The translations under genes and the position numbers were made by a program. This document shows positions 1 through 64,000 of a stretch of DNA of 64,000 bases, piece by piece; the stretch's first letter is position 1, and each line of letters opens with the position of its first letter. The notes below the pieces were generated by a model, which worked only from the letters and a program-made list of their open reading frames with translations, searched no databases and was not told where the DNA came from. This DNA comes from Bryobacterales bacterium (lineage in GTDB: Bacteria > Acidobacteriota > Terriglobia > Bryobacterales > UBA6623), in NCBI GenBank assembly GCA_965226435.1, contig CBDDCY010000012.1, positions 553,138 through 617,137 on the forward strand, in the 5' to 3' direction.

Positions 1-3000
1 TTGACCGCCGTCGCATCGACGAACTCGAGCACGACGTTCGGGAACTGTACACGAATTGGGTGGGACGGGTTAAGCGCCTCGAAGACGACCTCAGAGCACT
101 CCGAGCGCGCTTGTCGGGCGTGGAACCGGTGGTGCCGGAAACCGCGACCGAAGCCGAGTCGGCACCCGAGCCGCCCGCGACGGAGCCCGGTTCCCCGGCC
201 GCCGCCGTTTCGGACGCCGGCCGCGAAGTTTCCGTCCCAGTTCCGGGCAGCGGACCGCGCCGCACAGTCGCCGGTGCGACCAACTTCTTCCGCTGAGCCG
301 GAGGAAGCTCCGGTTCCGGCAACCCCGCTTGCCGCTGCTTCATCCGCAACCGAGCCGGCCGCCGCGCCACCTCCGCCGCCACCCGCCGGCCCGCCCGTCG
401 AACCTCCCGGAATCAACTGGGAGCAGTGGCTCGGCATTCGCGGGGCCGCTGTGTTGGGCGGTATCGTCATGGCGCTGGCCGCCATTTTGTTTCTCAAGTA
501 TTCGATCGAGCAGGGACTCATCCCCCAATTGTTCGCGTCGCGATCGGGTTCTTGGCGGGAGTCGGTTGTCTGTTCGCCGGCGAGAAGCTGCGCGAGCGCG
601 ATTATGGCGTGACCGCGAACGCTTTGTCGGGCGCGGGCATCATCATTCTCTATGCCTCGGTGTGGGCGGCGCGCGTCCTTTATGAGCTGATCGGCACGAC
701 GCCGGCATACGGGCTGATGATCCTGATCACGATCGTCTGCGGTCTGCTCTCGTGGCGCTACCGAGGCCTCGACATCGCCATGCTGGGGATGATCGGCGGC
801 TTCCTGACGCCGCTGCTGCTTTCCACCGGACAAGACAACCCGATCGGCTTGTTCGCTTACATTTTGCTGCTCGACGTTGGGTTGTTGGTCTTGGCGCGGG
901 CTCGGCGATGGCCGCTGCTCGGCGCGCTGAGCCTGGGCGGAACTGTTCTATACCAGTTACTTTGGATCTTTGGGCGCATGGGGCCCGACCGCGCTCTTTT
1001 GGGGCTGGCGATCCTGGGCGTGTTCGCCGTGTTCTACGGTCTCGCGGGACATTGGGGCGCGCGGCGTGACGAGGAAGGCGATCCCGCCGAGGCCGCGCTT
1101 GAGCAACTGACCCGAGGGGCGGCCGTCCTGCTGCCGTTTGCGTTTGGGCTCTATTTCGCGGGCCGCGCCGATTTTGGGGCGCACCTCTATCCGATTGGGG
1201 TTCTGCTGTTGCTGCTCTCGGGGCCTGGCGGTTTGGCTGAGCCGCGTCGAAGCGGCGCCGGGCCTTGCGACCGGGGCGGCTTCGGGAAGCGTGGCGGTCG
1301 TTTTTGCGTGGATCATTCGCACGCGCTGGAGTACGGCTCTTGCCTGGGAAGCGGTGGGCATATCGCTGGCCTTGGCGCTGGTTTTCCACGCTCTGTGGGA
1401 ATGGATGCAACGAGACCTTGCCGAGGCTGAAGGTGAGCCTCGGCCGCGCTCAACAGCCTCGCTGATCGCCGCGGCTGGATTCTTCTTTCTGTTCGTCATT
1501 GGGGCGACGGTTGGCGGTACGCCATTGTTTATCCCCTGGTTTGTGGGCTGGCTCGGCGCGGCGGCACTGCTGATGAGGCAATCGGCCGAGCCGGGGGAGG
1601 AATACAGGAGCACCTTGGCGGCATTGGGCTTGGGGGCGGCTTTGGCGTTTTTCCTGGGAGCATTTCGAGGTGTGGAAGGCTTCCCGGCCTTCGAGATCTA
1701 CTTTGCCTGGGTGGGGCTCTGCGCGGCGGGCTTCCAGGTCTTTGCCGTTACTCGCGAAGCCGGCCCAAGGCGCAACTGGGCCGAACTCGCGGCGGCCACG
1801 ATGCCCGCCGTGGTGTTGATGTTCCTTTGCCTGGAGGGGTTTGAGCCGTTGATGTCGCCCTCGCTCTTCCATACGGCGACTATCCTTTTAGCGTTGCTGA
1901 TCGTTCTCGCGGCCACGCGGCTTTCTTCCGGAGAGATGTACTTGGGCGCGGTGCTGTTAGCTGTCTTCGCTCAGACGTTGTGGACCTCTTCGATGAGCGG
2001 ACGGCTAAACCAGGACGAGGCATTGCTCGTCTTTGCTTTTCAGCTTGCCGCCGTAGTGCTGTTTTCCTGGTGGCCGTTTCTAACGCGCTCGGCTCTTGCC
2101 GGAGAGACTTGGGCTTGGAGAGCGGCGGCCTTGGCGGGCCCGGCATGGTTCCTGTCTTTGAAGGAACTCTACGAAATGCGTTTCGGCTCCGAGACGATTG
2201 GTCTGTTACCGGTCGGGCTGGCCGCGCTGTCGCTCGGGGCCGCCTTTCAAGCCCGCGGTCTCGGTGTACTCGACGCAGCTATGCGCAAGCGCGGGCTGGT
2301 GTGGTTCTCGGCGATCGCGATGAGCTTTGTGAGCGTAGCCATTCCCCTACAGCTTGAGAACGAATGGGTCACGATCGGCTGGGCGTTGCAAGGCGTCGGG
2401 CTGGCGGCCCTTTGGAAGCGCCTCGACCACGCCGGGCTGAAATACTTCAGTTGGGCGCTGTTGGCGGCGGTGACGATTTCGCCTTGTCGCTAACGCCGAG
2501 CTTTTCGATTACCACCCCAGCGGCGGGTTCCCGATCGTCAATTGGCTGATGTACACCTATCTCGTGCCGGCCGCAGCCTTGTTGGGAGCGGCTTGGCACT
2601 TTTACGGCGTCGAAGTCGAGCGGCGTCTCGATTGGGAAGAGGGGCTTTATGCTTCGGGCAAACCGATCGGCGCCTTAGGGTGCGGCGTGGCGGCGATCGC
2701 CGTGATTTTCGTCTGGATCAACCTCACGATCTTCGATTTCTTCTCGGTTTCCACGCAGCTTACAATTTCGTTCGAACGCATGGCGGCGCGCGATCTGACA
2801 CAGTCGCTGGCTTGGGCGCTGTACGCTCTTGTCTTACTCACGATTGGCGTGGCTTGGAAGAGTGCCGGGCTGCGCTGGATCAGCCTCGGTTTCCTGATCC
2901 TGACGATCGGCAAGGTCTTCTTGCACGACCTGGGGGAACTCGAGGATCTCTACCGCGTAGCCTCGCTGGTCGGGCTGGCGCTGAGCCTGATTCTGGTTTC

Positions 3001-3055
3001 ACTGGGCTATCAACGCTTCGTCTTTCGGCGCGAAGAGCCCGAGGAGGGCGAATGA
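1..3055 (+). pseudogene. DUF2339-family polytopic membrane protein, 5' end outside the window, interrupted by at least 4 frameshifts
   Basis: The sensible reading hops between frames. Frame 3 (3-~290) gives DRRRIDELEHDVRELYTNWVGRVKRLEDDLRALRARL plus a Pro/Ala linker. Frame 1 (~300-525) gives INWEQWLGIRGAAVLGGIVMALAAILFLKYSIEQGLI. Frame 3 (~527-1220) gives VRVAIGFLAGVGCLFAGEKLRERDYG. Frame 1 runs ~1222-2478. Frame 2 (2480-3055) gives RLVANAELFDYHPSGGFPIVNWLMYTYLVP. The switches sit at C5 (522-526), G4 (1220-1223) and T3 (2477-2479). Many TM helices and a coiled N-terminus fit DUF2339. Confidence 0.6.
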
Positions 3056-5117
3056 AACTGCATCTGTCGGCGACAGCGGCCTTGATAGCCCTTCTGGTTG
3101 TCTCGACGGCGCCGCCCGCGCTTTCCCAACCCGCGGACCTGCGCCCCTTATTTCCGTCACGGGCTGATATCCATGTCTCCACCGGCCGGCTGGCTCGGAT
3201 CGAGTTGGCGCCCGAAGTGTTGTCGGCCTGTCGAGCCGATCTCTCCGACTTGAGGATCATCGACGCCGCCGGTCGCGAGGTCCCCTATCGCATCGACAGC
3301 AACTTCGCGGGCGGGGCCGAGCGCCAAGTCGAGCGAAGTTTTCCCGCCGAGCTGCTCGAGGTGGACCGCCAAACCATCGAGCGCGACGCGGGTCCGCCGT
3401 TGCGTCGCGAAACCTATGAACTCGCCGCGCCGCCGGAACCCTCGCGGACCGGCGCTTGGGACCTGGTCTTTGAAAGTCGCCGCCCGCGCTTCGTCCGCCG
3501 AGTGACTCTCGAGACCCGACGGAGCGACGGGGCCGTTGCGGTCTTACGTGGAGCGTCGATCTTTCGGCTGGGGTCCTCATCGCGGGAAAAAGCGTACCTC
3601 ACGATCGAGGGTGGTGGGCTCGATCGGGTGATCGTCACGCTCGAAGGCGAGGAAAATTTCTTTCTCGAACCCGACTTTCGATACGAAGAGTCACTGCTGA
3701 TTCCCGATGAGCGCGTTGCCGTCGAACTCATCGAGGTTGGCCGAAGCGAAACGGCCGGGCAAACGACGATTGAGTTGGCTCGTCCGCGGGGTCTGGTGCC
3801 CGCTGCTCTACAGGTCGCGACCTCGACGCGCACGTTCAACCGCCGCGCGCGGGTTCGAGACCAGGGCCCGGGCGGGGGCGATCGAGAGTTGGGTCGGCGA
3901 GCCGTCTACCGCGTACCCGGTTTTACCACCGCCGAGGAGCTCGAAGTGCCGATCTCGCCCGCCCGCGGCGATCGGCTCGCAGTGGTGATCGACAACGGCG
4001 ACAGTCCCCCACTCGAAGGTCTGCGTTTTCAGGCGATCGTTCGCCGTCCGGCGCTGGTCTTCGCGCTCGAAGGCACGGGCCCCCGACGAAGTCGCCGGGA
4101 CCCTCTACTTTGGCGGCGGCCGAGCGCACCGGCCTCGTTACGACATCGAGCAAACGATCCAAGCCGCCGCGCCGGCCAAGGGCGGCGAGGAGCGCTATGC
4201 AACCGGCTCGGTTGGGTCCGGTCGAGGCCAACCCGGTTTTTGATGCCGCCCCAATACTTGGCTTCGCGATGCGTCCCGGCGCGGAAATCGATCCTCGAGA
4301 ATTCACGCACCGTCGCCGTATCGAGGCCGACCCCTCTCGCCCGAGGGCCTTAACCGTTTGCGGCTCGGCCTGGATGATTTGGCGCACCTGCGCGGCGATT
4401 TGGCGGGACCTGCGCATCGTCGACGACGAATCGCGGCAATGGGCTTATCTCGTCGAGCGTGATGTCGACCACGAGTTTCACCCGCTGAATATCGGAGCTC
4501 GCGAATCGATCGACACCGCCTCCCATTACCATTTTTCTCCGCCCGTCGCGCCGGCCGTTGTCGACCGCATTATGCTTACGTCCGTCGTGCCTTATCTCGA
4601 TCGCCCCTACCAACTGCGTGCGAAGCGCGGCGAGCAAGAGATACTTCTCGGGCGAGGGCGACTCACCCGGGCGGCCATGGGGAGGGCGCCGGCCTCCGGC
4701 AATGGAGACGCGATTACCATCGAATTCTCTCCCGGTCCGGTGGATTCGTTGGAGCTGATCATTGAAGACGGCGACGACGCCCCGCTGGTGTTGAGCGAGG
4801 TCGTCGGGCGCTTCCCGGTGAGCGATGTCTATTTCGCGGCGCCGGCGGGCACGTACTATTTGCTCGTCGGGCACCCCGAAGCCACCGCGCCGCGTTATGA
4901 GCTGGCACGAGTGAGGGATTTGGTCCTAGCGGTCCCCAGCGCCGCCGCCGGCACAGCGCCCCTGACCGAAAACGAAGCGTTCTCCCCGGCCACCCGCCTA
5001 ACGTCGGGAAGCGGCGTGCAACAAACTCTGCTGTGGATCGCTTTAGGCCTGGCGGTCGTGTTTCTGACCGGCCTGACTCTGCGTTTGGCGCGGAAAGAGC
5101 AAGTGTCGGCCGATTAA
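3052..5117 (+). pseudogene. DUF3999-family secreted/anchored protein with about 4 frameshifts clustered in 4080-4410
   Basis: The ATG at 3052 overlaps the upstream stop (ATGA). Signal peptide MKLHLSATAALIALLVVSTAPPALS. Motif LSDLRIIDAAGREVPY and a C-terminal TM helix (LLWIALGLAVVFLTGL). The sensible reading goes frame 1 -> 2 at C5 (4080-4084, giving DEVAGTLYFGGGRAHRPRYDIEQ), then -> 3 near 4200 (ARLGPVEANPVFDAAP), -> 2 near 4338 (PEGLNRLRLGLDDLAHLRGDLA), and -> 3 at G3 (4405-4407, DLRIVDDESRQWAYLVE). DUF2339+DUF3999 is a known conserved gene pair. Confidence 0.55.
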
Positions 5118-5179
5118 TTCTCCGCCGACAAATCCGGCCCGGGTGCCGGTACGCGGATCGTCGTCCGAGCAGGGTATCT

Positions 5180-6445
5180 TCACGACAAGACAAACGAGGT
5201 CTCTCGCCCGGCGGCGCGCGCCACGGCTTCGGCCGCCTGATAGCCGCTCCGCACGGCTCCCTCCATCGTTGCCGGCCAGCCGGTTCGGGTCCAATCGCCG
5301 GCGAGAAAAACATTCGGGTACTTCGTCGCCGTAGGCGGGCGGTGCGCCTCCAGGCCCGGGGCAATCGAATACGTCGCTCGGGCTTCCTTGATCACATGGG
5401 CCTTGACCAATTTGGCGTCGTGGGCCGCGGGGAAAAACTCGACCAGCTCCCGCCGCGCCGTTTCGATGATCGCCTCTCGGGACAGCGGCACCAAAGACCG
5501 CGAAGCGCTGACGACGCATTGCACATAGTTCGCCGACTTGCGAAACATCCACTGCATCGTGCGGTCGAGCAGGACGGCGTGAGGCAGATCGGTCACTTCG
5601 CGGTCGAACCAAAGATGAATTCCCGTGATCGGCGAATGCTCGAATTTCTCGAGTGGCAGCGCAAGTTCGGGAACAAGCGCATTCACGCGCTCAAACGGGA
5701 CGGCGCTTATGTAAAAGTCCGCCGCGCGATCGTTTGGGTCGATGCGCTCGACCGGCGAGCGCAAGTGAAAACGAACCCGCTCGCCAAACCTCTCCGCCGA
5801 CCCCGCCGAGTAAAGCTCGCCGAGCGGCACGGCGGGGATGCCCATTTCGTAGCTCTCACGTGTCGCCATCAAACCTTCCAAGAAGACCTGAAACGCCGGG
5901 CGAGCCGAGGCGCGCTCGGGATCTTCATTCAGCGCGCTCACCAGAATCGGCCTCCAAAAACGCTCGACGGCATTCCCCGCGGCTCCCTTCGACGCCAACC
6001 AATCAGCCATCGTGACGGTGTCGAGATCGGCCCGGTTTCGCTCACGCCGCATGGCGCCCAGCGCTCTGAAGATCGAGCGTTTGTCAGCGAAAGTCAGCCC
6101 CTTGAAACCGAGCAACGATCCGAGAAGATGCGCCGGCGCGGGCAGCCGGCCCGGTTTCAGGATATCCGTCGCGCCGCCGGGACGAACGAAGTACAACCGA
6201 TCATAGAAGCGAATCTTTTCTTCCACCCCGCCGCGCCGGTAGAAATCCAATAGGTTCGTAAAGCAGCGCAGCAAGACATGCTGGCAGTTGTCGATGTGTT
6301 CGGAATCTTCCGCGGCGGGGTTGAGGGGAAACGACGTCGCGCGGCCCCCGAGAAAGGGGCGTGCTTCGTGGAGCTCGATCTCGAAACCGATCGATCCAAG
6401 AGCGGCCGCGGCGGCCAGCCCGGCAAGCCCGCCTCCGACGATCAC
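5180..6445 (-). CDS. hpnE: Hydroxysqualene dehydroxylase (FAD-dependent amine-oxidase/phytoene-desaturase fold)
   Basis: N-terminal dinucleotide-binding motif VVIVGGGLAGLAAAAAL..ELHEARPFLGGRA. It lies directly downstream of hpnD and hpnC. I place the start at the GTG at 6445, overlapping the hpnD stop; the ORF-track Met at 6688 would overlap hpnD by 240 nt. Confidence 0.8.
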   Translation of the reverse strand: MIVGGGLAGLAAAAALGSIGFEIELHEARPFLGGRATSFPLNPAAEDSEHIDNCQHVLLRCFTNLLDFYRRGGVEEKIRFYDRLYFVRPGGATDILKPGRLPAPAHLLGSLLGFKGLTFADKRSIFRALGAMRRERNRADLDTVTMADWLASKGAAGNAVERFWRPILVSALNEDPERASARPAFQVFLEGLMATRESYEMGIPAVPLGELYSAGSAERFGERVRFHLRSPVERIDPNDRAADFYISAVPFERVNALVPELALPLEKFEHSPITGIHLWFDREVTDLPHAVLLDRTMQWMFRKSANYVQCVVSASRSLVPLSREAIIETARRELVEFFPAAHDAKLVKAHVIKEARATYSIAPGLEAHRPPTATKYPNVFLAGDWTRTGWPATMEGAVRSGYQAAEAVARAAGRETSFVLS

Positions 6446-7326
6446 TACGCGGGGTATGGCGGCGCTCCTCCGGTCAATCGCAGCTTCAGCGCTTGGACGA
6501 CGATCCACACCTTTTCGAAATCGCTCAATCGGGCGCGGCTCGTGAAGACATCGTAGCCGCGGCCGCGAATGCGCCGCAAGATACCGTAGTAGATCGAAAT
6601 CATGGCCCACAGCGAGGGGCGCCCGGTCGGGCTGACCATGCCGAGCAGCGGCGCGGCTTCGGCGTAATATCGGTTGGCGCGCTCCCACTCGAAGGCCATC
6701 AACTTTTCAAACCCTTCTCCCGGACGGCCCGCGAGCAAATCCTCGGCGCTGACTCCGAACCTTGCGAGGTCTTCCTGGGGCAGATAGATGCGTCCCATGC
6801 GGGCGTCTTCGGGAATGTCTCGCAGGATGTTGGTGAGCTGAAAGGCCACGCCGCATTTTTCGGCCAAGCGAAGCGCGTCAGGCGAGTCGAACCCCCAGAC
6901 GTGAATACAAGTCATGCCGACGACCGAGGCGACCTGATAGCAATAGCGGTAGAGCTCGTCGAAGGTCTTGGGCTGTCGCGGAACCAAGTCCGAGCCCACG
7001 CCATCGATCAGTTCGAAAAAATATTCGGGCGGAATACGGTAGCGTTTGACCGTGTCGTGAAAGGCGGGCAGGATCGGGTTGTCGCCGTAACGCCCTTCGA
7101 GCGCTTGTTGGAGTCCGTGTTTCCAATCGGCAAGCGCCGCGCGGCGAGCCGCTACCGGCGGTTCGGTCTCGTCGCTGATGTCGTCGGCGTACCGCATGAA
7201 CGCATAGATGGCGCACATGGCGGTCTTTTGTTCGCGGGGAAGCAGCACAAAGGAGTAGTAGAAATTCCTTGCCCGGCGGCGAGCGATGCGCCGACAATGC
7301 TCGTACGATTCTTCGAGGGGAGGCAT
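6445..7326 (-). CDS. hpnD: Presqualene diphosphate synthase (squalene/phytoene synthase family)
   Basis: SQS/PSY family motifs YAFMRYADDISDE and YCYQVASVVG..NILRDIPEDARMGRIYLP. Position between hpnC and hpnE. Confidence 0.85.
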   Translation of the reverse strand: MPPLEESYEHCRRIARRRARNFYYSFVLLPREQKTAMCAIYAFMRYADDISDETEPPVAARRAALADWKHGLQQALEGRYGDNPILPAFHDTVKRYRIPPEYFFELIDGVGSDLVPRQPKTFDELYRYCYQVASVVGMTCIHVWGFDSPDALRLAEKCGVAFQLTNILRDIPEDARMGRIYLPQEDLARFGVSAEDLLAGRPGEGFEKLMAFEWERANRYYAEAAPLLGMVSPTGRPSLWAMISIYYGILRRIRGRGYDVFTSRARLSDFEKVWIVVQALKLRLTGGAPPYPA

Positions 7327-7339
7327 AAAACTGCCTGTC

Positions 7340-8320
7340 CTAGATAGGGCTGATTTCCCGCGCCCGGGCCGGGTGGGTCAACAGCCTGCGCGTCGCCACG
7401 CGGAGCAACAGCGATAGCCGACCGACTTTGCCGAGTTTGGGCCGCTGTCTTATGGTGTCGTAGTCTTGGCGGCGAATCAACTCCAGAATCGCCAAGCCGC
7501 CGCGGCTGAATAGTTCCAGGTCCACCGCCAAGCGACGGTCGACTTGATCGGCCAACGGGAGCCCCTTGCGGAACAGTCGCTCGGCGTCGTCGACGAGGCT
7601 TCGAGTTATTGCCCGGAACTCGGGACGAGCCTGCCCGCGCTGTAAATCCTCGTCGAGCATGTCGAGCGAGTAGTGATGTGATTCCATGCGGTCGAGCGGG
7701 ATGTAGACTCGGTCGATCGCCCGGTCGCACGCGACGTCTTGCCAAAAGTTGGTCAATTGCAAGGCGGTGCAAGTGAAGTCGGAGAGGCGTCGTCGGTCGT
7801 CGTCGGTGTAGCCGCAAAGGTGCAGCACGAGCCGGCCGACGGGGTTGGCCGAATAGCGGCAATATTCCAGAAGCTGTTCGTCATTGGCGTAGCGGGTTAC
7901 GGATTGGTCTTGGACAAAGGCGCTAATCAAATCGGCAAAGGGCTCTTCGGGGATGTCGTGTTTTTTGACGGTTTCGCGGAGCGCCACGTAAACGGGATGC
8001 TTGGCCCGGCCGCTATAGAGCGCGGCCAGCTCTTCACGCCACCACCCGAGCAAAACCAGACTGCGCTCGGTGTCGCCCATCTCGTCGCCCAGGTCGTCCG
8101 CCCAGCGGCAGAAGGCGTAGACGTTGAAGAAATCCTGATGGAGATGCGCGGGCAGCAGCCGACTGACGAGCTGAAAGTTTTCATAGTGGGAGCGAGCCAG
8201 CCGCCGCGTGTAGTCGAGAGAATCGTCGAGAGACCAGGCGGGAAATTCCGTACCCACGGCTGCGACAAAATCAGCGGGCTGAAGGAAGGGTTTCACGACC
8301 GGTGCGGCAACTGGGGACAT
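7340..8320 (-). CDS. hpnC: Hydroxysqualene synthase (squalene synthase-like)
   Basis: Motifs YAFCRWADDLGDE and QLTNFWQDVACDRAIDRVYIP. The start is taken at the Met of MSPVAAPVVKPF (8320); the upstream 117 codons of the ORF are Arg/Pro-rich and look non-coding. Confidence 0.8.
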   Translation of the reverse strand: MSPVAAPVVKPFLQPADFVAAVGTEFPAWSLDDSLDYTRRLARSHYENFQLVSRLLPAHLHQDFFNVYAFCRWADDLGDEMGDTERSLVLLGWWREELAALYSGRAKHPVYVALRETVKKHDIPEEPFADLISAFVQDQSVTRYANDEQLLEYCRYSANPVGRLVLHLCGYTDDDRRRLSDFTCTALQLTNFWQDVACDRAIDRVYIPLDRMESHHYSLDMLDEDLQRGQARPEFRAITRSLVDDAERLFRKGLPLADQVDRRLAVDLELFSRGGLAILELIRRQDYDTIRQRPKLGKVGRLSLLLRVATRRLLTHPARAREISPI

Positions 8321-8373
8321 TGGGTCGCGCAGGCGACGCCGCGATCCGACCAAGCAAGAGCGCTCTTCCACCG

Positions 8374-9435
8374 CTACGGCAGAATCGCTGTTTTCAGATG
8401 GCCGTTGTGGCTCATCATTTCGCGGAAAACCGAGAGCAGATCGGACAGCGGCGCTTCGTTGATGACGAAATCGGCCGAGCGCAGGTCGCGTCGGCGAATG
8501 ATTTCGAGGGCCTGGCGGATATGCCGCGGGGTGTGGTGGAAGCTCGACTTGAGCGTAACCTCGGAGTAGTGAATCAGCGAAGTGTCGATCGGTACGTGGC
8601 TGTTGCCGGGACAACCGCCGAAGAAGTTGACGGTCCCGCCGCCGCGCACCATCCCCATCGCCGCCTGCCAAGTATCGGGCGTGCCGACAGCTTCGATCAC
8701 GGCGTCCGCGCCGCGCCGCTCGTCGGTGAGGCCGCGCACTTGGGCCACCCAGTCGGCGCCGTCGGCGGCGATGACGAGTTCGTCGGCGCCCATGCGCTCG
8801 GCACGCTCAAGCTGCGTCGGGCGGCGGCCGATAGCAATCACGCGCGCGCCGCTGAGGTGCGCCAATCGCACGAACATCAGCCCGATCGGACCGAGCCCGA
8901 TCACCGCGACCGTGTCTCCTTCGTGAATCGCGGTTTCCTCAATGCCCCGCATTACGCACGCCAGCGGCTCGACCATCGCCGCGTCGCGATAGGCAACTCC
9001 GTCGGCGATCTCGTGGGTATTGCAAGCAACAATCGGTCCCGGAATGCGAACGTACTCCGCATAAGCGCCGTTATTGAACAGCAGGTTTTCACAAAGGTTT
9101 TGTTGATCCCGCGTGCAGGGATAGCACTGCCGGCAAGGCGCCGAATTGGCCGCGACCACTCGCTGCCCCACTTGGAAGTTTTCCACTTCCGAACCTACCG
9201 CCACGATGTCGCCCGCCAGCTCATGCCCCAGCACCGCCGGAGGCTGGATCATGCGCGCATGGTAACCCCGCCGAAACACCTTCAAGTCGGTGCCGCAGGT
9301 CAGAGCCACCTGAACCCTCACCAAGATGTCGTTGGGTCCCGCGGACGGCACGGGAACCGGCTCAATGCGGAGTTCCTCTTTGCCGTACAACATCGCGGCC
9401 ATCATGGTCTGTTTCACGTTCGAATTCCTCAACAA
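8374..9435 (-). CDS. Zn-dependent medium-chain alcohol/polyol dehydrogenase (MDR family), paralog 2
   Basis: Catalytic Zn ligand region CGTDLK...GHELAG, structural Zn cluster CRQCYPCTRDQQNLC, and Rossmann motif VIGLGPIGL. It is 12 nt downstream of paralog 1. The exact start is uncertain (MLRNSNV or MMAAMLYG). Confidence 0.8.
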   Translation of the reverse strand: MLRNSNVKQTMMAAMLYGKEELRIEPVPVPSAGPNDILVRVQVALTCGTDLKVFRRGYHARMIQPPAVLGHELAGDIVAVGSEVENFQVGQRVVAANSAPCRQCYPCTRDQQNLCENLLFNNGAYAEYVRIPGPIVACNTHEIADGVAYRDAAMVEPLACVMRGIEETAIHEGDTVAVIGLGPIGLMFVRLAHLSGARVIAIGRRPTQLERAERMGADELVIAADGADWVAQVRGLTDERRGADAVIEAVGTPDTWQAAMGMVRGGGTVNFFGGCPGNSHVPIDTSLIHYSEVTLKSSFHHTPRHIRQALEIIRRRDLRSADFVINEAPLSDLLSVFREMMSHNGHLKTAILP

Positions 9436-9447
9436 ACGCTTGCGCCG

Positions 9448-10530
9448 TCAATTCTGCGGATGCACCACCAGCTTCAGAGAACCATTGACGGGATGACGCG
9501 CCAACTCGATCCCATGCTCCAACTCGCCCAAGGGCAGACGATGCGATATCAGCTCTTCGACCGGGAAGTCGTCGCGCCACACGATTTCCGCCGACTCTTG
9601 CTGCAAATCAATCGCGGCGCTATAGGACCCGAAGACGGTGCGCTCCTGGGCGCAAATCGCCGCGCCCGACAACTCAAACGTTTCCCGCGACGAGGTCTGC
9701 GCGAAAAGCATCACGCGGCCTCCGGGCCGTGAAGCTTCGATCGCCTTCTCGACAATCCGGGGCGCCGAAGCGGCCACGATGACGAGATCGGCGCCGCGCC
9801 CCGCGGTCTTGGCGGCCAACTCCGCGGCCAGGTCGGTTTCCAGTGGATTCCAGCATTCGACGGCGCCCATCCGCCGCGAAGCCTTGATACGCGGCTTCAA
9901 GACGTCGGTCGCGAAAACCTGCTCCACGCCCGCCTGCCCGAGCAGCATCGTAAACAGCAGCCCGATCGGGCCCTGCCCCATGACAAGGACGGTCTCGTCG
10001 CGGGCGACGTCACACTGCCGCAAAGCTTTCAAGCAGGTATTCACTGGTTCCACGAAACTGGCGCGGTCGAAACTGATATCGTTGGGAATCTTCACGACGC
10101 CGCGCCGCGCGATCCAATCCATAACCTTGACGTACTGCGCGAAGCCGCCCCCGGCCGGCTCGAATCCGGCCGTCACGCCGACTTTCTTGTAGGTCGCGCA
10201 CTGTGCGTAGTTGCCGTGCTCGCAATAGAAACAATCGAGACACGGCACATGGTGGAACAAGCAAACCCTGTCGCCCGGCGCGAGATCCCGCACCTCATCA
10301 CCGGTGCGCGCGACCACGCCGGCGGTTTCATGCCCAAAGACGCGCGGCGGCGGAAGCAGGTCGTATTCAATCTTTTTCAAATCCGTATGACAAATGCCGC
10401 AGGACTCCACGCGCACCAACAACTCGCCGGATCCGATTTCGGGGACCGGAAGCTGTTCCAAATGGACACGACTCGAGCCTCGATAAACCGAAGCTCCCAT
10501 CGAATCCGGCACCGCTAAAGCACTCATCAT
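9448..10530 (-). CDS. Zn-dependent medium-chain alcohol/polyol dehydrogenase (MDR family), paralog 1
   Basis: Motifs CGICHTDLK...GHETAG, structural Zn cluster CLDCFYCEHGNYAQC, and VMGQGPIGL. The start codon at 10530 directly abuts the hpnG stop (10531-10533). Confidence 0.8.
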   Translation of the reverse strand: MMSALAVPDSMGASVYRGSSRVHLEQLPVPEIGSGELLVRVESCGICHTDLKKIEYDLLPPPRVFGHETAGVVARTGDEVRDLAPGDRVCLFHHVPCLDCFYCEHGNYAQCATYKKVGVTAGFEPAGGGFAQYVKVMDWIARRGVVKIPNDISFDRASFVEPVNTCLKALRQCDVARDETVLVMGQGPIGLLFTMLLGQAGVEQVFATDVLKPRIKASRRMGAVECWNPLETDLAAELAAKTAGRGADLVIVAASAPRIVEKAIEASRPGGRVMLFAQTSSRETFELSGAAICAQERTVFGSYSAAIDLQQESAEIVWRDDFPVEELISHRLPLGELEHGIELARHPVNGSLKLVVHPQN

Positions 10531-11250
10531 CTACACGTCAAATTTCGCGCGGCTGAAAAACGCCGCCAACGCAACGGCCGCCAGCTCGGAGTCGGCCTTG
10601 AGCCGTCGCAAGCTCTTCCAACAACGCGGGCGCGCTATGATTTGGGCCGCCACGCGCCAACCCGAAAACGTTCCGTCGGATCGTCGCGCCCGATTAAGGT
10701 CGATCGGGAATGACGCCTCGGCCTCATCACTGATCACGCGGACGCAGAAAAACGGCAATTTCCGTGCCGCGGCTTCCGCTGCAACCGCCGAGGCTTCCAT
10801 CTCGACGGCATCCGCCCTGAGTCTAAAAAGCTCCCTTTTTCCGCGAGCCGTTTGGACAACCTCATCGACGGTCAACAAAGAGCCGTGCGCAGGCTTCCGC
10901 CCTCCCGACCAAGTCGGTAACTTTACAGCATACTCCAGTCGCGGCTCGCGCTGTATGACACGTGTGGCAATGAAAACGTCCGCAAGAGAAAGTGTTTCAG
11001 CGAGGGCACCCGCGAATCCAGTCGAAATCACGGCTGCAACCGGCTGCTCGGCGCACGCGCGGCGCACAGCACACCCCGCGTTTTCTCGCCCCGGCCCGTG
11101 GGCGACGAGCAAGGCCGGACCCGCCCTCAAGGTAGTTCGCGCTTTCCAACGAAGCCCGGCTGGGGACGTCGACGGTTCGACGTCAGGGAACGCCGCGAAC
11201 TCCCGCCGGTCGGCCCCGACGACTAGCAATACCGGTTGTTCTGAAACCAT
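10531..11250 (-). CDS. hpnG: Hopanoid-associated nucleosidase/phosphorylase (PNP_UDP_1 family)
   Basis: About 240 aa phosphorylase-family protein (LLVVGADRREF..., EMEASAVAAEAA motif). It is flanked by hpnA and overlaps its 3' end by 28 nt. Confidence 0.7.
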   Translation of the reverse strand: MVSEQPVLLVVGADRREFAAFPDVEPSTSPAGLRWKARTTLRAGPALLVAHGPGRENAGCAVRRACAEQPVAAVISTGFAGALAETLSLADVFIATRVIQREPRLEYAVKLPTWSGGRKPAHGSLLTVDEVVQTARGKRELFRLRADAVEMEASAVAAEAAARKLPFFCVRVISDEAEASFPIDLNRARRSDGTFSGWRVAAQIIARPRCWKSLRRLKADSELAAVALAAFFSRAKFDV

Positions 11251-12272
11251 CGAATCGCTCGCTCGAGAGCTGCTTCCAGCGGCCCGCCCGCGAAGCCGAT
11301 TTCCCGCTCGGCCTTCGCGGACTCCACAAACATTTTCTTGCGGGCCATGCGGACGGCATCGAGCGGTGCGCGCGGCGGTCGGCCGGTGAGCCGGGCGGCG
11401 GCGGTCGAGACAGCCCCATAAGCATAGGCCGCGGCGTAGGGAATGCGGATCTTCGGCGCGGGCCGGCCGCTGATCGTCGACAACGCCTCGAAGATCTCCC
11501 GCAGCGTCATGTTTCGTCCGCCCAATATGTAACGCTCCCCGCTCACGCCTTGTTCCATGGCCGCCAAGTGACCGCGGGCAACATCACGAACATCGACCAT
11601 ATTCAAGCCGGTGTCGAGATAGGCCGGCATTGCGCCCCTGAGGAAATCGACGATGATTTGCCCCGTCGGCGTTGGCTTGCGGTCGCCCTCGCCAACCGGC
11701 GCCGTGGGGTTGACGACGACGACGGGCAATCCGTCGGCCGCGAATTCCAGCGCGACTTGCTCCGCTAGAAATTTGGAGCGCTTGTAGGCTCCTTCCATTT
11801 CCGATAGTGAGACAGGCGTGTCTTCGTTGCCCGATTCGGCGGTGCCCGGTACGCCGATGCAGCCGACCGTCGAGGTGTAGACGACGCGCTTGACGCCGGC
11901 GGCGCGGGCCGCCTGAAGAATGTTTCGGGTGCCCTGGACATTCGAGGCGTAAATTTCAGCCGGGTTCGGCGCCCACAACCGATAATCCGCGGCGACGTGG
12001 AATAGCTCGGTGCAGCCGTCGATCGCGGTTCGAAGCGACGCCGGGTCGCGCAGATCGCCGATCACCGGCTCGACCGCAAGATCCACGATACCCGCGCGGT
12101 CGCTCGACGGCCGCACCAAAGCTCGGACCGAGCGACCTTCGTCCACCAACAGGCGGGCGATGTGGGAGCCGAGGAATCCTGAAGCGCCGGTAAGGAACGT
12201 CACAATGCGCGGGAGCGGAACTGCCGGCACGCTGCATCCCGTACGCCGACCTAGGGATTGCGCGGCCTTCAA
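11223..12272 (-). CDS. hpnA: Hopanoid-associated NAD(P)-dependent sugar epimerase/dehydratase-family protein
   Basis: SDR extended-family motif FLTGASGFLGSHIARLL and catalytic YxxxK (YKRSKFLAE). Cluster position. An alternative downstream start is possible. Confidence 0.7.
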   Translation of the reverse strand: MKAAQSLGRRTGCSVPAVPLPRIVTFLTGASGFLGSHIARLLVDEGRSVRALVRPSSDRAGIVDLAVEPVIGDLRDPASLRTAIDGCTELFHVAADYRLWAPNPAEIYASNVQGTRNILQAARAAGVKRVVYTSTVGCIGVPGTAESGNEDTPVSLSEMEGAYKRSKFLAEQVALEFAADGLPVVVVNPTAPVGEGDRKPTPTGQIIVDFLRGAMPAYLDTGLNMVDVRDVARGHLAAMEQGVSGERYILGGRNMTLREIFEALSTISGRPAPKIRIPYAAAYAYGAVSTAAARLTGRPPRAPLDAVRMARKKMFVESAKAEREIGFAGGPLEAALERAIRWFQNNRYC

Positions 12273-12347
12273 CCATACGTTTTCAAACCTACCGGCCCCG
12301 GCGAGCGATAGAATCGAGCGAACTTTTTCCGCTCCAACCCGGATGTG

Positions 12348-12812
12348 CTAGCACGCACCAGGGTTCTCGTTGGGATTGATAACCTCGATACCCTCCGCCA
12401 TTGCCGCATCCAGTAACTCGTCATCAGCGCAAACGAAAGAGAATCCTTGAACGCCCACTCCGGTGCTTAGAGCGATGCAGCCGGCTAGTTGCATCGCGTC
12501 GTAGGCGCGAAGGGGATGACGGGCGATGATTGCAACCGCCTCTTCCAGGACCGACGCCGTCAAGGGCTGGACGAGAAACAAGCCTTGCAGGTCGGAATCC
12601 AGTTGTGTCAGAACATTGGCAGCTTCAGCACTCGAAACGTCTCCTCCCCGTTCCCGGCGGCGGACCGCCGAATGAAACTCCACTCGGGACACTTCGAGGA
12701 TCGCAAAGTGATCGCGCTCGGGGTCTCGCAACAAATCAGCAACCCGGCCCGACCCGATTTCTTGAATGTAGAGCTTTGCGAGCGCGCTTGTGTCCAAATA
12801 GTAGACCGCCAA
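12348..12812 (-). CDS. vapC: PIN-domain ribonuclease toxin (VapC-like)
   Basis: N-terminal YYLDTSAL (first acidic residue), plus ILEVSRVEF and RAYDAMQLA acidic positions. 154 aa. TTG start immediately after the TAA stop of the upstream ORF. Confidence 0.75.
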   Translation of the reverse strand: MAVYYLDTSALAKLYIQEIGSGRVADLLRDPERDHFAILEVSRVEFHSAVRRRERGGDVSSAEAANVLTQLDSDLQGLFLVQPLTASVLEEAVAIIARHPLRAYDAMQLAGCIALSTGVGVQGFSFVCADDELLDAAMAEGIEVINPNENPGAC

Positions 12813-13529
12813 TTACCGTCGCCCTTCAAGAATGGTTTCGGATAAGGGCCTGCCTTTGATTCGTATCGGACGGAATCGCTTTGGCTCCGGTCTCCGCGAG
12901 ACAAGGTTTGCGAAGTCGGGATGTCCCCGGTTGAGCCGTACGGTTGTGGTTGGATACATCGGCGCCTTGGGGTTATGAATCTTTGCGGTGAGTACGAGAC
13001 CGCAGTCGGTTGCCCGCCGCAGAATCCGGTTCCGTTCGGCGCCATCAACGGTCCAAGAGAAACCTCGGCCGGGGAGGTACGTGTCTCGGAACCATTTCAG
13101 AGCAACAAAGCGCCTTTCCGGGCTGCTTTCCGCTTCGTCCAGCGCCTCGATCAGATTCTTGATTCGGCTCTCGGATAGGTTTGGCGGACCCTCAACAAGG
13201 CTGTCGATTACTTCCCTCGAAAGCTCACTGTCGCCTGCCTCACGATCAGTGGTGGACGCGGCTTCATCTCTTCGTTCGTAACCAATCAATGCCTGGCACT
13301 CAGCCGGTTTCCAGTATTCAGCGGCTGCATTGCGTCGGATCCTGCGAACCCCGCGGTTTGTGCCCGGACGCACCAACAAAACTTGCGGTTCTAGGCCCTT
13401 CGGGGCCAAGTGACGAAGATCCGCCAACTCAGCCGGCAGGTCGCTGGTGTTACGCAGGGCCTTCAAGGCATTCTCAATATCCACTTGGATCTCCGCGATC
13501 GTTTTTTTCGGTTTGGGAATACGCTTCAT
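12813..13529 (-). CDS. Hypothetical 238-aa protein in the antitoxin position of the PIN module (atypically long)
   Basis: Its stop abuts the vapC start. The C-terminal tail is RPIRIKGRPLSETILEGRR. A central region (RFVALKWFRDTYLPGRGF...LVLTAKIHNP) could be a winged-helix-like fold. I recognise no family. It is preceded by an AT-rich promoter-like region. Confidence 0.5.
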   Translation of the reverse strand: MKRIPKPKKTIAEIQVDIENALKALRNTSDLPAELADLRHLAPKGLEPQVLLVRPGTNRGVRRIRRNAAAEYWKPAECQALIGYERRDEAASTTDREAGDSELSREVIDSLVEGPPNLSESRIKNLIEALDEAESSPERRFVALKWFRDTYLPGRGFSWTVDGAERNRILRRATDCGLVLTAKIHNPKAPMYPTTTVRLNRGHPDFANLVSRRPEPKRFRPIRIKGRPLSETILEGRR

Positions 13530-13660
13530 CTACATATCTCATTTAAATTAAGTCGTTTAGAGTATTAACTCAGTCGATCGGAGACTGCGACCGCCAGATA
13601 TTCTCTTATATTGTATATAAAGGTTTATAGAGTTAATATTTCGATCTTACCAGCCGCGCC
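13530..13660 (-). promoter_or_regulatory. AT-rich promoter/operator-like region upstream of the TA module
   Basis: A strikingly AT-rich stretch in a GC-rich genome (ttaaattaagtcgtttagagtattaactc ... ttgtatataaaggtttatagagttaatatttcg). It contains the direct repeat TAGAGT(A)TTAA at 13558-13569 and 13628-13639. Confidence 0.4.
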
Positions 13661-13800
13661 CAGCGGTCGTCAAGCCCAGCACGATAGAGAGATCCCGGCA
13701 GGTTCGCGGAATGGTTCGCGCGGCGGGGGCCCGGCATTCCGGCGGTATCGCCTTGGGCCGCGCAAAAAGCAGGGCCGAGCACCGGCCGCGAGGAGGAGTC

Positions 13801-14919
13801 CTACGACAGCACCCAGCTCAGCATTTTCAAACTGTCGCCGAGCCGTGCGTTCACGCCCAAGGCCGCCGAGGGCTCGTAGCCGCAATGCACCAAACAGTGC
13901 TCGCAACGTTCATCGTTGCCGCGGCCGTAGTTTTGCCACGGCGTTTGATTCATCAATTCGTCGAAGGTCTCCCAATGGGCGTCGGTGATCAGGTAACAGG
14001 GACCCTTCCAACCGCGGACGTTGTAGGTCGGGTTGCCCCAAGCGGTACAAGGCAACTCGCGCTCGCCTTTCAAGAATTCCAAATACGCCGGCGTCGAGGT
14101 CAGCCGAAAGCGCCGAAAGATACGATCGATGTCTCGAAACTTCTCGTGCACTTCTTCCCGCGTCAAGAAGATCTCACGGGTGCCCACGGCCGCGTAACCG
14201 TAGGCGGGCGACAGCATATGCCCGTCGACGCCGAGCGGTTCGAGAAATTCATAGAGCGCTTCGATCTCCTTCATGTCCGTCTCGCGGTAGACGGTCGTGT
14301 TGGTGCAAACCATGAAGCCGGCCTTCTTCGCCGCGCGGATACCCTCGATCGCCTCGTCGAATACGCCCTCGCGCTCCACGGCCAGATCGTGCGTTTCTCG
14401 TAATCCATCCAAGTGGACATTGAAAAATAATCGATTGCACGGCTGAAACTCGTGCAGCCGCTTGACCAGAAACATGCCGTTCGTACAAAGGTAGACGTGA
14501 CGTTTGCGTTCTAAAATACTCGCCGCTAACGGCCCGATTTGTGGATACATCATCGGCTCGCCGCCGCATATCGAAACAATTGGCGCGCCGCACTCATCCA
14601 CGGCGGCGAGGCATTTTTCAAGCGGAATGCGCTCGGTGATCGTCTCGTCGTATTCGCGAATGCGACCACAGCCGGTGCAGGTCAAGTTGCAGGCGTGCAG
14701 GGGCTCGAGCATCAGCACCAGCGGGAAGCGCCTTCGCAAGTAGGGATGCGGAACCGCGTCACCGGAAATCCGCGTCGGGGCCGAGCCGTTCGCCAGAATC
14801 GGAAACGGGCCGGCACCGGCCGCCGGCGTCGGATCGCCCTGCCAACGAGCCGGAGGTCGCAGCCTATTCTTGGTGATGTAGGCGCCAAGCCGCACGGCGG
14901 TTTCGAGGGGAATGCGCAT
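13801..14919 (-). CDS. hpnH: Adenosylhopane synthase (radical SAM)
   Basis: Radical-SAM cluster motif CNLTCTGC. 372 aa, with the C-terminal Cys-rich region (CEHCLVHCGYE) typical of HpnH. Adjacent to shc. Confidence 0.85.
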   Translation of the reverse strand: MRIPLETAVRLGAYITKNRLRPPARWQGDPTPAAGAGPFPILANGSAPTRISGDAVPHPYLRRRFPLVLMLEPLHACNLTCTGCGRIREYDETITERIPLEKCLAAVDECGAPIVSICGGEPMMYPQIGPLAASILERKRHVYLCTNGMFLVKRLHEFQPCNRLFFNVHLDGLRETHDLAVEREGVFDEAIEGIRAAKKAGFMVCTNTTVYRETDMKEIEALYEFLEPLGVDGHMLSPAYGYAAVGTREIFLTREEVHEKFRDIDRIFRRFRLTSTPAYLEFLKGERELPCTAWGNPTYNVRGWKGPCYLITDAHWETFDELMNQTPWQNYGRGNDERCEHCLVHCGYEPSAALGVNARLGDSLKMLSWVLS

Positions 14920-15042
14920 GATGTCCGTCGGTGAGCAGGTTCAATCGCCTGCCGCGGCTGTCCAAGTCGGAATCGTCGTTCGCGGCAGCCCCGATCCGTT
15001 GCCGCGTTCGTTGGCGTCGGTTGCCGTCCCGCGGGCCGGTCG

Positions 15043-16986
15043 CTACAGCGCCTTGGCGTACTCGGCCATGGCCAGTAACGGAAAATACTGCCGATAGAGA
15101 TCGTACTTCAAATAGAAAACGCCGGGGAAACCGGTTCCGGTGTAGTTCCATTCGCTCCACGAGCCGTCGGGACTCTGTGTTTCGAGCAAGTAACGGATCC
15201 CCGCCTCGACGCTGCCCGAGCGATTGTCTCCCGAGGCCAACAGTCCCAGCAACGCCCATGCCGTCTGTGAGGCCGTGCTCTCTCCCTCGGTCTTCTGTCT
15301 GGGATCATCGTACCCGGCGCAGCTTTCTCCCCAACCGCCGTCGGCGTTCTGGATCGAACGCAGCCATTCCCCGGCGCGGATGATGTAGGCCTCGCGGGGA
15401 TCCTCGCCCGCCGCCGCCAAACCCCGTAGAGCGAAACACGTGCCGTAGATATAGTTCACACCCCAACGCCCGAACCAGCCGCCGTCGTCTTCCTGCGTTC
15501 GTTTGAGAAACTCGACTCCCCGCCGCACGGCCGGATGGGACTCTCCCGGGCCGACCGTGCATAGCGCGTCCAAAACCCGCCCGGTCAAATCCGGGCAGGT
15601 CGGGTCGAGCATCGCGTTGTGGTCGGCGAAGGGAACATGGTTGAACAGGCGATTGTTGTTGTCCACGTCAAACGCGCCCCAACCGCCGTCCTTCGACTGC
15701 ATGCTGAGCAGCCATTTCACTCCGCGCCGTACGGCCGCGCGTTGAGCATCGAGGTTCGTCGCCTTGGCATGGCTCAACGCCAAAAGCACCTGCGCGGTGT
15801 CGTCGGTATCGGGATAAAACTCGTTCGCGAATTCGAAGTACCAGCCTCCCGGCTCGCCTGCTCGGTTTCTCACCGCCCAGTCGCCCGGCCGGCGCACTTC
15901 CTTCGTCAGCAACCAGTCGGCCGCGCGGCGCAAAGCCCCGCCGACCTCTTCGGAAGGATTCGGGAAAGCCGTTCCGACGGCGGCCGCCGCCAAGCCCGTG
16001 TCCCACACCGGCGACAGGCAGGGCTGTAGGCGCATCGTGCCGCTGTCGTCGTCGCCCTGCTCGATGATCAGCTCGTCGAACTTCTCGATCTGTCGCCGCA
16101 GCAACGGGTCGTCAAGCCCGTAGCCCAGCTCGGTCAGCGCCATGATGCAATTCATCATGGCCGGGAAGATCGCGCCCAGCCCGTCGGAATGCTCAAGCCT
16201 TTCGATCATCCAACGCGATGTGGCGCGAACCGCCTTGCGGCGCGCCCTTCGAATCCCAACGCGTTCCCAAACCTTGAGCGCGCGGTCGGCCAATAAGAAG
16301 AGATTGCCGGGGTCAAACAGATTGCCTTGCGCCCGCTGAGCATCCTTCGAAAGCTCATCCAAATCAATACCCGTCGGCATGGGGCGAGAAGCTCCCAACG
16401 CGCCCAAAATCGCCAACGGAGCGATAATGGCGCGCGTCCATGACGACATGTCATAGACGCTGAACTTGGCTTTGTCGGGAAGCAGGAATAGCTCGGGGGG
16501 GATCGTCGGCGTCTTGGCGCGGTCGTAGAGCCCGAAGAAACTTAGATAAATCTTGGTATAGCTGTTGGTCGCCTCGACGCCGCCCAACTGGAGAATCCGC
16601 CGCTTGGCGTGAACCAGCCGCTCGTCGTCGGCGCCGTACCCGGTTAGCCGCAGGGCCAGATAGGCCTTGACCGAAGCGCTGACATTCACCGGCCCGCCCG
16701 GATAGATGTTCCAACCGCCGTCGGGAAGCTGCCGGCTGAGAATGTAGCGGGCGGCCCGTGCGATTCGATCGACGGTCGGAGGCCCCCAAGACCCCGCTCG
16801 GGGCGGGTAGAGCCACAATTGCAGCAGGATGTAGTCGGATTCAAGCGAGGTGTCGGCTTCCAGTTCACCGATCCACCAGCCGCCGGGCGACTGGCGGGCG
16901 AGCAAGCAGCCGGCGGCCGCGCGCACGGCCGAGTGGATCTCGGAATGTCGATCCGGAGCGAGAGTTTGTACCGCCGCTGTACTCAA
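15043..16986 (-). CDS. shc: Squalene-hopene cyclase
   Basis: 647 aa. Catalytic DxDDTA motif (YPDTDDTAQVLLAL). Repeated QW-type motifs (QSPDGSWSEW, QNADGGWGES, QEDDGGWFGRWG, QSKDGGWGAF). Confidence 0.95.
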   Translation of the reverse strand: MSTAAVQTLAPDRHSEIHSAVRAAAGCLLARQSPGGWWIGELEADTSLESDYILLQLWLYPPRAGSWGPPTVDRIARAARYILSRQLPDGGWNIYPGGPVNVSASVKAYLALRLTGYGADDERLVHAKRRILQLGGVEATNSYTKIYLSFFGLYDRAKTPTIPPELFLLPDKAKFSVYDMSSWTRAIIAPLAILGALGASRPMPTGIDLDELSKDAQRAQGNLFDPGNLFLLADRALKVWERVGIRRARRKAVRATSRWMIERLEHSDGLGAIFPAMMNCIMALTELGYGLDDPLLRRQIEKFDELIIEQGDDDSGTMRLQPCLSPVWDTGLAAAAVGTAFPNPSEEVGGALRRAADWLLTKEVRRPGDWAVRNRAGEPGGWYFEFANEFYPDTDDTAQVLLALSHAKATNLDAQRAAVRRGVKWLLSMQSKDGGWGAFDVDNNNRLFNHVPFADHNAMLDPTCPDLTGRVLDALCTVGPGESHPAVRRGVEFLKRTQEDDGGWFGRWGVNYIYGTCFALRGLAAAGEDPREAYIIRAGEWLRSIQNADGGWGESCAGYDDPRQKTEGESTASQTAWALLGLLASGDNRSGSVEAGIRYLLETQSPDGSWSEWNYTGTGFPGVFYLKYDLYRQYFPLLAMAEYAKAL

Positions 16987-17084
16987 GTGCTCAACTCCCA
17001 GTTAACTCTACAGAAGAACGCGGGGCGTTTCGAGTCGCCTCGGGCGCCGCATGAACTCAAAGCCCTCGTCGCTCTTGCGCCGTT

Positions 17085-18083
17085 TCATAGATTAGCGATT
17101 TGAGTCAGTTCGCCTTGATGCCCGGCCAACTCCGAAGGCAGCGGAAAACTGACGTCTTCCTCAATCACTTCGACTTCCTCGACCCGCGAAAACCCGAATC
17201 GCGCAAGCTCGTCCACGATACCCCGAACCAGCACTTCCGGCGCCGACGCTCCGGCCGTCACCGCGACGCGCCTGACTCCGCTGAACCACTCCTCGTCGAG
17301 TTGCGACTTGTCGTCGATCAGATGTCCGAGCACGCCCAGGTTTTCACCCACTTCGACAAGCCTTCTCGAATTCGAGCTGTTTTGCGAGCCCACGACCAAT
17401 AGCAAGTCGGCTCGCGGCGCGACGCGCTTCACCGCTTGCTGACGGTTTTCGGTGGCGTAACAGATATCCTTCGCCGGCGGCCCCTGAATGTCGGGGAAGC
17501 GCCGCCGCAACACTTCGATGATGACCCCGGCCTCGTCGAGGCTCAGCGTCGTCTGCGTCAAATAATAGACGTTGGCCGGGTCGGGGACCTCGACCTGCCG
17601 CGCTTCCTCGGGCGACGAGACAACGATAGTGCGCTCCGGGGCCTCTCCCATCGTCCCGATCACTTCGTCATGGTCGCGGTGGCCGATCAGCAAAATCGTA
17701 CCCCGCGTCGCGGCGAAGCGGACGGCTTCCAAATGAACTTTCGTCACCAGCGGACAAGTCGCGTCGATCACTTGCAAGCGTCGCCGCTCGGCCTGTTCAC
17801 GGACCTCGGGCGCGACGCCGTGGGCGCTGTAAACCGCGCGTCCGCCTTCGGGAACCTCATCGAGTTCGTCCACGAAAACCGCGCCGCGCGAAGCCAGGTC
17901 GCTGACGACGTGGCGATTGTGGACGATCTCTTTGCGGACATAAATCGGCGGTCCGTAGACCTGTAGGGCCAGCTCGACAATGTCGATTGCGCGCACCACG
18001 CCGGCACAAAATCCGCGCGGCTTGAGCAGATAGACGATCTTTTCGCCACCGTTTACCCAAGTGGGGGAAACGTTTTCAGCCAT
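17085..18083 (-). CDS. ispH: 4-hydroxy-3-methylbut-2-enyl diphosphate reductase
   Basis: LytB family motifs: PRGFCAGVVRAI, SAHGV, ATCPLVTKVH, VVGSQNSSNS. The start is taken at MAENVSP (18083). Confidence 0.9.
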   Translation of the reverse strand: MAENVSPTWVNGGEKIVYLLKPRGFCAGVVRAIDIVELALQVYGPPIYVRKEIVHNRHVVSDLASRGAVFVDELDEVPEGGRAVYSAHGVAPEVREQAERRRLQVIDATCPLVTKVHLEAVRFAATRGTILLIGHRDHDEVIGTMGEAPERTIVVSSPEEARQVEVPDPANVYYLTQTTLSLDEAGVIIEVLRRRFPDIQGPPAKDICYATENRQQAVKRVAPRADLLLVVGSQNSSNSRRLVEVGENLGVLGHLIDDKSQLDEEWFSGVRRVAVTAGASAPEVLVRGIVDELARFGFSRVEEVEVIEEDVSFPLPSELAGHQGELTQIANL

Positions 18084-18216
18084 CGAATTTTCCGATCGAG
18101 AGCAATAGCAAAATATAGCCCGCCGCCCGCCGCATCGCAAAGGCGTCTCTATAGCTTACAGTAGCGGCTCGGGGGTTACGGCGGAAACCTTCAATAGCAA
18201 CCGACGATATCGCGAA

Positions 18217-19371
18217 TTAACCCCCGTTGTGCATCCGTCCCGCCCGGTCGAGACGGTATCGCCGCCCCGCCCACTCGACGCGGTTCCCGAGAAAACTCGC
18301 GCACCAAACCCCGAACGCGAAAAGGTCGGCCACGAAAATCCAATGACCCCGCCGATCGACCAATTCGGACCCTAGCGCCCCCCGACCGACCGACCAAGCC
18401 GCGACTCCCCGCAGCGCCAGGCAAATCAGCGCCGCGACCGCCGCCGGGGCCTGATTCCCCGCCAACCCGAGAGTCGCGAGGCTCCAGACCGTGCCGTGTG
18501 TGAAGAGCAGCCCCGCATGTCCCCAAGGCCGCGAAACGCGCACCGTGCGCGACCACCGCAGCCAATGCCGCCCGACGTCGCGCCACCCCGCATCCGGCAC
18601 AACGGTTTCCACCACGCGCCGGGCCAAGACAACGCGCCGACCTTGCGCGGCCAGCCGACTTCCCAATTGGTAGTCATCAGCCAAGAACGGCCGCAGCGCC
18701 TCGAAGCCGCCAAGGGCATCGAGGTCGGCGCGGCGAAGCGCCATCGTCGCGCCCAACGCAAAGCGCATCCCTTGGAAACCGCGCGCCGCCAGCACCTGCC
18801 CTTGAAACTCCGTCGACACCCACAGAGCTTCGAGCAATGACGCAAAGCCCTGGGCGGGGCGGGCGCGGTACAAGCAGCTCACCAGACCGACCGCGGGGTC
18901 ATCCAACTCGGCGACAACTTCCCGGAAATAACCCGACTCGACGGTGATATCGGCGTCGTTGACCAAAAATACGTCGTGGTGGGCGCGGCGCGCCAGTTCC
19001 TCGAGCCGCCATACCTTGGCGTTGCCCGCGGGCGCGGGTCCGCACACAACGATCTCGATCGGACGGTCGGAAAATTCGGCGGCCAAGCGAGAGACCACCG
19101 CAACGGCCGGGTCGTCAGCCGTCTCGACACCGAAAAGCAGCTCGAACTCGGGATAGTCCTGTGTAGCGTGCGCTCGGAGGTTTTCTTCCAACGACCCGCC
19201 GTTGCCCTGGAGAGGCTTGAGCACCGACAGCGCCGGAGTCGCTCCGCCGACACGCGGCCCGCCGCGCCAAAAGCGCCACGCAAGCCATGTGACCGCCAAG
19301 TAATGGAACGACGCGCAAACCGTCAAAGCGACGGCAACGAACGAGAGAGGATCGCTCACCAACTCCGTCAC
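18217..19371 (-). CDS. hpnI: Hopanoid glycosyltransferase (GT21/ceramide-glucosyltransferase-like)
   Basis: N-terminal TM helix, then SVLKPLQG...QDYPEFELLFGV, a D-x-D region (LVNDADI), and C-terminal TM helices. It lies directly downstream of ispH and shc. Confidence 0.65.
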   Translation of the reverse strand: MTELVSDPLSFVAVALTVCASFHYLAVTWLAWRFWRGGPRVGGATPALSVLKPLQGNGGSLEENLRAHATQDYPEFELLFGVETADDPAVAVVSRLAAEFSDRPIEIVVCGPAPAGNAKVWRLEELARRAHHDVFLVNDADITVESGYFREVVAELDDPAVGLVSCLYRARPAQGFASLLEALWVSTEFQGQVLAARGFQGMRFALGATMALRRADLDALGGFEALRPFLADDYQLGSRLAAQGRRVVLARRVVETVVPDAGWRDVGRHWLRWSRTVRVSRPWGHAGLLFTHGTVWSLATLGLAGNQAPAAVAALICLALRGVAAWSVGRGALGSELVDRRGHWIFVADLFAFGVWCASFLGNRVEWAGRRYRLDRAGRMHNGG

Positions 19372-19378
19372 CGGGTGC

Positions 19379-19741
19379 CTACGTGGAAACCAACATCACG
19401 CCGCAGGTTACCAACAACGCACCCGCCCAGCGCCGCCGGGAGATCGCTTCTCCCAAGACCGTTCTCGCCAGCAACATCTCGACCACGTAACCCGCCGCCG
19501 TCGCCGGTACGGCGAAGCTGACGTCGGCGATCGAAAGCAGCGCCATGAACGCAAAGAACGACAGGGCATAGCCGACCAGCGAAAGCCAAATCACCGCGGA
19601 GCCCCCGACGCGGCGCGCCTCGCGCGCCAGCGACCGCGGACGAAAATCGTCGATCAGTCCCAAGCGCCGCATCCCGGCGGCTTTCAGGAGATCGCCGGCG
19701 ACCGTCCCCCCGACAACCAACAGCAGCAAGAAGAACTTCAA
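19379..19741 (-). CDS. Small EamA/DMT half-transporter (4 TM), ArnE/ArnF-like
   Basis: 120 aa and hydrophobic, with 4 predicted helices. Its start overlaps the upstream paralog by 4 nt, and its stop is 7 nt from the hpnI start. Confidence 0.6.
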   Translation of the reverse strand: MKFFLLLLVVGGTVAGDLLKAAGMRRLGLIDDFRPRSLAREARRVGGSAVIWLSLVGYALSFFAFMALLSIADVSFAVPATAAGYVVEMLLARTVLGEAISRRRWAGALLVTCGVMLVST

Positions 19742-20145
19742 GCCGCGCCGCCTGGGGGTCGATCAGCCGTTGACGCCGGGGTCGATCCGACCACGCCCAC
19801 CCCGAAGGTAATCAGCACCGTCCCGGCCCAACGTGCGGCGGAAACGGTTTCTCCGAGCACCAACCAACCGAGCACCGCGACCAGTACGTACCCGATCGAC
19901 GTCACCAGCAAGACATAGCTGAGGTCGGCCCGACTCAGCACCAAGGCGTGAGCGACGAAGAAAATCAGCAGCAGGACGACGCCCGCCGTCACCCAGGGGT
20001 TGATGAACGCCCGCAGCCCCCCTTGAACCATGGCCAAGGGAGAGTAAGAGGCGATGTCACCCACCTGTTGCATGCCGTAACCGAGCACGATGTTGCCCGC
20101 GGCGTTCGTGACGATCACGATGAGCAGAAGGTAGGCGGTTTTCAT
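19738..20145 (-). CDS. Small EamA/DMT half-transporter (4 TM), ArnE/ArnF-like
   Basis: 135 aa with 4 predicted helices (MKTAYLLLIVIVTNAAGNIVLGYGMQ...). Paralog of the downstream gene. Confidence 0.6.
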   Translation of the reverse strand: MKTAYLLLIVIVTNAAGNIVLGYGMQQVGDIASYSPLAMVQGGLRAFINPWVTAGVVLLLIFFVAHALVLSRADLSYVLLVTSIGYVLVAVLGWLVLGETVSAARWAGTVLITFGVGVVGSTPASTADRPPGGAA

Positions 20146-20172
20146 GGTGACCGGATCGAGCCGCGGCTCCCA

Positions 20173-20276
20173 GGGGCTGTGAAAAAATGGGAGTCCACTT
20201 CGCGCCGGATGCGGTTACTGATTCAATGGAACTTATTCGGTCGGCGCTCGGGACAGCCCCATTTTTTCACAGCCCC
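20173..20276 (-). repeat. MITE-like palindromic repeat, copy 1 (inverted relative to copies 2 and 3)
   Basis: Termini ggggctgtgaaaaaatggg...cccattttttcacagcccc. Its reverse complement aligns along the full length with the copies at 46313-46421 and 48847-48954. Confidence 0.85.
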
Positions 20277-20329
20277 GAGGGCACGGCTTCAGAGGGTCGT
20301 TATTGTAGCGAGTCGCAAAGAGCCGCGGG

Positions 20330-21178
20330 CTACACCTCGTCCAAGCACGAAAGCCACCAGGGGTGCATGCCGTTGTATTGCAACTTTTCGGGGATATGCT
20401 CGAAACGGTCACAGGCCTGGGCGACTTCCTCTTTCGTGACGATCCCCTCTCGAATGGTCTCGAGCAAGGCGTCTTTCCAAACTCCCGTCAGAGGATGTTC
20501 CGGGTAGCGCCAGGGCTGCGTGCGTTGCCTCGTGTAGTGCAGCAGGCGCGTCTTCCCCGGCTCGTATTCGTTGAGGTGGTTCCAATAGTGCGTGATCTCT
20601 TGAGGACGAAACTTGAGCAGATACCCCACCTGGGCCGCGCCATACCGCTTGCGCTCCTCCTCTTGGGGGCCCGTCTTGATGAAGGTTCGGATTTCCTCGA
20701 CCGTGGGCCAGATCCCGCGGGCCTTCTCGCAATCGATCAGCATTACGGAAGCCTCGGGGTACCCCTTTCGATAGGTACACCACATGCAGCTTTCCTGATC
20801 GGGATATTGGCTGTCGATTTCCCAGGGTTCGCGAATATCACCGAAAACCATTTGGTCGGCATCGAGATAGATGGCCCAGCCCTGGTAGTCGCGGTACTCG
20901 GGGATGCGCCAGCGTTGAAACGAAAAGCCTGTCGCGGCGCCGAAGTCCCGAAGTTCCGGGCTATCGGTAAGGTGGTGAAATTCGATTTGCGCGGAATCCG
21001 CGGCGTGTTTGCGAATCGAATGCTCCAGAATTTTCCGAGGAATTTCGGCACACTCTTCGGTGCCGATGCAGACATGAATGGGCAATTCAACCACTCGCTT
21101 GGCCGCGCCCGCCGACTTCCGCCATTTTTTGATCAACGAGGAGAACACGGTAGAATTGTACCGTACAAAAACCAACAA
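20330..21178 (-). CDS. GT8-like glycosyltransferase
   Basis: DxD motif in IYLDADQMVFGDI, and LLHYTRQRTQPW resembling the GT8 C-terminal H..KPW region. 282 aa. It is the first gene of the minus-strand array. Confidence 0.55.
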   Translation of the reverse strand: MLVFVRYNSTVFSSLIKKWRKSAGAAKRVVELPIHVCIGTEECAEIPRKILEHSIRKHAADSAQIEFHHLTDSPELRDFGAATGFSFQRWRIPEYRDYQGWAIYLDADQMVFGDIREPWEIDSQYPDQESCMWCTYRKGYPEASVMLIDCEKARGIWPTVEEIRTFIKTGPQEEERKRYGAAQVGYLLKFRPQEITHYWNHLNEYEPGKTRLLHYTRQRTQPWRYPEHPLTGVWKDALLETIREGIVTKEEVAQACDRFEHIPEKLQYNGMHPWWLSCLDEV

Positions 21179-21396
21179 TTGAGCACGAAAACAACACTGT
21201 CACGCCGTCGCAACTCCGCGCGGCCGGCAGGTCGTGATTGGGCGGGTACGGCCGGAGTCGAAGGCGGCCCGCGCCGCGCCGCGGCCAAAGCAAACTATTA
21301 CCTTTGTCCTATGACCTTTCGGGAGTTGACGACGCGCCGAGGCGCAACCGGCGAGTCCGCCTGAAACCGCATGGTATTCTGTTGTTCATTGTTGTT

Positions 21397-22476
21397 ATGA
21401 ATTCGTGCATTTACTCCGGGTTTCAATGGCTGACACGCTCGGGAATTCAAAGATCGTCCGGCGGGACCTCACGCTTCTACCACACCGAGGCTGGCAAGTA
21501 CGCCAGCATTTCCACCGCCGCCACCAGCTACTTCGTCAGCGGCTTGCTGCAGAGCTCCGAAGTCGACCCGGACGCTGCTGTCGAATGCGCCCAGGCCGCG
21601 GGCCGCTTCTTGTTGGACCAAGCCTTCGACGAGGAAGCCGGTCTATTCCGTCACGAGGTGGTGGAAGAGGGAGACTTGCACCCTTGGTCCTATCTCCTCG
21701 ATTCAACCGCCGGCGTGCGGGCGTTGATCGACCTCTGGAAGGCGACCCAAGAGCCCGCTTATGCCGAGAAGGCCGAGCGTTGCGGGATTGCCATTAAGGA
21801 GAACCTATCCCGGATGGATGGGTCTTTCTTTCCGGTCTTTGACCTGGCGCGGCAAATGCCGTACGAAGCGGACGAGCCTTGGTGGCAGCAACCGGGGGTG
21901 TATCACCTCAAGTCGGCGCTGGCGTTCCGGGTGCTCGCCGATGCGGTGGGCTTACACGAGTTCAAGGCGATGTCGGATGATCTGTTGCAGTGGTGCCTCA
22001 AGCGGCATGAGGGCTTCGCCGAGCCCGAGTCGACCGCCGAAATGACGATGAGCCGTCTGCATGCCTATTGCTATTTCCTCGAAGGGCTGTTGCCCGAGGT
22101 GGGTCTGGAGCCCGACTGCAGCCGGGCGCTGCAATTTGGCATTCTCGAAATCAAAAACCTTTCCCAGGACGTGGGTCACGAGTTTCAGCGCTGCGACGTG
22201 CTGGCGCAACTGCTGCGTCTGCGTCTGTTCGCCGATCAGCTCGGGATCATGGAACTCGACCACCAGCAGGCGGGCAACGAAGCGGCCGCGATCGAAGAGT
22301 TTCAACGGCAATCCTCGACTCCCGAAATCGACGGCGGCTTCGCCTTCGCGCGGAAGGACAGCCAGCTGACGCCGGACGGAAACACGACGGCGACCATCTT
22401 TTCCCTGCAAGCCTTGCAAATGTGGGAACAAGCTTCCACCGGGACGTTCCGTCAAGGCTGGGAAACGCTTATCTAG
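21397..22476 (+). CDS. Hypothetical protein, possibly alpha/alpha-toroid (prenyltransferase/terpene-cyclase-like repeat) fold
   Basis: A clean 360-aa ORF from MNSCIYSGFQWL. The segment DGGFAFARKDSQLTPDGNTTATIFSLQALQMW resembles the DGGF...T..AL repeat of toroid proteins. No DxDD motif. Divergent from the GT8 gene. Confidence 0.4.
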   Translation: MNSCIYSGFQWLTRSGIQRSSGGTSRFYHTEAGKYASISTAATSYFVSGLLQSSEVDPDAAVECAQAAGRFLLDQAFDEEAGLFRHEVVEEGDLHPWSYLLDSTAGVRALIDLWKATQEPAYAEKAERCGIAIKENLSRMDGSFFPVFDLARQMPYEADEPWWQQPGVYHLKSALAFRVLADAVGLHEFKAMSDDLLQWCLKRHEGFAEPESTAEMTMSRLHAYCYFLEGLLPEVGLEPDCSRALQFGILEIKNLSQDVGHEFQRCDVLAQLLRLRLFADQLGIMELDHQQAGNEAAAIEEFQRQSSTPEIDGGFAFARKDSQLTPDGNTTATIFSLQALQMWEQASTGTFRQGWETLI

Positions 22477-22561
22477 CGCCCGTTCTTCTCACCGCCTGAC
22501 GGGCCAACCACACCTCGGGACCGCCACTTCGTTGCGCTTGCCCGCCACGCTCCCGATTCGC

Positions 22562-25012
22562 TTACTTGTTGCGGCCCTTGCCGTTGCCCGGTTTGTCGCC
22601 GCCACCGCCACCACCGCCGCCGCCGCCGCACTTCCCGAAGCCGGCCGAGATATCCATGCCGGTTGAGACGTTGACGGCACACGAAGTTTGCGCGGCGGGA
22701 TCGAGGCCGGCGCAGGCGCCGCCCCAGGAGAGCAGGCACTGCTTGTTCGCCGGTAGGGCCGTTACGGTGACGGTCTCGACCGGGCTTAGCGGATAGGTGT
22801 AGGTGCAATCGCCGCCGCAAGTCGCCGAGGGATTATCCAATTGGAATGATCCGCGGCCGCTGGTCTTGAAGACTCGCAAACTGACGGTCGGGGTCAAGAC
22901 GTTCAATGTGGCGGAATTCGAAACGTCGGAGAGCCCGGACGTTGTTTGTGTCGCGGTCACCGAGAGCCCCTGCGATGCCCCGCCGGCATCGGCCGCGGGT
23001 GTGATAGTCCAGGTGGCGCCGTCAGTCGCACCGGGTGCGATTCCCGTGATCGACGCCGCCAGGCTGGAGGTCCAACCAGCGGGCAGCGACGAGGGGGATA
23101 AGCTGAACGATTCGGGTGAACAGCCCTGGTTGTCGTGGTTAGTGACCGATACGCTGAAAGCCGCGGCCGAACCGGCGTCGGTACTCTGGCTCGAGGGCGA
23201 AAGCGTCAGGGTCGGGTCGGCGGGAATGCAGGCGATTGAACCGAACGTGACGCGGACTTCAAGGCGATTATCGCCGGTGAGCGAAAGGACCTCGATGGTC
23301 AAGTTACTGTAGGCGTCGCTCCAGGTCTCGCCGACGGCAAGCGCCGGGTCGCCAAAGGTTCCTGTTGCGGGGTGGAAGTCGAGCAGGTAGGTCTTGTGGC
23401 GGTGCGTACCCGAATCGTTGCGCGAGTCGTCGTAGCGAATCAAGGCGCCGCTCATGTCGGACGATGTGGTGGTCGTGGTGTCGAAATCGCCGCTGTTGTC
23501 GCGGTACTCAATCCACAGCCAGTTGTTGTTGGTCGTGTCGGTGCCGCGTTTGATCTTCAGCCCCTTTACTCCGGTGGCCGAGGATTCCGCCGGGTGCAAG
23601 TAAAACGTCCCGTTGGCATCGACCGTTTGCACGCTGTAGCTGCCCGAGTCGCTTGCGTACCAGCCCAGCTGGTTCTTTTGATAGGGCGTGAAATGACCTC
23701 TACTGCTGCCCATCACGGAGTACGGATCACCGTACTCACCGTGGCTGCCGCCGGTGGGATCGGGCGGACCCAATGGTTCGGCGCCAAAGTCGAGGGACCC
23801 CGAGTGGTGCAGCCACATGTTGTGGCCGACTTCGTGGGCGGCGACGCGAACGCCTTCGGCGCGGCTGTCCATTGCATTGGTGTGCAGCCAGGAATAGCCC
23901 GCCGGGGCGGAATTGTCGGGACGGGTGCCCCAGCAGCCGAGCGACCCGAGCCCATACCAGCACGAGGAGACTCCGGCCGGGGTGGGATGGACGAAGGCGA
24001 TGCGGTGATAGTTCTCGGGCACGAAACCGTCCGCGGAAGCCTTCTTGAGAGCGGCGTCGATGATTTGGTTGTAATCACCGGCGGCGGTCGAACAGCCGTA
24101 GGGGTTCGATTCGGGGGCGGGGTCCAATAGATAGGACGAACCGTCGAGCGGGTACACGTCCCCGGAAGCCGTGGTCGCCGAGGCGGTGTTGTAGGAGTTC
24201 TCGATGAAGTAGGTATTCACGGAGGCGGGCGCCGCGGAAAATCCGATGTCAAGTAGGCCTGGGCGTGTCACGTCCGTGGGGAATGGAGTGTCGGGGAACG
24301 TGATCATCAGAAACGCGATTTTCTGGTCGCCGGTCGTGTCGCTACAGGTGGCAGCAGCGGCCGAACTGGTGGTTTCCGTATCGACCCCGGCAATGGACCC
24401 TCCGGCGCGAACACCGGTCACGACTGCCTGGTCGCCGCTCTTGGCGTCGCCGGTTGCGTTGTCGGTGAAGTAGACCCGATACGATTCGCTGCCGACAACC
24501 AACTCGGTGACGGTGGTTTGCGTGTCGAGCGATTCCTGGTTGATGACGAGTTGTTGAAGCACTCCGCTCCAAGCGCCCTGCTCTTCCAGTAGGGCAGCCG
24601 AACTTGGGAAAGCGCCGCCAAGCTTCGTCAGTAAATCCTCGGAAAAGGCGTAGGACAAAGCGAGTTCAGGGTGCCTTTCGATCACGTACTCCAGGGCTTC
24701 AATCCGTGCCCCGAGAACTACGGCCGCGCGGCCTTGTAAAGCGGCTTGCTGCGCGGGGGAGGCGACGAGCTGTTCGCTCAGAATCTGAAGAACGGCGGAA
24801 TTGAGACTTCGCAGTTGCGCTTCTTCTTCCGCGACATGGTCGGCGGATAGGTTCGAAATCGCCGGACCGACCAGCACAAAAATGGCCCCAACAAGGACGG
24901 GGAGAGACGATACGACCTTGTTGATGATCCTGGTCGATAGGGGGCGCTGAGGCGATGAGACTTGTTTGAAACAAGCAGGCAAAAGGGCACTCATAACTCT
25001 GATCGTATTCAC
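22562..25012 (-). CDS. Secreted zinc metalloprotease (metzincin/gametolysin M11-like) with C-terminal beta-rich domains and a poly-Gly tail
   Basis: HEVGHNMWLHH fits HExxHxxxxxH. N-terminal signal-anchor. NEW3/CARDB-like segment (VTNHDNQGCSPESFSL). InlB-B-repeat-like Cys pattern. Ends with CGGGGGGGGGGDKPGNGKGRNK. Confidence 0.65.
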   Translation of the reverse strand: MNTIRVMSALLPACFKQVSSPQRPLSTRIINKVVSSLPVLVGAIFVLVGPAISNLSADHVAEEEAQLRSLNSAVLQILSEQLVASPAQQAALQGRAAVVLGARIEALEYVIERHPELALSYAFSEDLLTKLGGAFPSSAALLEEQGAWSGVLQQLVINQESLDTQTTVTELVVGSESYRVYFTDNATGDAKSGDQAVVTGVRAGGSIAGVDTETTSSAAAATCSDTTGDQKIAFLMITFPDTPFPTDVTRPGLLDIGFSAAPASVNTYFIENSYNTASATTASGDVYPLDGSSYLLDPAPESNPYGCSTAAGDYNQIIDAALKKASADGFVPENYHRIAFVHPTPAGVSSCWYGLGSLGCWGTRPDNSAPAGYSWLHTNAMDSRAEGVRVAAHEVGHNMWLHHSGSLDFGAEPLGPPDPTGGSHGEYGDPYSVMGSSRGHFTPYQKNQLGWYASDSGSYSVQTVDANGTFYLHPAESSATGVKGLKIKRGTDTTNNNWLWIEYRDNSGDFDTTTTTSSDMSGALIRYDDSRNDSGTHRHKTYLLDFHPATGTFGDPALAVGETWSDAYSNLTIEVLSLTGDNRLEVRVTFGSIACIPADPTLTLSPSSQSTDAGSAAAFSVSVTNHDNQGCSPESFSLSPSSLPAGWTSSLAASITGIAPGATDGATWTITPAADAGGASQGLSVTATQTTSGLSDVSNSATLNVLTPTVSLRVFKTSGRGSFQLDNPSATCGGDCTYTYPLSPVETVTVTALPANKQCLLSWGGACAGLDPAAQTSCAVNVSTGMDISAGFGKCGGGGGGGGGGDKPGNGKGRNK

Positions 25013-25282
25013 TTAAGTGGTTGAAAACAATGACCTGATTGTACTACAGCCCCCACGGGAAACGGCTTAGTGTAGTTCGGTACTCTGGCAATACGTCTGG
25101 GATTGCCGTGGGTGTATAGGACGAGAAGCCAGTAGGTGTTGAGCCCCGGCCCGGCTCGACGGCGCGTCTCGCGGTCGGCACCTATCCGGGGGTGGGGCAG
25201 TCGGGAGGGATGGGGTGGGCGGCGAAGATCGGGGCCTCGCCTCGGCGACGCGCGATCTACCCGGCAACAAAGGAGTTACGGG

Positions 25283-27124
25283 CTACCGCGCCGCCGTCCG
25301 AACTTTCTTGAGCAGGTCCCGCATGAAGGTGTCTTCAGGGAAAAGCTCGACGTATTTTTGCGTCGATTTGGCGGCTTCGCTGTACATCTTGAGGTTGATG
25401 TACTTTAGGGTTAGTTTCTTACGAAGCCTTGGATTAAAGGGAGATGCGTCGACGCCGGCGCGGAGAGTTTCGAGAGCTTCGAAATCGCGACCGGCGCGGG
25501 AAAAAGCTTCGGCGAGGTCTTCGAAGGTCGAGGCTGTTGACGACCCGGCATCGAGAGCCATCTCGAGATATTCGATCGTCTTGGGCGAGGGCGCGTCCCC
25601 TGCGTCGATCTTGGCCTTGCGGCCGAGCGCGGCCAGGACAAGCGCGTCGTCGGGGTGTTTTTCGGCGGCCTCGGCGAGCAAAGAGAGATATTTCGCGTTC
25701 AATTGCGGGTTCCTTGCCGAGAGTTCGCCGATGGCGCGGAAACGCGTGAGCAGGGGCAGCGATTCGGCGGCTTGTCCGGGCGGGCGGTTGACGTGGACGA
25801 GCTCGGGCAGGTCGGGGGTGGTTTTCTCAAAGGCCGCGTCGGGAAAAGGTTGGTCCTGGCGGCGGACGATGCGGTGATTCGTCAACGAAGAGTGCGAGAT
25901 GACCTCGACATCGCGTTGGGGCATGTGGCACCCGGAGCAGTTGTTGGCGGGCGATTGGCGCATACGCCGGTCGAGGGGCTGGGTGCAGCTTTCGTTGTCG
26001 TGGCACTGGAAACATTTCTCGCGATAGTGGGCGACTTTGGTTTCCGGCGTTGGCTGGTTGTGGATCTCGTGGCAAGTGAAGCAGCTTAGCTTGCCCGCGG
26101 TTTGGCGAAAGCAAGCGCTGAGTTCCATGGAAAATTGATGCTCGAGGAGATCGGATTCGCGGGGATTACCGCGTTCCATCGGGAGCTTGAAGATCGCCAG
26201 GGTATCGTTGAGGTGCGTGCCGGGACGGAAGTCTTGGTAGTTCTTGCCGGGTTGCAGGACCCGCGTGTCGCCGCCCTGATGGCAATTCATGCAGATGCCT
26301 TCGGCAATGCGCGCGGGCATTTTCAAGGGGTGAACGATAGTCGGGTCGAGAGCTTCGTCGGACTCGAGTTGCTCGAGGCGCTTGTCAACGTGCAGCTTGC
26401 CGGGCCCGTGGCAGTTTTCGCAACCGATGGCCAACTCCTCGAAAGGCGGGTCGCGAAAGAGGCCGTCGCGGTCTTTGACCGACATCGGGCGGCCGGCGTG
26501 GCAGACGATGCAACCGGCGCGAACCGGGCGGTTGAAACCGGCGTCGGCCAACTCGTAGCCGGGTGAGAGGTCCCACTTTTTGGCGCGCGAATAGAACGAG
26601 AGCGGAGCTTCAAACAAGTGATCGCCTCGGCGCACGATATAGGTGACGCCGTTGACGCCGGAGCCGACGGCGTATTCGACCTTGTGGATGTTTTCGAAGA
26701 TCTTCCGGCCGGATTTGGCGAGGGCGTATTCGGATTGATAGAGGGCTCCGTCTTCGCGGAAGACTTCGAAATAGCGGTCGAGTTTTTCGCTGCGAACGGT
26801 AATGCGCTCGGGGACGGGCGTGTGATGGGCGTCGGCCGCCGTCGCCATCGAACGACCCATCGCCATTTGGCGGTAGTTGTTGTAGACGTCTTCGTGGCAG
26901 CCTTGGCAGGCTTGGGAACCGACGTAGGGGACGTCGAGGGCGGTGTTGAGAAAGTTGGGCGGCGGGGAGGGCTTTTCGGCCCCATGCGCCGAGACGGCGA
27001 GGAGGAACAGGGCCGGGGCCAACCGAGCAGCAAGCGCGCTCGCGCGGCGAAAACTCCACCAACTCGCGGCGTGGGAGCGGCGCGAGACAGCGCAACTATC
27101 CGTCAATCTCACCGTACTCATCAT
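25283..27124 (-). CDS. Multiheme c-type cytochrome (7 CxxCH) fused to TPR repeats
   Basis: Heme motifs CQGCH, CIVCH, CENCH, CMNCH, CFTCH, CFQCH and CSGCH. Signal peptide. The C-terminal third is TPR-like (YLEMALDAGSSTASTFEDLAEAFSRAGR...). Confidence 0.85.
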   Translation of the reverse strand: MMSTVRLTDSCAVSRRSHAASWWSFRRASALAARLAPALFLLAVSAHGAEKPSPPPNFLNTALDVPYVGSQACQGCHEDVYNNYRQMAMGRSMATAADAHHTPVPERITVRSEKLDRYFEVFREDGALYQSEYALAKSGRKIFENIHKVEYAVGSGVNGVTYIVRRGDHLFEAPLSFYSRAKKWDLSPGYELADAGFNRPVRAGCIVCHAGRPMSVKDRDGLFRDPPFEELAIGCENCHGPGKLHVDKRLEQLESDEALDPTIVHPLKMPARIAEGICMNCHQGGDTRVLQPGKNYQDFRPGTHLNDTLAIFKLPMERGNPRESDLLEHQFSMELSACFRQTAGKLSCFTCHEIHNQPTPETKVAHYREKCFQCHDNESCTQPLDRRMRQSPANNCSGCHMPQRDVEVISHSSLTNHRIVRRQDQPFPDAAFEKTTPDLPELVHVNRPPGQAAESLPLLTRFRAIGELSARNPQLNAKYLSLLAEAAEKHPDDALVLAALGRKAKIDAGDAPSPKTIEYLEMALDAGSSTASTFEDLAEAFSRAGRDFEALETLRAGVDASPFNPRLRKKLTLKYINLKMYSEAAKSTQKYVELFPEDTFMRDLLKKVRTAAR

Positions 27125-27207
27125 CCGGTGTCGCCGCGCGTTGATGCAACCTGGGGTATTGCGTCACCAATCCCGCAACTTATCAATCGTTGGCGGCTAA
27201 ACGGGTA

Positions 27208-27336
27208 AGCCCGTTGAAACGGGCTGAAGGTTCGTGAGCCGCGTCACTAACCCGCCGTAAACGGCGGGCCTAACGGAACACAAAGCCGCGTGAACGCGGC
27301 TCAATGCACTCGTACGGGTCACTGACCTCGACCCGT
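27208..27336 (+). repeat. REP-like three-hairpin element (copy A) plus an extra hairpin
   Basis: Hairpins agcccgtTGAAacgggct (27208-27225), cccgccgTAAAcggcggg (27251-27268), agccgcgTGAAcgcggct (27284-27301) and acgggtc...gacccgt (27314-27336). The reverse complement aligns with 42857-42954. Confidence 0.75.
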
Positions 27337-27544
27337 GATCTTCAGATTGCTTTCCGGCGCCGCCTATAAGTTACGGTCTGACTGGCGCACTACACGAGGG
27401 CGGTGCAACCTCGCCCCGCCCGCGGCCGTCGTGCTGCCCCGCCGTGAACGACGACATTCGAGATGTTGAAGGGCGATGATAATGTCCCCTTGAGAGGGCG
27501 ATAGAAATGTCCCCTAATCTAAGGCTCCGAAGGAGGAGCCTAGA

Positions 27545-28825
27545 TTGGAGAGGACATGGATGAACGACAAGGAATTGAGACGGGGCGAGGTACTGGGCCG
27601 GGTGAAGCGAGGCGAGTTGAAGCTGAGCGAGGCGGCGCGGATACTCGATATCAGTTATCGCCAGACCAAGCGGATCTGGAGGCGCTACAGCGCGGGAGGG
27701 ACAAAAGCATTGAAGCACGGCAACGTGGGCCGGGTATCGAACCGCGCCAAGCCGGCGGAAGTTCGCAAGCGAGTGCTGCAACTGGTGCGCGAACACTACT
27801 CCGGCGAGCCGCACGAGCGCTTCGGGCCGACGCTGGCGGCCGAGCATTTGTGGACAGACCACGATCTGAAACTATCGGTGCGAACACTGCGGCTCTGGAT
27901 GCTCGCCGAGGGCCTGTGGAGCCGCCGCCGCAAGCGCCGGCCGCATCGCTCGCGGCGGCGGCGTAAAGCGCACTTGGGCGAGCTGATCCAGGTCGACGGT
28001 TCGCACCACGAGTGGCTCGAAGCGCGCGGGCGGAAAGGTTGCCTGATGAACTTCGTCGACGATGCGACCGGTCTGGCGCTGTGCCGTTTCTCGAGCGAGG
28101 AAACGACTTGGGCGGCGGCCGATCTGCTCGAAGCCTGGGTGCGTCAATACGGCGTTCCGAAGGCGTTGTATTGCGACTGGAAGAACGTCTACAAGCGCCG
28201 GCCAACGTCGCGTGAAGCGCTGGAAGGCATCGAGCCCGAGACGCAGTTCGGACGCATGTGCGCCAAGCTCGGCATTGGTATCATCGCCGCTTCGTCACCG
28301 CAAGCGAAGGGCCGCGTGGAGCGCCATCACGGCACCCATCAAGACCGCCTGATCAAGAAGATGCGGCTCAAAGGCATTGCCGATTACGAGGCGGCGAACC
28401 GCTATCTCGACGAGCAGTATCTGCCAGAGCACAACGCCAAGTTCGCCTCTGAGCCGTCAGCGGGAGCGGACTTTCATCGGCGCTTATCGAAGCGTTTGGA
28501 CTTGAAGTGGGTGTTTTGCTTGGAGGGAGAGCGGGTGGTGTCCAACGACCTGGTGGTACGTTTCGAGAACCGTTTTCCGCAGTTGAAACCGCAGCGCAAT
28601 CAGGCTCTGGGCGCAGGCGCGAGAGTAACCGTGCAGCAAGCGCGCGAGGGCGAGTTGCGGGTGGTGTTCGAGGGGAAAACGGTGGCGTTCGACGAGATCG
28701 CCAAGCCGCTCCCCAAGGTGCGGCCGGAGCCGAAACCGCGCCTGGCGCCGCAGCCGCGCACACCGCCGGCGAATCACCCTTGGCGCGCGCCGTTGAAGCC
28801 GAAAAAACGGGCGGCGACCGCGTGA
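27545..28825 (+). CDS. ISNCY-family (rve/DDE) transposase
   Basis: N-terminal HTH (LKLSEAARILDISYRQTKRIWRRY), then FGPTLAAEHL..., GELIQVDGSHHEWLE, and an rve core ending QAKGRVERHHGTHQDRL. A more likely start is MNDKELRRG at 27560. Confidence 0.8.
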   Translation: MERTWMNDKELRRGEVLGRVKRGELKLSEAARILDISYRQTKRIWRRYSAGGTKALKHGNVGRVSNRAKPAEVRKRVLQLVREHYSGEPHERFGPTLAAEHLWTDHDLKLSVRTLRLWMLAEGLWSRRRKRRPHRSRRRRKAHLGELIQVDGSHHEWLEARGRKGCLMNFVDDATGLALCRFSSEETTWAAADLLEAWVRQYGVPKALYCDWKNVYKRRPTSREALEGIEPETQFGRMCAKLGIGIIAASSPQAKGRVERHHGTHQDRLIKKMRLKGIADYEAANRYLDEQYLPEHNAKFASEPSAGADFHRRLSKRLDLKWVFCLEGERVVSNDLVVRFENRFPQLKPQRNQALGAGARVTVQQAREGELRVVFEGKTVAFDEIAKPLPKVRPEPKPRLAPQPRTPPANHPWRAPLKPKKRAATA

Positions 28826-28985
28826 AGAGGGCTGTGGAAATGACGGGGCCGTGGAAAACGAGGAAAACCCTCGGCAGCCGACGAGGAGCTTCGAACCTCA
28901 TCGCTCGGGTTTCCCACGTTTCCCCCAGCCCCTTGGAAATCGCTGTGCGATTCCCACATTCCCACAAGCCCCTACGACTACTATC
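28826..28985 (-). other. Conserved self-complementary non-coding module inside the IS (copy 1)
   Basis: Outer stem ctgtggaaatg (28832-28842) pairs with cattcccacaag (28957-28968). Hairpin 1: ggaaaacgaggaaaacc (28853-28869) with ggtttcccacgtttccc (28908-28924). Hairpin 2: ggaaatcgc (28935-28943) with gcgattccc (28947-28955). It is shared with 38812-38940. Strand is assigned because the A:C mismatches become G-U pairs on the minus strand. Confidence 0.55.
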
Positions 28986-29147
28986 CTTTTACTTAAAAGG
29001 GGACATTTCTATCGCCCTACCGAGGGGGACATTTCTATCGCCTCTTGACACTCTTCGCGCCGGCCGCTTGTGTCCGGCTTCACCGGGGGTTACACTGAAC
29101 CGCGAATCGAACAATCGACGGGCGGCGGCATTTAGGCCCGTCTCTGT

Positions 29148-31598
29148 ATGGGGCTCCGCATGATCATCGACGTTGAAGATTTCCGCCATCATTTGCAGTC
29201 GGCCTATGCCGAATCCGACACTTACGCACCGTTAGAGCGGTTTCTCGCCGGCGTGGATGACCCGCGTCCACTCCGAAAGCGACGAGTCTTACGGCTCGGC
29301 AACAACGTGGCCGAGGCCGTCGAGGCCCTGCTGACTCCCACGGACGGCCAAGCACGACCCGATCCCTTGACCGCCATGGCCGAGGAGGTCGAAACCCTTT
29401 ATCAGAAAGCCGGCGTGAAAGAACGCTTCCAAGAAACCCTATCGGCGTGGCGCCAAACCGCCCAACCGGCTACCCAAGGGACCCCGTCGTCAAAGAACGT
29501 TATTCGCCTGCTCAAAAAGGTCGTGACCGACGCCCAAGCGGACGGCAAAATCTTGGAGGCTTTCACGGAACGCCGCCAAGACAAGACGACGCCCTTCTTG
29601 CTCGACGATTGCCTTCGCCGCACTCGCCTGTCAACGGAAAAAGCCTCCGTGGTGCGGCAAGCCATTGTGTTGATCTCGCAATTCAATGCCCACCTACCGT
29701 TCAAACGCGCCCGATACGCGATTGACCCTCTACAGAGGCTGCGGCTGATTGCTGACCGCGTCCCAACCATGACCGAGCGCGAATTCCACGCCGAGATGAT
29801 CGAGACTTTCAAGGAGTTACGCGACGCCCACACGTTCTATTCCCTCCCCCGGCCCTACCGCGGGCACGTCGCCTTTCTCCCTTTCCTGATGGAAGATTGC
29901 GCCGGCGAGACTCCCAAAAGTGCCCGACGCTACTTGGTGACAAAGATCCTGTCGGACTTCCCGGAATCGCCGTTCGAGCCGGGTGCCGAGGTCACGCACT
30001 GGAACGGCATGCCCATGGAAAAGGCCGTGCTCGACAATGCCGACCGCGAGCCGGGCAACAATCCCGCGTCCCGGCTGGCCCGGGGGCTGGCTCGTTCGAC
30101 GATCCGACCGCTCGCCTTTTCCCTTCCCCCCGACGAAGACTGGATCACCATCACCTATCTGCCCGCCCGCGAAGCCGAGTCCTCCGACCCGCCGCGCCCG
30201 CGCCGCATCATGCTTCCGTGGGGAGTTTGGCGAGGCCGCTCGCGCGAGCTTTTCGGCCGCGCGACGCATTCCTCGAGCGTCTGTGAATCCGTCGCGGAAA
30301 CTCACATCGCGCGCAAAGCGTTGTGGTGCGGCGACAAGAACGTCGCTGACGAAAAAGTGCGCCAATTCCGCGCGGGTCTGGAAACCAAGGGCGGCACCTT
30401 ACATGAAGCCGCCGCCGCCCAAGCGGACGAAGACGCGGATATCGATCTGTCGTCAACATCGATTTTCCCCGAAATATTTCAGTTCCGCGTCCCACTGCCT
30501 TTCTCAAACGCCGCCGGTCAACGCTTCGGATACGTCCGCATTCGCAATTTCGATCACGCGGGCGAGCATTCCGTGCCGGATTTCGTGGAGGAGTTTCGCC
30601 GTATTCTCACCATGGCCGCTCGGCTCGCGCCCGATGGGCTGATCGTCGATATTCGCGGCAATCCGGGCGGCTCGGTCCCCGCCGCCGAGCGGATTCTCCA
30701 GATGTTGACGCCTGGAACCGTCACCCCCGAGCGCTTCCACTGCATCAATACCCCCCTCATGCGGCGCATCGCGACAAAGGGTCCCCTCGATTTCATGGAT
30801 ATGCGTTTCGAGTTCGGTCGCGTCCTTTCCAACGGAAAACACCTGACTCGGCCCGATCAGGCTAACGACGTGGGGCAGGTCTATCACGGCCCCTCGGTGC
30901 TGATTACCGACGCCCTGTGCTACAGCGCCGCCGACATTTTCGCCGCCGGGTTCCAAGACCACGCCATCGGTCCGGTCATCGGAGTCGACACCAACACGGG
31001 CGCCGGCGGGGCGAACCGATGGATGCACCACGAACTCGTGAGCCGCTTGCGGAACCTTTCTCCCAATCCGCTCGAGCCCCTACCCGAAGGCACCGCGATG
31101 GGCGTGGCTCTGCGGCGCTCGCTGCGAGTGGGACGCCAAGCCGGCGAGCCGATCGAGGACGTCGGCGTCATGCCCGAAATCGTCTGTCCGCTGACCGCAA
31201 CCGACCTGCTCGAAGGAAACAGCGACTTGATCAATTTCGCTTGCGAAAACCTGGCCGGCCGACCGTCCTACCGGCTCGGCATCGAAGAAATTCTGGGCCG
31301 AATTCGCGCCGCGGGTTCCAAGGATTCGAAGCTCCGCTTGACCGTGGCCACGCGCGGCGTTACGCGGCTTGAGGCCCATATTCACGACCGCCCTCAGATC
31401 GCGGTTTCCGTGGACCCCGGCGAGTCGACGACAACGTTGGACGTCCCCCTGCCGAGCGAATTCACGCCGTTCAGCCTAGAGCTGAAAGGCTTCCTGTTTC
31501 AGAACTCGGAATGGGTCCTGGTCGCGTCGAGAAAACGAGAACTTACCACGGCGGATCGACGGATCCGCCCGCGGGCCGCCTCGGCGGCGGGCGCTTGA
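29148..31598 (+). CDS. S41-family (tail-specific/tricorn-core-like) serine peptidase with a long N-terminal extension
   Basis: IVDIRGNPGGS (nucleophile region) and LITDALCYSAADIFAAGFQD. The first ~450 aa are an uncharacterised region. Confidence 0.6.
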   Translation: MGLRMIIDVEDFRHHLQSAYAESDTYAPLERFLAGVDDPRPLRKRRVLRLGNNVAEAVEALLTPTDGQARPDPLTAMAEEVETLYQKAGVKERFQETLSAWRQTAQPATQGTPSSKNVIRLLKKVVTDAQADGKILEAFTERRQDKTTPFLLDDCLRRTRLSTEKASVVRQAIVLISQFNAHLPFKRARYAIDPLQRLRLIADRVPTMTEREFHAEMIETFKELRDAHTFYSLPRPYRGHVAFLPFLMEDCAGETPKSARRYLVTKILSDFPESPFEPGAEVTHWNGMPMEKAVLDNADREPGNNPASRLARGLARSTIRPLAFSLPPDEDWITITYLPAREAESSDPPRPRRIMLPWGVWRGRSRELFGRATHSSSVCESVAETHIARKALWCGDKNVADEKVRQFRAGLETKGGTLHEAAAAQADEDADIDLSSTSIFPEIFQFRVPLPFSNAAGQRFGYVRIRNFDHAGEHSVPDFVEEFRRILTMAARLAPDGLIVDIRGNPGGSVPAAERILQMLTPGTVTPERFHCINTPLMRRIATKGPLDFMDMRFEFGRVLSNGKHLTRPDQANDVGQVYHGPSVLITDALCYSAADIFAAGFQDHAIGPVIGVDTNTGAGGANRWMHHELVSRLRNLSPNPLEPLPEGTAMGVALRRSLRVGRQAGEPIEDVGVMPEIVCPLTATDLLEGNSDLINFACENLAGRPSYRLGIEEILGRIRAAGSKDSKLRLTVATRGVTRLEAHIHDRPQIAVSVDPGESTTTLDVPLPSEFTPFSLELKGFLFQNSEWVLVASRKRELTTADRRIRPRAASAAGA

Positions 31599-31646
31599 GA
31601 AGCACTGATTCCCAAAGGCGTAAGTCCTGACGTCACCCACCAAACA

Positions 31647-32747
31647 TTAGGCCCCGGCCGCCTTTGCGGCCCCCGCCTTGGCCAGGGCGTCGAGGATGTG
31701 TTGCACCGTCGCCTGAATACCGCCGCTGGCGGGGTCTTCGAGGCCGAAGCGCGGTTGCACGGCATCGTAGGCCGCCAATCGGTCGGCCAAGTGCGCGGCC
31801 AAAGTCTCGCTGTCGAGCTCGGCGGCCTTGGCCGTGATATTGTTGTCGAGCTTCACGCTGCGCATGTCATCAATGCGGTTGAGCCCGTGCGTGACGGTCA
31901 CCGAGGGAATCCCCAGCGCGGCCAATTCCAGAACCAGATTGCGGTTGCCTTTCGTAATTGCCACGTCGGTCGCGGCCATCAGCAGCGCGCCGCGGGGATC
32001 TTCGTTGAGAATCATCACGTCGCTTCGATCCGCCGTTCGTTCGACCATGGCCTCATAATCTTCCGACGTGTTGATGACTAACAATTTGTTCGGCGCGTCC
32101 AGCGCGTCGAAAGCCGGCATTAGCAAATCGAAGATCGGCGCAACCTCTTCCGAGCGTCGCCCGGGATAGATCAACATCGCCACGACCGTTGCGTCCTGGG
32201 CGATGCCGAGTTCTCCGCGAGCCTTGGCGCGGTCGGCACGCGTGTAGTCGAATTCCGGCAAGACCGGCCCAACGTAGGTCACTTTGCCTTGCAGTTCCGG
32301 GGGCTCCTCGAATACACCCGCCTCGTCGATAAACACTACCTGATCGGTGAATTTGATCATCTGCATCGCGGGCTGCCAACCTTCCGAAAACCAATCGGTA
32401 ATGAAAAGCGTGGGGGCGCCGAAGATCCGCGCCGCCGTGATCGCCGAAAATTCTTCGTGCGAAACCACCAGATCCGGCTCCATCGAACCAATCAGTTGCG
32501 CCGACATGATGAGCGTCTCGTAAATGGGATTGCGCTCGGGAAGCTCGATATCAAAAGGCTTGTAGCCCAATTCGATCAACGTCTTCGCGCCGGTCGAGTA
32601 CGAGATGAACTGAATATCGATATCGTCACGCCGCGCAAGAATCTCGTCGGCGATTTGCGCGTCGGGAATGGCGTGCCCTCTCCCGCGCCCACGCGAAAAA
32701 AAGAGAATCTTCTTTTTTTGGGGATCAAACTGGGGAACGTCCGACAT
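31647..32747 (-). CDS. GT-B fold glycosyltransferase (MurG/MGT-like)
   Basis: N-terminal KILFFSRGRGRGHAIPD Gly-rich loop. 366 aa. A two-domain pattern typical of GT1/GT28. Confidence 0.5.
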   Translation of the reverse strand: MSDVPQFDPQKKKILFFSRGRGRGHAIPDAQIADEILARRDDIDIQFISYSTGAKTLIELGYKPFDIELPERNPIYETLIMSAQLIGSMEPDLVVSHEEFSAITAARIFGAPTLFITDWFSEGWQPAMQMIKFTDQVVFIDEAGVFEEPPELQGKVTYVGPVLPEFDYTRADRAKARGELGIAQDATVVAMLIYPGRRSEEVAPIFDLLMPAFDALDAPNKLLVINTSEDYEAMVERTADRSDVMILNEDPRGALLMAATDVAITKGNRNLVLELAALGIPSVTVTHGLNRIDDMRSVKLDNNITAKAAELDSETLAAHLADRLAAYDAVQPRFGLEDPASGGIQATVQHILDALAKAGAAKAAGA

Positions 32748-32989
32748 GTCCCGAGAATCTCAGAACGGCGCACCCACTCGCAACACCCTCCAAGGACCAG
32801 AATCAGAGCCCCGAGCGCAAGCGACGGGCCAAGGGCACGAAGCCGCCAGGCACTACTGAACCGCGTTTCCCCGAACTGTCGCGCATTCGGGATAGTCTTG
32901 GTTCTACTCGAAACCGTTGCGCCCCGGCCCGTCGCTTGCGCTCTGGGCGCTGATTCTGCCTTATGAATACAGCGCCTCGCGGCGGCCGG

Positions 32990-34492
32990 CTACCGCAAGC
33001 TTCGCAGCAGCTTCGATGCCGCCTCGATAATTTCGCCCGCCGCCTTGGGGCCGTAGGGAGTCCGTTCGACCTCATAACCGCCGAAAGCGAATTCCTCGGA
33101 AGTGGGAACATAGTCGCCCCCCGCTCCGTCCGAGTAGCCGCAAAACATCGTAACCGCGAAGGGCGAGGCCTTACGCACAGCCACCCCAATCTCGGCGAAA
33201 GGCTCGCCCGGCATGGCCACGATCGCCAGTTCGCCGATCCGCAAAGCCTGCACTTCGACGACGACCGGAGAGGGATCGACGGCCCTTCGTCGTTGCGCCA
33301 ACAAGTCGGCGAAGCGCCGAACGCGTGCCTTGACCTGATGCCGCTCCCAGGGTTCAGCCGTGCTTCCCAGCGACGTCAATTGGCCTTCGGCTCGGCGCAG
33401 GCGTTCCTCCATGCCCCGGACTTCCTCGTCCGAGTAAGTACGCCGCGGAACTTCCACCTTGACCTCGGCGAATCGAAGACCCGCCGGGCGCGGCCCCTTG
33501 ACACGCCAGTGCTGTTTGGCTTGGTAGGCCGTCGATTCGACGAACCCTTCAAACGTTGGTTCGCGGCGAACGGTTTCGATCTTATGAGCGATGGCGGCGA
33601 CTTCATGTCCCAGGATCTTGCCCAACCGATGGGCCACCCCGAGATCGCCGCTGAAGCCTTCGATCGGCCCTTGGTTTCCCGCCGCGCCTTGAAAGAAAAG
33701 GCAGAGAGCACCGGGCATGGCGTCCTCAACGGTTGTGCGCACGGTCCCGACAAAGTCGGGCGAGATGAACTTGTTCTCGTAAGCCAGCACGGTCCCGTGG
33801 CAAGGGTAGTTGGCCAACACGGCGAGCGGATTGCCGCGGGCGTCGTCAATTCGAAAGACGACCAACTCGCGGTCGTTGAAACCGGCCGGGTTGCGCCCGA
33901 CCGCGGGCGGATTCCCGTCACGCGCGCGGACGCGGCGGTTGATATTGATCGACCCGGTTCCCCTCCCCGCGTGCATGTGAGCCGGTTGCAATCGACGGTC
34001 GGCTTCGACGATGGCGCCGACGACCTTGTCGATGATCTGTAGACGATACCGCTCCGCCATCTCGACCAGAGGAGACAGGTCCAGCCCCGCCGGGCCCTTC
34101 GCTCCGTTCACGAGCACGCCCGCGTGCGTGTGCGTCGCGGCCAGTCGAATATTCGTCGCGGGAATGCCGGTCAGCTTCGAGGCTCGTTCGATAGCCGGTT
34201 CGAGCCCCTGAACGAAAATCCGGTCGATATCGACCATCGCGAATTTTTGGTCGCCGTGGGAGAGAACCAGCGCTGTCGCCTTCATGCCGATCGGGTCGTT
34301 GCCGACCGCCCGCACATGCGTCTGCGAACCCCAGTTCATTTGCGCCACGCCGACCGGGGGAGTGATGTCGGCGCGAGCGACGCCCGCCGATAGACCGGAG
34401 GGCGCGGAATCCTTGGGACCCTGTTCCACCACGTCGGACCACGCCGTCGACGACAGCGTCAGAGCAACAACAATCCAAGTGAGCAATCGCAA
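32990..34492 (-). CDS. Neutral/alkaline ceramidase-like N-terminal-domain hydrolase, secreted
   Basis: Signal peptide, then ARADITPPVGVAQMNWGSQ...ATALVLSHGDQKFAMVDIDRIFV, which resembles the ceramidase_alk N-terminal pattern. Confidence 0.5.
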   Translation of the reverse strand: MRLLTWIVVALTLSSTAWSDVVEQGPKDSAPSGLSAGVARADITPPVGVAQMNWGSQTHVRAVGNDPIGMKATALVLSHGDQKFAMVDIDRIFVQGLEPAIERASKLTGIPATNIRLAATHTHAGVLVNGAKGPAGLDLSPLVEMAERYRLQIIDKVVGAIVEADRRLQPAHMHAGRGTGSININRRVRARDGNPPAVGRNPAGFNDRELVVFRIDDARGNPLAVLANYPCHGTVLAYENKFISPDFVGTVRTTVEDAMPGALCLFFQGAAGNQGPIEGFSGDLGVAHRLGKILGHEVAAIAHKIETVRREPTFEGFVESTAYQAKQHWRVKGPRPAGLRFAEVKVEVPRRTYSDEEVRGMEERLRRAEGQLTSLGSTAEPWERHQVKARVRRFADLLAQRRRAVDPSPVVVEVQALRIGELAIVAMPGEPFAEIGVAVRKASPFAVTMFCGYSDGAGGDYVPTSEEFAFGGYEVERTPYGPKAAGEIIEAASKLLRSLR

Positions 34493-34533
34493 AAGGTCAC
34501 CTCCTATCGCGGCGTCAAGGCCGGCCGCCTCGT

Positions 34534-35037
34534 CTAACCGAACGGGCTTTCGTCGGCGCTGGGCCCGTAGACTGGCGGCACCGGGACGTTCAGCAGCCGC
34601 AAATAAACGGTGAGTTGACCGCGGTGGTGATACCAGTGATTGAACATGAGGGAGCGAATGACGGTCACTCGCGGCATCGCCATCAATTGCTTGCCGTCCA
34701 TCGTGAGCGTCCAGGTGGCCATCGCGGACTCGTCGTCCAGCAACGCCAGGTACTCTTTCGCCTTGGCAACGCTACTGACCGCGGCGTCAAGTATCTCCCG
34801 CACCGAACCGAGCACCAGGGGCTTAAAGGATTCGGGAGTGAGCTTCATCTCTTCGGGGGATATAAAGTCAGCGACATCTCCGGTGACCATCGCCGTGTGA
34901 GTCGCCAACCGGGCCAGCGACATGGATTTCTCGTGCGGCTTCCAGGTCAACTTGTCTTCAGGGACGCGTTCGAGCACGCGACGCGTGGTGGCAGCTTCTT
35001 TTTCAAGCTCAGGTAGGAAGCTTTCCGCGATAGACAT
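34534..35037 (-). CDS. DinB-family (four-helix bundle, metal-binding) protein
   Basis: 167 aa. LARLATHTA... and HWYHHRGQLTVYLR His motifs typical of DinB_2. Confidence 0.7.
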   Translation of the reverse strand: MSIAESFLPELEKEAATTRRVLERVPEDKLTWKPHEKSMSLARLATHTAMVTGDVADFISPEEMKLTPESFKPLVLGSVREILDAAVSSVAKAKEYLALLDDESAMATWTLTMDGKQLMAMPRVTVIRSLMFNHWYHHRGQLTVYLRLLNVPVPPVYGPSADESPFG

Positions 35038-35165
35038 AGGAGCGGCTCCTTAAGGACAACGGATTAGATCGCACGGATATTGTATCAGCCCGCCAAGGTG
35101 CGTTTGTTCGCGCGGAGCCGAGAAGGTACGAAGGAGAATAAAGCTCCGAGCGCCGTCAACGTCGA

Positions 35166-36383
35166 TCACGCAAGCTTCAACTGATTCGCCCGAATCTTGT
35201 CTTCGGGGACGTGAATCCCCAGGCCCGGAGCGTCGGGGACCTTCACCGTCACCCCGTCCATTTCGATGCCGTCCACCATCATGTCGGTCAGGAATTGGGG
35301 ACCGTTCAACTCCGGCGGCAGCAGCAAATCAAGAACGGAATAGAGGTGAATCGACGCCATGAAGCTGACCCCGGCGTCGGTCAACCCGCTCCCCAACAGC
35401 CCAAGGCCGTTCGCCTCGGCCACGACGGCGCTTTTCGCGCAGTTGGTCACGCCCGCGCTCTTGGAAACTTTCAAAACGACCAGGTCGGCCGCGTCGAGCC
35501 GCGCCATACGCGCCACGTCAAACGACGAAAAACACCCCTCGTCGATGGCAATCGGGTAAGGGCTTTTCTCGCGGGCCCGCCGCATTCCCAGCCAGTCTTC
35601 GCTGCGAACCGGCTGCTCAAAGCAGCGAATATTCTTGAAACGCGGCAGGGCGGTGAAAAACCGATCCAGCTCGATCGGTTGATACGACTGATTGGCGTCG
35701 AGCCAGATCACAGCGTCCGGGCGAGCCTCCGAAATCGCATCCAGCCGGTCGAGGTCCTTGTCGGTGTCGCCGGAAACCTTCACCTTGAAACACTTACACG
35801 CAGGCCAACGCTTGACTTCTTCCCCCATCGCATCAGGCTCGGCGATGCTCACCGCATAGCAGAGATCGATCGTGTCATGAACCTTGCCTCCCAGCAAAGC
35901 GTGTACCGGCTGTCCCGCGATCTTCCCGGCTAGGTCAAGAAACGCGATTTCCAGAGCGCTCTTGGCGAAAGGCGCGCCGTTACTCACCGCCGGGCGTATC
36001 TTGATGTCCATCTCATTCTTGAGCGCGTTCAATTGAAACGGCGTCTTCCCCACCGCTAAGGGAACCAAATAGTGCCGCAGAGTGGCCGTCACGGCTTCGA
36101 CCGTTTCATAGCTCCAATTGGGAATCGTATTGGTCGCCCCCCAGCCCACCTGCCCGTCTTCCGTCTCGGCGCGGACGAACACATGTTTGCCCGGAACACC
36201 TTTGCCCCCAACATTGCCCACCCCGATATTGAAGGCCGAACGGAACTCGACTGCGGTCGGCAAGACTTCCACTTTTCGAATACGATGTCGTTTTTCGCTC
36301 GCGGCCGGAACCGCCGCGGCACCTGCGGGAGCAAGAGCGGCGGCGGCGAAGGTTTGCGCGAATCGGCGTCGGTTGGTGTTCAT
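35166..36383 (-). CDS. Enolase-superfamily enzyme (mandelate racemase/muconate lactonizing/dipeptide epimerase-like) with a Tat-type signal
   Basis: KVKVSG (KxK), WLDANQ, FEQP and AIDEG metal/base motifs. The N-terminus MNTNRRRFAQTFAAAALAPAGAAA has a twin-arginine motif. Start at 36383. Confidence 0.7.
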   Translation of the reverse strand: MNTNRRRFAQTFAAAALAPAGAAAVPAASEKRHRIRKVEVLPTAVEFRSAFNIGVGNVGGKGVPGKHVFVRAETEDGQVGWGATNTIPNWSYETVEAVTATLRHYLVPLAVGKTPFQLNALKNEMDIKIRPAVSNGAPFAKSALEIAFLDLAGKIAGQPVHALLGGKVHDTIDLCYAVSIAEPDAMGEEVKRWPACKCFKVKVSGDTDKDLDRLDAISEARPDAVIWLDANQSYQPIELDRFFTALPRFKNIRCFEQPVRSEDWLGMRRAREKSPYPIAIDEGCFSSFDVARMARLDAADLVVLKVSKSAGVTNCAKSAVVAEANGLGLLGSGLTDAGVSFMASIHLYSVLDLLLPPELNGPQFLTDMMVDGIEMDGVTVKVPDAPGLGIHVPEDKIRANQLKLA

Positions 36384-36519
36384 GCAGGCATCCTCTCGCG
36401 GGTAGCGTCCCACAAGAGAGGATACTACGCGAGGCCGAGGTCGATCAAAGTAACCCCCGCGAAACCAGAGACGGATCAAAGCCGCGGCGGACACCGCGAA
36501 AGGGAGAGGAAAGCGGAAC

Positions 36520-37407
36520 CTAATCTTGGATGCGCGTAAAAATGGTCCGAGCCGAGGCTCCGGGCATGTGGGAAAGAACCGGCATCGCCGTCGCGGTGGC
36601 CACTGCCGCGGCAGGCGGACGGGGAGGCGCCACGATCTCCATCCCCGAAGGTGTAAGCACGACGCGCCGCACCTGACCGCGTTCGCCGATCGGCGGTTGA
36701 ACCCTGCCGTTTAGAACTATGGCCACCCCACCGGCGTTTCCAACCAATAATTGCACCGATTCGCTGGCGGCGATGTTGCGCTTCTCGCCCACCCGCAACG
36801 TGCGTTCAAAAACGCGACGACCGTCGGCGACGGCGCGAATCCAAACGGTGTCGACGATCTCGATACCGACGCGCACCGGCTCCGTGCCGACCTCCTCAGG
36901 CGCGGCGGTCGCGGCGAGGGTTTCAGTAGCGTTGTCTTCCGCGCCCGCCGTCAACTGCGGCGTCTCGCCCGGCGAGGACCCCAAACTCTCGGGCCAAATC
37001 GAGTACAGGGTTAGACCGACGGTAAACAGCAGACACGCAACGCCCACCGTGGAGAGAAGACCTCGATTGCGGCGACAAAACTCCGTGAATTCTTCCGCTA
37101 AACGCGCCGCCACAAGCTGACGAGTGTTGGTCGCCGCCGCCACTCCGAAGTGTTCCTCGAGTTTCAGTTCAAAAGGCGGGCAGACTTTTTGGAAGGCTGC
37201 GACGGTTTCCTCGGGGTCCAACGCAACCGCCGTCGCGTATTGGCGGACGAAGTTTACTTTGAACACTCCGCCCGGAAGTGCATGGAACTCCTCACGTTCG
37301 ATCGCTTTGAGAAATCGAACACCAATATTGGTCGCCCGGGAGATCTGCTCCAGCGTGACACCCCGTGCTAACCGCTCTGCCCTAAGGTTTTTGCCGAACC
37401 CAGACAT
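36520..37407 (-). CDS. rodZ: RodZ-like HTH/transmembrane cytoskeleton-associated protein
   Basis: N-terminal XRE HTH (LRAERLARGVTLEQISRATNIGVRFLKAIE), a single TM helix, and a C-terminal DUF4115-like segment (VWIRAVADGRRVFERTL..GNAGGV). Confidence 0.65.
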   Translation of the reverse strand: MSGFGKNLRAERLARGVTLEQISRATNIGVRFLKAIEREEFHALPGGVFKVNFVRQYATAVALDPEETVAAFQKVCPPFELKLEEHFGVAAATNTRQLVAARLAEEFTEFCRRNRGLLSTVGVACLLFTVGLTLYSIWPESLGSSPGETPQLTAGAEDNATETLAATAAPEEVGTEPVRVGIEIVDTVWIRAVADGRRVFERTLRVGEKRNIAASESVQLLVGNAGGVAIVLNGRVQPPIGERGQVRRVVLTPSGMEIVAPPRPPAAAVATATAMPVLSHMPGASARTIFTRIQD

Positions 37408-37556
37408 CAGTGTCCTAGTACTGAACAGTCTCAGGGTATACTATTCTTCACCGCACCACAAGGGCCAGTCTTGTCTCATGCAAGATGAGCCTGAACGAGG
37501 AGTTTGTTTCTCACACAAGATGAGCCTGCAGGATCGGGGAGTGGGCATGCTGGGGA

Positions 37557-38802
37557 TTGACTATCCAAGTGCAAAACGCCGGCAAGTTGAATCCGCAACA
37601 GATCCGGCAGTTTCTCCACTCCAGCCAGGAGATTCGATTCAAAGGCAAAGGGCGGGCCGAGATTTACGCTTGGGTGGCGCGCACGCTTGGCCGGCACGGC
37701 TACAGCCGCCAGAACCGCGCCGACAAAGGGCTGCTGCGGCAGTATCTGGTCAAGATGACCGGACTGAGCCGGGCGCAAATCACGCGGCTGATCCAGCAGT
37801 ACCGGCAGGGCGGAGAACTCCAACCCGCCCGCTACCGGCGGCATCGCTTTGCCCGCAAGTACACGCCCGCCGACGTCGAACTGCTGGCGGCGGTGGACGA
37901 GGCCCACGAAACCCTCAGCGGCCCGGCCACGCGCAAGATCCTCGAGCGGGAATACCAGCAGTACCAGCAGCGCGAATACGAGCGGTTGGCGGGGATCTCG
38001 GTGGCCCAGATCTATCGCCTGCGGCGGCGCAGTGCCTACCGCCGGCGGCGGCTGCATTTCACCAAGACCCGGCCCACAGCGGTGTCGATCGGCGAGCGGC
38101 GCCGGCCCGACCCGCAAGGCCGACCCGGCTTTCTGCGAGTGGATACGGTGCATCAAGGGGATCGCGATGGCGTCAAGGGCGTCTACCACATCAATGCCGT
38201 GGATGAAGTCACCCAGTGGCAAGTGGTCGGCGCCACAGCCGCGATCAGTGAAGCCTGGCTGGAGCCGTTGCTGAAAGCCATGATCGAGCAGTTTCCCTTT
38301 CGTATCCGCGGCTTCCATTCCGACAACGGCAGCGAGTTCCTCAATCGCACGGTGGAGAAGTTATTGAACAAGCTGCTGATCGAACAGACCAAGTCGCGTC
38401 CGCGGCACTCCAATGACAACGGCTTGGTGGAATCGAAAAACGGCGCGGTGATCCGCAAACACATGGGATATACGCACATCGCGGCGCCGCACGCGGGGCG
38501 CATCCAGCGCTTCTACCAACAGCACTTCAATCCCTATTTGAATTTCCACCGGCCCTGCGGACAGCCCGAGATCAAGACCGACGCCAAAGGCAAGCAGAAG
38601 CGGGTGTATCGCCACTACCAGACGCCTTGGGAATCTTTCGAGCAGTTGCCCGAGGCCGCCCGGCTACCTCAAGCCAGGGCACACGCTTGAGGCTCTGGGC
38701 CGCATTGCCCAGGCGGAAAGCGACACTGCGGCGGCGCGCCGGATGCAGCGAGCCAAGCACAAGCTGTTTGCCAGTTTCCGGTCCGCGAACACGCCGTGCT
38801 GA
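37557..38802 (+). pseudogene. rve/DDE transposase with one frameshift near 38655-38661
   Basis: Core motifs RVDTVHQGD, GFHSDNGSEF and SNDNGLVESKNG. The frame-3 ORF stops at 38690, but the family-typical C-terminus (GYLKPGHTLEALGRIAQAESDTAAARRMQRAKHKLF) continues in frame 1 to the TGA at 38800-38802. Confidence 0.7.
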
Positions 38803-38811
38803 ACAGCAGGA

Positions 38812-38940
38812 AGAGGGCTGTGGAAATGGCGGGCGGTGGAAAACGAGGAAAACCAAAACCAGGTTTCCCTTCGTTTCCCACCGCCCTTGGAAATCGCTCC
38901 GCGATTCCCCCATTCCCACAACCCCGACGACGATTCTCCC
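38812..38940 (-). other. Conserved self-complementary non-coding module inside the IS (copy 2)
   Basis: It has the same three stems as 28826-28985: outer 38818-38828 with 38911-38921, hairpin 1 38838-38854 with 38862-38879, hairpin 2 38889-38897 with 38901-38909. The hairpin-1 loop is 7 nt instead of 38 nt, and the hairpin-2 loop is tcc instead of tgt. Confidence 0.55.
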
Positions 38941-39057
38941 CTTCCCAAATCAAAACCAAAAAACCAGAAAGGAGCCCCAGCTACTCAAAAAGCCCCAACC
39001 CCCGTCTTCAGGCTCATCCTTCGATGAGAAAATGCTGGGCCTCGACGGAAAAAAAAT

Positions 39058-40113
39058 TTGCATTGCTTGCAACAAGTTAGCGCGCCGGACGCCCCCTTGG
39101 TCTCGGTCATCGTCGTCAATTGCAGCCGCCGTGATCTACTCGATGATTGCCTGGGCTCGTTGCAATGTCAGTACTACCAGCCGTTCGAAGTGATCGTCGT
39201 GGATAACGGCTCGACCGACGGCTCGACCACCCTGTTAAAGGACTTTCCGCTTTCGAGTCTTCAAACCATTGAAAATAAAACGAATGTCGGCTTCTGCGTG
39301 GCCAACAACCAAGCTCTGACTTTGTGCCGCGGAACCTACGTCGCCCTGCTCAACAACGACGCCGTAGCCGACCCGGCGTGGCTCGGCGAACTGGTCAAGA
39401 CCCTAGAAGATCGGCCCGAATTCGGCATGGCCGCGTCGAAAGTACTGGCGTATGACTCGCCCGACGTGATTGACAAATCGGGCCACCTGATCTATCTCGA
39501 CGGTCAGAATCGCGGCCGAGGGTCCGGCGAAATCGACCGCGGACAGTACGACCACGTCGAGGAAATCGCCTGGCCCGACGGCTGCGCGGCCTTCTATCGC
39601 CGCTCTCTTTTGGAACAACTCGGAGGCTTCGACGAAGACTTCTTCGCCTACGCCGACGACGCCGAGCTGGGCTTGCGCGCCCGCATCGCGGGTTGGCGTT
39701 GCCTGTCCGTCCCGACCGCCGTCGTTCGACATCGCCTGGGAGCGACTCTCGGACGCCATTCCGAGCAACGCCTGTTTCTCATCGAGCGCAATCGAATTTG
39801 GTTGGCGGTGAAGTTGTTCCCTCTACGCCTGCTGATCCTCAACCCGCTCTACACGGCGGCCCGCTTCCTCGCCATGGCGGCGGCCTGGGCGGGGGGCCGC
39901 GGCGAGATCTCGCGCGCCGTCTCGTCGACTTCGCCGGCGCGACTGCTACAATGCCTCGTCAGGGCGCATTGGGCGGCGCTGCGGGGGCTTCCAACGATGC
40001 TGAGAAAGCGTCGAGAAACTCGAAGCCACCGTAAGCTGTCCGCTTCGGAAACCGCCCGCATGATTCGGCGTTTTCGAATCCCCCTCGCCGACCTCGTTGG
40101 GAAGGCTCGATAA
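39058..40113 (+). CDS. GT2-family glycosyltransferase
   Basis: VSVIVVNCSRRDLLDDCLGSL...VIVVDNGSTDGS, then LLNNDA and a DxD-like YADDAEL. The start is 29 nt from the IS right end. Confidence 0.8.
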   Translation: MHCLQQVSAPDAPLVSVIVVNCSRRDLLDDCLGSLQCQYYQPFEVIVVDNGSTDGSTTLLKDFPLSSLQTIENKTNVGFCVANNQALTLCRGTYVALLNNDAVADPAWLGELVKTLEDRPEFGMAASKVLAYDSPDVIDKSGHLIYLDGQNRGRGSGEIDRGQYDHVEEIAWPDGCAAFYRRSLLEQLGGFDEDFFAYADDAELGLRARIAGWRCLSVPTAVVRHRLGATLGRHSEQRLFLIERNRIWLAVKLFPLRLLILNPLYTAARFLAMAAAWAGGRGEISRAVSSTSPARLLQCLVRAHWAALRGLPTMLRKRRETRSHRKLSASETARMIRRFRIPLADLVGKAR

Positions 40114-41079
40114 GTGTACGACCCGTCGCCGGACACAGGTTTCGCGTGTCCCCGCTGCGAAAGTCAGTCCTACGTCATCTTGTTGCAGGACTCCGACGCG
40201 CTCTACCGCACGACCCGCAAAACATTTTCGGTGATCGAGTGCGCCGGCTGCGCTCTGATTCGGCTGTTTCCCCAACCCACGCTCTCCGAACTCGCGTCCT
40301 TCTACCCCGATGAATATTGGTGGCAAGCCGACGATTCACCGGCCGGCCGGCTGACGGAAGCGTACCGCCGCTTCGTCATGTGGGACCACGTTCACTTCAT
40401 TGCCGCTTCCGCGATGCCGCCGGGGCCGATTCTTGATGTCGGCTCGGGCGGCGGGTCGCTGGTGGCGGCGTTGCGGCGCCGCGGCTTGCGCGCGGCCGGA
40501 CTAGATGTCTCGCCGCGAGCCGCCAAGATTACCGGCGCGTCCGGAGCACCGGCGGTTTGCGCATCCCTTCCCGACGCCCCCATCGCGGCCGGGTCGCTTG
40601 CCGCGGTGTCGCTGTTGCACGTCCTCGAACACGTACCCGATCCGGTGGAGTTTCTCTTGGCGGCGCGGCAACTTCTGCAGCCCGGCGGCAGACTCTTCGT
40701 CCAAGTCCCCAATGCGGCGTCGTGGCAATTCCTGTTGCTGGGCCGACGCTGGAGCGCGCTCGATATCCCTCGCCATCTCTTCCACTTCCGAGCAGACGAC
40801 TTGGAAGATCTGCTCGCCGGGTGCGGTTTCCGCGTTGTGCGCCGCAAGTATTTTTCGTTGCGCGATAATCCGGCTGCTCTAGCTACGAGCCTATTCCCTG
40901 GTTGGGAACCCGTCGTTCGCCGCGTCCGAAAGGTGAGGGAGCCGGCGTTGGTCGGCACCTTCAAGAGCCTCCTCTATTTCGGGCTGGTTGTCCTTTCGCT
41001 GCCTTTCGCGCTTTGGGAATCCGCCGCCAAGGCCGGCTCGACTATCTTCGTGGAGGCCGCCTTGGTTGAGGACGAATAG
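40114..41079 (+). CDS. Class I SAM-dependent methyltransferase with an N-terminal zinc-ribbon
   Basis: CPRCES...CAGCAL, the SAM motif ILDVGSGGGS, and LLQPGGRLFVQVPN. The GTG start abuts the upstream stop. Confidence 0.7.
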   Translation: MYDPSPDTGFACPRCESQSYVILLQDSDALYRTTRKTFSVIECAGCALIRLFPQPTLSELASFYPDEYWWQADDSPAGRLTEAYRRFVMWDHVHFIAASAMPPGPILDVGSGGGSLVAALRRRGLRAAGLDVSPRAAKITGASGAPAVCASLPDAPIAAGSLAAVSLLHVLEHVPDPVEFLLAARQLLQPGGRLFVQVPNAASWQFLLLGRRWSALDIPRHLFHFRADDLEDLLAGCGFRVVRRKYFSLRDNPAALATSLFPGWEPVVRRVRKVREPALVGTFKSLLYFGLVVLSLPFALWESAAKAGSTIFVEAALVEDE

Positions 41080-41777
41080 TGTCCCCCGCGCGCCTGCTCC
41101 GAATCCTGCCCGCTTTCCTCGCTCGACGTTTGCTGACCGTCGAGTCCCGGATCGATAACGCGGTCGAGACGTTCGCCGCCTCCCTCCCTTCGCGTGCAAC
41201 GGTTCTCGACGCGGGTTGCGGGCAAGCCGCCTACCGCGGCCGTTTCGACAGTTGCGCGTACATCGGCGTCGACCATGCGCTCGGTGATCCGAGTTGGGAC
41301 TATTCCGGGATCGACGCCCGGGCCAACTTGGCGGCGCTGCCGTTCAAGGACGCTTCCTTTGAAGCCGCGCTCAACATCGTCGTACTCGAGCATGCGGCCG
41401 ACCCCGCGCGGGTGCTGCGTGAAATCGCCCGGGTCCTCGAGCCCGGCGGCCGTCTGCTGCTGGTTGTTCCACAACAATGGGAAGTGCATCAGGCGCCCCA
41501 CGACTATTTTCGATTCACCCGGTTCGGGCTCGAAAGCCTGCTTGGGCAAGCCGGTTTCGCCGCGCCCCGTATCGAACCACTGGGAGGCTTTTTCACACTG
41601 GCCGCCCGACGCTGCCTCAATGCCACGACGTTTTTCATGCGGGGGTTCGGTTGGATCCTTTTCCCTTTCGTCGCGGCGGCGGCAACGGTATTGGCCCTGG
41701 TGCTGCCGTTCTTCGACCGTCTGGATCGCGAGAAGAACTTTACACTGGGTTATCTATGCCGCGTCGAAAAGTTGTAA
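41079..41777 (+). CDS. Class I SAM-dependent methyltransferase
   Basis: SAM motif VLDAGCGQAAY, then VLEHAADP and LEPGGRLLLVVP. The GTG start overlaps the upstream stop by 1 nt. Confidence 0.7.
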   Translation: MSPARLLRILPAFLARRLLTVESRIDNAVETFAASLPSRATVLDAGCGQAAYRGRFDSCAYIGVDHALGDPSWDYSGIDARANLAALPFKDASFEAALNIVVLEHAADPARVLREIARVLEPGGRLLLVVPQQWEVHQAPHDYFRFTRFGLESLLGQAGFAAPRIEPLGGFFTLAARRCLNATTFFMRGFGWILFPFVAAAATVLALVLPFFDRLDREKNFTLGYLCRVEKL

Positions 41778-42760
41778 TCGCCGGACTGCTTCTTGCCGCA
41801 TGGCCTTTCGGGGCCGGCTCTCGGGAAGCGGTCGTCCCGGCGCCGTTTCCGGAAGCAGGCCGCCGCGCTCTTGAGTGGACCCGGCGGGTCGTCGAGCTGG
41901 GTCCGCGGCCGCCGGGGTCCCCCGCTCACCAACAGCAGAAGCAACTCATCACCGGCGCTGTTCGACCGCTCGTCGAGGCTTCCGGCGGCTCGCTCCACTT
42001 TCTTAATTTCACGGCCGAAACACCAAAAGGCCCGGTCCCAATGAGCAACATCATCGCCAGGTTCCCGGGAACTTCCGAGCGGACCGTTGTTGTCTCGGGG
42101 CATTACGACACCTATCATCGCGACGGCCTCCGCTTCGTGGGAGCCAACGACGGCGGCTCCTCCACCGGGTTTTTATTGGCTCTGGCCGAGCTATTGGCCG
42201 CCGAAGCAAAGGGGAAAGCGGGCGCCGCGGAACCCATCGATGCAACCGACTCCCCATCCAATCCCCAAAAAACACCAGCACCGCGCAAGCGCCGTAACAG
42301 CATCTGGCTCGTGTTTTTCGACGGCGAGGAATCCTTCGTTCGCTGGAGCGACGCCGACGGCACCTACGGCAGTCGACAATTAGCGGCAACCTGGGTGCGG
42401 GACGGAACGGCGGCCCGCATCCAAGCCTTCATCAACGTCGATATGATCGGCGACCGTGACTTGCGAATTCTACCGGAAGGCGGCTCAACGTCTTGGCTGC
42501 GGCAGTTGATTTGGCAAGCCGCCGCGCGGCTTGGGCACGGCGCGATGTTCCCTTCGCGGCCGCTTCGTTACGTGGCCGACGACCATATTCCCTTCGTCGA
42601 AGCCGGCATCCCCGCCGCCGACCTCATCGATTTTAGGTACGGCCCGGCCAATCGCTACTGGCATACCGAAGAAGACACTCTCGACAAACTCAGCGCCCAA
42701 AGCTTCGCCATCGTGATGCACGTCGTCGTTCAGACGCTCGCGGAATTGGAAATGCGCTGA
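41756..42760 (+). CDS. M28-family metallopeptidase/glutaminyl-cyclase-like, secreted
   Basis: Signal peptide MPRRKVVIAGLLLAAWPFGAGS. Motifs VVVSGHYDT, GANDGGSSTG, FFDGEE and DHIPFVEAGIPA. Confidence 0.75.
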   Translation: MPRRKVVIAGLLLAAWPFGAGSREAVVPAPFPEAGRRALEWTRRVVELGPRPPGSPAHQQQKQLITGAVRPLVEASGGSLHFLNFTAETPKGPVPMSNIIARFPGTSERTVVVSGHYDTYHRDGLRFVGANDGGSSTGFLLALAELLAAEAKGKAGAAEPIDATDSPSNPQKTPAPRKRRNSIWLVFFDGEESFVRWSDADGTYGSRQLAATWVRDGTAARIQAFINVDMIGDRDLRILPEGGSTSWLRQLIWQAAARLGHGAMFPSRPLRYVADDHIPFVEAGIPAADLIDFRYGPANRYWHTEEDTLDKLSAQSFAIVMHVVVQTLAELEMR

Positions 42761-42856
42761 CTCTGTGAAGCGCCCGCGAGTACTCTAATCCGAACAGTCC
42801 CCGCTCACGTCTCGTGCGAGGGTGCGACGCACATACGCGGGTGTGACACGATCGTG

Positions 42857-42954
42857 AGCCCGCTTCAGCGGGCTTGCCACTTCATCTAGGCCGGCCGTTT
42901 TACGGCCGGTGGAAAAACACCAGCCGACCACCCGTCAGCCCGTTTCAACGGGCT
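42857..42954 (-). repeat. REP-like three-hairpin element (copy B), between convergent genes
   Basis: Hairpins agcccgcTTCAgcgggct (42857-42874), ccggccgTTTTAcggccgg (42891-42909) and agcccgtTTCAacgggct (42937-42954). It aligns with the reverse complement of 27208-27301. Confidence 0.75.
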
Positions 42955-43040
42955 TCCCACTCCCTCGCCGCGCCGCCTTTCATCCTCACCGGGAACCGCG
43001 TGATAGCGCGTGTCCGGCCCCGCGCCTGCAAACCAAAACA

Positions 43041-44225
43041 TCACACCGCTTCGCCCGTCCAGGCCTCGAACTCCTCAATCGCCCCCACCAGAGGGCAGAG
43101 ATACTCCTCGAAAGCCGGCGCAATCCTTTCCTCGCTAAACGGCGCCCACTCCGGCGGCATCGTTCGCTCCACGCCCGCCACTTCGTCCAGCCCAACCAAC
43201 TCGACGCCGCACCGATACGCCCCGCCCGCTTCACGCCGCAACCCGACCATCACCGCCTTCCGCCCCTCCGCGGCGGCATCGACCGCGGCGCGTCCCAACA
43301 GGGCGGACTCCTCGAAATCGATCTCCGACGCCGCCATGGAAAACGAGCGCCCCACCAGACCCGGCCGTTCCGCGCGGGCGCGCAACCCCGTCTCGGAGGC
43401 AACCCGCCGCGCCAGCGTATCGGCCAGGTTGCGGGCCAACTCATGATGTCGGTCCCCGGCCCGATCCAATTCCGCTCCAAACGGCTCGCCCCGCGCATCC
43501 CGCAAGCCTTCGCACACCGCGATCACGCAACGGCCGCGCCTCTCAACCGAGGTCCGCGCTGCTGCGACGATCTCCCGCAACTCCGGCGGCCTCTCCGGAA
43601 CGTAGATCAGATGCGGCGCTCCGGCGGCGCTCTTTCGCGCAAGTGCCGTCGCGGCCGTTACCCAGCCGACATTACGGCCGATAATTTCGACAACAGTGAT
43701 CGGCGAAGGCAGTGAGCGGTTGTCCTCTCCGACATCCCGCAGCGCATTCGCATAAAAGCGCGCCGCTGAAGCAAACCCCGGCGTATGGTCCGTGCCCGCG
43801 ACATCGTTATCGACGGTGTTGGGAATGCCAACGACCAGCAGCTCGGGGTGACCCTCGACGGCAACCTCGGCCAATCGCCGGGCCGTGCCCATCGAGCCGT
43901 TGCCGCCGGTGTAGACGACACAGTCCACACCCCGTTCGGCAAGCAGCGCGACCGCTCGGTCGGCCTCCACCGACCCGATAGCCCGGCGACTCGAACCAAT
44001 CGCCGACCCCGGCGCTCGTCGAATCGCTTCAACGCGTTCCCGCGGCACCTCACCAAGGTCGATCCAGTCGCCGCTCAGCAAGCCCTCGGGACCGTGGCGG
44101 GCGCCGTACAGCCGCGCCCCGGGAAACAGTTCCCGCCAACGTTCGATCACTCCGACCAGCGACGCGTTCAGGCAAACGCTCGGCCCGCCGCTGTGAACAA
44201 CGAGGGCGGAGCGAAGACCGGCCAT
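43041..44225 (-). CDS. 6-phosphofructokinase family enzyme (ATP- or PPi-dependent, not resolved)
   Basis: PFK family motifs: HSGGPSVCLNAS, YTGGNGSMGTA, GIPNTVDNDV, TDHTPGFASAA. Confidence 0.75.
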   Translation of the reverse strand: MAGLRSALVVHSGGPSVCLNASLVGVIERWRELFPGARLYGARHGPEGLLSGDWIDLGEVPRERVEAIRRAPGSAIGSSRRAIGSVEADRAVALLAERGVDCVVYTGGNGSMGTARRLAEVAVEGHPELLVVGIPNTVDNDVAGTDHTPGFASAARFYANALRDVGEDNRSLPSPITVVEIIGRNVGWVTAATALARKSAAGAPHLIYVPERPPELREIVAAARTSVERRGRCVIAVCEGLRDARGEPFGAELDRAGDRHHELARNLADTLARRVASETGLRARAERPGLVGRSFSMAASEIDFEESALLGRAAVDAAAEGRKAVMVGLRREAGGAYRCGVELVGLDEVAGVERTMPPEWAPFSEERIAPAFEEYLCPLVGAIEEFEAWTGEAV

Positions 44226-44238
44226 TCAGCTTTTCCCC

Positions 44239-45534
44239 TCACGCATTCCTGGCTTCATCAACCTCTTCGGGCCTAACCAACAGCAGCAGAAACAGCGGCA
44301 GGATCACCGCCACGCCCGCGAACGCGAATGTCAGCTCATAGGAGAAACCAAGATCCTCCCGCAGCAGCCCCACCATCCAATTACCCGCCACATGGCCGAT
44401 ATTCGCCGTGGTCAGGTAGATCGTGAACATCGTCGCCGCCGCCTTCGTCCAGGAAAGGCGCATCGACATCGCCAAGAAACCCACCGACCCCACCGCGAGA
44501 AGTCCGGGGTTTAAGAACAGATAACCCGTTGCGAACCAGCTCTCGCCCCAACGGCCCGCAAACGCGGCGAAGATGAGCGCCAGCAACCCGTAACCGCCCA
44601 GGCCGACCGCCATCACCTTCCTGCGGGAGAAATGGTCGGCGAAATGTCCGCCCACCAGCGCCCCGAACATTTCGACAAAAACAGCCATTCCCGCCACTTG
44701 AGAAACCTCGACAAAACTCCACCCGAGTTGCTGCGTGTAAAGCGTCTTCGTCGCGACCTCGACAATGCCCCAGGCAACCAAGGCAATCACGCCGAAGACA
44801 AAGAACACCGACGTCGTCACCATCGCAAACGCTCGCCGCAAGTCGCCGATCACCTCGCCCAGCCCGCGCAGACCGGCAACGTCATCGCGGGCGCCCGGCG
44901 CCCCCGCGGCGCCCCGCGCACGGCTCCACGGCAACCGCCGTTCACCGGGCCTCTCGAGAAGCATCAACGGGAAAAGCATGATCAGCAACAACGTCACGAA
45001 CTGAATGAAGACCGCCGACGGCAGCCCCCAAGCGTCGATCACCATCGCCAAACCGGCCCCGCCAATTCCCTTCCCCACCAGCTTCGAACCCCACATCAGC
45101 CCATTCGCCCGACCTTGCTCGCCGGGCGGCAGCACGTCGAGCGCGAGAGCGTCCGTTGCAACGTCTTGCAACGAAGCGAAGCAATTGTGAATGAAGAACA
45201 TCCACCCCAGCAGCCTGAGGTTGTCTGTCAGATCACCCATCGTGAGCAAGCCCAACAGCGAGACGGCCATCAGAAACTCCGCCAAGATGATCCACGGACG
45301 CCGTCTCCCCATCGACGGAATCGCCATCGTGTCGATCAACGGCCCCCAGACAATCTTGAATGTCCAGGGCAAAAGAACCAAAGCCGTGAGTTCCCCCGCC
45401 TGAGCATCCCCAACGCCGCGATCAGTCAGATAGCTGATCAGCGCGATCGTCATGAAACCCCAGGGGACCCCCTGGGCGACGTAGAGGGCGCAAAGAAGGG
45501 TTATGCGTTGCTTGCGATTATCGACGAGGGCCAT
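44239..45534 (-). CDS. MFS transporter (AmpG/muropeptide permease-like)
   Basis: 431 aa with about 12 TM helices. The AmpG-like N-terminus reads LLCALYVAQGVPWGFMTIALISYL...GRRRPWI. Confidence 0.65.
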   Translation of the reverse strand: MALVDNRKQRITLLCALYVAQGVPWGFMTIALISYLTDRGVGDAQAGELTALVLLPWTFKIVWGPLIDTMAIPSMGRRRPWIILAEFLMAVSLLGLLTMGDLTDNLRLLGWMFFIHNCFASLQDVATDALALDVLPPGEQGRANGLMWGSKLVGKGIGGAGLAMVIDAWGLPSAVFIQFVTLLLIMLFPLMLLERPGERRLPWSRARGAAGAPGARDDVAGLRGLGEVIGDLRRAFAMVTTSVFFVFGVIALVAWGIVEVATKTLYTQQLGWSFVEVSQVAGMAVFVEMFGALVGGHFADHFSRRKVMAVGLGGYGLLALIFAAFAGRWGESWFATGYLFLNPGLLAVGSVGFLAMSMRLSWTKAAATMFTIYLTTANIGHVAGNWMVGLLREDLGFSYELTFAFAGVAVILPLFLLLLVRPEEVDEARNA

Positions 45535-45866
45535 GGCAATCCGCTAGAGTGTTGCACATTCCGAGGCGAAACCGACCTCGCCGACACCACACTCCTGTTC
45601 GGCCGCCGCCGACCAGGAGCAATGAAACGACGGGCCAGTGGAGCCACCGGCCGCGCCGGCTCATCCAGGCAAGAAACTTGGCGGCACGATTGAATTTCAA
45701 ACAGCCACGTCCCCGGTAGCGACCGGCACTCTTGCCGGTCCTAGGCACGGGTCATACCCGCGGCGAAGTCTTGGTGATCGGGGAGGCTGTTGCAGGCGCC
45801 CAGAGGGCGGACCGCCGCGACGATGAGAAAGAGGCGCATCCACGGAGTCCGATTCCCTGACGGCGC

Positions 45867-46232
45867 CTACTCAATATCCTGACCGAAGACGATGCGATGA
45901 CCCTCGGGTGTAACGATTCCGAACTCGCGCAGCCCCCAGGGCTTGTCTCGCACAGGCTGCGTAAACGTGGCGCCGCTCGATTGGTATTCGTCGTAGAGCG
46001 CATCGACGTCATCGACGATCACTTGCGCGAAATACGAGTGATTGTTGGTCTCCGCGGCCGGCACGTCGAGGGGGCATTCTCCCAGCATCACACTGAACTC
46101 GCCCCGAGAGAGAAACTCCCAACCCTCGACCGAAAAATCGCGCGAGAAACGGCGAACATTCATAAAGTGCTCGGCCGAACTCTTGAGGTCTTTGACGGCC
46201 GGAACGTGTCTAGTTTCCTTGAATCGTGACAT
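45867..46232 (-). CDS. VOC/glyoxalase-bleomycin resistance family protein
   Basis: 121 aa, with the C-terminal region DKPWGLREFGIVTPEGHRIVFGQ typical of bleomycin-resistance-like VOC proteins. Confidence 0.7.
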   Translation of the reverse strand: MSRFKETRHVPAVKDLKSSAEHFMNVRRFSRDFSVEGWEFLSRGEFSVMLGECPLDVPAAETNNHSYFAQVIVDDVDALYDEYQSSGATFTQPVRDKPWGLREFGIVTPEGHRIVFGQDIE

Positions 46233-46312
46233 AGCTTAAGTGAGGGCGAGCTGTTTCTGACCTGAAACTCCAAATCGGATTCAATTTTGAACCCCCCGAG
46301 CCGCGCCTCCTC

Positions 46313-46421
46313 GGGGCTGTGAAAAATTGGGGACTGTACCGAGCGCCGACCGAATCAGTTCCATCAAATCAACAATTTCCCCTGGCGCGAAGTGGACTGT
46401 CCCCCATTTTTTCACAGCCCC
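46313..46421 (+). repeat. MITE-like palindromic repeat, copy 2
   Basis: ggggctgtgaaaaattggggactgt...ggactgtcccccattttttcacagcccc, flanked by CTC on both sides. Confidence 0.85.
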
Positions 46422-46663
46422 CTCGCGGCGCGGCCCCCTCCCGAGCCGCTCGCCCGGTTTCTCGTTTCAACGAGCCGGCGCGGCCTTTGGCCCCACTAGT
46501 ACTTAGACCACCTGAAAAGACACCTTTCCGCGACCTTGTTGAGAAGGCTTCGATCCGCCATTGCGGAGGAAACCACTGCCAACCAGAGCCGCATCGCCAC
46601 GCGATGCGGTCACTCAGGAATGGTGCTTTGCAGCCAAACAAACTTTTTCACGCGGTCGTGGCA

Positions 46664-47101
46664 CTAGCCGGCTTCGGACAATGAAGCTAAAGCCGACAAC
46701 CACCACACCAGGGTGCCGCCGTAGAGCAAACGGATCGCCACCCCCGAGCGCAATACACGACTCTCGGGGCGCTCGAGATAGGAATGAAAGTGCAGAATGC
46801 GCTCGAGCGATTGAGCTCGCCGCGGCATATGAATGTACTGTTGGCCCGCGCGCACGTCCATCAACCAAAACAGAATGGTGACGAAACAACCGAAGGCCCG
46901 CGCCGTCAGCAGTCCCGTTTCCGAGACCGCCGCGCGGTGGTCGGATAAGTACGCCGGCAACCCGCCCATCACCACGAAAAAGATCAGAAGCTGCCCCAGA
47001 CGAAAACCCGAAAAATGCCGGATCGACGACAGCACGTGAGAGTATTCGACCGACGGCTCAAAGCGCTGTCCCGGGTCGACTTGGAGATCACTCACTACCA
47101 T
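46664..47101 (-). CDS. Hypothetical membrane protein
   Basis: 145 aa with 3-4 hydrophobic helices (LLIFFVVMGGLPAYL, FGCFVTILFWLM, LLYGGTLVWWLSALA). No recognised family. Confidence 0.45.
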   Translation of the reverse strand: MVVSDLQVDPGQRFEPSVEYSHVLSSIRHFSGFRLGQLLIFFVVMGGLPAYLSDHRAAVSETGLLTARAFGCFVTILFWLMDVRAGQQYIHMPRRAQSLERILHFHSYLERPESRVLRSGVAIRLLYGGTLVWWLSALASLSEAG

Positions 47102-47113
47102 CGGCCGAGGTTT

Positions 47114-48754
47114 TCACCCACTACCTTGAACTTGTTTCTCGCGCCCTTCCCAGTAAGGGTCTCTCAACACACGTTTGAGGATCTTGCCGGTAGCGCCCTT
47201 CGGCAACTCGTCGCGAAACTCGACGGTTTGGGGGACCTTGAATCCCGCCAGGTGCTCGCGCACGAACGAGCGAATGTCATCTTCGGAAGCCGTCTCGCCA
47301 GGTTTCAAAACCACAAAGGCCTTGGGAACTTCACCCCATTTATCGTCGGGGACGCCGACCACGGCGTTTTCGTAAATCGCCGAATGGGAAGCAAGCACGT
47401 TCTCGATTTCAACGGATGAGATGTTTTCGCCGCCGCTAACAATGATGTCCTTCTTGCGGTCCACGATGAGCAGGAAATTCTCGTCGTCCCAGACGGCCAT
47501 ATCGCCGGTGTGCAGCCAGTTGTCCACGACGGCTCGCGCGGTGGCCTCGGGTTCTTGCCAATAGCCGTCCATGACGACGTCGCCCCGGAAGAGGATTTCG
47601 CCGACGCTTTCGAGATCCTTGGGCACATCGGCGCCCGAGTCGTCGACGACGCGCGTCTCGACGCCGGGGATCGGATTTCCGGTCATGGCTTGACGACGCA
47701 AGCGCTCTTCATCGGAAAGTTCGCCCATTGTGCTTTTCGGGTGCGCCATGGCGGCCACCGGCGAAGTCTCGGTCAAGCCATACCCGGCGAAAGCACGGCA
47801 GCCGAATTTCTCTTCCACTTGGGCCATCAGGGTTGCCGAGGGCGCCGCGCCGCCGATCATAAGCTCCTCGAGACTGCTGAGGTCGTATTTGTCGAGGTCG
47901 GCGAAATGAATCATCGCGGTCGCCATCGTCGGGACCATCGAAAACGCCGTTGCACGCTCTTTCTCGACGAGTCGACAGACTTCCTCGGGATCGAAGCGCT
48001 TGACGATGATGTGCCTGCCTCCCGCGAAGGTGACGGTGTGGGGCCGTCCCCAGCCATTGGCGTGAAAAAGGGGGATGGTGTGTATTTCGCACATCTCGTC
48101 CGCCGCGATTCCGATCGCGCGGCGGCGGCCGGCCAGCAGCGTGTAGACGCAGTGCAGGTAGAGTGTGCGGTGCGACAGCATCACGCCCTTGGGCCGGCCG
48201 GTGCTGCCGCTGGTGTAAAACAGTTCGGCGATAGCAGTCTCGTCGTAGGTAGTGAAGTCGATCGGTTGCGGGTCGGCGGCGGCCAACAACTCTTCGTAGT
48301 TATTGGGGTGAACCCAGTCGGGGAGGCCCTCCGCGTCGCTGAGCGCGACCCAGATCAGGTCCGCGCGTTGTTCGTGCAACGCCGCGCAGAGATCGGCGAA
48401 CTCCGGATCGAACAGGACGATCTTCGACCCGGAATGATCCAGGATATAGGCTTGTTCCTCGACCGAAAGCCGCACGTTGAGCGACAGCAACACGCCGCGG
48501 GCGATCGGGACCCCGTAATAGGCTTCGAGCAATTGATGACAGTTGAAGCTGAGGGTTGCGACGCGCCCGCCGGGTTCGAGTCCGAGCGACTGCAAGGCAG
48601 CGCCCAAGCGGACGGCGCGGTCGAGAACTTCCTTGTACGTAAGCCGGCGGTCTCCATCGACAATGCCGACTTTGTTGCCGTATTCCTCGGCGGCGCGCAG
48701 CAGAAAACGTACCGGAGTGAGCGGAAGAATCATGGCGGAACTCAGCCTCCCCAA
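47114..48754 (-). CDS. AMP-dependent acyl-CoA synthetase/ligase (FadD-like)
   Basis: AMP-binding motif YTSGSTGRPKGV, plus GYGLTE, TGDMAV and SGGENISS. Confidence 0.85.
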   Translation of the reverse strand: MGRLSSAMILPLTPVRFLLRAAEEYGNKVGIVDGDRRLTYKEVLDRAVRLGAALQSLGLEPGGRVATLSFNCHQLLEAYYGVPIARGVLLSLNVRLSVEEQAYILDHSGSKIVLFDPEFADLCAALHEQRADLIWVALSDAEGLPDWVHPNNYEELLAAADPQPIDFTTYDETAIAELFYTSGSTGRPKGVMLSHRTLYLHCVYTLLAGRRRAIGIAADEMCEIHTIPLFHANGWGRPHTVTFAGGRHIIVKRFDPEEVCRLVEKERATAFSMVPTMATAMIHFADLDKYDLSSLEELMIGGAAPSATLMAQVEEKFGCRAFAGYGLTETSPVAAMAHPKSTMGELSDEERLRRQAMTGNPIPGVETRVVDDSGADVPKDLESVGEILFRGDVVMDGYWQEPEATARAVVDNWLHTGDMAVWDDENFLLIVDRKKDIIVSGGENISSVEIENVLASHSAIYENAVVGVPDDKWGEVPKAFVVLKPGETASEDDIRSFVREHLAGFKVPQTVEFRDELPKGATGKILKRVLRDPYWEGREKQVQGSG

Positions 48755-48846
48755 AAAGTTAATTCACCAGTGTGGCCGGGGCGAGGGCGGACGTCAAGGA
48801 CAAGGCCGTGTCATCGTAAACCGTGAGCCGTAAGCCGCGAACCGAT

Positions 48847-48954
48847 GGGCCGTGAAAAAATGGGGACTGTCCCAAGCGCCGACCGAATAAGTTCCATCGA
48901 ACGAATAGCCGCCTCCGGCGCGAAGCGGACTGTCCCCCAATTTTTCACGGCCCC
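48847..48954 (+). repeat. MITE-like palindromic repeat, copy 3
   Basis: gggccgtgaaaaaatggggactgtccc...ggactgtcccccaatttttcacggcccc, flanked by GAT on both sides. Confidence 0.85.
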
Positions 48955-49070
48955 GATCCCGCGCGGCACCGCATCTCGGCGGCTTGGCGCTTCTTGCTTT
49001 CTTTTGATGAAGTCCACACGCGAAGCGTTCACGCCCCACGGTTCACGGCTCACGGCTCACGCCCCACGCC

Positions 49071-49832
49071 TCACGCCGCGGGCATACCGATCATCTCGGG
49101 GAGCACCTTACCGATTTCGTCATTGACGACCAAGTCGGCGACCTCGTCAAGGGGTGTCTCGGTGCGATTGATGATGATCAACTTCGCTCCCGCCCGTTTG
49201 GCGACCAGCGGCAGCCCGGCGGCCGGATGCACGACCAACGAAGAGCCTACCGCCAGGAACACTTCGCAAGAGCGTGCCGCGGTCTCGGCCTCGCGCATAA
49301 CCTCTTGCGGCATGGCCTGCCCGAACGAAACTGTCGCGGCCTTCAGGATTCCGCCGCAAAGTCGGCATTTCGGCGCCTGCTCGCCCGCCTTGATGCGATC
49401 CACGGCCTCGTCCATCGGAACGCGGTGGGAGCAAGAAAGGCAAGCGGCCTCCACGGTCGTTCCGTGTAATTCGAGAACCTGTGACGGCTTCAGGCCCGAG
49501 CGCTGATGCAGGCCGTCGATATTTTGCGTGATCATTGCCGTCAGTTTCCCCGAGCGAGCCAGTTCCACGAACGCCAGGTGGCCTGGATTCGGCTTGGCAT
49601 CACGCATCTCCGGCCAGCTTTCCACCTTTTGACGCCAAGCTTCAACCCGAGCCGATTCATCTCGAACAAACTCGTCGAAATAAATCATGCGATTGCGCGC
49701 CCACACGCCGTTGGGGCTTCGAAAGTCGGGAATGCCTGATTCAGTGGATATGCCCGCGCCGGTGAAACCGACCACGCGCCGCGCCGCCTTGATCCAGCCA
49801 CGCGCCTGTTCGATGCCCATGAGTGGGACCAT
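49071..49832 (-). CDS. cobB: NAD-dependent protein deacylase (Sir2 family)
   Basis: GAGISTESGIPDFRS, TQNIDGLH, the zinc ribbon CLSC...CRLCGG, and the VVHPAA region. Confidence 0.85.
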   Translation of the reverse strand: MVPLMGIEQARGWIKAARRVVGFTGAGISTESGIPDFRSPNGVWARNRMIYFDEFVRDESARVEAWRQKVESWPEMRDAKPNPGHLAFVELARSGKLTAMITQNIDGLHQRSGLKPSQVLELHGTTVEAACLSCSHRVPMDEAVDRIKAGEQAPKCRLCGGILKAATVSFGQAMPQEVMREAETAARSCEVFLAVGSSLVVHPAAGLPLVAKRAGAKLIIINRTETPLDEVADLVVNDEIGKVLPEMIGMPAA

Positions 49833-50101
49833 CGTATCAGACAGCAGGATTCAGCTGGAACAGGTCAAGGGAACTAGGCCAAAGAATCGAAACGGCAGCC
49901 TGCCGGAAACGGCGGGCCGGCCCGCTTTTTTCATCGCGTGGCGAGGCAAAGTGCATGAGAGGCTCGTCGGTACAAGGCGCGTGCCGCTTGGCGCGCGGAG
50001 GTGTACGTGAACAGTACAGTGAGCACGGCGAGCAAACGCAACGAAGTAATGGCGGGGCTATCGTGTGCTTTGCCCGTCAGGCGATGAGAAATGCGGGCCT
50101 A

Positions 50102-51194
50102 CTGAGTCTCGCATAATATACTGTCAATCGAGACAAAGAGAAGACTGTTTCCAGAAAGCGGTAATCAAGCGCGGTTTGCGGCGCATTCGCCGCAGCGCTT
50201 TGCGGGCGCGCTCGTCGAGTTCCCAGTAGTCCTTCGGGCAGACGTTGGGCAACTCGTGCTGCTTCCAGTACGCCCAAATGTATTCCACCGGGTTCAACTC
50301 CGGCGCATAGGGCGGCAAGTACTCCGTTGCGATGTGATCCTCGGAGAGCTGGATGAACTCCCGCACCAGGCGGCTGCGGTGCGCCGGCAGCCGGTCCCAG
50401 ACGATCAGCAGTGGGCCGTCGATGTGGCGCAGCAAAGCCTTCAGGAAGTCGATGACCTCCAACTCGCCGATCGCGCCGGGATAGAGCCGGAAGTAAAAGT
50501 TGCGCAACGTCAGCCCGGCCGACACCGACAGCTTGTCCCAGTTGAAGTTGAACTCCAACACCGGTGTCTCGCCGCGCGGCGCCCAGGTGCGGCAACGATG
50601 CGGCTTCTGACTCAATCCGCTTTCGTCGATGAAGACGATCGTACGTTCTTCTTTGCGGGCTTTTTTTTAATGGCCGGCCAAGTCTTGCGCTGCCAGCCGC
50701 GGATGGCCTCTTCGTTGCGCTCCCGCGCTTTGCCGACGGGCCGTTGCGGGCTCCAACCGAGCGCCCGCGGGATCTTCCAGACATGGCCCTCGTGATAGCG
50801 CACGCCGAACTCGTCTCCGATCAGACGAGCGACCCGCGGACAGCTCCACAGCGGCGTCGGGAAGCCGTGCGCCTCGGGGCCTTCCAGCAGCAACGCCTCG
50901 AGGCGTTCGAGCTGCGCGGCGTCCAACAGCGGCTTACGGCCGGCGCGGCCGGCCTGGCGCAACCCGGCTTCGCCGTCACGCCGGTATCGTCGCAGCCACT
51001 CGCTGACGCTTTGCCGCGCGACCTTCAATCGCCTCGCTGTCTCGGACTGACTACAGCCTTGCTCGACCAACCGGATCGCTTTGAAACGGCGCTTCTCCAG
51101 GGCCTCGAAATCCCGCCGTACGCCTTTTGTATTTCCCATACATACAAAGACGTACGTACCCCAAAAAGGTGTCACTTTATTTTGCGAGACTCAA
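50102..51194 (-). mobile_element. IS630-family insertion sequence (1093 bp) with TA target duplication
   Basis: IR cores ctgagtctcgca (50102-) and tgcgagactcaa (-51194). TA is present at 50100-50101 and 51195-51196. Confidence 0.85.
50124..51175 (-). CDS. IS630-family transposase, two ORFs joined by a -1 frameshift at A_AAA_AAG
   Basis: ORF A (51175-50612) carries the HTH region. ORF B (50615-50124) carries the DDE region. A slip on the minus-strand A8-G run (plus-strand T8 at 50661-50668) yields ...WPAIKKKARKEERTIVFIDESGLSQKPHRCRTWAPRGETPV, which is the IS630 consensus junction. Confidence 0.8.
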
Positions 51195-51335
51195 TAGATG
51201 TCGCGGGCATCCAATCCATGGAGAATAGCCCGATTTATCTTGATCTATTGGTGGGGACTCGGAAGGTGGGTCCAGGCGGGAGCCGTTGCTCGGAACCGGG
51301 ACGTCAATGTCGGCGCTTGTCCCGGTCGTGGCTTG

Positions 51336-51893
51336 CTAAGGACGACGAATGCTTCCGAGCGCGGCTCGGGCGGCCTGGGCCGCGTCGCTGTCGTCGCCGC
51401 GGATGATTTTGGCTAAGGCATCGAGGGCCTCGGGGTCTTTGCGGCGACCGACGGAATTGATCACGCCGATCAATAGATTCCCCTTTAGCTTTCCGAGCGC
51501 TTGGCGCAGGGCCCGGTCGACGGCGGGGGCGGGGATCGGCTCGAGAGCGAAGCGGGCGTAGTGCGCCAACTTCGGATCGCCGAGCAGCGCCGCCAATGCC
51601 GGCACGGCGGCGGCATTCCCCACGATTGCCAGGCGTTGGCAAGCTTTGGCCTTGGCGAACTCCGAGGCTTGCGGGTCTCCGAGTAAGGCAAGCAGTTTGG
51701 CCTGAGGCGAGGCGGTGATCTCGGCGGCTTTGTGGGGCGTGGCGGCTCTTGCCTTGGCTTCCTTTGCGAAAAGCGCTTCCCTTGCCTGGCGCCGGCGGGC
51801 GGCGGCGGCTGGATCAGGTTGTGCCTGTGCCGGAGCGAGCGCCGGTGCGATCAACAGGGGAATGATGAATACGAGCTGATGACGTCGGGACAT
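51336..51893 (-). CDS. Secreted HEAT-repeat protein
   Basis: Signal peptide MSRRHQLVFIIPLLIAPALAPAQA. HEAT-like repeats (AVPALAALLGDPKLAHYARFALE, ALDALAKIIRGDDSDAAQAARAAL). Confidence 0.55.
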   Translation of the reverse strand: MSRRHQLVFIIPLLIAPALAPAQAQPDPAAAARRRQAREALFAKEAKARAATPHKAAEITASPQAKLLALLGDPQASEFAKAKACQRLAIVGNAAAVPALAALLGDPKLAHYARFALEPIPAPAVDRALRQALGKLKGNLLIGVINSVGRRKDPEALDALAKIIRGDDSDAAQAARAALGSIRRP

Positions 51894-51998
51894 TTCTCTG
51901 CTCCGTGGATGGGCGGCCCATGTCCGCCGCCCTTGCGGGGTTCCATTGTATTGGATCGTTACCTTTTTCACTATTACTCACGTTGGCGGCTTGGTTTC

Positions 51999-53306
51999 TT
52001 ACGTCAGGCGCCAGGGTTCCCGCATGGCTCTTGAGCACATGCGGTTGGCTTCGTCGTCACCGACAAACCGATCGGTGGACGGATCGAATTTCAGCTTCCT
52101 TCCCAGCTGAAAAGCGATGTAGGCGGCGTGGCAGCCGATGTGTGTCTGCGCCGCGGCCAATGCGTTGGCGCGGGGTTGTTTCCGTGATTTCACCGAATCG
52201 AGGAAGTTGCGCACGTGGTAGGTCGTGGCCTGCCTTGAGTCGCTGAACCGCCGCCGATACTCGCTCAGGTTGTCCGACGTCTGGACGATTCCGCGGTCAC
52301 CGGTTTGCACCCAGCCGTCGGCGCCTTCCAGGCGAATCGCGCAGGGCCCCAAACCGTCGAAACCCTTGTCGCGCATGACCAGCTTGAGCCCGTTGGCATA
52401 GCGGCACAAGATCGAATACGGCGTATCCACATCGACGCCGCGCGGATCGAATTCGATGGGCGTCGTTTCATCGGCGTCGGCGACCCACTGACATAGGTCA
52501 ACCGTGTGTGAACCCCATTCGAGAATCCCGCCGCCGTGGAAATCGAAGTAACCGCGCCAACGGCCTTGCACATAGAGCGAGTTGTAAGGCCGCCAGGGGC
52601 AGGGTCCCAACCAGCGGTCCCAGTCGACGACTTGCTTGGGCGGCAAGGGCTCGGCGGGCAACCAGTCGTGGGAAGTCTTGGGAGGCCAGCGGTCGCCCGG
52701 ACCCACGTTGGCGTGCAGGGTATGCAGCTTGCCGAGCTTGCCGGTCTTGGCGAGATCGATGATGTATTGGAAATTGGACCCGCTGCGCCGTTGCGTGCCG
52801 GCTTGATAGATGCGGCCCAGCCGCTGATAAGAGTCGGCCAACGCGCGGCTCTGGCGAACGGTCATCGAGCAGGGCTTTTCGCAATAGACGTCCTTGCCCG
52901 ATCGCGCGGTCATGATCGAAAGCAAGGTGTGCCAACGGTCGCCGGTGGCGATCAAGACGGCATCGATGTCGTCGCGGGCCCACAGATCGTTCATGTCGCT
53001 ATACATCACGCAGTCTTTGTTGCCGTGGTGTTTATCGGCTCTTGATTTGACGGCCTCGCGACGCTCGTTGCGGACGTCGCAAATAGCCCTGAACTGGACG
53101 CTTTTTTGAGCGAGAAACGACTCGAGATCGCGCGCCCCGCGGCTGCCGATGCCGAGTCCGGCGACCGAGACGCGGTCGCTGGGCGGGGTTGCTCCGCCGA
53201 GTCCCAGGGCCGAACCGGGGACGATGTGGGGCACCGCGACGGCGGTGCCGGCTTGTAGCGTGCTCTTCAGCAGGCGGCGTCTGGAAAAAGTGTTCTTGTA
53301 TGCCAT
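51999..53306 (-). CDS. Gfo/Idh/MocA-family oxidoreductase with a Tat signal
   Basis: MAYKNTFSRRRLLKSTLQAGTAVAV twin-arginine signal. Rossmann VSVAGLGIGSRG. EKP motif (VYCEKP). Confidence 0.8.
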   Translation of the reverse strand: MAYKNTFSRRRLLKSTLQAGTAVAVPHIVPGSALGLGGATPPSDRVSVAGLGIGSRGARDLESFLAQKSVQFRAICDVRNERREAVKSRADKHHGNKDCVMYSDMNDLWARDDIDAVLIATGDRWHTLLSIMTARSGKDVYCEKPCSMTVRQSRALADSYQRLGRIYQAGTQRRSGSNFQYIIDLAKTGKLGKLHTLHANVGPGDRWPPKTSHDWLPAEPLPPKQVVDWDRWLGPCPWRPYNSLYVQGRWRGYFDFHGGGILEWGSHTVDLCQWVADADETTPIEFDPRGVDVDTPYSILCRYANGLKLVMRDKGFDGLGPCAIRLEGADGWVQTGDRGIVQTSDNLSEYRRRFSDSRQATTYHVRNFLDSVKSRKQPRANALAAAQTHIGCHAAYIAFQLGRKLKFDPSTDRFVGDDEANRMCSRAMREPWRLT

Positions 53307-53399
53307 GGTGTTCTCGGCGCTTGGCCTTGCGCTTGGTCGGTCGCTTGCAACTGGCCCGTCGCTTGCGCTCTGGGCTCTGTTTCGGGTTGTGACGCTGGG

Positions 53400-53876
53400 T
53401 TAGTAGAAGGCGATCCAGCGGCCTGAGAATCCTACTCCGAACCACAGGCCCAGTGAAATAAGCGCGACTAGTTTACCCCAAATCGGTCCAACGCGAAGCG
53501 CATCCGCCGCGGCGGCTTTGCGGCGAACCGTAAAAGTGAACAAGATCGCGGTGGCGAGAAAGCTCATCTTGTACCAAAACGGCGGGCTGTAGTAGCACTT
53601 GATCGACTCGGAGGCGAATAGCAGCACGCCGGTCAGCAGCATCGTCGTTAAACTTCCAATCAGCCAGGGCTGGGCTTGGCGCGCGATTTGGATTGTTGAC
53701 TGACGCCGCAACCCGAGATTCAACATCCGCAAGTCCAATACCAGGACTGCCCCGCCCAGCAGCCCGAGAGCCAGCAAATGGACCGACTCGATGACGGGAA
53801 ACAACCACAGCGAATCACGAATCGCCAGACCCAGCGCCGTCGTTTCGCACCACTCGAAGAAAGGCAACCAAGACAT
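53400..53876 (-). CDS. Hypothetical 4-5 TM membrane protein (paralog A)
   Basis: Begins MSWLPFFEWCETTALGLAIRDSLWLFPVIESVHLLALGLLGG. Paralogous to the upstream gene. Confidence 0.5.
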   Translation of the reverse strand: MSWLPFFEWCETTALGLAIRDSLWLFPVIESVHLLALGLLGGAVLVLDLRMLNLGLRRQSTIQIARQAQPWLIGSLTTMLLTGVLLFASESIKCYYSPPFWYKMSFLATAILFTFTVRRKAAAADALRVGPIWGKLVALISLGLWFGVGFSGRWIAFY

Positions 53877-53887
53877 TTGGCAATCCG

Positions 53888-54385
53888 CTAGTCGAACCAG
53901 TTATACGCTTGCATTCTTCCGCACACGACGACGCCCGCCCACAGCACGAGAGAGAAAAACCCCGCCACCCGTGCCCGCCGCGGGGTGGGCGTTTCATAAT
54001 CCCACTCGGCCACTCCGCGGTAGATCGTCTTGTGAAACACCAGGGCGTTCACGCCGGCCAACACGAGCATGCCCATCTTGACTTGGAAGAAGATGTTCCC
54101 CGCCGCTCGAACGGGACCGGAATAAAACAGCAACCCGCCGCTGATCACCATGATCACAAAGCCCGCCAGAGCCCAAGGCAACAGACGATCGCCGATCTCG
54201 GAGACGGGAACACGCGGGAAAGCCCATCCCACCAAACGCAGGTCCCAGAGCGCAATCATCCCCAGGAATAGACAGAGAGTGAGAACGTGGGTGGTTTCGA
54301 CATACGGGTAGAGGAGGATCGACTCGCGAATCCCGATGCTGCCGGGGGTGTTTTCGAGCCATTCGAGGAAAGAAACTATGGACAT
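53888..54385 (-). CDS. Hypothetical 4-5 TM membrane protein (paralog B)
   Basis: Begins MSIVSFLEWLENTPGSIGIRESILLYPYVETTHVLTLCLFLG. The start is taken at 54385 rather than the ORF-track 54508. Confidence 0.5.
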   Translation of the reverse strand: MSIVSFLEWLENTPGSIGIRESILLYPYVETTHVLTLCLFLGMIALWDLRLVGWAFPRVPVSEIGDRLLPWALAGFVIMVISGGLLFYSGPVRAAGNIFFQVKMGMLVLAGVNALVFHKTIYRGVAEWDYETPTPRRARVAGFFSLVLWAGVVVCGRMQAYNWFD

Positions 54386-54588
54386 GGATGCGGAACTTGA
54401 GAAGCTCGCAAGAGCAAGCTTCCAAAAACTGTAGCAAATCGGCCCTTGACCGTGGGCGGAGAGACGGTTGTCTACTGACCGAAAACCTGGCGATGCCGGG
54501 TTTGTCAAATCAGCGAGAAAGCGGTTCGGCGGCGCCCCTTGTCAAGACAGATATATCAGCGTTGGTGGGTGCGCTGATGAGGGTGAGT

Positions 54589-55203
54589 CTATTGCGGCGC
54601 CTGCGCGATGCCTTCGCGCACTCCGTCGAAGCTGTAGTCAACGCCTAACCAGGAGTTGTCCCAGGGGTGATCGAGCGGCGCCGCGTCCGGCCCCGGGCCA
54701 ACCCTGTCCGCGGGGGTTCCGATCATGGATCGAACACCCTCGACGTCGAGCGTGGGATCCGCTTGGAGGATCCGGGCGGCAATACCCGCCACCAGCGGAG
54801 CCGCGAAGGTGGTTCCGCGGGCCTCCATCCAGCCCAGCGGCGCCGGGATCTTCCTCAGGTACATCCCGCTAATTTCGTCCTGCTGGGGCGGGTCGGTTGA
54901 CGGAGATGTCGTGGAGAGCGTTCCATAGAAGAGCCCGGTGCAGAAACCGATGGCATCCGAGCGCTCGGCCCCCGGCGCGGAAATGGTGACACCTGGCCCG
55001 TCGGTTGTGAAGGAGGCGGCGGTGTCCGCCAGCACCTGAGTGTCACCCGGAGCGGCAGCTGAGGGGCAAACGCCCAGACCGTCGGAGGCCACCGTGGCCG
55101 CGACGGGGAGTGTCTCGGGCCAGGCCGCCGGCATCAGATCCGAAACTTCCAGCGACGGGGTATTTCCCGCGGAAACCACCACGACAATGCCTAGGTTGTA
55201 CAG
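54589..55203 (-). pseudogene. S8 subtilisin-like protease, C-terminal fragment (separated by the IS256 insertion)
   Basis: LYNLGIVVVVSAGN (oxyanion Asn region) and the GTTFAAPLVAGIAA Ser-motif region. It is contiguous with 56619-58448 once the IS and one TSD copy are removed. Confidence 0.85.
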
Positions 55204-56618
55204 GAGCTATAACCATAAGTTGTGGATGAGCCTCTGAGGGGAGGCGGCGTATCCTGACGATTGAGGAAGCAACTCAATCGTTTTCTGGAAAGGAACAAGG
55301 AGGATACGCCATGAGTCAGTGTGAAGCTGCTGAGAGCAGCAGTCAAGTCAACCCCCAAGTCATTGATGGAAAGGAACGCTCGCCCTTGGATGAGGTGCTG
55401 CGCCAAGGAGCGCGCCAGATGCTCGTCAAGGCCGTGGAAGCCGAAGTGACCGCCTACATCGAAACGCATCAGCACGAAGTCGACCAGGACGGCCGGCGGC
55501 TGGTGGTGCGCAACGGTCACGCCCGCGAGCGCACCATCGTCAGCGGCGTGGGGCAGCTGAAGATCCAGGCGCCGCGGGTCGACGATCGCCGAGTCGATGA
55601 GCAGGGCCGGCGCTTTCGTTTCACTTCCCAGATCCTGCCGCCGTATCTGCGGCGCACGAAGAGTGTGGAGGAGTTGATCCCCTGGTTGTACCTGAAAGGG
55701 ATCTCGACGGGCGATTTCAGCGAAGCGCTGGAGGCCTTGCTGGGGCCCGACGCTCCGGGCCTGTCGGCGACGACGGTGGTGCGTCTCAAAGACGTCTGGC
55801 GCCGCGAGTACGAGGCTTGGTCAAAGCGTGACCTCAGCGGCCAGCGGTTTGTTTACATTTGGGCCGATGGCATCTACTCGAATGTTCGTCTGGACGATGA
55901 ACGGCAGTGTTTGCTGGTTGTGATGGGAGCACTCGAAGACGGTCGCAAGCAACTGCTGGCGGTGCACGACGGCTTTCGCGAAAGCGAACTGTCGTGGCAG
56001 GAGTTGCTGGAGGACTTGAAACGGCAGGGGCTCGAGCTGCCGCCGAAGTTGGCGGTGGGCGACGGAGCGATGGGGTTTTGGGCGGCACTGCGGAAAGTCT
56101 ATCCGGCGACCGGTGAGCAACGCTGCTGGCTCCACAAGACGGCCAACGTGCTCAATAAGCTGCCGCAGAGCATGCAGGGCAAAGCCAAGCAGGCGCTGCG
56201 CGACATCTATCTTGCCGAGAGTCGGCAGACGGCGGAGGCCGCTCTGGACCGTTTCAAGAACCTATACGAGAAGAAGTTTCCCAAAGCGGTCGAGTGCCTG
56301 GAAAAAGACCGCCAAGTGCTGCTGGCTTTCTACGACTTTCCGGCCGAGCACTGGGGGCACTTGCGGACGACGAACCCGATCGAGTCCACCTTTGCGACGG
56401 TCCGTTTGCGGCAGCGACGAACGAAGGGTTGTGGCAGCCGCGAAGCGTCGTTAACGATGGTCTTCATGCTGGCCCGCCAAGCCGAGCGCCACTGGCGACG
56501 CCTGAACGGTTCGGAAGTGATTGTTCATGTCTTAGAGGGAAAGGTTTTCTAAGGATGGATTGATGGTTCAGGAAAACGCCGCCTGACCTCGCCCATCCAC
56601 AACATTTGACAATATCTC
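55204..56618 (+). mobile_element. IS256-family insertion sequence (1415 bp) with a 9-bp target site duplication
   Basis: IRs gagctataaccataagttgtggatgagc and gcccatccacaacatttgacaatatctc. Direct repeat gttgtacag at 55195-55203 and 56619-56627. Confidence 0.9.
55311..56552 (+). CDS. IS256-family (mutator-type) transposase
   Basis: 413 aa. Family motifs LDEVLRQGARQMLVKAVEAEV, YIWADGIY, AVGDGAMGFW, RCWLHKTANVL and TTNPIESTF. Confidence 0.9.
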   Translation: MSQCEAAESSSQVNPQVIDGKERSPLDEVLRQGARQMLVKAVEAEVTAYIETHQHEVDQDGRRLVVRNGHARERTIVSGVGQLKIQAPRVDDRRVDEQGRRFRFTSQILPPYLRRTKSVEELIPWLYLKGISTGDFSEALEALLGPDAPGLSATTVVRLKDVWRREYEAWSKRDLSGQRFVYIWADGIYSNVRLDDERQCLLVVMGALEDGRKQLLAVHDGFRESELSWQELLEDLKRQGLELPPKLAVGDGAMGFWAALRKVYPATGEQRCWLHKTANVLNKLPQSMQGKAKQALRDIYLAESRQTAEAALDRFKNLYEKKFPKAVECLEKDRQVLLAFYDFPAEHWGHLRTTNPIESTFATVRLRQRRTKGCGSREASLTMVFMLARQAERHWRRLNGSEVIVHVLEGKVF

Positions 56619-58448
56619 GTTGTACAGATCGATGATGCGGTCGTGGAACATCTGATCGATCACAGGGTCCTCGAAGGGGCCTCCGAGGCTCATATTGACG
56701 ACCCGGATGGGAGGATCCATCGCGAGCGCCTTGGCGACCAGCCACTCCAGACCCTTGATGACGTCGGTGGTGGCGATCGCGCCGTTGTCAGCTGCGTCGA
56801 CCTTGACGGCATAAAGGGTCGCGTGAGAAGCGACGCCAAGAACGCCGTAGTTGTTGTCCAGGGCGGCGATACGCCCGGCGACGTGGGTTCCGTGCCCCCA
56901 TACGTCGTTCGCCGACGCTCCCTCGACAGAGCCGTTATAGGACGTTCCGTTGTTGTAGACGCCGGGCGCCGTTTGGAACGCGGGCACGTCCGGCGCCGGA
57001 TTGAGGTCTTCGTGGGCGAAGTAAATTCCTGTATCCAGAACGGCAACGGCGATCCCCAGGCCGTTCGATGTGGCCGTCGGAATCCCGACTCGAATGACGC
57101 CGTCGGCGGGTTGTTGCCTGGTACCGCGTTCATTGGGTGGAGGCGGCAGAGGGGGGCCGGGCGGGGGAGCGGTCGTCACATCGCCGACGTTCGAGAAAAT
57201 AGAGCTTCCGTCGACGTTGGTGGCTTTCACGCGATAACTGTAGGCCGTGGAAGCGCTCAGACCGGTATTCGAATAGAGCACGGTGTCCGCGGCGAGAGTG
57301 ACGATCGGGCTAAACGAATCGCATCCGCCCCCGGTGCAGCGCTCGAGTTCGAAGTTGTCTTCGTTGTCCGCATTGTCGACCCACCCGACGCTTACCGAAG
57401 TATCGGAAGTGGAGCCGGCGGCAAGGCCGGTGGGCGCGGCGGGCGGCAGACTGCTTCCGATGACGACCACTTCGATGTTGGACCAATCAGACGCCGGCCC
57501 GGCGGCGGCATTGGTCGCGCGGACGCGATAACCGTGGCTGCCCGCGCCCGGGTCGGCGTCGTTGTAGACGGTCACGTCCGGGTCCGTCACGAAAATCTGA
57601 CCGAAATTGCCGCAGTTGACTCCAGTGCAGCGCGCAATCTCGAAGCCGCCTTCCTGACCGGGACCGCTGGAGTTGTCCGCCCACGTCAGATCGACATCAG
57701 GGTCGTTCAAGAGGGCGGACAGGTTCGTCGGGGCCGCCGGTGGCGGGTCCCCCACTTCGACCGTGTCGATGTTGGACCACTGCGATGACGCACCATTCCC
57801 GCTATTCGTGGCACGGACACGATAACTGTGGTTGCCGTCACCCGGGGCTACGTCGAGGTAGTCTGTCGCATCCTGCAGCGTTGTGGAAAGCCACGCGAAA
57901 TCGCCGCAGCCGACACCCGTACAGCGCTGAATTTCGAAGCCGCCTTCCTGTGCGTTGCCGCCAGCGTTGTCTTCCCAACTCAGATTGACGTCCGAGACGC
58001 TGAGAGCGGCCATCAGATTTGTCGGTGCGTCCGGTTTCCTTGCAAACAGGTAGAGTACGCCCTCGGGACTGACGGTGGCGACCGAGCGGTTATTGCGCAA
58101 AGCGTTCAGCGCACCCTCACTGGGAACGATGACTGTGGCGGCGTTGGCGAGGTTGAAATTGTGCCGCACGAATGCGCCGGCTTGCGCCGCGATCTCCGCT
58201 CTTTGGGAATGGCCGGTTCCGGGGGAAAAGGTGATCAGGAAGCGGTTGCTGAAGGGGTTCCCGCCGTTGGCGCCGGGCTCGGGGCTCACGGCGGGCTGCT
58301 GGTCCGACGGCACAATGTCCTGTGCAACGGCCGATGGATGCGCAAGGAGCATTGCGCCGATAGCGAAAACGAAGTTGACGAAACCCGCGTGAGTCCGGAT
58401 CTTGAGAGCACGCTTCCAGGTGGGGGGCGACCCATGTTTTGTTAGCAT
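56619..58448 (-). pseudogene. S8 subtilisin-like protease, N-terminal fragment: signal, I9-like propeptide, 3 FN3-like repeats, Asp/His catalytic region
   Basis: Signal peptide. Three ~95-aa repeats each carry a C-T-G-x-x-C pair. VAVLDTGI (Asp) and HGTHVAGRIAA (His). The reading frame runs into the IS at 56618. Confidence 0.85.
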
Positions 58449-58622
58449 CGGTCTGAATCCTTATACACTATATACACTATCGTCCTTAACAACCTGTACA
58501 CCCTTCGGTAACGAAGTCAATAACACCAGAGATGTGTTTTTCAATAGGACTATGGTACTAGGGCTAAGGTTCGGGCGGCGTCGGAGAAATCAGGGATGCA
58601 TCCAGAGCCGCCTCAGCGGCTG

Positions 58623-59975
58623 TTAGAGCACCCACGGCTTGCGGTACTCGCGGCTCAGCATGGCCGAGGCGCCGGGGTCGTCGAGGATCTCTTCCTTCGC
58701 GGGGTCCCAGCGCAGCTCGCGCCCGGTCCGCAAGGCGATATTGCCTAGGTGAGCGACAGTCACCGAACGGTGGCCGGTCTCGGCCGAGACAATGGTTTTC
58801 TCTCCGGAGAAGACGCAGTCAACGAAATTCGTGACGTGGTTTTCACTGTGGTAGAGGCGGATTTCGTTCTCACCGATTTCGGAGTTGTAGATTTCTTGTG
58901 AACTGGCCCAGTGGAAACCTCGGGTAACCCCGAGCCAACCATCGTCTCCGCCGAACGTCACTCCCTGACACTCCGGAAATTCCCGGCCCCGCATGGGTTC
59001 ATAGTTGACGATGACGCGCACGCCGCTCTGGTAGCGACACTCAAAGGAAAATTCGCTCGCCGTGTCGTAAACGGGGTGATCAGAGAACTTGGCTTTGGGC
59101 CGTTTGATCGCGACCGGGCCGCTGTGATCCATATCCATGGCCCATTGAGCGATGTCGAATTCATGGGCGCCCCAGTCGGTAACTTGCCCGCCGGAGTAGT
59201 CGTAGTTCCACCGGAAATTGACGCCGACGCGGGCCGCTGCATAGGCGGCCTCGGGCGCGGGCCCGAGCCACATGTCGAAGTTGAAGCCGTCGGGAACCGG
59301 CGCGGGTTCGGTGAGGTGGGCGGTTTTGCCGTAGTCGGGCGTGCCGCCCGGCAGCACGCAGCGGACCGTGTGCAGCTTGCCGATACGGCCGTTTCGCACG
59401 AGTTCGCAGACGCGGCGGTATTCGGGCGAGGAGCGTTGCTGGCTGCCGGTTTGCCAAACAATGCCCGCGCGCTCGACCTCGGTGACGATGCGGCGGCCCT
59501 CGGCGACGGTAAGCGCCAGCGGCTTTTGGCAATAGATATGTTTCCCGGCCCGCGCCGCCGCAATCGCGATGTAGGCGTGCCAGTGGTCGGGCGTGCCGAT
59601 GTAAACCGCGTCGAGGTCTTTCGAGGCCAGGACGTCGCGGAAGTCTTCATAGGCGGCACAGCCTGTTCCGCCGTAATGCTCGTCGACCAACAGGCGAGCG
59701 GGCTCGCGACCCCGCACCGACCCCAGCCAATAGCCCGAGCTTTCGCGGTTGACGTCACAGACGGAGACGATGCGAACCCGCTCGTCCTTGAGGAACCGCT
59801 TGATCCAGCCCGTTCCGTTATTGCCGGTGCCGATGAACCCGATAGTCATCTTGTTGCTCGGCGCGTCCTTGCCGAGCACCGAGCTGGGGACGATGGCGGG
59901 AAAAGCCAAGGCCGCAGATGATGCCAGGAATTTGCGACGAGTAGGTTGGGAGAGGGTCGATTTTTTTGCCGTCAT
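58623..59975 (-). CDS. Gfo/Idh/MocA-family oxidoreductase with a Tat signal
   Basis: MTAKKSTLSQPTRRKFLASSAALAFPAIV signal, Rossmann GFIGTGNNG, and IYCQKP. The ORF-track extension up to 60731 is judged spurious (Arg/Pro-rich, with no family signal). Confidence 0.8.
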   Translation of the reverse strand: MTAKKSTLSQPTRRKFLASSAALAFPAIVPSSVLGKDAPSNKMTIGFIGTGNNGTGWIKRFLKDERVRIVSVCDVNRESSGYWLGSVRGREPARLLVDEHYGGTGCAAYEDFRDVLASKDLDAVYIGTPDHWHAYIAIAAARAGKHIYCQKPLALTVAEGRRIVTEVERAGIVWQTGSQQRSSPEYRRVCELVRNGRIGKLHTVRCVLPGGTPDYGKTAHLTEPAPVPDGFNFDMWLGPAPEAAYAAARVGVNFRWNYDYSGGQVTDWGAHEFDIAQWAMDMDHSGPVAIKRPKAKFSDHPVYDTASEFSFECRYQSGVRVIVNYEPMRGREFPECQGVTFGGDDGWLGVTRGFHWASSQEIYNSEIGENEIRLYHSENHVTNFVDCVFSGEKTIVSAETGHRSVTVAHLGNIALRTGRELRWDPAKEEILDDPGASAMLSREYRKPWVL

Positions 59976-60191
59976 CACGGCACAAGTATAGACCTGATGT
60001 TGATGGCGGGGCAATCCGTTTGCACTCGTGTACGGGTCACGTGCCATGAGACAACCCCGCTCAATCATTTCAATGGCCGCGGCATATGAGCGGCAAAGCA
60101 CGACGGGGTTGGATTGAAAACCGGATGTCGCGATTTGCCGCTTGAATAGGGTGAGGGGTTCGCTTAAGCTTCGAATCTGGAGGGCTATGGG

Positions 60192-62299
60192 ATGCCGGAA
60201 CGAGATCATCAAGCGAGCGAACCAACCGCTGAAACCCCTTTGCAGGGTTGGAAAGAGATCTCCGGGTTTCTGGGGCGAGACGTACGGACTGCCCAGCGCT
60301 GGGAGACCTCGCTCGGACTGCCCGTGCGCCGCCATGGCGGCTTGGGTGGGAGCGTCTATGCGTATCCCAGTGAAATTGAGGCCTGGAGGGCATCGTACCC
60401 GACCAATACGGACTCGAAAGCGGAAGAGCAAACTCGTGACGCCCCGTTTCGGCGGGTCCGATCGATATTTTCCGGGCTTGCGGCCGCCGGGGTCATCGTT
60501 GCGGTGTTTCTCGCGATTCGCTTTGGCCCCGTCCTCAACCCTCCCTCTCCTTTCGTACAGGCCGCGCAAGACGAGCTTCGCAACGAATTGCTTTGGCCGG
60601 AGGCCGCGGCCGTCAGCCCGCAGGGTTCCGTGTCCTCGGACGGGAAGCTCGTGACTTACGTCGACTGGGGAGATGAAGGGAATCTGGCGATAAGGAACCT
60701 CGAAACAGGGGAGAGCCGGAGGCTCACCCACACCGCAAACGCGGTCAGCGGGAGCGGGGACGACAGTCCCACCTTCGCTATGAATTCGAGGATCTCACCC
60801 GACGGCAAACGGGTTGTTTACACTTGGGCCTACCCCAGCCCGTCCGGTGAGACCGGCGAGATCCGGCTGCTGAGTTTGGGCGACGACTCCGCGGAGCCTC
60901 GGATTCTATGGAGCCCCACGGACGGCGATTTTGCCTCCGTTCAGGGCTGGTTCCCCGGCGGTGACCGCGTTGCCGCCGTAGTTATCAGGGCTGATAGGAG
61001 CCAACAGATTGTCACTGTGTCATTGGCGGACGGCGCGGTACGGCAGATCCGTTCCATTGATTGGGTCCCATGGCCGGGTTCCGTTGTGCGAGTCTCCCCG
61101 GACGGGCGGTATCTGGCCTACAGCCGTACTCATTCAACCGAAGGCACACAAAAGGACATCTACCTGTTGGCGGTGGACGGCCAATCCGAATCCGCGATCG
61201 TGAAACATGCCGCCCGTGACGAAGTGGTGAGTTGGAGCGCGGCCGGCACACATCTTCTCTTCAACAGCGACCGGAGCGGACAGCCCGGGCTGTGGGCGCA
61301 GCAGGTCGACCAGGGGACGGCCGTGGGTGAACCGATGCTGGTCATGTCCAACCTGGACGTCGGCAGTGGAATGGGCATCACTCCCGAAGGCACGCTTCAC
61401 TACGCGGTGCACGTGTCCCGCCGTCGGCTGAAACTTGCGAGATTGACATGCAAACCGGCAAGCTCTTGCGGCAGCCCGTCAACCTGATCGAACGATTCGT
61501 CGGCGGCAACAGCAGAGGCATCTTCTCTCCCGAGGGCGGCAAGCTGGCTTACGTCTCCGAGCGCGGGGGCAGGAACCGGCATGTGATTGTCATCCGCTCG
61601 CTCGCAACCGGAGAAGAGCGAGACCTGCCGCGCCGATTGGATCTGGCTTGGCGGCTTAGTTGGCAGCGGGACGGAGCACGTCTGCGCGTCGGGGGCCGTG
61701 ACCTCAACGGCCGATACGGCGTTTACGGCGTGGACGAGGCAACCGGCGAGACCAAGCTCATCGTTGCTAACCAGCCTGACATGGGGCACGCCGTATGGAC
61801 ACCGGACGGGAAGGGTATCTTGCACCGCAACCACCAGGCCGAGGGACCGTCGCTTCATTTCTATAGCTTGGCCGACGGATCGGTCCGGACCGTCCCGGGC
61901 AAGTTCGGAGGATACAGTTTCAGTCTGTCTCCGGATGGTCGCTGGATCGCCACCATCGATGAAAGTAAGGAGATCCGGGTGCATCCCGCGGAAGGCGGCG
62001 ACGGACGCGTTTTGGCGAGCGCCGAAGAGGGTCGGCGCTTTGGGCGTTGGACGGTTTGGACGCCCGACGGCAAGGCGCTGCTGGTGCTCGAGGGTGCGTC
62101 GGGAGAGGGCAACGATCCGTGGACGCTTTGGATTGTTCCGGTGGACGGCTCAACTCCGATCGAGACCGAGCTGCGGCATAAGCTTGCTAATGCCGGTGCC
62201 TGGCCGCTTAGGATCCACCCGGATGGAAAGACCGTGGTCTACGGCGCGGGCGGATCTTTTCGGCAGTTCTGGGCGCTGCATGACCTCACGTTTGAATAG
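60192..62299 (+). pseudogene. HTH - TM - TolB-like beta-propeller protein with one frameshift near 61440
   Basis: N-terminal LQGWKEISGFLGRDVRTAQRWETSLGLPV (HTH), a TM helix (IFSGLAAAGVIVAVFLAI), and repeated SPDG(K/R)xxxY propeller blades. The reading continues from the 60192 frame into the 61448 frame (LKLA|EIDMQTGKLL) if one G is restored. Confidence 0.65.
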
Positions 62300-62541
62300 C
62301 TCAAAGCAGCCGCGGAGTAACTTGTTATGCGGAGACGCCTGCTGATCGAAGCTGTGGTCGTTATGGTGCAGACGGCGATTCTGATCGGTCTGAACGCGAC
62401 GATTGGGCTGTCGGGTTCCGACCGCGAGACGAAGGCGGAAACCGCTGAGCCTCTTCGGGCTGTGCAGGTGGAGCCGACTAAACAGGACCCGCGTCCACGC
62501 AAGCGGTAATCGATGCGGATTTCGTTGACGCCGGATTCGCC

Positions 62542-63051
62542 CTACAGCAGCGACTGAAGGTAATTCACGATTTCGGGGCGCTCCCAATCTTCCGCGCCCA
62601 CGTATTTCTGAATGACCTGGCCCTGGCCGTTGATGAGATAGCTTTCGGGGTATTTCATGGTCCCGTAGCGTGAGCTGACAATGCGCTCGGGGTCGCGGAC
62701 GGTGGGAAACTTCACGCCGTAGCGGTCAAGAAACCGCCGGTAGACGTCCTCTTGCTCATCCACGCTGACCGCCAGGATAACCAACCCGTCCTCTCGAAAT
62801 CGCCCGTAGAGACGATTGAGCGAGGGGACTTCGGCGACGCAGGGCGGGCACCAGGTGGCCCAAAAGTTGAGCAGCACCAACTTGCCGCGGTAATCGGCCA
62901 GACGCACCCCACCGGCCAACTCGAATTCAGGGGCTTCGTCGCCGACCTCGACGTTGTGAATTTCAAAATAGGGAACGATGCGGTAGAGCAAAACGCTCAT
63001 CAGCGCGACGGCCGTCGCGGCAATGCAAATCTCGCGTTTTGCCCATGCCAT
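62542..63051 (-). CDS. TlpA/ResA-like periplasmic thiol-disulfide oxidoreductase
   Basis: Signal-anchor and the WATWCPPC active site. Start at MAWAKREIC (63051). Confidence 0.8.
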   Translation of the reverse strand: MAWAKREICIAATAVALMSVLLYRIVPYFEIHNVEVGDEAPEFELAGGVRLADYRGKLVLLNFWATWCPPCVAEVPSLNRLYGRFREDGLVILAVSVDEQEDVYRRFLDRYGVKFPTVRDPERIVSSRYGTMKYPESYLINGQGQVIQKYVGAEDWERPEIVNYLQSLL

Positions 63052-63097
63052 AATGAGGTTCCGATCCCACTGTAGCAAGCGTCGGGAACCTTGGCAA

Positions 63098-63520
63098 ATG
63101 GTGACGATTACGCGCAAGGCCGAGTTTTCCGCATCCCATTATTGCGCCGTTCCCGACCTTTCGGACGAGGAAAACGAGGCGCTTTTCGGCAAGGCGGCGC
63201 GCCCGGCCGGCCATGGGCACAACTACGTGCTGGAAGTCACGGTCGCCGGAGAGGTCGACCCGGTCAACGGCATGATCATGGACCTGAAGGTACTCAAAGG
63301 CCTGATCAACGAACATGTCGTCGAGGTGTACGATCACCGCTTCCTTAACAAGGAAGTGCCGCCGTTTGACCGCGTCGTGCCGACGCCGGAGAACATCGCC
63401 GCCGATATATGGACCCGCATCGAAGGGGCTGTCGCCGGCGAGCGGCACAAGCTGCACCAGGTGCGTCTCTGGGAGACGCCCGATCTGTGTGTCGACTATT
63501 TCGGACCCGGAGGCGAATAA
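63098..63520 (+). CDS. 6-pyruvoyl-tetrahydropterin synthase/QueD-family protein, divergent paralog
   Basis: SASHY...GHGHNYVLEV, and the E/H region WETP. The canonical GKC Cys is replaced (GKAARPAGHGH). Confidence 0.7.
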   Translation: MVTITRKAEFSASHYCAVPDLSDEENEALFGKAARPAGHGHNYVLEVTVAGEVDPVNGMIMDLKVLKGLINEHVVEVYDHRFLNKEVPPFDRVVPTPENIAADIWTRIEGAVAGERHKLHQVRLWETPDLCVDYFGPGGE

Positions 63521-63534
63521 CGCCCCGAAACTCC

Positions 63535-63957
63535 ATGCCGCGACTGACCAAACGCTACCCCTTCAGCGCCTCGCACCGGCTGCACGCGGCCGAACTGAGC
63601 GCGGAGGAAAATTTGCGCTTATTCGGTAAGTGCAACAACCCCCACGGGCACGGCCACAATTACACCTTGGAGGTGAGCGTCAGCGGCCCGGTCGACCCGG
63701 GTTCGGGCATGGTGATCCCGCGGGCGCGGCTGGACGACGTTGTCGAGCGGCACGTGCTTTCGGAAATCGATCACGTCGATCTCAACCGCGATGTCGAGGA
63801 GTTGCGCGACACGGTGCCAACCACGGAGAATTTAGCGTTACTCATTGCCGCGCGGCTGGGGCGGGCGTGGCGTCGGGAATTCGGCGCGGAGGGCCCGCGG
63901 GTAGAGCGGGTCCGCGTTGAGGAAACAGCGCGCAACAGCTTCGAAGTCGTTGTATAG
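63535..63957 (+). CDS. queD: 6-carboxy-5,6,7,8-tetrahydropterin synthase
   Basis: FSASHRL...FGKCNNPHGHGHNYTLEV is the canonical QueD/PTPS motif. 140 aa. Confidence 0.8.
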   Translation: MPRLTKRYPFSASHRLHAAELSAEENLRLFGKCNNPHGHGHNYTLEVSVSGPVDPGSGMVIPRARLDDVVERHVLSEIDHVDLNRDVEELRDTVPTTENLALLIAARLGRAWRREFGAEGPRVERVRVEETARNSFEVVV

Positions 63958-64000
63958 AGTCTCCGTTTGCCGTCGGTGTTGAAATTATGGCGAGTCATAC

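Follow-up and report, generated by a model that had tools for sequence, protein, structure and literature searches.

The locus is a complete hopanoid biosynthesis operon of a Bryobacterales acidobacterium (Acidobacteriota subdivision 3), and most of the extra genes that it carries are conserved, uncharacterised companions already noted in Acidobacteria. These include a pair of zinc-dependent alcohol dehydrogenases (ADH1 and ADH2), which are candidates for a pathway step without an assigned enzyme. By comparative genomics, the extra genes sort into four classes: ADH1-ADH2, a pair of EamA half-transporters, a GT8-family glycosyltransferase, and a PIN-domain insertion together with an AGE-like neighbour. 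The best overall explanation, which we consider fairly probable, is an hpn supercluster leading from FPP to a glycosylated bacteriohopanetetrol (BHT), with its extras divided into these four classes and with the mechanism proposed below.

Organization and core genes of the operon

In the window (the whole 64-kb stretch of DNA analysed), 16 of 16 consecutive ORFs from 21178 down to 5180 lie on the minus strand, as given in the preliminary description. The very short or overlapping junctions that it gave throughout do not hold, since spacing between the 16 genes ranges from -28 to +271 nt, with six larger gaps in the hpn operon (184, 133, 98, 123, 271 and 144 nt). Families were assigned by comparing NCBIfam profile scores with curated cut-offs, with Pfam used for the extra genes, and the profile search supports every identity proposed earlier for the core (hpnC/D/E, hpnG, hpnA, hpnH, shc, ispH and hpnI). 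Longest-ORF coordinates are too long for hpnC, hpnE, ispH, hpnA and ADH2, the likely true starts of which are at ~8320, ~6445, ~18083, ~12203 and ~9405, respectively.

18217..19371, minus strand: hpnI, GT2 glycosyltransferase for BHT (TIGR03472, 321.8 bits; cut-off 310)
17085..18083, minus strand: ispH, last MEP pathway step (NF002189, 451 bits; cut-off 444)
15043..16986, minus strand: shc, squalene-hopene cyclase (TIGR01507, 657 bits; cut-off 431)
13801..14919, minus strand: hpnH, radical-SAM adenosylhopane synthase (TIGR03470, 421 bits; cut-off 225)
11223..12203, minus strand: hpnA, hopanoid-associated SDR ("sugar epimerase") (TIGR03466, 471 bits; cut-off 368)
10531..11250, minus strand: hpnG, adenosylhopane nucleosidase/phosphorylase (TIGR03468 is the top match, 111 bits, below the cut-off of 187)
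7340..8320, minus strand: hpnC, hydroxysqualene synthase, from ATG 8320 (TIGR03464, 322 bits; cut-off 250)
6445..7326, minus strand: hpnD, presqualene diphosphate synthase (TIGR03465 is the top match, 266 bits, just below the cut-off of 279)
5180..6445, minus strand: hpnE, hydroxysqualene dehydroxylase (TIGR03467, 452 bits; cut-off 283)

The ispH start at ATG 18083 agrees with the 332 aa of the protein in a related genome (L083), and hpnE starts at GTG 6445, with a 1-nt overlap with the hpnD stop. The hpnG gene shares 28 nt with hpnA and directly adjoins ADH1, and its place is conserved in 75 of 80 relatives (the best 80 loci). On the basis of these families, HpnD, HpnC and HpnE are predicted to convert FPP to squalene and Shc to continue to diploptene, while HpnH is predicted to produce adenosylhopane, HpnG ribosylhopane, and HpnI to glycosylate BHT.

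The preliminary description had also reported that hpnJ, hpnK and hpnO are absent from the window. A screen of its 30 other ORFs upholds this, detecting none of hpnJ/K/O/N/L/M/B/P/R, and tblastn with HpnJ and RND queries found nothing within the 64 kb. The hpnJ, hpnK and hpnO genes could be present elsewhere in the genome, and Acidobacteria of subdivisions 1 and 3 normally have no hpnK.

The EamA half-transporters

Two small membrane protein genes lie upstream of hpnI:

19738..20145, minus strand: EamA/DMT 4-TM half-transporter a, 135 aa (Pfam EamA, 26.8 bits)
19379..19741, minus strand: EamA/DMT 4-TM half-transporter b, 120 aa (Pfam EamA, 34.7 bits)

These genes overlap by 4 nt, and EamA b is 7 nt ahead of hpnI. 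They had been described as ArnE/F-like; Pfam confirms two EamA halves, but the resemblance of EamA b to ArnF (28.9 bits) and ArnE (23.3 bits) is weak, with scores far under the cut-offs of 92-99. The suggested association of this pair with hpn genes is observed: it precedes hpnI in 24 of 26 metagenome contigs, and also in L001, L003, L017, L029 and L083. An hpnJ gene completes the arrangement in 13 of 15 informative contigs, plus L001, L017 and L029, and the two EamA genes form the centre of a widespread, conserved hpnJ-EamA-EamA-hpnI module. By size and description only, the pair probably corresponds to ug4/ug5 of Sinninghe Damsté et al. 2017 (PMC5462960), Table S1 of which lists ug4 as a hypothetical protein of ~130 aa and ug5 as a transporter of ~140 aa.

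EamA a and b probably form a heterodimer. By analogy with ArnE/ArnF, we tentatively suggest that this 4+4-TM heterodimer might flip a glycolipid to the outer leaflet, and that it is a candidate flippase for glycosylated bacteriohopanepolyols (BHPs).

The glycosyltransferase encoded at the operon head

The first gene of the operon encodes a second glycosyltransferase:

20330..21178, minus strand: GT8-family retaining GT-A glycosyltransferase (Pfam GT8, 25.2 bits; cut-off 24.3)

The original GT8-like designation is supported by Pfam, by invariant residues D106xD108, H214 and Q221-P222-W223 (the DxD and H..QPW motifs), and by an AF2 model (pLDDT 88) with top fold matches to GT8 3tzt, GlyE, LgtC and glycogenin. 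Homologues are few, with only 47 in 5.8e9 proteins; one, at 85% identity, has the same operon-head position in L083. The gene is inside a 1.2-kb segment (~20162-21365; GC 0.567) that is missing from the closest genome, L003. It occupies the position that hpnJ has in other relatives, and GT8 has replaced hpnJ in a subclade of two genomes (the window and L083), the only two in which it is seen with hpn genes. The suggested co-occurrence of GT8 with hpn genes thus extends to L083 but not to L003, and homologues at 34-37% identity are found in surface-glycan clusters (with GT29, GT2 and an ABC exporter) or on an unannotated contig.

It is conceivable that this protein is a surface-glycan (LPS/EPS) transferase that lies beside the operon by chance, the product being HpnI-glycosylated or plain BHT, and we give this explanation serious weight, if somewhat less than an even chance. 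It would fit the rarity of the family, the glycan clusters or unannotated contig in which the 34-37% homologues occur, the low GC, the 184-nt gap to the next gene and the lack of GT8 in L003; it does not readily account for an orientation and operon-head position shared by two genomes ~15% apart, nor for the placement of the gene at the exact site where relatives have hpnJ.

In the mechanism that we propose, which takes the roles of HpnI, HpnK and HpnJ from the literature, HpnI would add a hexosamine to BHT at the cytoplasmic face, and with no HpnJ or HpnK the glycosyl product would not be turned into a cyclitol ether. That GT8 might then add an α-linked second sugar is somewhat doubtful. The most likely end product is HpnI-glycosylated BHT, perhaps extended by GT8 and perhaps flipped by the EamA pair. 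The presence of GT8 at the hpnJ site is the sole support for a different glycosylated BHP, and is a hint of one in the two-genome subclade only.

The paired alcohol dehydrogenases

Between hpnG and hpnC are two further genes, and Pfam ADH_N and ADH_zinc_N matches to both confirm the two Zn-ADHs initially reported:

9448..10530, minus strand: ADH1, Zn-dependent polyol/threonine-dehydrogenase-like MDR
8374..9405, minus strand: ADH2, Zn-dependent MDR, 28% identical to ADH1

Synteny was examined in the 80 best genome loci. One of them (L068) is binned as Verrucomicrobiia, and the rest carry the labels Bryobacterales, Solibacteraceae or other Acidobacteriota. The typical order is ispH-shc-hpnH-hpnA-hpnG-ADH1-ADH2-hpnC-hpnD(-hpnE), and ADH1 is present in 80/80, ADH2 in 77/80 and HpnG in 75/80 loci, which bears out the suggested co-occurrence of the ADH pair with hpn genes. 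Across Bryobacterales, ADH1 and ADH2 form an ancient unit that lies between hpnG and hpnC, and by annotation, size and position they match the genes that Sinninghe Damsté et al. 2017 named ug1 and ug2.

Both proteins retain catalytic and structural zinc ligands, and in ADH1 the catalytic C44/H67/E68/E161 and the structural Cys4 are invariant. ADH1 orthologues keep T-D/E, with β2 ending in an acidic residue (Asp209 in the window), whereas Gly-Arg-Arg is the sole form among the listed motif variants of 78 ADH2 orthologues, which also preserve TCGTD (78/78). By sequence rules only, these signatures mark ADH1 as NAD-type and ADH2 as NADP-type. Among solved structures, the nearest are those of threonine, sorbitol and galactitol-1-P dehydrogenases and of an NADP ketose reductase.

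The enzyme that converts ribosylhopane to BHT is still unassigned in the literature; the step is termed "predicted nonenzymatic" in a 2026 review, and there is a postulated oxidation to ribonylhopane to which no gene has been attached. Sinninghe Damsté et al. described the functions of ug1-ug5 as "not established", and their candidate for the reduction of ribosylhopane was HpnA rather than ug1/ug2. A plausible role for the ADH pair is this redox step: ADH2 would act on ribosylhopane in its open-chain form and reduce the C-35 aldehyde, giving BHT, and ADH1 would carry out a coupled oxidation, from lactol to ribonylhopane, or be involved in a C-34 keto intermediate or epimerisation. We put action of the pair on the BHP side chain at only slightly less than an even chance, and the narrower assignment of ADH2 as the ribosylhopane reductase is unlikely. 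Because Chloracidobacterium thermophilum lacks ug2 yet produces both BHT and BHT cyclitol ether, and alphaproteobacterial hpn clusters have no candidate dehydrogenase, the pair cannot be a universal reductase. Nor is its link to the side-chain step exclusive, given that an Armatimonadota genome has ADH1-ADH2-hpnCDE without hpnG, that in subdivision 1 ug2 travels with and precedes hpnC while ug1 travels with hpnG, and that the ADH pair also occurs on one marine contig where no hpn gene is in reach.

The Armatimonadota and subdivision 1 arrangements raise an alternative in which the pair serves the squalene branch with HpnC/D/E, acting on farnesol/farnesal, hydroxysqualene or a related alcohol and not on the side chain. 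This is also consistent with the position of ADH2 directly upstream of hpnC in 67 of the 80 loci, and with eight loci that have ispH-(hpnG)-ADH1-ADH2-hpnCDE without shc or hpnH. We nevertheless consider it improbable: HpnC, HpnD and HpnE are reported to suffice for squalene synthesis in E. coli, ten loci keep hpnG-ADH1-ADH2 alone between unrelated flanks with hpnCDE absent within 10 kb, L161 carries hpnA-hpnG-ADH1-ADH2 (46-55% identity), and both enzymes fall in the polyol/threonine-dehydrogenase branch, whose substrates are hydrophilic polyols.

The PIN-domain insertion and the divergent barrel protein

The remaining extra genes are less widely distributed:

12217..13797, minus strand: strain-specific insertion of ~1.58 kb between hpnH and hpnA, recognized by GC and synteny
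12813..13529, minus strand: 238-aa ORF of no family, within the insertion
12348..12812, minus strand: PIN-domain protein (PIN, 36 bits), beginning right after the stop codon of the 238-aa ORF
21397..22476, plus strand: divergent 359-aa (α/α)6-barrel protein (AF2 pLDDT 93)

The site of the insertion is 51 nt long in L083 and ~180 nt in L003. The inserted DNA has a GC of 0.57-0.58 and a GC3 of 0.61-0.63, compared with 0.73-0.83 for the cluster, and searches of Pfam, PADLOC and PDB gave no match for the 238-aa ORF. The TA module of the preliminary description does contain a PIN domain, but it is inserted foreign DNA that neither of the two closest relatives has, a toxin-antitoxin-like passenger and not a hopanoid gene.

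The barrel protein starts at ATG 21397, not 21238. Foldseek matches (TM 0.65-0.72 to 3wkg, 8h1l and others) suggest that the modelled fold is like that of AGE and cellobiose 2-epimerase. The toroid noted earlier is an opposite-strand (α/α)6 barrel, but is not terpene-cyclase-like. The window, L003 and L083 are the only cases in which its gene is beside the operon, and homologues at 51% and 42% identity are in unrelated contexts, not adjoining hpn genes; it is probably a neighbour and not a pathway member.

The extra genes taken together

The preliminary description took the seven extras jointly as indicating an undescribed end product, which fails as stated, with conservation differing widely among them. 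A single tailoring pathway to an undescribed functionalised BHP is already largely refuted by synteny, and we regard it as very unlikely, even though all extras but one share the operon strand, hpnJ/K/O are absent within the window, and GT8 is a real glycosyltransferase heading the operon. The ADH pair is order-wide and found in a second phylum, the EamA pair normally goes with hpnJ and hpnI, GT8 is confined to two genomes, the PIN module is in the window only and foreign in composition, the barrel protein is not linked to hpn genes in other genomes, and subdivisions 1 and 3 typically lack hpnK. Since the ADH and EamA pairs are lineage-wide in acidobacterial hpn clusters, they indicate nothing specific about the product of this organism. 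That these two pairs are instead housekeeping passengers with no part in hopanoid biology is hardly credible, despite generic annotations (e.g., L-iditol 2-dehydrogenase), the marine contig and a cyanobacterial contig with a 40% ADH homologue standing alone, given an ADH linkage retained over 80 species, two phyla and cluster fragmentation, and an EamA-hpnI linkage in 24/26 contigs.

Comparison with known systems

As an hpn supercluster, the locus shares its core (hpnC/D/E, shc, hpnH, hpnG and hpnI) with proteobacterial clusters, but hpnK, hpnJ, hpnO and hpnN are absent from the window, and the Zn-ADH and EamA pairs are not described for those clusters. The acidobacterial clusters A, B and C, which are concatenated in Terracidiphilus gabretensis (Sinninghe Damsté et al. 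2017, PMC5462960), offer a second comparison. The window resembles cluster C (hpnA-hpnG-ug1, where ug1 is a Zn-ADH of ~370 aa) with cluster A after it (ug2, encoding a Zn-ADH of ~350 aa, then hpnC-D-E), and the core of cluster B (shc-hpnH with an isoprenoid gene); hpnK is missing in both cases. It differs in that the isoprenoid gene is ispH, where their list has ispA, GT8 is in place of hpnJ, and the PIN module is between hpnH and hpnA.

The barrel protein has the (α/α)6 barrel of the AGE superfamily (N-acylglucosamine 2-epimerase, cellobiose 2-epimerase and YihS isomerase; TM 0.65-0.72), but only 9-16% identity, and it has no Pfam match. GT8 shares the GT-A fold, the DxD and the C-terminal H..(K/Q)PW with LgtC, RfaJ-type LPS transferases, glycogenin and GlyE; however, its identity to known GT8 retaining enzymes is 10-17% (TM ~0.5), its subfamily of 47 sequences is rare, and a hopanoid-operon context is not described for the GT8 family.

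The ADH pair resembles the polyol-dehydrogenase MDR branch (threonine 3-DH, sorbitol/xylitol DH, galactitol-1-P 5-DH and 1e3j) in its zinc sites (Cys/His/Glu and Cys4) and Rossmann fold, with ~30-35% identity as estimated by eye from two alignments. Unlike that branch, it is below every curated equivalog cut-off (best ~160 bits vs 380), and is a dedicated pair, one NAD-type and one NADP-type, linked to hpn genes. The EamA pair differs from ArnE/ArnF, the undecaprenyl-phosphate-aminoarabinose flippase, in profile score (23-29 bits vs 92-99) and in its putative substrate, a glycosyl-hopanoid. Like ArnE/ArnF, it is encoded by adjacent, overlapping genes for 4-TM EamA/SMR-like half-transporters, and it lies beside a GT2 that glycosylates a membrane lipid, as ArnE/ArnF do with ArnC.

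Gene content of the hopanoid cluster

The cluster comprises sixteen genes in an unbroken run from 21178 down to 5180, all on the minus strand as the preliminary description had proposed, in a window with a GC content of about 62%. The core genes were named by NCBIfam match against curated cut-offs, and this annotation, together with the Pfam matches, upheld the original gene calls. The set for three-enzyme squalene synthesis (HpnC, HpnD and HpnE) is complete by NCBIfam. Outside the core, Pfam identifies two Zn-dependent medium-chain dehydrogenases (ADH1 and ADH2, between hpnG and hpnC), two EamA halves upstream of hpnI, a PIN domain and, with a marginal score, a GT8 glycosyltransferase at the head of the operon.

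Named genes of the cluster. Coordinates are those of longest ORFs that are overextended at the N-terminus, followed by the start according to relatives.
hpnE, 5180-6688 (-), start 6445; NCBIfam 452 bits, cut-off 283
hpnD (-); NCBIfam 266 bits, marginally under the cut-off of 279, but the best match, with hpnC and hpnE on either side
hpnC, 7340-8671 (-), start 8320; NCBIfam 322 bits, cut-off 250
ADH2, 8374-9435 (-), start 9405; Zn-dehydrogenase
hpnG (-); NCBIfam 111 bits, under the cut-off of 187, but the best match, with the hpnA and ADH1 flanks kept in 75/80 relatives
hpnA, 11223-12272 (-), start 12203; NCBIfam 471 bits, cut-off 368
hpnH (-); NCBIfam 421 bits, cut-off 225
shc (-), squalene-hopene cyclase; TIGR01507 657 bits, cut-off 431
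ispH, 17085-18140 (-), start 18083; NCBIfam 451 bits, cut-off 444
hpnI (-), glycosyltransferase; TIGR03472 321.8 bits, cut-off 310
barrel protein, 21238-22476 (+), start 21397; divergent from the operon

Start codons were refined against gene calls in close relatives; the overextended N-termini produce spurious overlaps such as that between ADH2 and hpnC. With refined starts, the longest overlap at a junction is 28 nt and the widest gap 271 nt, so that the description of the junctions as very short or overlapping holds for some and not for others. Counts from scanning 5000-22600 for promoters and terminators matched the shuffle expectation and were therefore not used to define transcription units, and an Rfam scan of the whole window returned nothing.

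The reported lack of hpnJ, hpnK and hpnO in the window was also confirmed. None of hpnJ, K, O, N, L, M, B, P or R occurs among the 30 further window ORFs, and a tblastn search of the window with HpnJ from L001, a 6.9-Mb Bryobacterales chromosome, gave zero matches. Within the 64-kb window, neither HpnJ (B12-radical SAM) nor HpnK (deacetylase) of the BHT cyclitol-ether branch was found; for the aminobacteriohopanetriol branch, HpnO is absent and no window ORF belongs to any aminotransferase family. In L001 (15468-21113), the supercluster runs on after hpnE with one gene of the DUF1761 kind and two for RND (ACR_tran/MMPL) transporters, which may be HpnN analogues. This stretch has no counterpart in the window, where tblastn with the RND transporter adjoining the L001 cluster likewise gave zero matches.

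Conservation among relatives

When a genome collection was scanned with an alignment of ADH1, more than 580 relatives were detected, and every window protein was mapped by tblastn onto the best 80 loci (59-88% identity). These are labelled Bryobacterales, Solibacteraceae or other Acidobacteriota MAGs, with the exception of L068, which is binned as Verrucomicrobiia. The commonest order among the 80 is ispH-shc-hpnH-hpnA-hpnG-ADH1-ADH2-hpnC-hpnD(-hpnE). The co-occurrence of the dehydrogenases with hpnG, a point that the preliminary description had left to synteny, extends across the order: ADH1 is present in 80/80 loci, ADH2 in 77/80, hpnG in 75/80 and hpnC in 67/80. In ten loci only hpnG-ADH1-ADH2 are still together, and the flanks otherwise share nothing. 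The supercluster of the window recurs in its closest relatives, L003 (88%) and L083.

The dehydrogenase pair

By annotation, size and position, ADH1 and ADH2 match ug1 (Zn-ADH, ~370 aa) and ug2 (Zn-ADH, ~350 aa) of the acidobacterial clusters; the EamA pair (vide infra) probably corresponds to ug4 (hypothetical, ~130 aa) and ug5 (transporter, ~140 aa), by size and description only. The functions of all four were given as "not established" (Sinninghe Damsté et al. 2017, PMC5462960, Table S1), and no role for hopanoid-linked Zn-ADHs was found in the papers later than 2017 in the literature searched.

ADH1 and ADH2 share only 28% identity and are therefore old paralogs. Both belong to the polyol dehydrogenase branch of the Zn-dependent medium-chain dehydrogenases, with catalytic Zn ligands, a structural Cys4 site and a GxGxxG motif. 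The catalytic and structural Zn ligands of ADH1 (C44/H67/E68/E161 and C97/C100/C103/C111) are invariant, and ADH2 keeps TCGTD, GHE, EPLAC and Cys4 in ~78 orthologs. Among solved structures, the nearest are those of threonine, sorbitol, xylitol and galactitol-1-phosphate dehydrogenases and of an NADP-dependent ketose reductase. No curated equivalog cut-off is reached (best score 160 bits versus 380-458), and these scores fall short of an assignment as L-threonine 3-dehydrogenase or sorbitol dehydrogenase proper. At the end of β2, ADH1 orthologs have Thr-Asp/Glu, which by MDR rules indicates NAD as the predicted cofactor; ADH2 has Gly-Arg-Arg in every motif variant listed for 78 orthologs, which by the same rules indicates a predicted use of NADP.

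A search of 1.8 billion representatives yielded ~10 full-length clusters at 40-48% identity, followed by a continuum of generic Zn-ADHs, and genomic contexts were checked for five of these relatives. In an Armatimonadota MAG (GCA_028871815.1, L159 8946-16323), an ADH1-like and an ADH2-like gene (the latter with Gly-Arg-Arg) lead directly into hpnC-hpnD-hpnE, with no hpnG. A soil contig has hpnA-hpnG-ADH1-ADH2. On a TARA mesopelagic contig (L162 5530-7688), an ADH1-like/ADH2-like pair (40% and 43% identity) is on its own, the surrounding 5-10 kb being free of hopanoid genes; the role of the pair may be a wider or older one. A cyanobacterial contig has a single, solitary homologue. From these contexts, the conserved unit is the pair, which in at least two phyla is tied to hpnG, to hpnCDE or to both. 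In the Armatimonadota locus, a threonine-aldolase-like PLP enzyme precedes the pair in place of hpnG. A fatty-acid-hydroxylase-family gene near the pair in L159 and in another compared locus (L002) was considered as a recurrent partner and rejected, as none of the other loci carries a relative of the L159 copy.

On the favoured reading, the pair would work on the polyol side chain directly after HpnG, with ADH2 as an NADPH-type reductase of the open-chain aldehyde and ADH1 as an NAD-type polyol or lactol oxidase. ADH2 would be a candidate NADPH-dependent ribosylhopane reductase, the basis being just the Gly-Arg-Arg motif and the adjacency to hpnG; the cell-free ribosylhopane reduction of Bodlenner and colleagues in 2015 is said to be NADPH-dependent. 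For the ribosylhopane-to-BHT step, HpnA rather than ug1 or ug2 was suggested previously (PMC5462960). A 2025 study states that the enzyme is not yet established, and a 2026 review predicts a non-enzymatic step; no gene is assigned. Oxidation to ribonylhopane has been postulated, with no gene given.

The main rival is that the pair serves the squalene branch, and it is next to hpnCDE that the Armatimonadota pair lies; in the ten fragmented loci it is hpnG that stays with the pair. That the pair is a universal ribosylhopane reductase has several facts against it, since C. thermophilum lacks ug2 and yet makes BHT (Sinninghe Damsté et al. 2017, PMC5462960), such genes are missing from alphaproteobacterial clusters and the marine pair is found outside any hpn context.

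The EamA pair and the hpnJ slot

The EamA halves (135 and 120 aa, each with four hydrophobic segments as read off the sequence) are encoded by genes that overlap by 4 nt and end 7 nt from hpnI. The layout is ArnE/F-like, with adjacent half-size (about 110-135 aa, 4-TM) EamA-type genes beside a lipid-directed GT2, and to that extent the first description as ArnE/F-like half-transporters stands. The likeness to the proteins themselves is weak, at 28.9 bits versus a cut-off of 99 for ArnF and 23.3 versus 92 for ArnE; the pair is ArnE/F-like in its working at best, and lies outside that family.

A metagenome scan with HpnI gave 68 contigs, and the following counts are from those with HpnI of at least 40% identity. 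The EamA halves lie directly upstream of HpnI in 24/26 contigs with enough upstream sequence, and hpnJ precedes them in 13/15. The superclusters of L001 (687-4077) and two further relatives (L017 and L029) open with hpnJ-EamA-EamA-hpnI. The EamA pair is therefore integral to the hpnJ/hpnI module. By analogy with ArnC, ArnE and ArnF, the pair would flip the HpnI product, and we infer a putative flippase on that ground. The module is widespread in soil and peat metagenomes (contigs L087-L140), most of which have no ispH or shc after it. A deacetylase downstream of hpnI was sought in the metagenome contigs and rejected, the recurrent neighbors being adenylate kinase and an O-methyltransferase, judged incidental. 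Subdivisions 1 and 3 of the Acidobacteria have been reported to have hpnI and hpnJ without hpnK (PMC5462960), and the bacteriohopanepolyols (BHPs) of subdivision 3 strains in culture are almost only tetrafunctionalised.

The GT8-like assignment of the gene at the operon head was sustained by Pfam (25.2 bits, gathering 24.3), by an invariant D106xD108 and by the fold: the AlphaFold model (pLDDT 88) is of the GT-A type and its top Foldseek matches are GT8 structures. An H..QPW motif is also invariant. It is a rare family: a search of 5.8 billion proteins gave 47 homologs, the more distant of which are in surface-glycan clusters. L083 has an 85% homolog in the identical place, whereas L003 has 80 nt opposite the window's 1.2-kb GT8 segment, which has lower GC. 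GT8 synteny with the hpn genes therefore holds only for a two-genome subclade, in which GT8 was recruited to the slot held by hpnJ in relatives. GT8 is the only feature arguing for the different, possibly undescribed end product that the preliminary description drew from all of the extra genes; the other extras are conserved companions, passengers or a neighbor.

The PIN module and the barrel protein

Between hpnH and hpnA, a 238-aa ORF and a PIN gene lie inside a 1.58-kb insertion, where L083 has 51 nt. Its GC3 is 0.61-0.63, compared with 0.73-0.83 for the cluster. The PIN protein has the PIN domain of a VapBC-type toxin (PF01850, 36.3 bits versus 23.6), with PAE0151 as the nearest solved structure. 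This is the toxin half of the proposed toxin-antitoxin module, but no small antitoxin of a recognised family was found upstream; the 238-aa ORF, whose stop abuts the PIN start (0-nt gap), has no Pfam, PADLOC or PDB match, and a PADLOC scan of the module returned nothing. A toxin-antitoxin module is plausible and half shown. The edges of the insertion were searched for repeats; those of 10-17 nt that turned up are at chance level only, and neither a target-site duplication nor terminal inverted repeats were seen. Inside the inserted segment, on the minus strand, there are a terminator-like hairpin right behind the hpnH stop (13773-13787) and a promoter-like site 5' of the 238-aa ORF (13644-13673). 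The insertion might split the operon transcriptionally, but patterns of this kind are as frequent in the region as chance would give.

The plus-strand protein (359 aa from the ATG at 21397) was at first taken for toroid-like. Its model (pLDDT 93) is an (α/α)6 barrel with no Pfam match, and its closest folds by Foldseek are cellobiose/glucose 2-epimerases and other AGE-family enzymes. The 50 listed matches comprise epimerases/isomerases of the AGE family and glycoside hydrolases and include no cyclase, and a terpenoid-cyclase/SHC-type toroid, judged by likeness to SHC, prenyltransferase or LanC toroids, was rejected. Homologs at 51% and 42% are in unrelated neighborhoods. A QueF gene adjoins the barrel gene in the close L083 (8436-9724) and in a distant locus, L155 (8001-9806), which suggests that it belongs to another conserved neighborhood.

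The remainder of the window

Mobile elements are plentiful beyond the hpn operon. The features noted in the rest of the window are as follows.
22562-25012 (-), secreted protein of 816 aa, with an M6-metalloprotease domain (weak) and, at the C-terminus, a poly-glycine/lysine tail
25283-27124 (-), protein of 613 aa that weakly matches decahaem c-type cytochromes (DmsE/GSU2203-like)
27545-28825 (+), 37557-38690 (+), 50124-51175 (-) and 55311-56552 (+), four IS transposases downstream of the cluster: ISNCY (384 bits), IS481-like, IS630 (two adjacent ORFs) and IS256 (314 bits)
39058-41777 (+), GT2 glycosyltransferase, then a tandem pair of SAM-methyltransferase genes (DVU_1556-like); together they may be a small operon for glycan modification
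51999-53306 (-) and 58623-60731 (-), Gfo/Idh/MocA oxidoreductases resembling glycoside 3-dehydrogenase / inositol 2-dehydrogenase

Implications and relation to described clusters

Geohopane biomarkers derive from bacteriohopanepolyols, which are major membrane lipids. The locus and its relatives offer candidates for the ribosylhopane-to-BHT step and for the passage of glycosylated hopanoids across the inner membrane: respectively, an NAD-type/NADP-type Zn-dehydrogenase pair that tracks hpnG through cluster break-up and between phyla, and a half-transporter pair set between hpnJ and hpnI. The swap of GT8 for hpnJ suggests that head-group chemistry differs among close acidobacterial relatives, which matters for reading soil and peat BHP signatures. 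It seems rather unlikely that all of the following hold together: that ADH1 and ADH2 are the missing ribosylhopane-to-BHT enzymes (the NADP-type reducing, the NAD-type oxidising or epimerising), that the EamA pair is the first flippase dedicated to glycosylated hopanoids, and that in this subclade GT8 in place of hpnJ gives, rather than the cyclitol ether, a diglycosyl-BHT not described before. The value of the locus is in sharpened hypotheses, open to test, on an unassigned pathway step and on hopanoid flipping.

The locus itself is a canonical acidobacterial hopanoid supercluster, and the preliminary interpretation of it was correct only in part. Its extra genes are four conserved, earlier noticed but uncharacterised hpn companions, one subclade-specific hpnJ swap, two genes of a passenger insertion and one neighbor. 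Acidobacterial clusters A (ug2-hpnC-D-E), B (ispA-shc-hpnH-ug3) and C (hpnA-hpnG-ug1) have been described, and are joined end to end in Terracidiphilus gabretensis (Sinninghe Damsté et al. 2017, PMC5462960). As the cluster is an ordinary one and its associations were partly published in 2017, what is gained is a sharper hypothesis rather than a new system.

Follow-up and report, generated by a model that had tools for sequence, protein, structure and literature searches.

Organization of the locus

The window, i.e. the entire stretch of 64,000 nucleotides that was analysed (contig CBDDCY010000012.1, assembly GCA_965226435.1, from a Bryobacterales bacterium), harbors hopanoid genes on the minus strand in the order hpnI-ispH-shc-hpnH-(unknown)-hpnA-hpnG-ADH1-ADH2-hpnC-hpnD-hpnE (Table 1). 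The hpnG-like product reached 111 bits with the HpnG model, below the curated cutoff of 187, and this was still the best-scoring family. The product has a PNP_UDP_1 fold, and its gene retains the conserved hpnA-hpnG adjacency. The hpnA ORF overlaps the hpnG start. HpnD scored slightly under its cutoff of 278.6 bits. A likely ATG of hpnC is located near 8320, and the hpnE ORF is over-extended, with the real start probably near 6450. The presence of HpnI, which has bacteriohopanetetrol (BHT) as assigned substrate, lets the conversion of ribosylhopane to BHT be expected in the host organism (PMC12583986).

Table 1. Features of the hopanoid locus, given in window coordinates.
Feature	Position	Strand	Product	Evidence
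hpnE	5180..6688	-	hydroxysqualene dehydroxylase	TIGR03467, 452 bits, match from residue 81 on
hpnD	6445..7326	-	presqualene diphosphate synthase	TIGR03465, 266 bits; SQS_PSY domain
hpnC	7340..8344	-	hydroxysqualene synthase	TIGR03464, 323 bits (cutoff 250)
ADH2 (= ug2)	8374..9435	-	second Zn-dependent medium-chain dehydrogenase	Pfam ADH_N + ADH_zinc_N
ADH1 (= ug1 of Sinninghe Damste 2017)	9448..10530	-	Zn-dependent medium-chain dehydrogenase, 360 aa	Pfam ADH_N + ADH_zinc_N
hpnG	10531..11250	-	HpnG-like nucleosidase/phosphorylase	top NCBIfam match TIGR03468 HpnG; PNP_UDP_1 fold
hpnA	11223..12272	-	SDR-type "hopanoid-associated sugar epimerase"	TIGR03466, 471 bits (cutoff 368)
hpnH	13801..14919	-	adenosylhopane synthase, radical SAM	TIGR03470, 421 bits
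shc	15043..16986	-	squalene-hopene cyclase	TIGR01507, 657 bits
ispH	17085..18140	-		NF002189, 451 bits
hpnI	18217..19371	-	BHT glycosyltransferase	TIGR03472, 322 bits (cutoff 310)

A preliminary description of the locus had the ADH1 ORF start directly at the hpnG stop and hpnC follow ADH2. Both placements were borne out: the in-frame ATG 10530 comes immediately after the TAG at 10533-10531, and the gene behind ADH2 was recovered with the HpnC model. Homologs show no conservation of the N-terminal 10 residues of ADH1, while Met11 is conserved at 90% or more; thus, the real start may be 10500 and the gap between hpnG and ADH1 0-30 nt. A distance of 12 nt between ADH1 and ADH2, also given in that description, applies to the earliest possible start of ADH2, TTG 9435. 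GTG 9417, with GAGGAA upstream, or ATG 9405 is the more likely start, which places the gap within 12-42 nt. Scans for promoters and terminators at the operon boundaries yielded counts equal to chance expectation and were uninformative.

Enzyme family and cofactor motifs

ADH1 and ADH2 matched PF08240 and PF00107 above the gathering scores, which correspond to an N-terminal GroES-like catalytic domain and a C-terminal Rossmann NAD(P)-binding domain. The catalytic zinc ligands are Cys44, His67, Glu68 and Glu161 in ADH1 and Cys47, His71, Glu72 and Glu156 in ADH2. Four cysteines form the structural zinc site (C97xxC100xxC103x7C111 and C101xxC104xxC107x7C115, respectively), and the nucleotide-binding motifs are G185xGxxG190 and G180xGxxG185. 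Zinc and Rossmann motifs were retained in 96-97 of 97 ADH1 orthologs and in 85-86 of 86 ADH2 orthologs, in agreement with the earlier observation that both enzymes possess them. Judged from sequence, ADH1 and ADH2 are intact Zn-MDR dehydrogenases. The cofactor motifs differ. ADH1 carries the NAD-type Asp209 (95/97 orthologs), ADH2 the NADP-type G203-R204-R205, with G-R-R present in 79-80 of 86 orthologs. In an alignment with the ketose reductase 1E3J, which is NADP(H)-dependent, G203-R204 of ADH2 falls on A199-R200.

A pairwise identity of only 28% characterizes the two proteins as old paralogs, each with its own ortholog family. The low identity and the separate ortholog families rule out a recent tandem duplication.

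The closest PDB relatives of ADH1 are TDH, GatD and SDH, with approximately 1e-37 at best. Human SDH (1PL6) was matched distantly by the two ADHs, with E-values of 8e-32 and 6e-30. The nearest characterised relatives of the pair are TDH, SDH/ketose reductase, GatD and butanediol DH, whose substrates are small polyols or amino alcohols. Those enzymes of the polyol/threonine dehydrogenase branch that have been characterised usually convert secondary hydroxyls or ketones, not aldehydes. With the models for L-threonine 3-dehydrogenase (TIGR00692 and NF003808), both proteins obtained 155-160 bits, below the cutoffs of 380 and 458. Assignments as threonine dehydrogenase, scyllo-inosose dehydrogenase or galactitol-1-phosphate dehydrogenase were rejected, all scores lying far under the curated cutoffs. 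The model TIGR03366, "HpnZ_proposed", describes phosphonate catabolism and not hopanoids; its name is a coincidence, and the score was also under the cutoff. Homologs bear the label L-iditol 2-dehydrogenase or sorbitol dehydrogenase (JGI), which is an automatic annotation.

Pairing and gene neighbourhoods

An ADH2 ortholog follows ADH1 in 146 of the 147 related loci with enough sequence past ADH1. Its identity to the ADH2 of the window is 44-57%, except for one distant lineage (L095, 35%), compared with the 28% between ADH1 and ADH2. In several lineages, the ADH1 stop and the ADH2 start overlap by 4 nt. ADH1-ADH2 is an obligate pair of differing enzymes, not a set of redundant paralogs. Three candidates for gene fusions were dismissed. 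Fragment P0149, in which the C-terminus of HpnG runs into the N-terminus of ADH1, is an artefact of the frameshift-ridden contig L177, on which shc, hpnA and the SQS genes are all in pieces. A 654-aa ORF spanning hpnG and ADH1 in L055 is not a fusion, the hpnG match being in another reading frame. The 602-aa relative P0139 lies outside the ADH1 clade and carries a sugar-phosphate nucleotidyltransferase domain at its N-terminus instead of HpnG.

The pair was located among hpn genes in every Bryobacterales- or Terriglobales-type locus examined (approximately 120 loci). In the scan of the genome collection, the best 80 loci were without exception Bryobacterales-type. ADH1 is immediately preceded by an hpnG homolog in approximately 96 related loci, and the pair is immediately followed by hpnC or hpnD in approximately 93. 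Seven Bryobacterales-type loci have retained hpnG-ADH1-ADH2 alone (L010, L013, L019, L031, L035, L036, L055). For L013, L019 and L055, the neighboring ORFs were scanned and proved to code for unrelated proteins, e.g. recA, a transposase and GlnE. In an Armatimonadota MAG, in L093 and in L166, the pair is found with hpnCD(E) and not with hpnG, and in L141, L145 and L154 the preceding gene is hpnA, not hpnG. Among fragmented clusters, the pair stays with hpnCDE about as often as with hpnG.

Occurrence outside hopanoid loci

Forty-four loci contain the pair without any hpn gene, four of them with approximately 10 kb of sequence to either side of it. An occurrence of the orthologs solely alongside hpn genes, on which the preliminary description had made its proposal depend, is thereby contradicted. 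The named loci among the 44 belong to Vicinamibacteria (subdivision 6), which are reported to possess hpnCDE, to lack shc, hpnH and hpnG, and to form no hopanoids (PMC5462960). Their pair does not adjoin hpnCDE. Stand-alone pairs from Vicinamibacteria and other lineages adjoin unrelated genes, e.g. queF, a proline dehydrogenase and a WYL regulator. With identities of 46-52% for ADH1 and mostly 47-60% for ADH2, the hpn-less orthologs are as close to the window proteins as the hpn-linked Terriglobales orthologs are. Over the phylum as a whole, the pair is not specific for hopanoids.

As delimited by a neighbor-joining tree and the drop in score, the ADH1 clade is small: approximately ten full-length clusters at 50% identity belong to it within the list of best matches. 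All named lineages are Acidobacteriota or Armatimonadota, and no named member is proteobacterial. C. thermophilum makes BHT derivatives and has hpnCDE, while ug2 was reported absent (PMC5462960). Given the small clade, its restriction among named members to these two phyla and the lack of ug2 in C. thermophilum, the pair cannot be the universal reductase.

Relation to ug1 and ug2

By position and annotation, ADH1 and ADH2 are the genes ug1 and ug2, which were left as "unknown function" in acidobacterial hopanoid clusters (Sinninghe Damste et al. 2017, Front Microbiol 8:968, PMC5462960). In that study, "cluster C" is hpnA-hpnG-ug1 and "cluster A" is ug2-hpnC-hpnD-hpnE. A Zn-binding alcohol dehydrogenase of approximately 350 aa, ug2 was described in all Acidobacteria of subdivisions 1 and 3 and loosely tied to hpnCDE (PMC5462960). 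The hpn association of both genes was thus published in 2017. The reductase hypothesis is not part of that paper, which proposed HpnA, not ug1 or ug2, for the reduction of ribosylhopane (PMC5462960). The present analysis adds the obligate ug1-ug2 pairing, the cofactor motifs and the presence in the hopanoid-free subdivision 6. The preliminary description held that the ribosylhopane-to-BHT step had no assigned enzyme, and a paper of November 2025 likewise gives this enzyme as still unestablished (PMC12583986).

Proposed function

ADH1-ADH2 is a real module of the hopanoid operon, composed of two zinc enzymes with intact sites and different cofactor motifs. We infer their substrate and how the work is shared between them. 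The best explanation, offered tentatively, is that paired Zn enzymes of the polyol/threonine type act as redox enzymes at the sugar/polyol end of the C35 side chain in Terriglobia. In Bryobacterales and Terriglobales, the module belongs to the hpnA-hpnG-ADH1-ADH2-hpnCDE operon and would act on the side chain provided by HpnH and HpnG. ADH1 and ADH2 would cooperate, as a hetero-oligomer or by catalysing two redox steps one after the other. Ribosylhopane, in its open-chain aldehyde form, may be reduced by the NADPH-type ADH2, which would yield bacteriohopanetetrol, and the NAD-type ADH1 may be a partner subunit, or may accomplish a second oxidation or an epimerisation at a side-chain hydroxyl. 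In Vicinamibacteria, the module would have to use another substrate or a generic 5-substituted ribose or polyol.

A role of the pair as ribosylhopane reductase, proposed in the preliminary description, is plausible and yet doubtful. The intact Zn-MDR enzymes, the conserved place after hpnG, the seven loci that have kept hpnG-ADH1-ADH2 alone, the HpnI gene of the organism, the lack of an assigned enzyme for the step and the NADP(H)-type motif of ADH2 are in favor of it; the hpn-less pairs, the small clade, a linkage to hpnCDE of similar frequency and the usual preference of the enzyme branch for secondary hydroxyls or ketones count against it. A more elaborate version is unlikely. According to this version, the last core step of BHT formation in Terriglobia would be catalysed by the pair as an MDR reductase of two components, in which ADH2 reduces ribosylhopane and ADH1 is an obligatory partner or sets the stereochemistry by an epimerisation through oxidation and reduction. 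The module would derive from an older handler of 5-substituted (5-deoxy-type) riboses released by Pfs/HpnG-like nucleosidases. Such an origin, if true, would account for the survival of the pair in the hopanoid-free Vicinamibacteria. A literature search for BHT stereoisomers in Acidobacteria retrieved nothing.

Other functions have to be weighed against an action on the C35 side chain. Redundant tandem duplicates, either one being sufficient, were implied by the preliminary description, which spoke of tandem dehydrogenases and of paralogs, and would agree with the complete catalytic motifs of both ADHs. This is most improbable in view of the low identity, the ortholog families conserved separately across classes and phyla, the invariable co-occurrence in the same order and the differing cofactor motifs. 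A function tied to squalene synthesis or turnover by HpnCDE and not to the side chain has a low probability. The pair would then assist HpnE in its reductive step or convert an isoprenoid alcohol, e.g. hydroxysqualene, presqualene alcohol or farnesol. The hpnC or hpnD immediately 3' of the pair in so many loci suggests such a function, as do the pairs with hpnCD(E) and without hpnG in L093, L007, L008, L166 and the Armatimonadota loci L091 and L092; in L093, the order ADH1-ADH2-hpnC-hpnD comes with overlapping stops and starts. Vicinamibacteria, with hpnCDE and the pair in the absence of shc, hpnH and hpnG, point in the same direction, and a link between ug2 and hpnCDE was already drawn by Sinninghe Damste et al. 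(PMC5462960). However, C. thermophilum has hpnCDE without ug2 (PMC5462960), the pair does not adjoin hpnCDE in Vicinamibacteria, and seven Bryobacterales-type loci maintain it beside hpnG, away from hpnCDE. Moreover, the three-step route via HpnD, HpnC and HpnE, as described, needs no Zn alcohol dehydrogenase. Pan et al. reportedly found in 2015 that hpnCDE alone are enough for squalene synthesis in E. coli, which also speaks against this function.

It is possible, though questionable, that the substrate is a soluble non-hopanoid small molecule, e.g. a sugar, polyol or amino alcohol. The pair would epimerise it by oxidation and subsequent reduction, or run a cycle exchanging NADH and NADPH, and its place in the hpn operon would reflect co-regulation or inherited synteny. 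The neighbors of the stand-alone pairs (queF, proline dehydrogenase, WYL regulator), the small polyol and amino alcohol substrates of the closest characterised relatives and the opposite cofactor motifs, which suit two-enzyme redox couples, are consistent with this. Against it, the pair was never away from hpn genes in the approximately 120 Bryobacterales- and Terriglobales-type loci, which cover two orders and 47-95% protein identity, and the linkage has survived toxin-antitoxin insertions, transposases and cluster splits. A neutral synteny is therefore unlikely.

Geohopanes, which are used as molecular fossils, stem from bacteriohopanepolyols, a major group of membrane lipids in bacteria. 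With the side-chain function as the preferred reading, the locus offers a clonable two-gene candidate for the ribosylhopane-to-BHT step in Terriglobia, an abundant class of soil Acidobacteria. The analysis also marks ug1 and ug2 of the 2017 study as one functional unit. The comparative data limit this claim: the pair is not a universal enzyme and may belong to squalene metabolism or to a general sugar/polyol function. Should the hopanoid role not hold, the NAD-type and NADP-type MDR enzymes, as a strictly co-inherited pair, are still a well-defined target for enzymology.

Comparison with known systems

Cell-free reduction of ribosylhopane in Methylobacterium organophilum (Bodlenner et al. 2015, ChemBioChem; cited in PMC12583986) is the reaction proposed for the pair. 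The gene for the M. organophilum activity has yet to be assigned (PMC12583986). A different enzyme probably acts there; the named members of the ADH1 clade are not proteobacterial. The activity reported in 2015 by Bodlenner et al. is said to be NADPH-dependent, which would fit the NADP-type motif of ADH2.

The polyol/threonine branch of the MDR enzymes, represented by the SDH/ketose reductases 1PL6 and 1E3J, the TDHs 2DQ4 and 2D8A and the galactitol-1-phosphate 5-dehydrogenase 4A2C, shares with ADH1 and ADH2 the two-domain architecture, the Cys-His-Glu(-Glu) catalytic zinc site, the four-cysteine structural zinc site and GxGxxG. Ketose reductase 1E3J and ADH2 have the Ala/Gly-Arg NADP motif in common. 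The branch is distant, with PDB E-values of 1e-37 to 1e-39 at best. To our knowledge, none of its characterised members forms a fixed pair of two paralogs or acts on a lipid-bound sugar.

Two-enzyme NAD/NADP couples are formed by the fungal xylose reductase (NADPH) and xylitol dehydrogenase (NAD+), and by IolG (NAD+) and IolW (NADPH) of B. subtilis. These enzymes differ from the ADHs in belonging to other families (AKR, Gfo/Idh/MocA) or in being encoded by unlinked genes, and the likeness is one of analogy only: an NAD-type and an NADP-type enzyme act in sequence on one carbon skeleton, which is converted between aldose, alditol and ketose or epimerised at a hydroxyl group.

The hopanoid gene cluster

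Pfam and NCBIfam scans place a hopanoid supercluster on the minus strand at about 5.2–19.4 kb of the window. Two Zn-dependent dehydrogenase genes, ADH1 and ADH2, lie between hpnG and hpnC as in the preliminary description, borne out by the order hpnG-ADH1-ADH2-hpnC, the domains and the motifs. Most assignments reach their curated NCBIfam equivalog cutoffs. The one that clearly does not is HpnG, with TIGR03468 as top match at 111 bits (cutoff 187), and HpnD scores 266 bits, slightly under its cutoff of 278.6. The 238-aa ORF between hpnH and hpnA has no tblastn match in any of 80 Bryobacterales-type loci, in which hpnA directly follows hpnH, and may be a lineage-specific insertion or not a gene. 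Promoter and terminator scans of the cluster gave results at chance level only, among them two sites upstream of this ORF.

Features of the hopanoid cluster and its surroundings
Feature	Position	Strand	Basis or remark
Decaheme cytochrome-like, 613 aa	25283-27124	-	weak matches to c-type families
M6-type metalloprotease domain, 816 aa	22562-25012	-	
EamA family, 135 aa	19738-20145	-	half-size
EamA family, 120 aa	19379-19741	-	half-size
hpnI	18217-19371	-	Pfam/NCBIfam
ispH	17085-18140	-	Pfam/NCBIfam
shc	15043-16986	-	Pfam/NCBIfam
hpnH	13801-14919	-	Pfam/NCBIfam
Terminator-like hairpin	13787-13773		chance level
Sigma-70-like site	13673-13644		chance level
238-aa ORF	12813-13529	-	no Pfam or NCBIfam match
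hpnA	11223-12272	-	Pfam/NCBIfam
hpnG-like	10531-11250	-	best match TIGR03468
ADH1, Zn-dependent alcohol dehydrogenase family	9448-10530	-	Pfam/NCBIfam
ADH2, Zn-dependent alcohol dehydrogenase family	8374-9435	-	Pfam/NCBIfam
hpnC	7340-~8344	-	Pfam/NCBIfam
hpnD	6445-7326	-	Pfam/NCBIfam
hpnE	5180-~6450	-	Pfam/NCBIfam

The two genes for half-size EamA-family membrane proteins adjoin hpnI and overlap by 4 nt. A similar half-size pair is found at the edge of a Terriglobales hpn cluster, beside a B12-binding radical SAM gene (L081, 16476-17272). Such a pair could form a hopanoid-associated two-subunit transporter. The cytochrome-like and metalloprotease genes lie just outside the cluster.

The ADH1 ORF opens with an ATG directly after the hpnG stop codon, in frame. 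Because Met11 is conserved among ADH1 homologs and the preceding ten residues are not, the real gap is 0-30 nt; ADH1 stop and ADH2 start are 12-42 nt apart, depending on the ADH2 start codon. Whichever starts apply, the packing of hpnG-ADH1-ADH2 is tight. The abutment and 12-nt spacing first described are the lower ends of these ranges.

Properties of the two dehydrogenases

By domain content, a GroES-like and a Rossmann domain, both proteins belong to the medium-chain dehydrogenase/reductase (MDR) superfamily. The catalytic Zn ligands (C44, H67, E68 and E161 in ADH1; C47, H71, E72 and E156 in ADH2), the structural Zn site CxxCxxCx7C and the GxGxxG motif are intact, as initially noted. With an identity of only 28%, the tandem paralogs are to be understood as ancient ones. 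The nearest solved relatives are threonine 3-dehydrogenases, the putative Zn dehydrogenase 4EJ6, galactitol-1-phosphate 5-dehydrogenase and sorbitol dehydrogenase/ketose reductase, with best E-values of only 1e-37 to 1e-39. Every NCBIfam equivalog score is far under its cutoff, and homology therefore gives no substrate.

The second Rossmann strand of ADH1 ends in an Asp (D209, Asp in 95 of 97 orthologs), the classic signature of an NAD-type enzyme. ADH2 has G203-R204-R205 at this position, kept in 79-80 of 86 orthologs. In an alignment this motif stands opposite A199-R200 in the NADP(H)-dependent ketose reductase 1E3J and opposite the Glu in the NAD-dependent threonine 3-dehydrogenase 2D8A. 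Judged from these motifs and established MDR knowledge, ADH1 is probably NAD-type and ADH2 NADP-type. Simple redundancy of the two was rejected. An outgroup protein of the ADH1 clade (P0139, 602 aa) fuses a sugar-1-phosphate nucleotidyltransferase domain to a polyol-dehydrogenase-type MDR, an architecture reminiscent of bifunctional CDP-ribitol synthases (cytidylyltransferase and ribulose-5-phosphate reductase).

Distribution and gene order

When one genome per species was scanned, the best 80 loci were all of the Bryobacterales type. Annotated with the window proteins, most show the order hpnA-hpnG-ADH1-ADH2-hpnC-hpnD; seven keep only hpnG-ADH1-ADH2, with unrelated proteins in the scanned flanks of three. 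Four of the 80 carry evidently mistaken MAG labels of Verrucomicrobiia, Acidimicrobiia, Gammaproteobacteria and Arcobacter (L026, L043, L069, L078), their gene order being that of Bryobacterales and their identities similar, probably through binning or labelling errors in public records. All 50%-identity cluster representatives were searched as well, and a neighbour-joining tree without support values points to a small ADH1 clade, with about 10 full-length clusters and a boundary read from the tree and a score drop. Generic MDRs of 33-36% identity lie outside.

In Terriglobales, the order hpnA-hpnG-ADH1-ADH2-hpnCDE holds even with toxin-antitoxin genes between hpnA and hpnG. A further lineage of the clade shows hpnH-hpnA-hpnG-ADH1. 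An Armatimonadota MAG has aminotransferase-ADH1-ADH2-x-hpnCDE, with hpnG not found nearby. In the Armatimonadota MAG loci L091 and L092, a 343-aa gene of the aminotransferase class I/II/beta-eliminating lyase type (threonine aldolase-like; L091 8946-9977, L092 683-1714) directly precedes the pair, hpnCDE and trpA follow, and about 10 kb to each side contain no shc, hpnH or hpnG. In L093 the order is ADH1-ADH2-hpnC-hpnD, stops and starts overlap, and hpnG is not upstream. In L166 the pair accompanies hpnCD(E), with hpnG-hpnA-shc-ispH about 5 kb off on the opposite strand, and it stands alone in L085, L088, L094 and L095. L141, L145 and L154 have hpnA directly before it. A stretch ispH-hpnA-ADH1-ADH2-(one SQS_PSY-family gene)-shc marks the lineage of L141, L143, L148, L154 and L164, with no hpnG or hpnH in it and a single hpnC/D-type match before shc, which may be the fused hpnCD of subdivision 2 (PMC5462960).

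A metagenome scan seeded with non-Terriglobia clade members added 80 loci, about 40 of which hold the pair without any hpn gene; in four of these, the flanks extend to about 10 kb each way. According to jackhmmer profiles run over all 176 loci, ADH2 follows ADH1 in 146 of the 147 with at least 700 nt after ADH1; only a cyanobacterial gene from the outgroup departs from this. Identity of the second gene to ADH2 of the window is 44-57%, save in the distant lineage L095 (35%). The conserved unit is the pair, not a single gene. An apparent HpnG-ADH1 fusion protein (P0149) would have been weighty evidence but turned out to be an assembly artefact. On its contig (L177, ENA contig_93369), the genes for shc, hpnA, the ADHs and the SQS_PSY proteins are all broken up into multiple short ORFs, as is typical where long-read indels have been left uncorrected; contigs of this kind feed false fusions into protein databases.

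Exact-sequence look-ups assign the stand-alone pairs that could be named to Vicinamibacteria, the class of Acidobacteriota corresponding to subdivision 6. According to Sinninghe Damste et al. (2017; PMC5462960), hopanoids are absent from cultured strains of this subdivision, and its genomes, cultured and environmental, contain hpnC, hpnD and hpnE while shc and the other BHP genes are missing. By identity to the window proteins, those of Vicinamibacteria (ADH1 46-52%, ADH2 mostly 47-60%) are as similar as the hpn-embedded Terriglobales orthologs (47-50% and 53-57%). Their neighbours vary (queF, proline dehydrogenase, WYL regulator) and therefore give no functional clue.

Possible role of the pair

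The reduction of ribosylhopane to bacteriohopanetetrol (BHT), for which the pair had been proposed, is reportedly NADPH-dependent. A role in C35 side-chain redox in Terriglobia is possible, though tentative. It is favoured by strict operon membership, which holds through many local rearrangements in all the Bryobacterales- and Terriglobales-type loci inspected, by the position immediately after hpnG, by the hpnG-ADH1-ADH2 modules surviving away from other cluster genes, and by the encoded HpnI, whose assigned substrate is BHT. A polyol-type enzyme with an NADPH motif also suits this reaction, which lacks an assigned enzyme. However, Vicinamibacteria keep the pair and hpnCDE after losing every hopanoid-specific gene, several lineages combine it with hpnCD(E) and not hpnG, and hpnA may take the place of hpnG before it. 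On two of the refuting points set with it, orthologs without hpn genes and absence from other BHT producers, the proposal is at least partly contradicted, by the metagenome loci free of hpn genes and by the distribution: named clade members are all Acidobacteriota or Armatimonadota, and C. thermophilum is reported without ug2, the ADH2 equivalent.

A role linked to squalene formation by HpnCDE, in keeping with the loci that join the pair to these genes, is unlikely; the pair also stands alone. A hopanoid-independent small-molecule function, with the pair held in the operon by co-regulation, is about as probable as the side-chain role; it accords with the stand-alone pairs and sits less easily with the strict operon membership in Terriglobia. 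As to ribosylhopane reduction, the pair is neither the general reductase nor hopanoid-specific across its range. The proposal has partial support: as a real and deeply conserved hopanoid-operon module, the pair is still a sound candidate in Terriglobia and open to direct test.

Relation to earlier work

In Acidobacteria, "cluster C" comprises hpnA, hpnG and then ug1 (the ADH1 equivalent), and "cluster A" comprises ug2, hpnC, hpnD and hpnE. Usually annotated as a Zn-binding alcohol dehydrogenase of about 350 aa, ug2 occurs in every strain of subdivisions 1 and 3 but not in C. thermophilum, and is "somehow associated" with hpnCDE, while HpnA was put forward for the step from ribosylhopane to BHT (Sinninghe Damste et al., 2017; PMC5462960). 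The gene association was therefore known, and ug1 and ug2 are already flagged as genes of unknown function. No reductase hypothesis for them specifically turned up in the literature that could be searched. The present analysis adds to that account the obligate pairing, the NAD/NADP split suggested by the motifs, the about equally strong linkage to hpnG and hpnCDE, and a wider distribution that includes hopanoid-free Vicinamibacteria and an Armatimonadota MAG.

Follow-up and report, generated by a model that had tools for sequence, protein, structure and literature searches.

Comparison of the window (the whole 64-kb stretch of DNA that was analysed) with related genomes supports the recent insertion of a self-contained cassette between two hopanoid-lipid genes, hpnH and hpnA, of a soil acidobacterium. 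The cassette encodes a 238-aa protein, here called X, followed by a 154-aa PIN-domain protein (PIN), both on the minus strand. In our analysis, it is probably a horizontally acquired, self-contained VapBC-like type II toxin–antitoxin cassette in which X represents a new antitoxin family. PIN toxins with an upstream antitoxin are a well-known class, so the module itself is unsurprising. The newly described content is the X partner family; in other respects, the module is a selfish element of a common type.

An insertion in the hpnH–hpnA spacer

The open reading frame (ORF) list of the window places X and PIN between hpnH and hpnA, with HpnA identified by TIGR03466 (1e-141); SHC precedes these flanks and an HpnG-like gene follows them. 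The TAA stop of X (12815–12813) is contiguous with the TTG start of PIN (12812–12810), and both ORFs lie in the same frame. The two-gene unit, its coordinates and its contiguous stop and start are as the original prediction described them. Its description of the hopanoid array as interrupted holds for an insertion between hpnH and hpnA but is slightly overstated: the insert occupies intergenic spacer only and breaks neither gene, provided that hpnA starts at the GTG at 12203.

The cassette (12353–13683) has a GC content of 55.4%, the minimum among all 1331-bp stretches of the window (mean 62.0%, sd 2.0). GC3 is 0.61 for X and 0.63 for PIN, versus 0.74–0.77 for hpnH, hpnA and shc, and the region 13530–13660 has 36.6% GC, within the lowest 0.06% of the window's 131-bp stretches. 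The three measures agree with the earlier observation that the unit, and especially the ~130 bp upstream of it, is more AT-rich than its flanks.

In L009 (OZ250179.1), a close relative from the Bryobacterales, the site is empty. Homology in blastn is lost between window positions 13800 and 12241; the L009 spacer (TTGCGGGAACCTTCCGGGAT, then GCAG) matches window 13711–13692 at 17 of 20 positions, a level reached by 0 of 2000 shuffles, and then resumes at 12241. Both flanks of L009 are 96.5–97.7% identical to those of L169, in which the site is occupied. Two direct copies of CGGGAT border the insert, and the L009 empty site has one copy only; the pair is either a target duplication or microhomology. 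Another 78 relatives likewise have no X or PIN gene at this place, and the hpnH–hpnA spacer was without the cassette in all 80 GTDB species representatives fetched. The check proposed in the original prediction, for relatives that have hpnH and hpnA without the insert, thus yielded the L009 empty site together with these further genomes.

The cassette also occurs in at least three further chromosomal contexts, which makes four distinct contexts including hpnH–hpnA. Its neighbours elsewhere are PCMT, ThuA and groESL genes, and the copy in L170 lies between DUF3179 and ThuA genes. The distribution is mobile and patchy, with L169 occupied and L009 empty at ~97% flank identity. The empty site in a close relative, the 6-bp flanking repeat, the other contexts and the low GC and GC3 together support the horizontal insertion that had been predicted.

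A transposon or insertion sequence was considered and rejected: the insert holds only two ORFs, neither of them transposase-like, and by eye shows no terminal inverted repeat at its ends. The 6-bp direct repeat flanks the insert despite these absences. A plasmid or phage origin was likewise rejected, as tblastn of X against 72,556 plasmids and 50,697 phage records gave no match. Both genes are under purifying selection, with dN/dS values of 0.21–0.54 for X and 0.13–0.26 for PIN. X evolves faster than PIN, and the highest dN within X falls in its linker (residues 89–115).

Table 1 Features of the X–PIN locus in window coordinates
Feature	Position	Strand	Remarks
hpnH	13801–14919	-	HpnH, TIGR03470, 2e-126
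Terminator-like hairpin and T-run	13773–13787	-	Directly after hpnH stop; native spacer upstream of insert
CGGGAT direct repeat, left copy	13692–13697	-	ATCCCG on plus strand; borders insert
Inserted DNA, 1450 bp	12242–13691	-	Missing from L009 empty site; holds promoter, both genes and a 3' stretch of ~100 bp
Core cassette	12353–13683	-	86.9% nucleotide identity (blastn) to L170 copy in unrelated context
Sigma-70-type promoter candidate	13644–13673	-	TTGACG, 18 nt, TAAGAT, TG extension
TATTAACTC	13630–13638	-	First 8 nt are TATTAACT; arm of 9-bp perfect inverted repeat
GAGTTAATA	13563–13571	-	Second inverted-repeat arm, 58 nt between arms; kept only in closest relatives
X gene	12813–13529	-	238 aa, ATG start; predicted antitoxin, undescribed family
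X N-terminal domain (residues ~10–88)	13266–13502	-	Alpha-alpha-beta-beta-beta; conserved basic RKKRR-NA-x4-W-x-P loop
X linker (residues 89–115)	13185–13265	-	Variable and disordered; pLDDT <50
X winged-helix-like domain (residues 116–200)	12930–13184	-	FVALKWFRD ... PNPK.P.FP.T.RLNR
X C-terminal tail (residues 201–238)	12816–12929	-	Predicted toxin-binding segment
PIN-domain (VapC-like) putative toxin gene	12348–12812	-	154 aa, TTG start abutting X stop
CGGGAT direct repeat, right copy	12236–12241	-	32 bp upstream of probable hpnA GTG start (12203)

The PIN protein and the X family

The PIN ORF matches PF01850 above the gathering score (E = 1e-8) and carries all four acidic residues (D7, E45, D105 and D130). 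Its closest solved relative by sequence is PAE0151 of the archaeon Pyrobaculum (PDB 2FE1, E = 0.002), a remote likeness. Of the 78 family PINs, all have Asp or Glu at the first acidic position and 74 have one of the two at position 105; E45 does not vary, and the clade of the window copy has D130. The wider family is non-canonical, with Ser at the fourth acidic position in 56/78 and mostly Glu at the first; the window copy is canonical.

X had no match in Pfam, NCBIfam, PADLOC, PHROG or PDB sequences. Its alignment profile found nothing credible among PDB sequences, and Pfam at E ≤ 1 returned neither DUF433 nor any other family, bar a chance Fes1 match. The original statement that X shows no AbrB, RHH, Phd or Xre family stands across all of these collections, as does its remark on size, since 238 aa is about three times the length of a classical VapB. 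Literature searches for a winged-helix PIN antitoxin or an acidobacterial VapBC returned no description of the X family.

The family comprises 761 representatives of 50%-identity clusters, 245 of them at E ≤ 1e-30, and its members are named "hypothetical" everywhere. Those with a taxonomic name come from Acidobacteriota, and more are found in metagenome-assembled genomes (MAGs) labelled Rhodospirillales and Baltobacteraceae. In each of the 78 metagenome loci that could be tested, a PIN gene directly follows the X-family gene; the junction is an NTGA start/stop overlap in 71 of these and a +4 or +5 gap in others. The reverse test started from PIN homologues of 43–61% identity, whose MAGs include some named Rhodospirillales and Baltobacteraceae, and found an X-family gene upstream in 4/4 with context fetched. 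NCBI names these homologues "type II toxin-antitoxin system VapC family toxin". All matches listed reach position 214–222 of the 222-position X profile (nearly all 221–222) at their own C-terminus, and in them the profile always ends the protein and is never fused to PIN. By sequence, X is a large protein family, described in none of Pfam, NCBIfam, PADLOC and PHROGs, that occurs strictly together with a single PIN subfamily.

Modelled alone with AlphaFold, the N-domain of X reached a pLDDT of 87 and a pTM of 0.74; its Foldseek matches in the PDB were at chance level only (ubiquitin-like or RAWUL, best E = 0.65). The linker that follows varies in length and sequence across the family. For residues ~116–200, nearly all Foldseek matches in the PDB, over ~80–90 columns at low rmsd, were winged-helix proteins (PadR, LmrR, RTP, ROK and TFE), with probability ~1 but E ≥ 0.018 and 7–20% identity, and the matches in a viral library were transcriptional regulators. 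This region is therefore predicted, at fold level only, to be a DNA-binding winged helix. The original prediction recognised no DNA-binding family in X, which is correct for sequence families but misses this predicted fold; the Foldseek check that it proposed for the 238-aa protein gave these winged-helix matches and none credible for the N-domain.

The basic C-terminal tail RPIRIKGRPLSETILEGRR is present in X as had been stated. It ranks with the most strongly conserved segments, with F219, P221, G226, S230, T232 and R237 invariant, and it always terminates the protein. In the monomer AlphaFold model it has a pLDDT of ~58–64 and a short helix at 229–235. Conserved, terminal, of low pLDDT and bearing an invariant Arg, the tail is the part of X most consistent with toxin binding. 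Short family members of 121–149 aa consist of the winged helix and tail only, including a 127-aa member without the N-domain, suggesting that these two parts form a minimal DNA-binding and neutralising unit.

Promoter region, proposed mechanism and alternatives

The −35 (GGGCTTGAC) and TGn-extended −10 elements of the promoter candidate are kept in seven cassettes from three contexts. Just downstream of the −10, TATTAACT is invariant in 7/7 aligned cassettes, and a TTATATATA box is also conserved. On this conservation, the best candidate for an operator is the TATTAACTC site. The original prediction had put forward a direct repeat, TAGAGT(A)TTAA, as a possible operator; TATTAACTC overlaps its first copy and GAGTTAATA its second. 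A 2-nt indel distinguishes the two copies, TAGAGTTAA (13628–13636) and TAGAGTATTAA (13558–13568), so the pattern given for them fits one copy only and needs correcting. The second copy is already mutated in L001, a 92%-identical relative, and is not kept in L169, L170, L172, L173 or L002; the direct-repeat operator was therefore abandoned. A structured leader RNA formed by TATTAACTC and GAGTTAATA was also rejected, as RNAalifold found no conserved pairs in the seven cassettes and the single-sequence z-score was −0.46. The same applies to regulation of the hopanoid operon by X through a third TAGAGTTAA upstream of shc (17002–17010), which is not kept in L001 or L169.

From these analyses, we infer that PIN is toxic, that X neutralises it and binds DNA, and that PIN has an RNA target, and we propose a plausible mechanism for the cassette. 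Its own promoter would produce a bicistronic mRNA from which X is translated first. PIN would then be translated by termination–reinitiation at the abutting weak TTG, so that X would be made in excess. PIN, a putative Mg2+-dependent endoribonuclease, would arrest translation when free. The part of X that would neutralise it is the conserved C-terminal tail; this tail is probably disordered alone, and its invariant terminal Arg would enter the acidic active site of PIN. This step is proposed by analogy with solved VapBC and FitAB complexes, in which the C-terminal Arg of the antitoxin enters the VapC active site (PMC5389673). The winged helix may bind at the promoter, to the conserved TATTAACT/TATATATA region, leading to autorepression of the operon. 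The N-domain would be an accessory module with a possible role in dimerisation or sensing, and proteases could plausibly gain entry at the long disordered linker. A bolder and decidedly doubtful extension is that the X family forms a new modular, signal-responsive antitoxin class widespread in soil bacteria, whose N-domain, with its invariant basic loop (RKKRR...W.P), is a sensor or nucleic-acid-binding module gating PIN release, and that in this lineage the autoregulated promoter of the cassette has captured hpnA–hpnG transcription. If so, hopanoid side-chain maturation would be coupled to the toxin–antitoxin state.

Defence is now an established role of many type II toxin–antitoxin modules, and the cassette could be an anti-phage (abortive-infection) system in which the N-domain of X senses a phage cue and frees the PIN nuclease; such a system would be toxin–antitoxin-like but selected for defence, not for addiction or stress response. 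An accessory N-domain without known fold, joined by a long disordered linker, would suit this role, and so would a mobile, patchy and self-contained cassette. We nonetheless regard it as unlikely: PADLOC matched neither X nor PIN, the cassette lies among housekeeping genes, and not in defence islands, in all four contexts examined, and short members without the N-domain keep their PIN partner, which argues that the pair does not require this domain. With no PADLOC, plasmid or phage match, X–PIN has no independent functional annotation.

A further reading, which we consider very unlikely, makes X a transcription factor of the winged-helix type and PIN its non-toxic partner in co-regulation or RNA processing, the two forming a FitAB-like DNA-bound regulatory complex, possibly on hpnA–hpnG. 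The predicted fold of X is consistent with such a role, as is the Ser often found at the fourth acidic PIN position in the wider family. Moreover, a terminator-like hairpin follows hpnH and none was found between PIN and hpnA, so hpnA may be read from the cassette promoter. However, acidic residues 1–3 of PIN are kept family-wide and all four in the window copy, start/stop coupling is typical of toxin–antitoxin stoichiometry control, and the unrelated genes that adjoin the cassette elsewhere (PCMT, ThuA and groESL) argue against a conserved regulatory target for X. Finally, X and PIN lie in frame with the TAA alone between them, and some relatives of 34–60% identity have in-frame TAG-NNN-TTG junctions, as would be expected if the two were one protein made by programmed TAA readthrough, or if a recent mutation, or an error in sequencing, had placed the stop in a fused gene. 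This is extremely improbable, given that 71/78 family junctions are out-of-frame NTGA overlaps and others +4 or +5 gaps, that 0/150 listed representatives run past the end of the X profile, that precomputed Pfam results place PIN on no X homologue, and that the stop codon occurs in every independent assembly. As a family feature, readthrough or fusion was rejected on the out-of-frame junctions and the lack of a fused homologue. A toxin–antitoxin cassette with X as the antitoxin is thus the reading we prefer.

Comparison with known systems

A description of the X family could allow pipelines to annotate hundreds of orphan VapC toxins as complete toxin–antitoxin pairs. Its N-domain, a confidently folded model without known structural relative, is a target for structural study, and the occupied and empty sites at ~97% identity offer a clean natural case of toxin–antitoxin cassette gain or loss in a biosynthetic operon.

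AbiEi antitoxins of the type IV AbiE systems are 200–300 aa long, with a winged-HTH N-domain for autoregulation and a C-terminal neutralising domain. X is also large and combines a winged helix with a separate predicted neutralising part. However, the AbiE toxin is a DUF1814 nucleotidyltransferase whereas the partner of X is a PIN protein, the domain order is reversed, and PADLOC assigned neither protein to AbiE (COG5340 antitoxin with DUF1814 toxin). The PadR/MarR/LmrR winged-helix regulators are the best structural matches to X residues ~116–200, but the likeness is at fold level only, without sequence-family membership, and X has other flanking domains. PIN-associated COG2442/DUF433 antitoxins include DUF433–winged-HTH fusions, such as M. 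tuberculosis Rv2018 with the PIN protein Rv2019 (Makarova et al. 2009, PMC2701414). They set a precedent for a long multi-domain PIN partner with a winged HTH; X differs in having no match to the DUF433 three-helix domain (Pfam, E ≤ 1).

The cassette shares with VapBC modules a PIN toxin of ~150 aa with an acidic quartet, a translationally coupled antitoxin gene upstream, its own promoter, a mobile and patchy distribution, and an Arg-containing C-terminal extension on the antitoxin. Examples of VapBC are C. crescentus VapBC1, Shigella VapBC, Rickettsia VapBC2 and Neisseria FitAB, and the antitoxins are of the RHH, AbrB, Phd/YefM or HTH type. X, by contrast, is ~3 times longer, has no Pfam or NCBIfam model and, by database searches, falls outside all four DNA-binding classes that PMC3543421 gives for classical VapB proteins. 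Its predicted DNA-binding winged helix is central, not N-terminal, and it adds an N-domain without fold match and a disordered linker of ~27 residues. With the X family, the VapB repertoire would gain a winged-helix class.

The inserted cassette and its empty counterpart

All genes in the hpnH–hpnA part of the window lie on the minus strand. Across the hpnH neighbourhoods of 80 GTDB species representatives, which with few exceptions carry the labels Bryobacterales, Bryobacteraceae or Terriglobia, hpnH is mostly followed by a short spacer and then hpnA, so that the adjacency which the original prediction had proposed looking for in relatives is indeed common; tblastn detected X (the 238-aa partner) or PIN in none of the 80. 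Among the loci obtained by protein look-up, the same X–PIN arrangement was found only in L001 (HpnH 97% identical) and L169 (93%). The decisive comparison was between L169 (occupied) and L009 (MAG OZ250179.1, empty), whose flanks of 4.3 kb each are 97.7% and 96.5% identical: L169 holds 1756 bp at the site where L009 holds 46 bp. Homology of L009 to the window breaks off at 13801 and starts again at 12241. The end of the L009 spacer (TTGCGGGAACCTTCCGGGAT/GCAG) aligns to window 13711–13692 at 17 of 20 positions, which 0 of 2000 shuffles reached, and past this match the L009 sequence goes on at 12241, thus delimiting the inserted DNA. The insert contains two ORFs only and no transposase, and inspection of its ends by eye revealed no terminal inverted repeat. 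L009 groups with L169, so the history is either a precise loss of the cassette from L009 via the flanking CGGGAT repeat or more than one hit at the site; under either history, the cassette between hpnH and hpnA is derived. The empty L009 site, the flanking repeat and the presence of the cassette in other contexts support the horizontal insertion originally proposed. In L009, the last 13 nt of hpnH are tandemly duplicated (GGGCGCTGTCGTA ×2, ~6105–6135), precisely at the position occupied by the cassette region in relatives; this duplication may be a rearrangement scar.

Features of the hpnH–hpnA region, the X–PIN family and its genomic contexts
Feature	Position or locus	Strand	Details
Squalene-hopene cyclase (shc)	15043–16986	-	
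HpnH	13801–14919	-	TIGR03470, E=2e-126
Inserted DNA	12242–13691		1450 bp; L009 comparison
Direct repeat CGGGAT flanking insert	13697–13692 and 12241–12236	-	6 bp
Originally proposed repeat, copies TAGAGTTAA; TAGAGTATTAA	13628–13636; 13558–13568	-	
X, 238-aa ORF	12813–13529	-	
PIN, 154-aa ORF	12348–12812	-	PF01850, E=1e-8, above gathering score
HpnA, longest ORF	11223–12272	-	TIGR03466, E=1e-141
HpnG-like phosphorylase	10531–11250	-	TIGR03468, 111 bits, below curated cutoff 187
In-frame X/PIN junctions	window 12810–12815; L005 6655–6663; L091, L095, L100, L141		
X N-terminal domain	residues ~10–88		alpha-alpha-beta-beta-beta; domain model pLDDT 87, pTM 0.74
X linker	residues 89–115		variable, disordered; pLDDT <50
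X helical domain with beta-hairpin wing	residues 116–200		AlphaFold model
X C-terminal tail	residues 201–238		invariant F219, P221, G226, S230, T232, R237; low pLDDT, short helix
Context: between DUF3179 and ThuA genes	L170/L171		X 79%, PIN 92% identical
Context: beside PCMT methyltransferase	L002–4, L172, L173		X 66–68%
Context: adjoining groES/groEL	L005–8		X 34%, PIN 47%

The longest hpnA ORF starts at TTG 12272 (349 aa), inside the inserted DNA. Since 12242–12272 belongs to the insert, translation most likely begins at GTG 12203 (326 aa), in agreement with the L001 and L169 gene calls and the L009 homology boundary. With this start, the insertion is confined to the hpnH–hpnA spacer, and neither gene is broken. 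At its 3′ end, hpnA shares a 28-nt overlap with the HpnG-like phosphorylase gene, which is followed by two tandem zinc-type alcohol dehydrogenase genes (8374–10530), an unusual passenger pair for a hopanoid cluster; L001 and L169 have the pair in the corresponding position, and there SQS_PSY (squalene/phytoene synthase-like) genes come next.

Composition, mobility and promoter

The cassette core (12353–13683) has 55.4% GC, the minimum among all 1331-bp stretches of the 64-kb window (mean 62.0%, sd 2.0), so the AT-richness first noticed by eye is correct and significant. GC3 is 0.61 in X and 0.63 in PIN vs 0.74–0.77 in hpnH, hpnA and shc, and the 131 bp 5′ of X have 36.6% GC. As an autonomous and mobile unit, the cassette recurs in several contexts (see table): homology between contexts extends from ~10 bp upstream of the −35 element to the PIN stop, with 86.9% nucleotide identity to window 13683–12353 beside the DUF3179/ThuA genes. 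Values of dN/dS (X, 0.21–0.54; PIN, 0.13–0.26) indicate purifying selection on both genes, with X changing faster than PIN, above all in the linker. No match to X was found by tblastn in plasmid and phage collections. A paralogous cassette (PIN 60% identical) adjoins an IS1595-family transposase in L176 (175–2950), a locus from the same metagenome sample as L001 (ERZ26167216).

A single sigma-70-like site, TTGACG-18-TAAGAT with a TG extension (13673–13644), was detected within 12100–13900. Alignment of seven cassettes from three contexts revealed conservation of the −35 element (GGGCTTGAC), the extended −10, a TTATATATA box and TATTAACT, the last being invariant and immediately 3′ of the extended −10. 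The direct repeat originally suggested as an operator, whose copies actually read TAGAGTTAA and TAGAGTATTAA, fared less well: its first copy overlaps TATTAACT, whereas the second is changed even in L001 and missing from more distant cassettes, which leaves the repeat as such unsupported. An additional exact TAGAGTTAA occurs 16 nt 5′ of the shc start (17002–17010, minus strand; chance expectation 0.01 in the window), and is probably coincidental because it is conserved neither in L001 (TAGAGTCAA) nor in L169. A 9-bp perfect inverted repeat, TATTAACTC/GAGTTAATA, with arms 58 nt apart, is kept among close relatives only and gave no conserved RNA fold. A terminator-like hairpin lies right after hpnH (13787–13773); no terminator was predicted from the PIN stop to hpnA (12204–12347), so transcription from the cassette promoter may now read through into hpnA–hpnG.

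The X family and its PIN partner

Searched as a single sequence or as a profile, X had no match in Pfam (E ≤ 1), NCBIfam, PADLOC, PHROGs or PDB sequences, in keeping with the earlier failure to recognise a DNA-binding family in it. Against 1.84 billion cluster representatives, the X profile yielded 761 matches at E ≤ 1e-3, of which 245 reach E ≤ 1e-30; almost all have 180–280 aa. In the clusters to which X belongs, 'hypothetical protein' is the sole database name. Family alignment and AlphaFold models were used to define the parts of X. Foldseek gave a divided answer to the fold comparison proposed originally. For residues 116–200, winged-helix proteins (PadR, LmrR, RTP, ROK repressor, TFE) make up almost all of the low-rmsd matches over ~80–90 columns, with probability ~1 and weak E-values (at least 0.018), and viral library matches are likewise transcriptional regulators. 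The N-terminal domain carries a basic loop that hardly varies in the family (RKKRRNA..W.P), and no PDB fold matched this domain credibly (best E=0.65). Natural short forms (121–149 aa) consist of winged helix and tail only, for example the 127-aa gene 5′ of PIN in L179 (2115–2498); this combination is thus the minimal unit and the N-domain accessory. Members of 121–169 aa with winged helix and tail, lacking N-domain and linker, include the L179 gene, P0113, P0116 and P0130.

The X profile recovered 80 metagenome loci, and a PIN homologue directly follows X in all 78 with enough downstream sequence; reverse searches from PIN identified an X-family gene upstream in four of four fetched contexts (hmmsearch E 1e-33 to 2e-66). 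Pairing of X with this PIN subfamily is therefore obligate, and it is not confined to Acidobacteriota. PIN homologues at 43–61% identity include entries from Rhodospirillales, Baltobacteraceae and Xenobia MAGs that bear the NCBI name 'type II toxin-antitoxin system VapC family toxin'. PIN carries D7, E45, D105 and D130; across the family, position 7 is D/E, E45 invariant, 105 D/E and 130 S or D. Among proteins of solved structure, Pyrobaculum PAE0151 is the one most closely related to it (E=0.002).

The contiguity of the X stop and the PIN start noted originally is exact: TAA (12815–12813) directly abuts TTG, in one reading frame. Some relatives at 34–60% identity likewise have in-frame, stop-separated genes (TAG/TAA-NNN-TTG or -GTG). 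That X–PIN is a readthrough fusion is nevertheless highly improbable and is rejected on family data. The junction in most of the family is an out-of-frame NTGA start/stop overlap (71 of the 78 loci, with four in-frame stop-NNN-start junctions and three +4/+5 gaps), and all 150 listed profile matches end within a few positions of the profile C-terminus, so none of these is fused to PIN.

Proposed mechanism and relation to known systems

The best-supported reading is that X–PIN is a VapBC-like type II toxin–antitoxin module with X as predicted antitoxin. The two genes form a translationally coupled operon, are obligately paired family-wide, are mobile and are under selection; the catalytic residues of PIN are intact, and X combines a predicted DNA-binding fold with a conserved, probably disordered tail. 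A defence system with the X N-domain as sensor is unlikely; the short forms lack that domain, and the one in L179 still precedes a PIN gene. Still less likely is a non-toxic regulatory complex: the winged-helix fold predicted for X speaks in its favour, the retained acidic residues of PIN against it.

Solved structures of VapBC and FitAB complexes show VapB inserting Arg residues from its C-terminus into the active sites of VapC (PMC5389673). By analogy, we propose for the toxin–antitoxin module that the X tail, ending in R237/R238, would block the PIN acidic pocket, and that the winged helix would act as an autorepressor at the TATTAACT/TATATATA stretch. Next to the X stop, the weakness of the TTG start would hold toxin below antitoxin; the linker may render X protease-labile.

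Systems of this type are common, and the analysis revealed nothing surprising in mechanism; the X family is large, lacks any annotation and has clear boundaries in the present data. Our searches found no literature description of it. Four DNA-binding classes of VapB are classical (RHH, AbrB, Phd/YefM and HTH; PMC3543421); Makarova et al. (2009) add the DUF433, COG2880, COG1753 and MerR classes and note DUF433–winged-HTH fusions, e.g., Rv2018 adjoining PIN Rv2019 (PMC2701414). X has no sequence match to these classes. X is thus predicted to represent an antitoxin family that is new and widespread, built from a winged helix and a tail, with an N-domain of unmatched fold as an optional addition. 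X–PIN resembles VapBC in its toxin, operon and mobility, and differs from it in an antitoxin that stands outside the recognised VapB classes.
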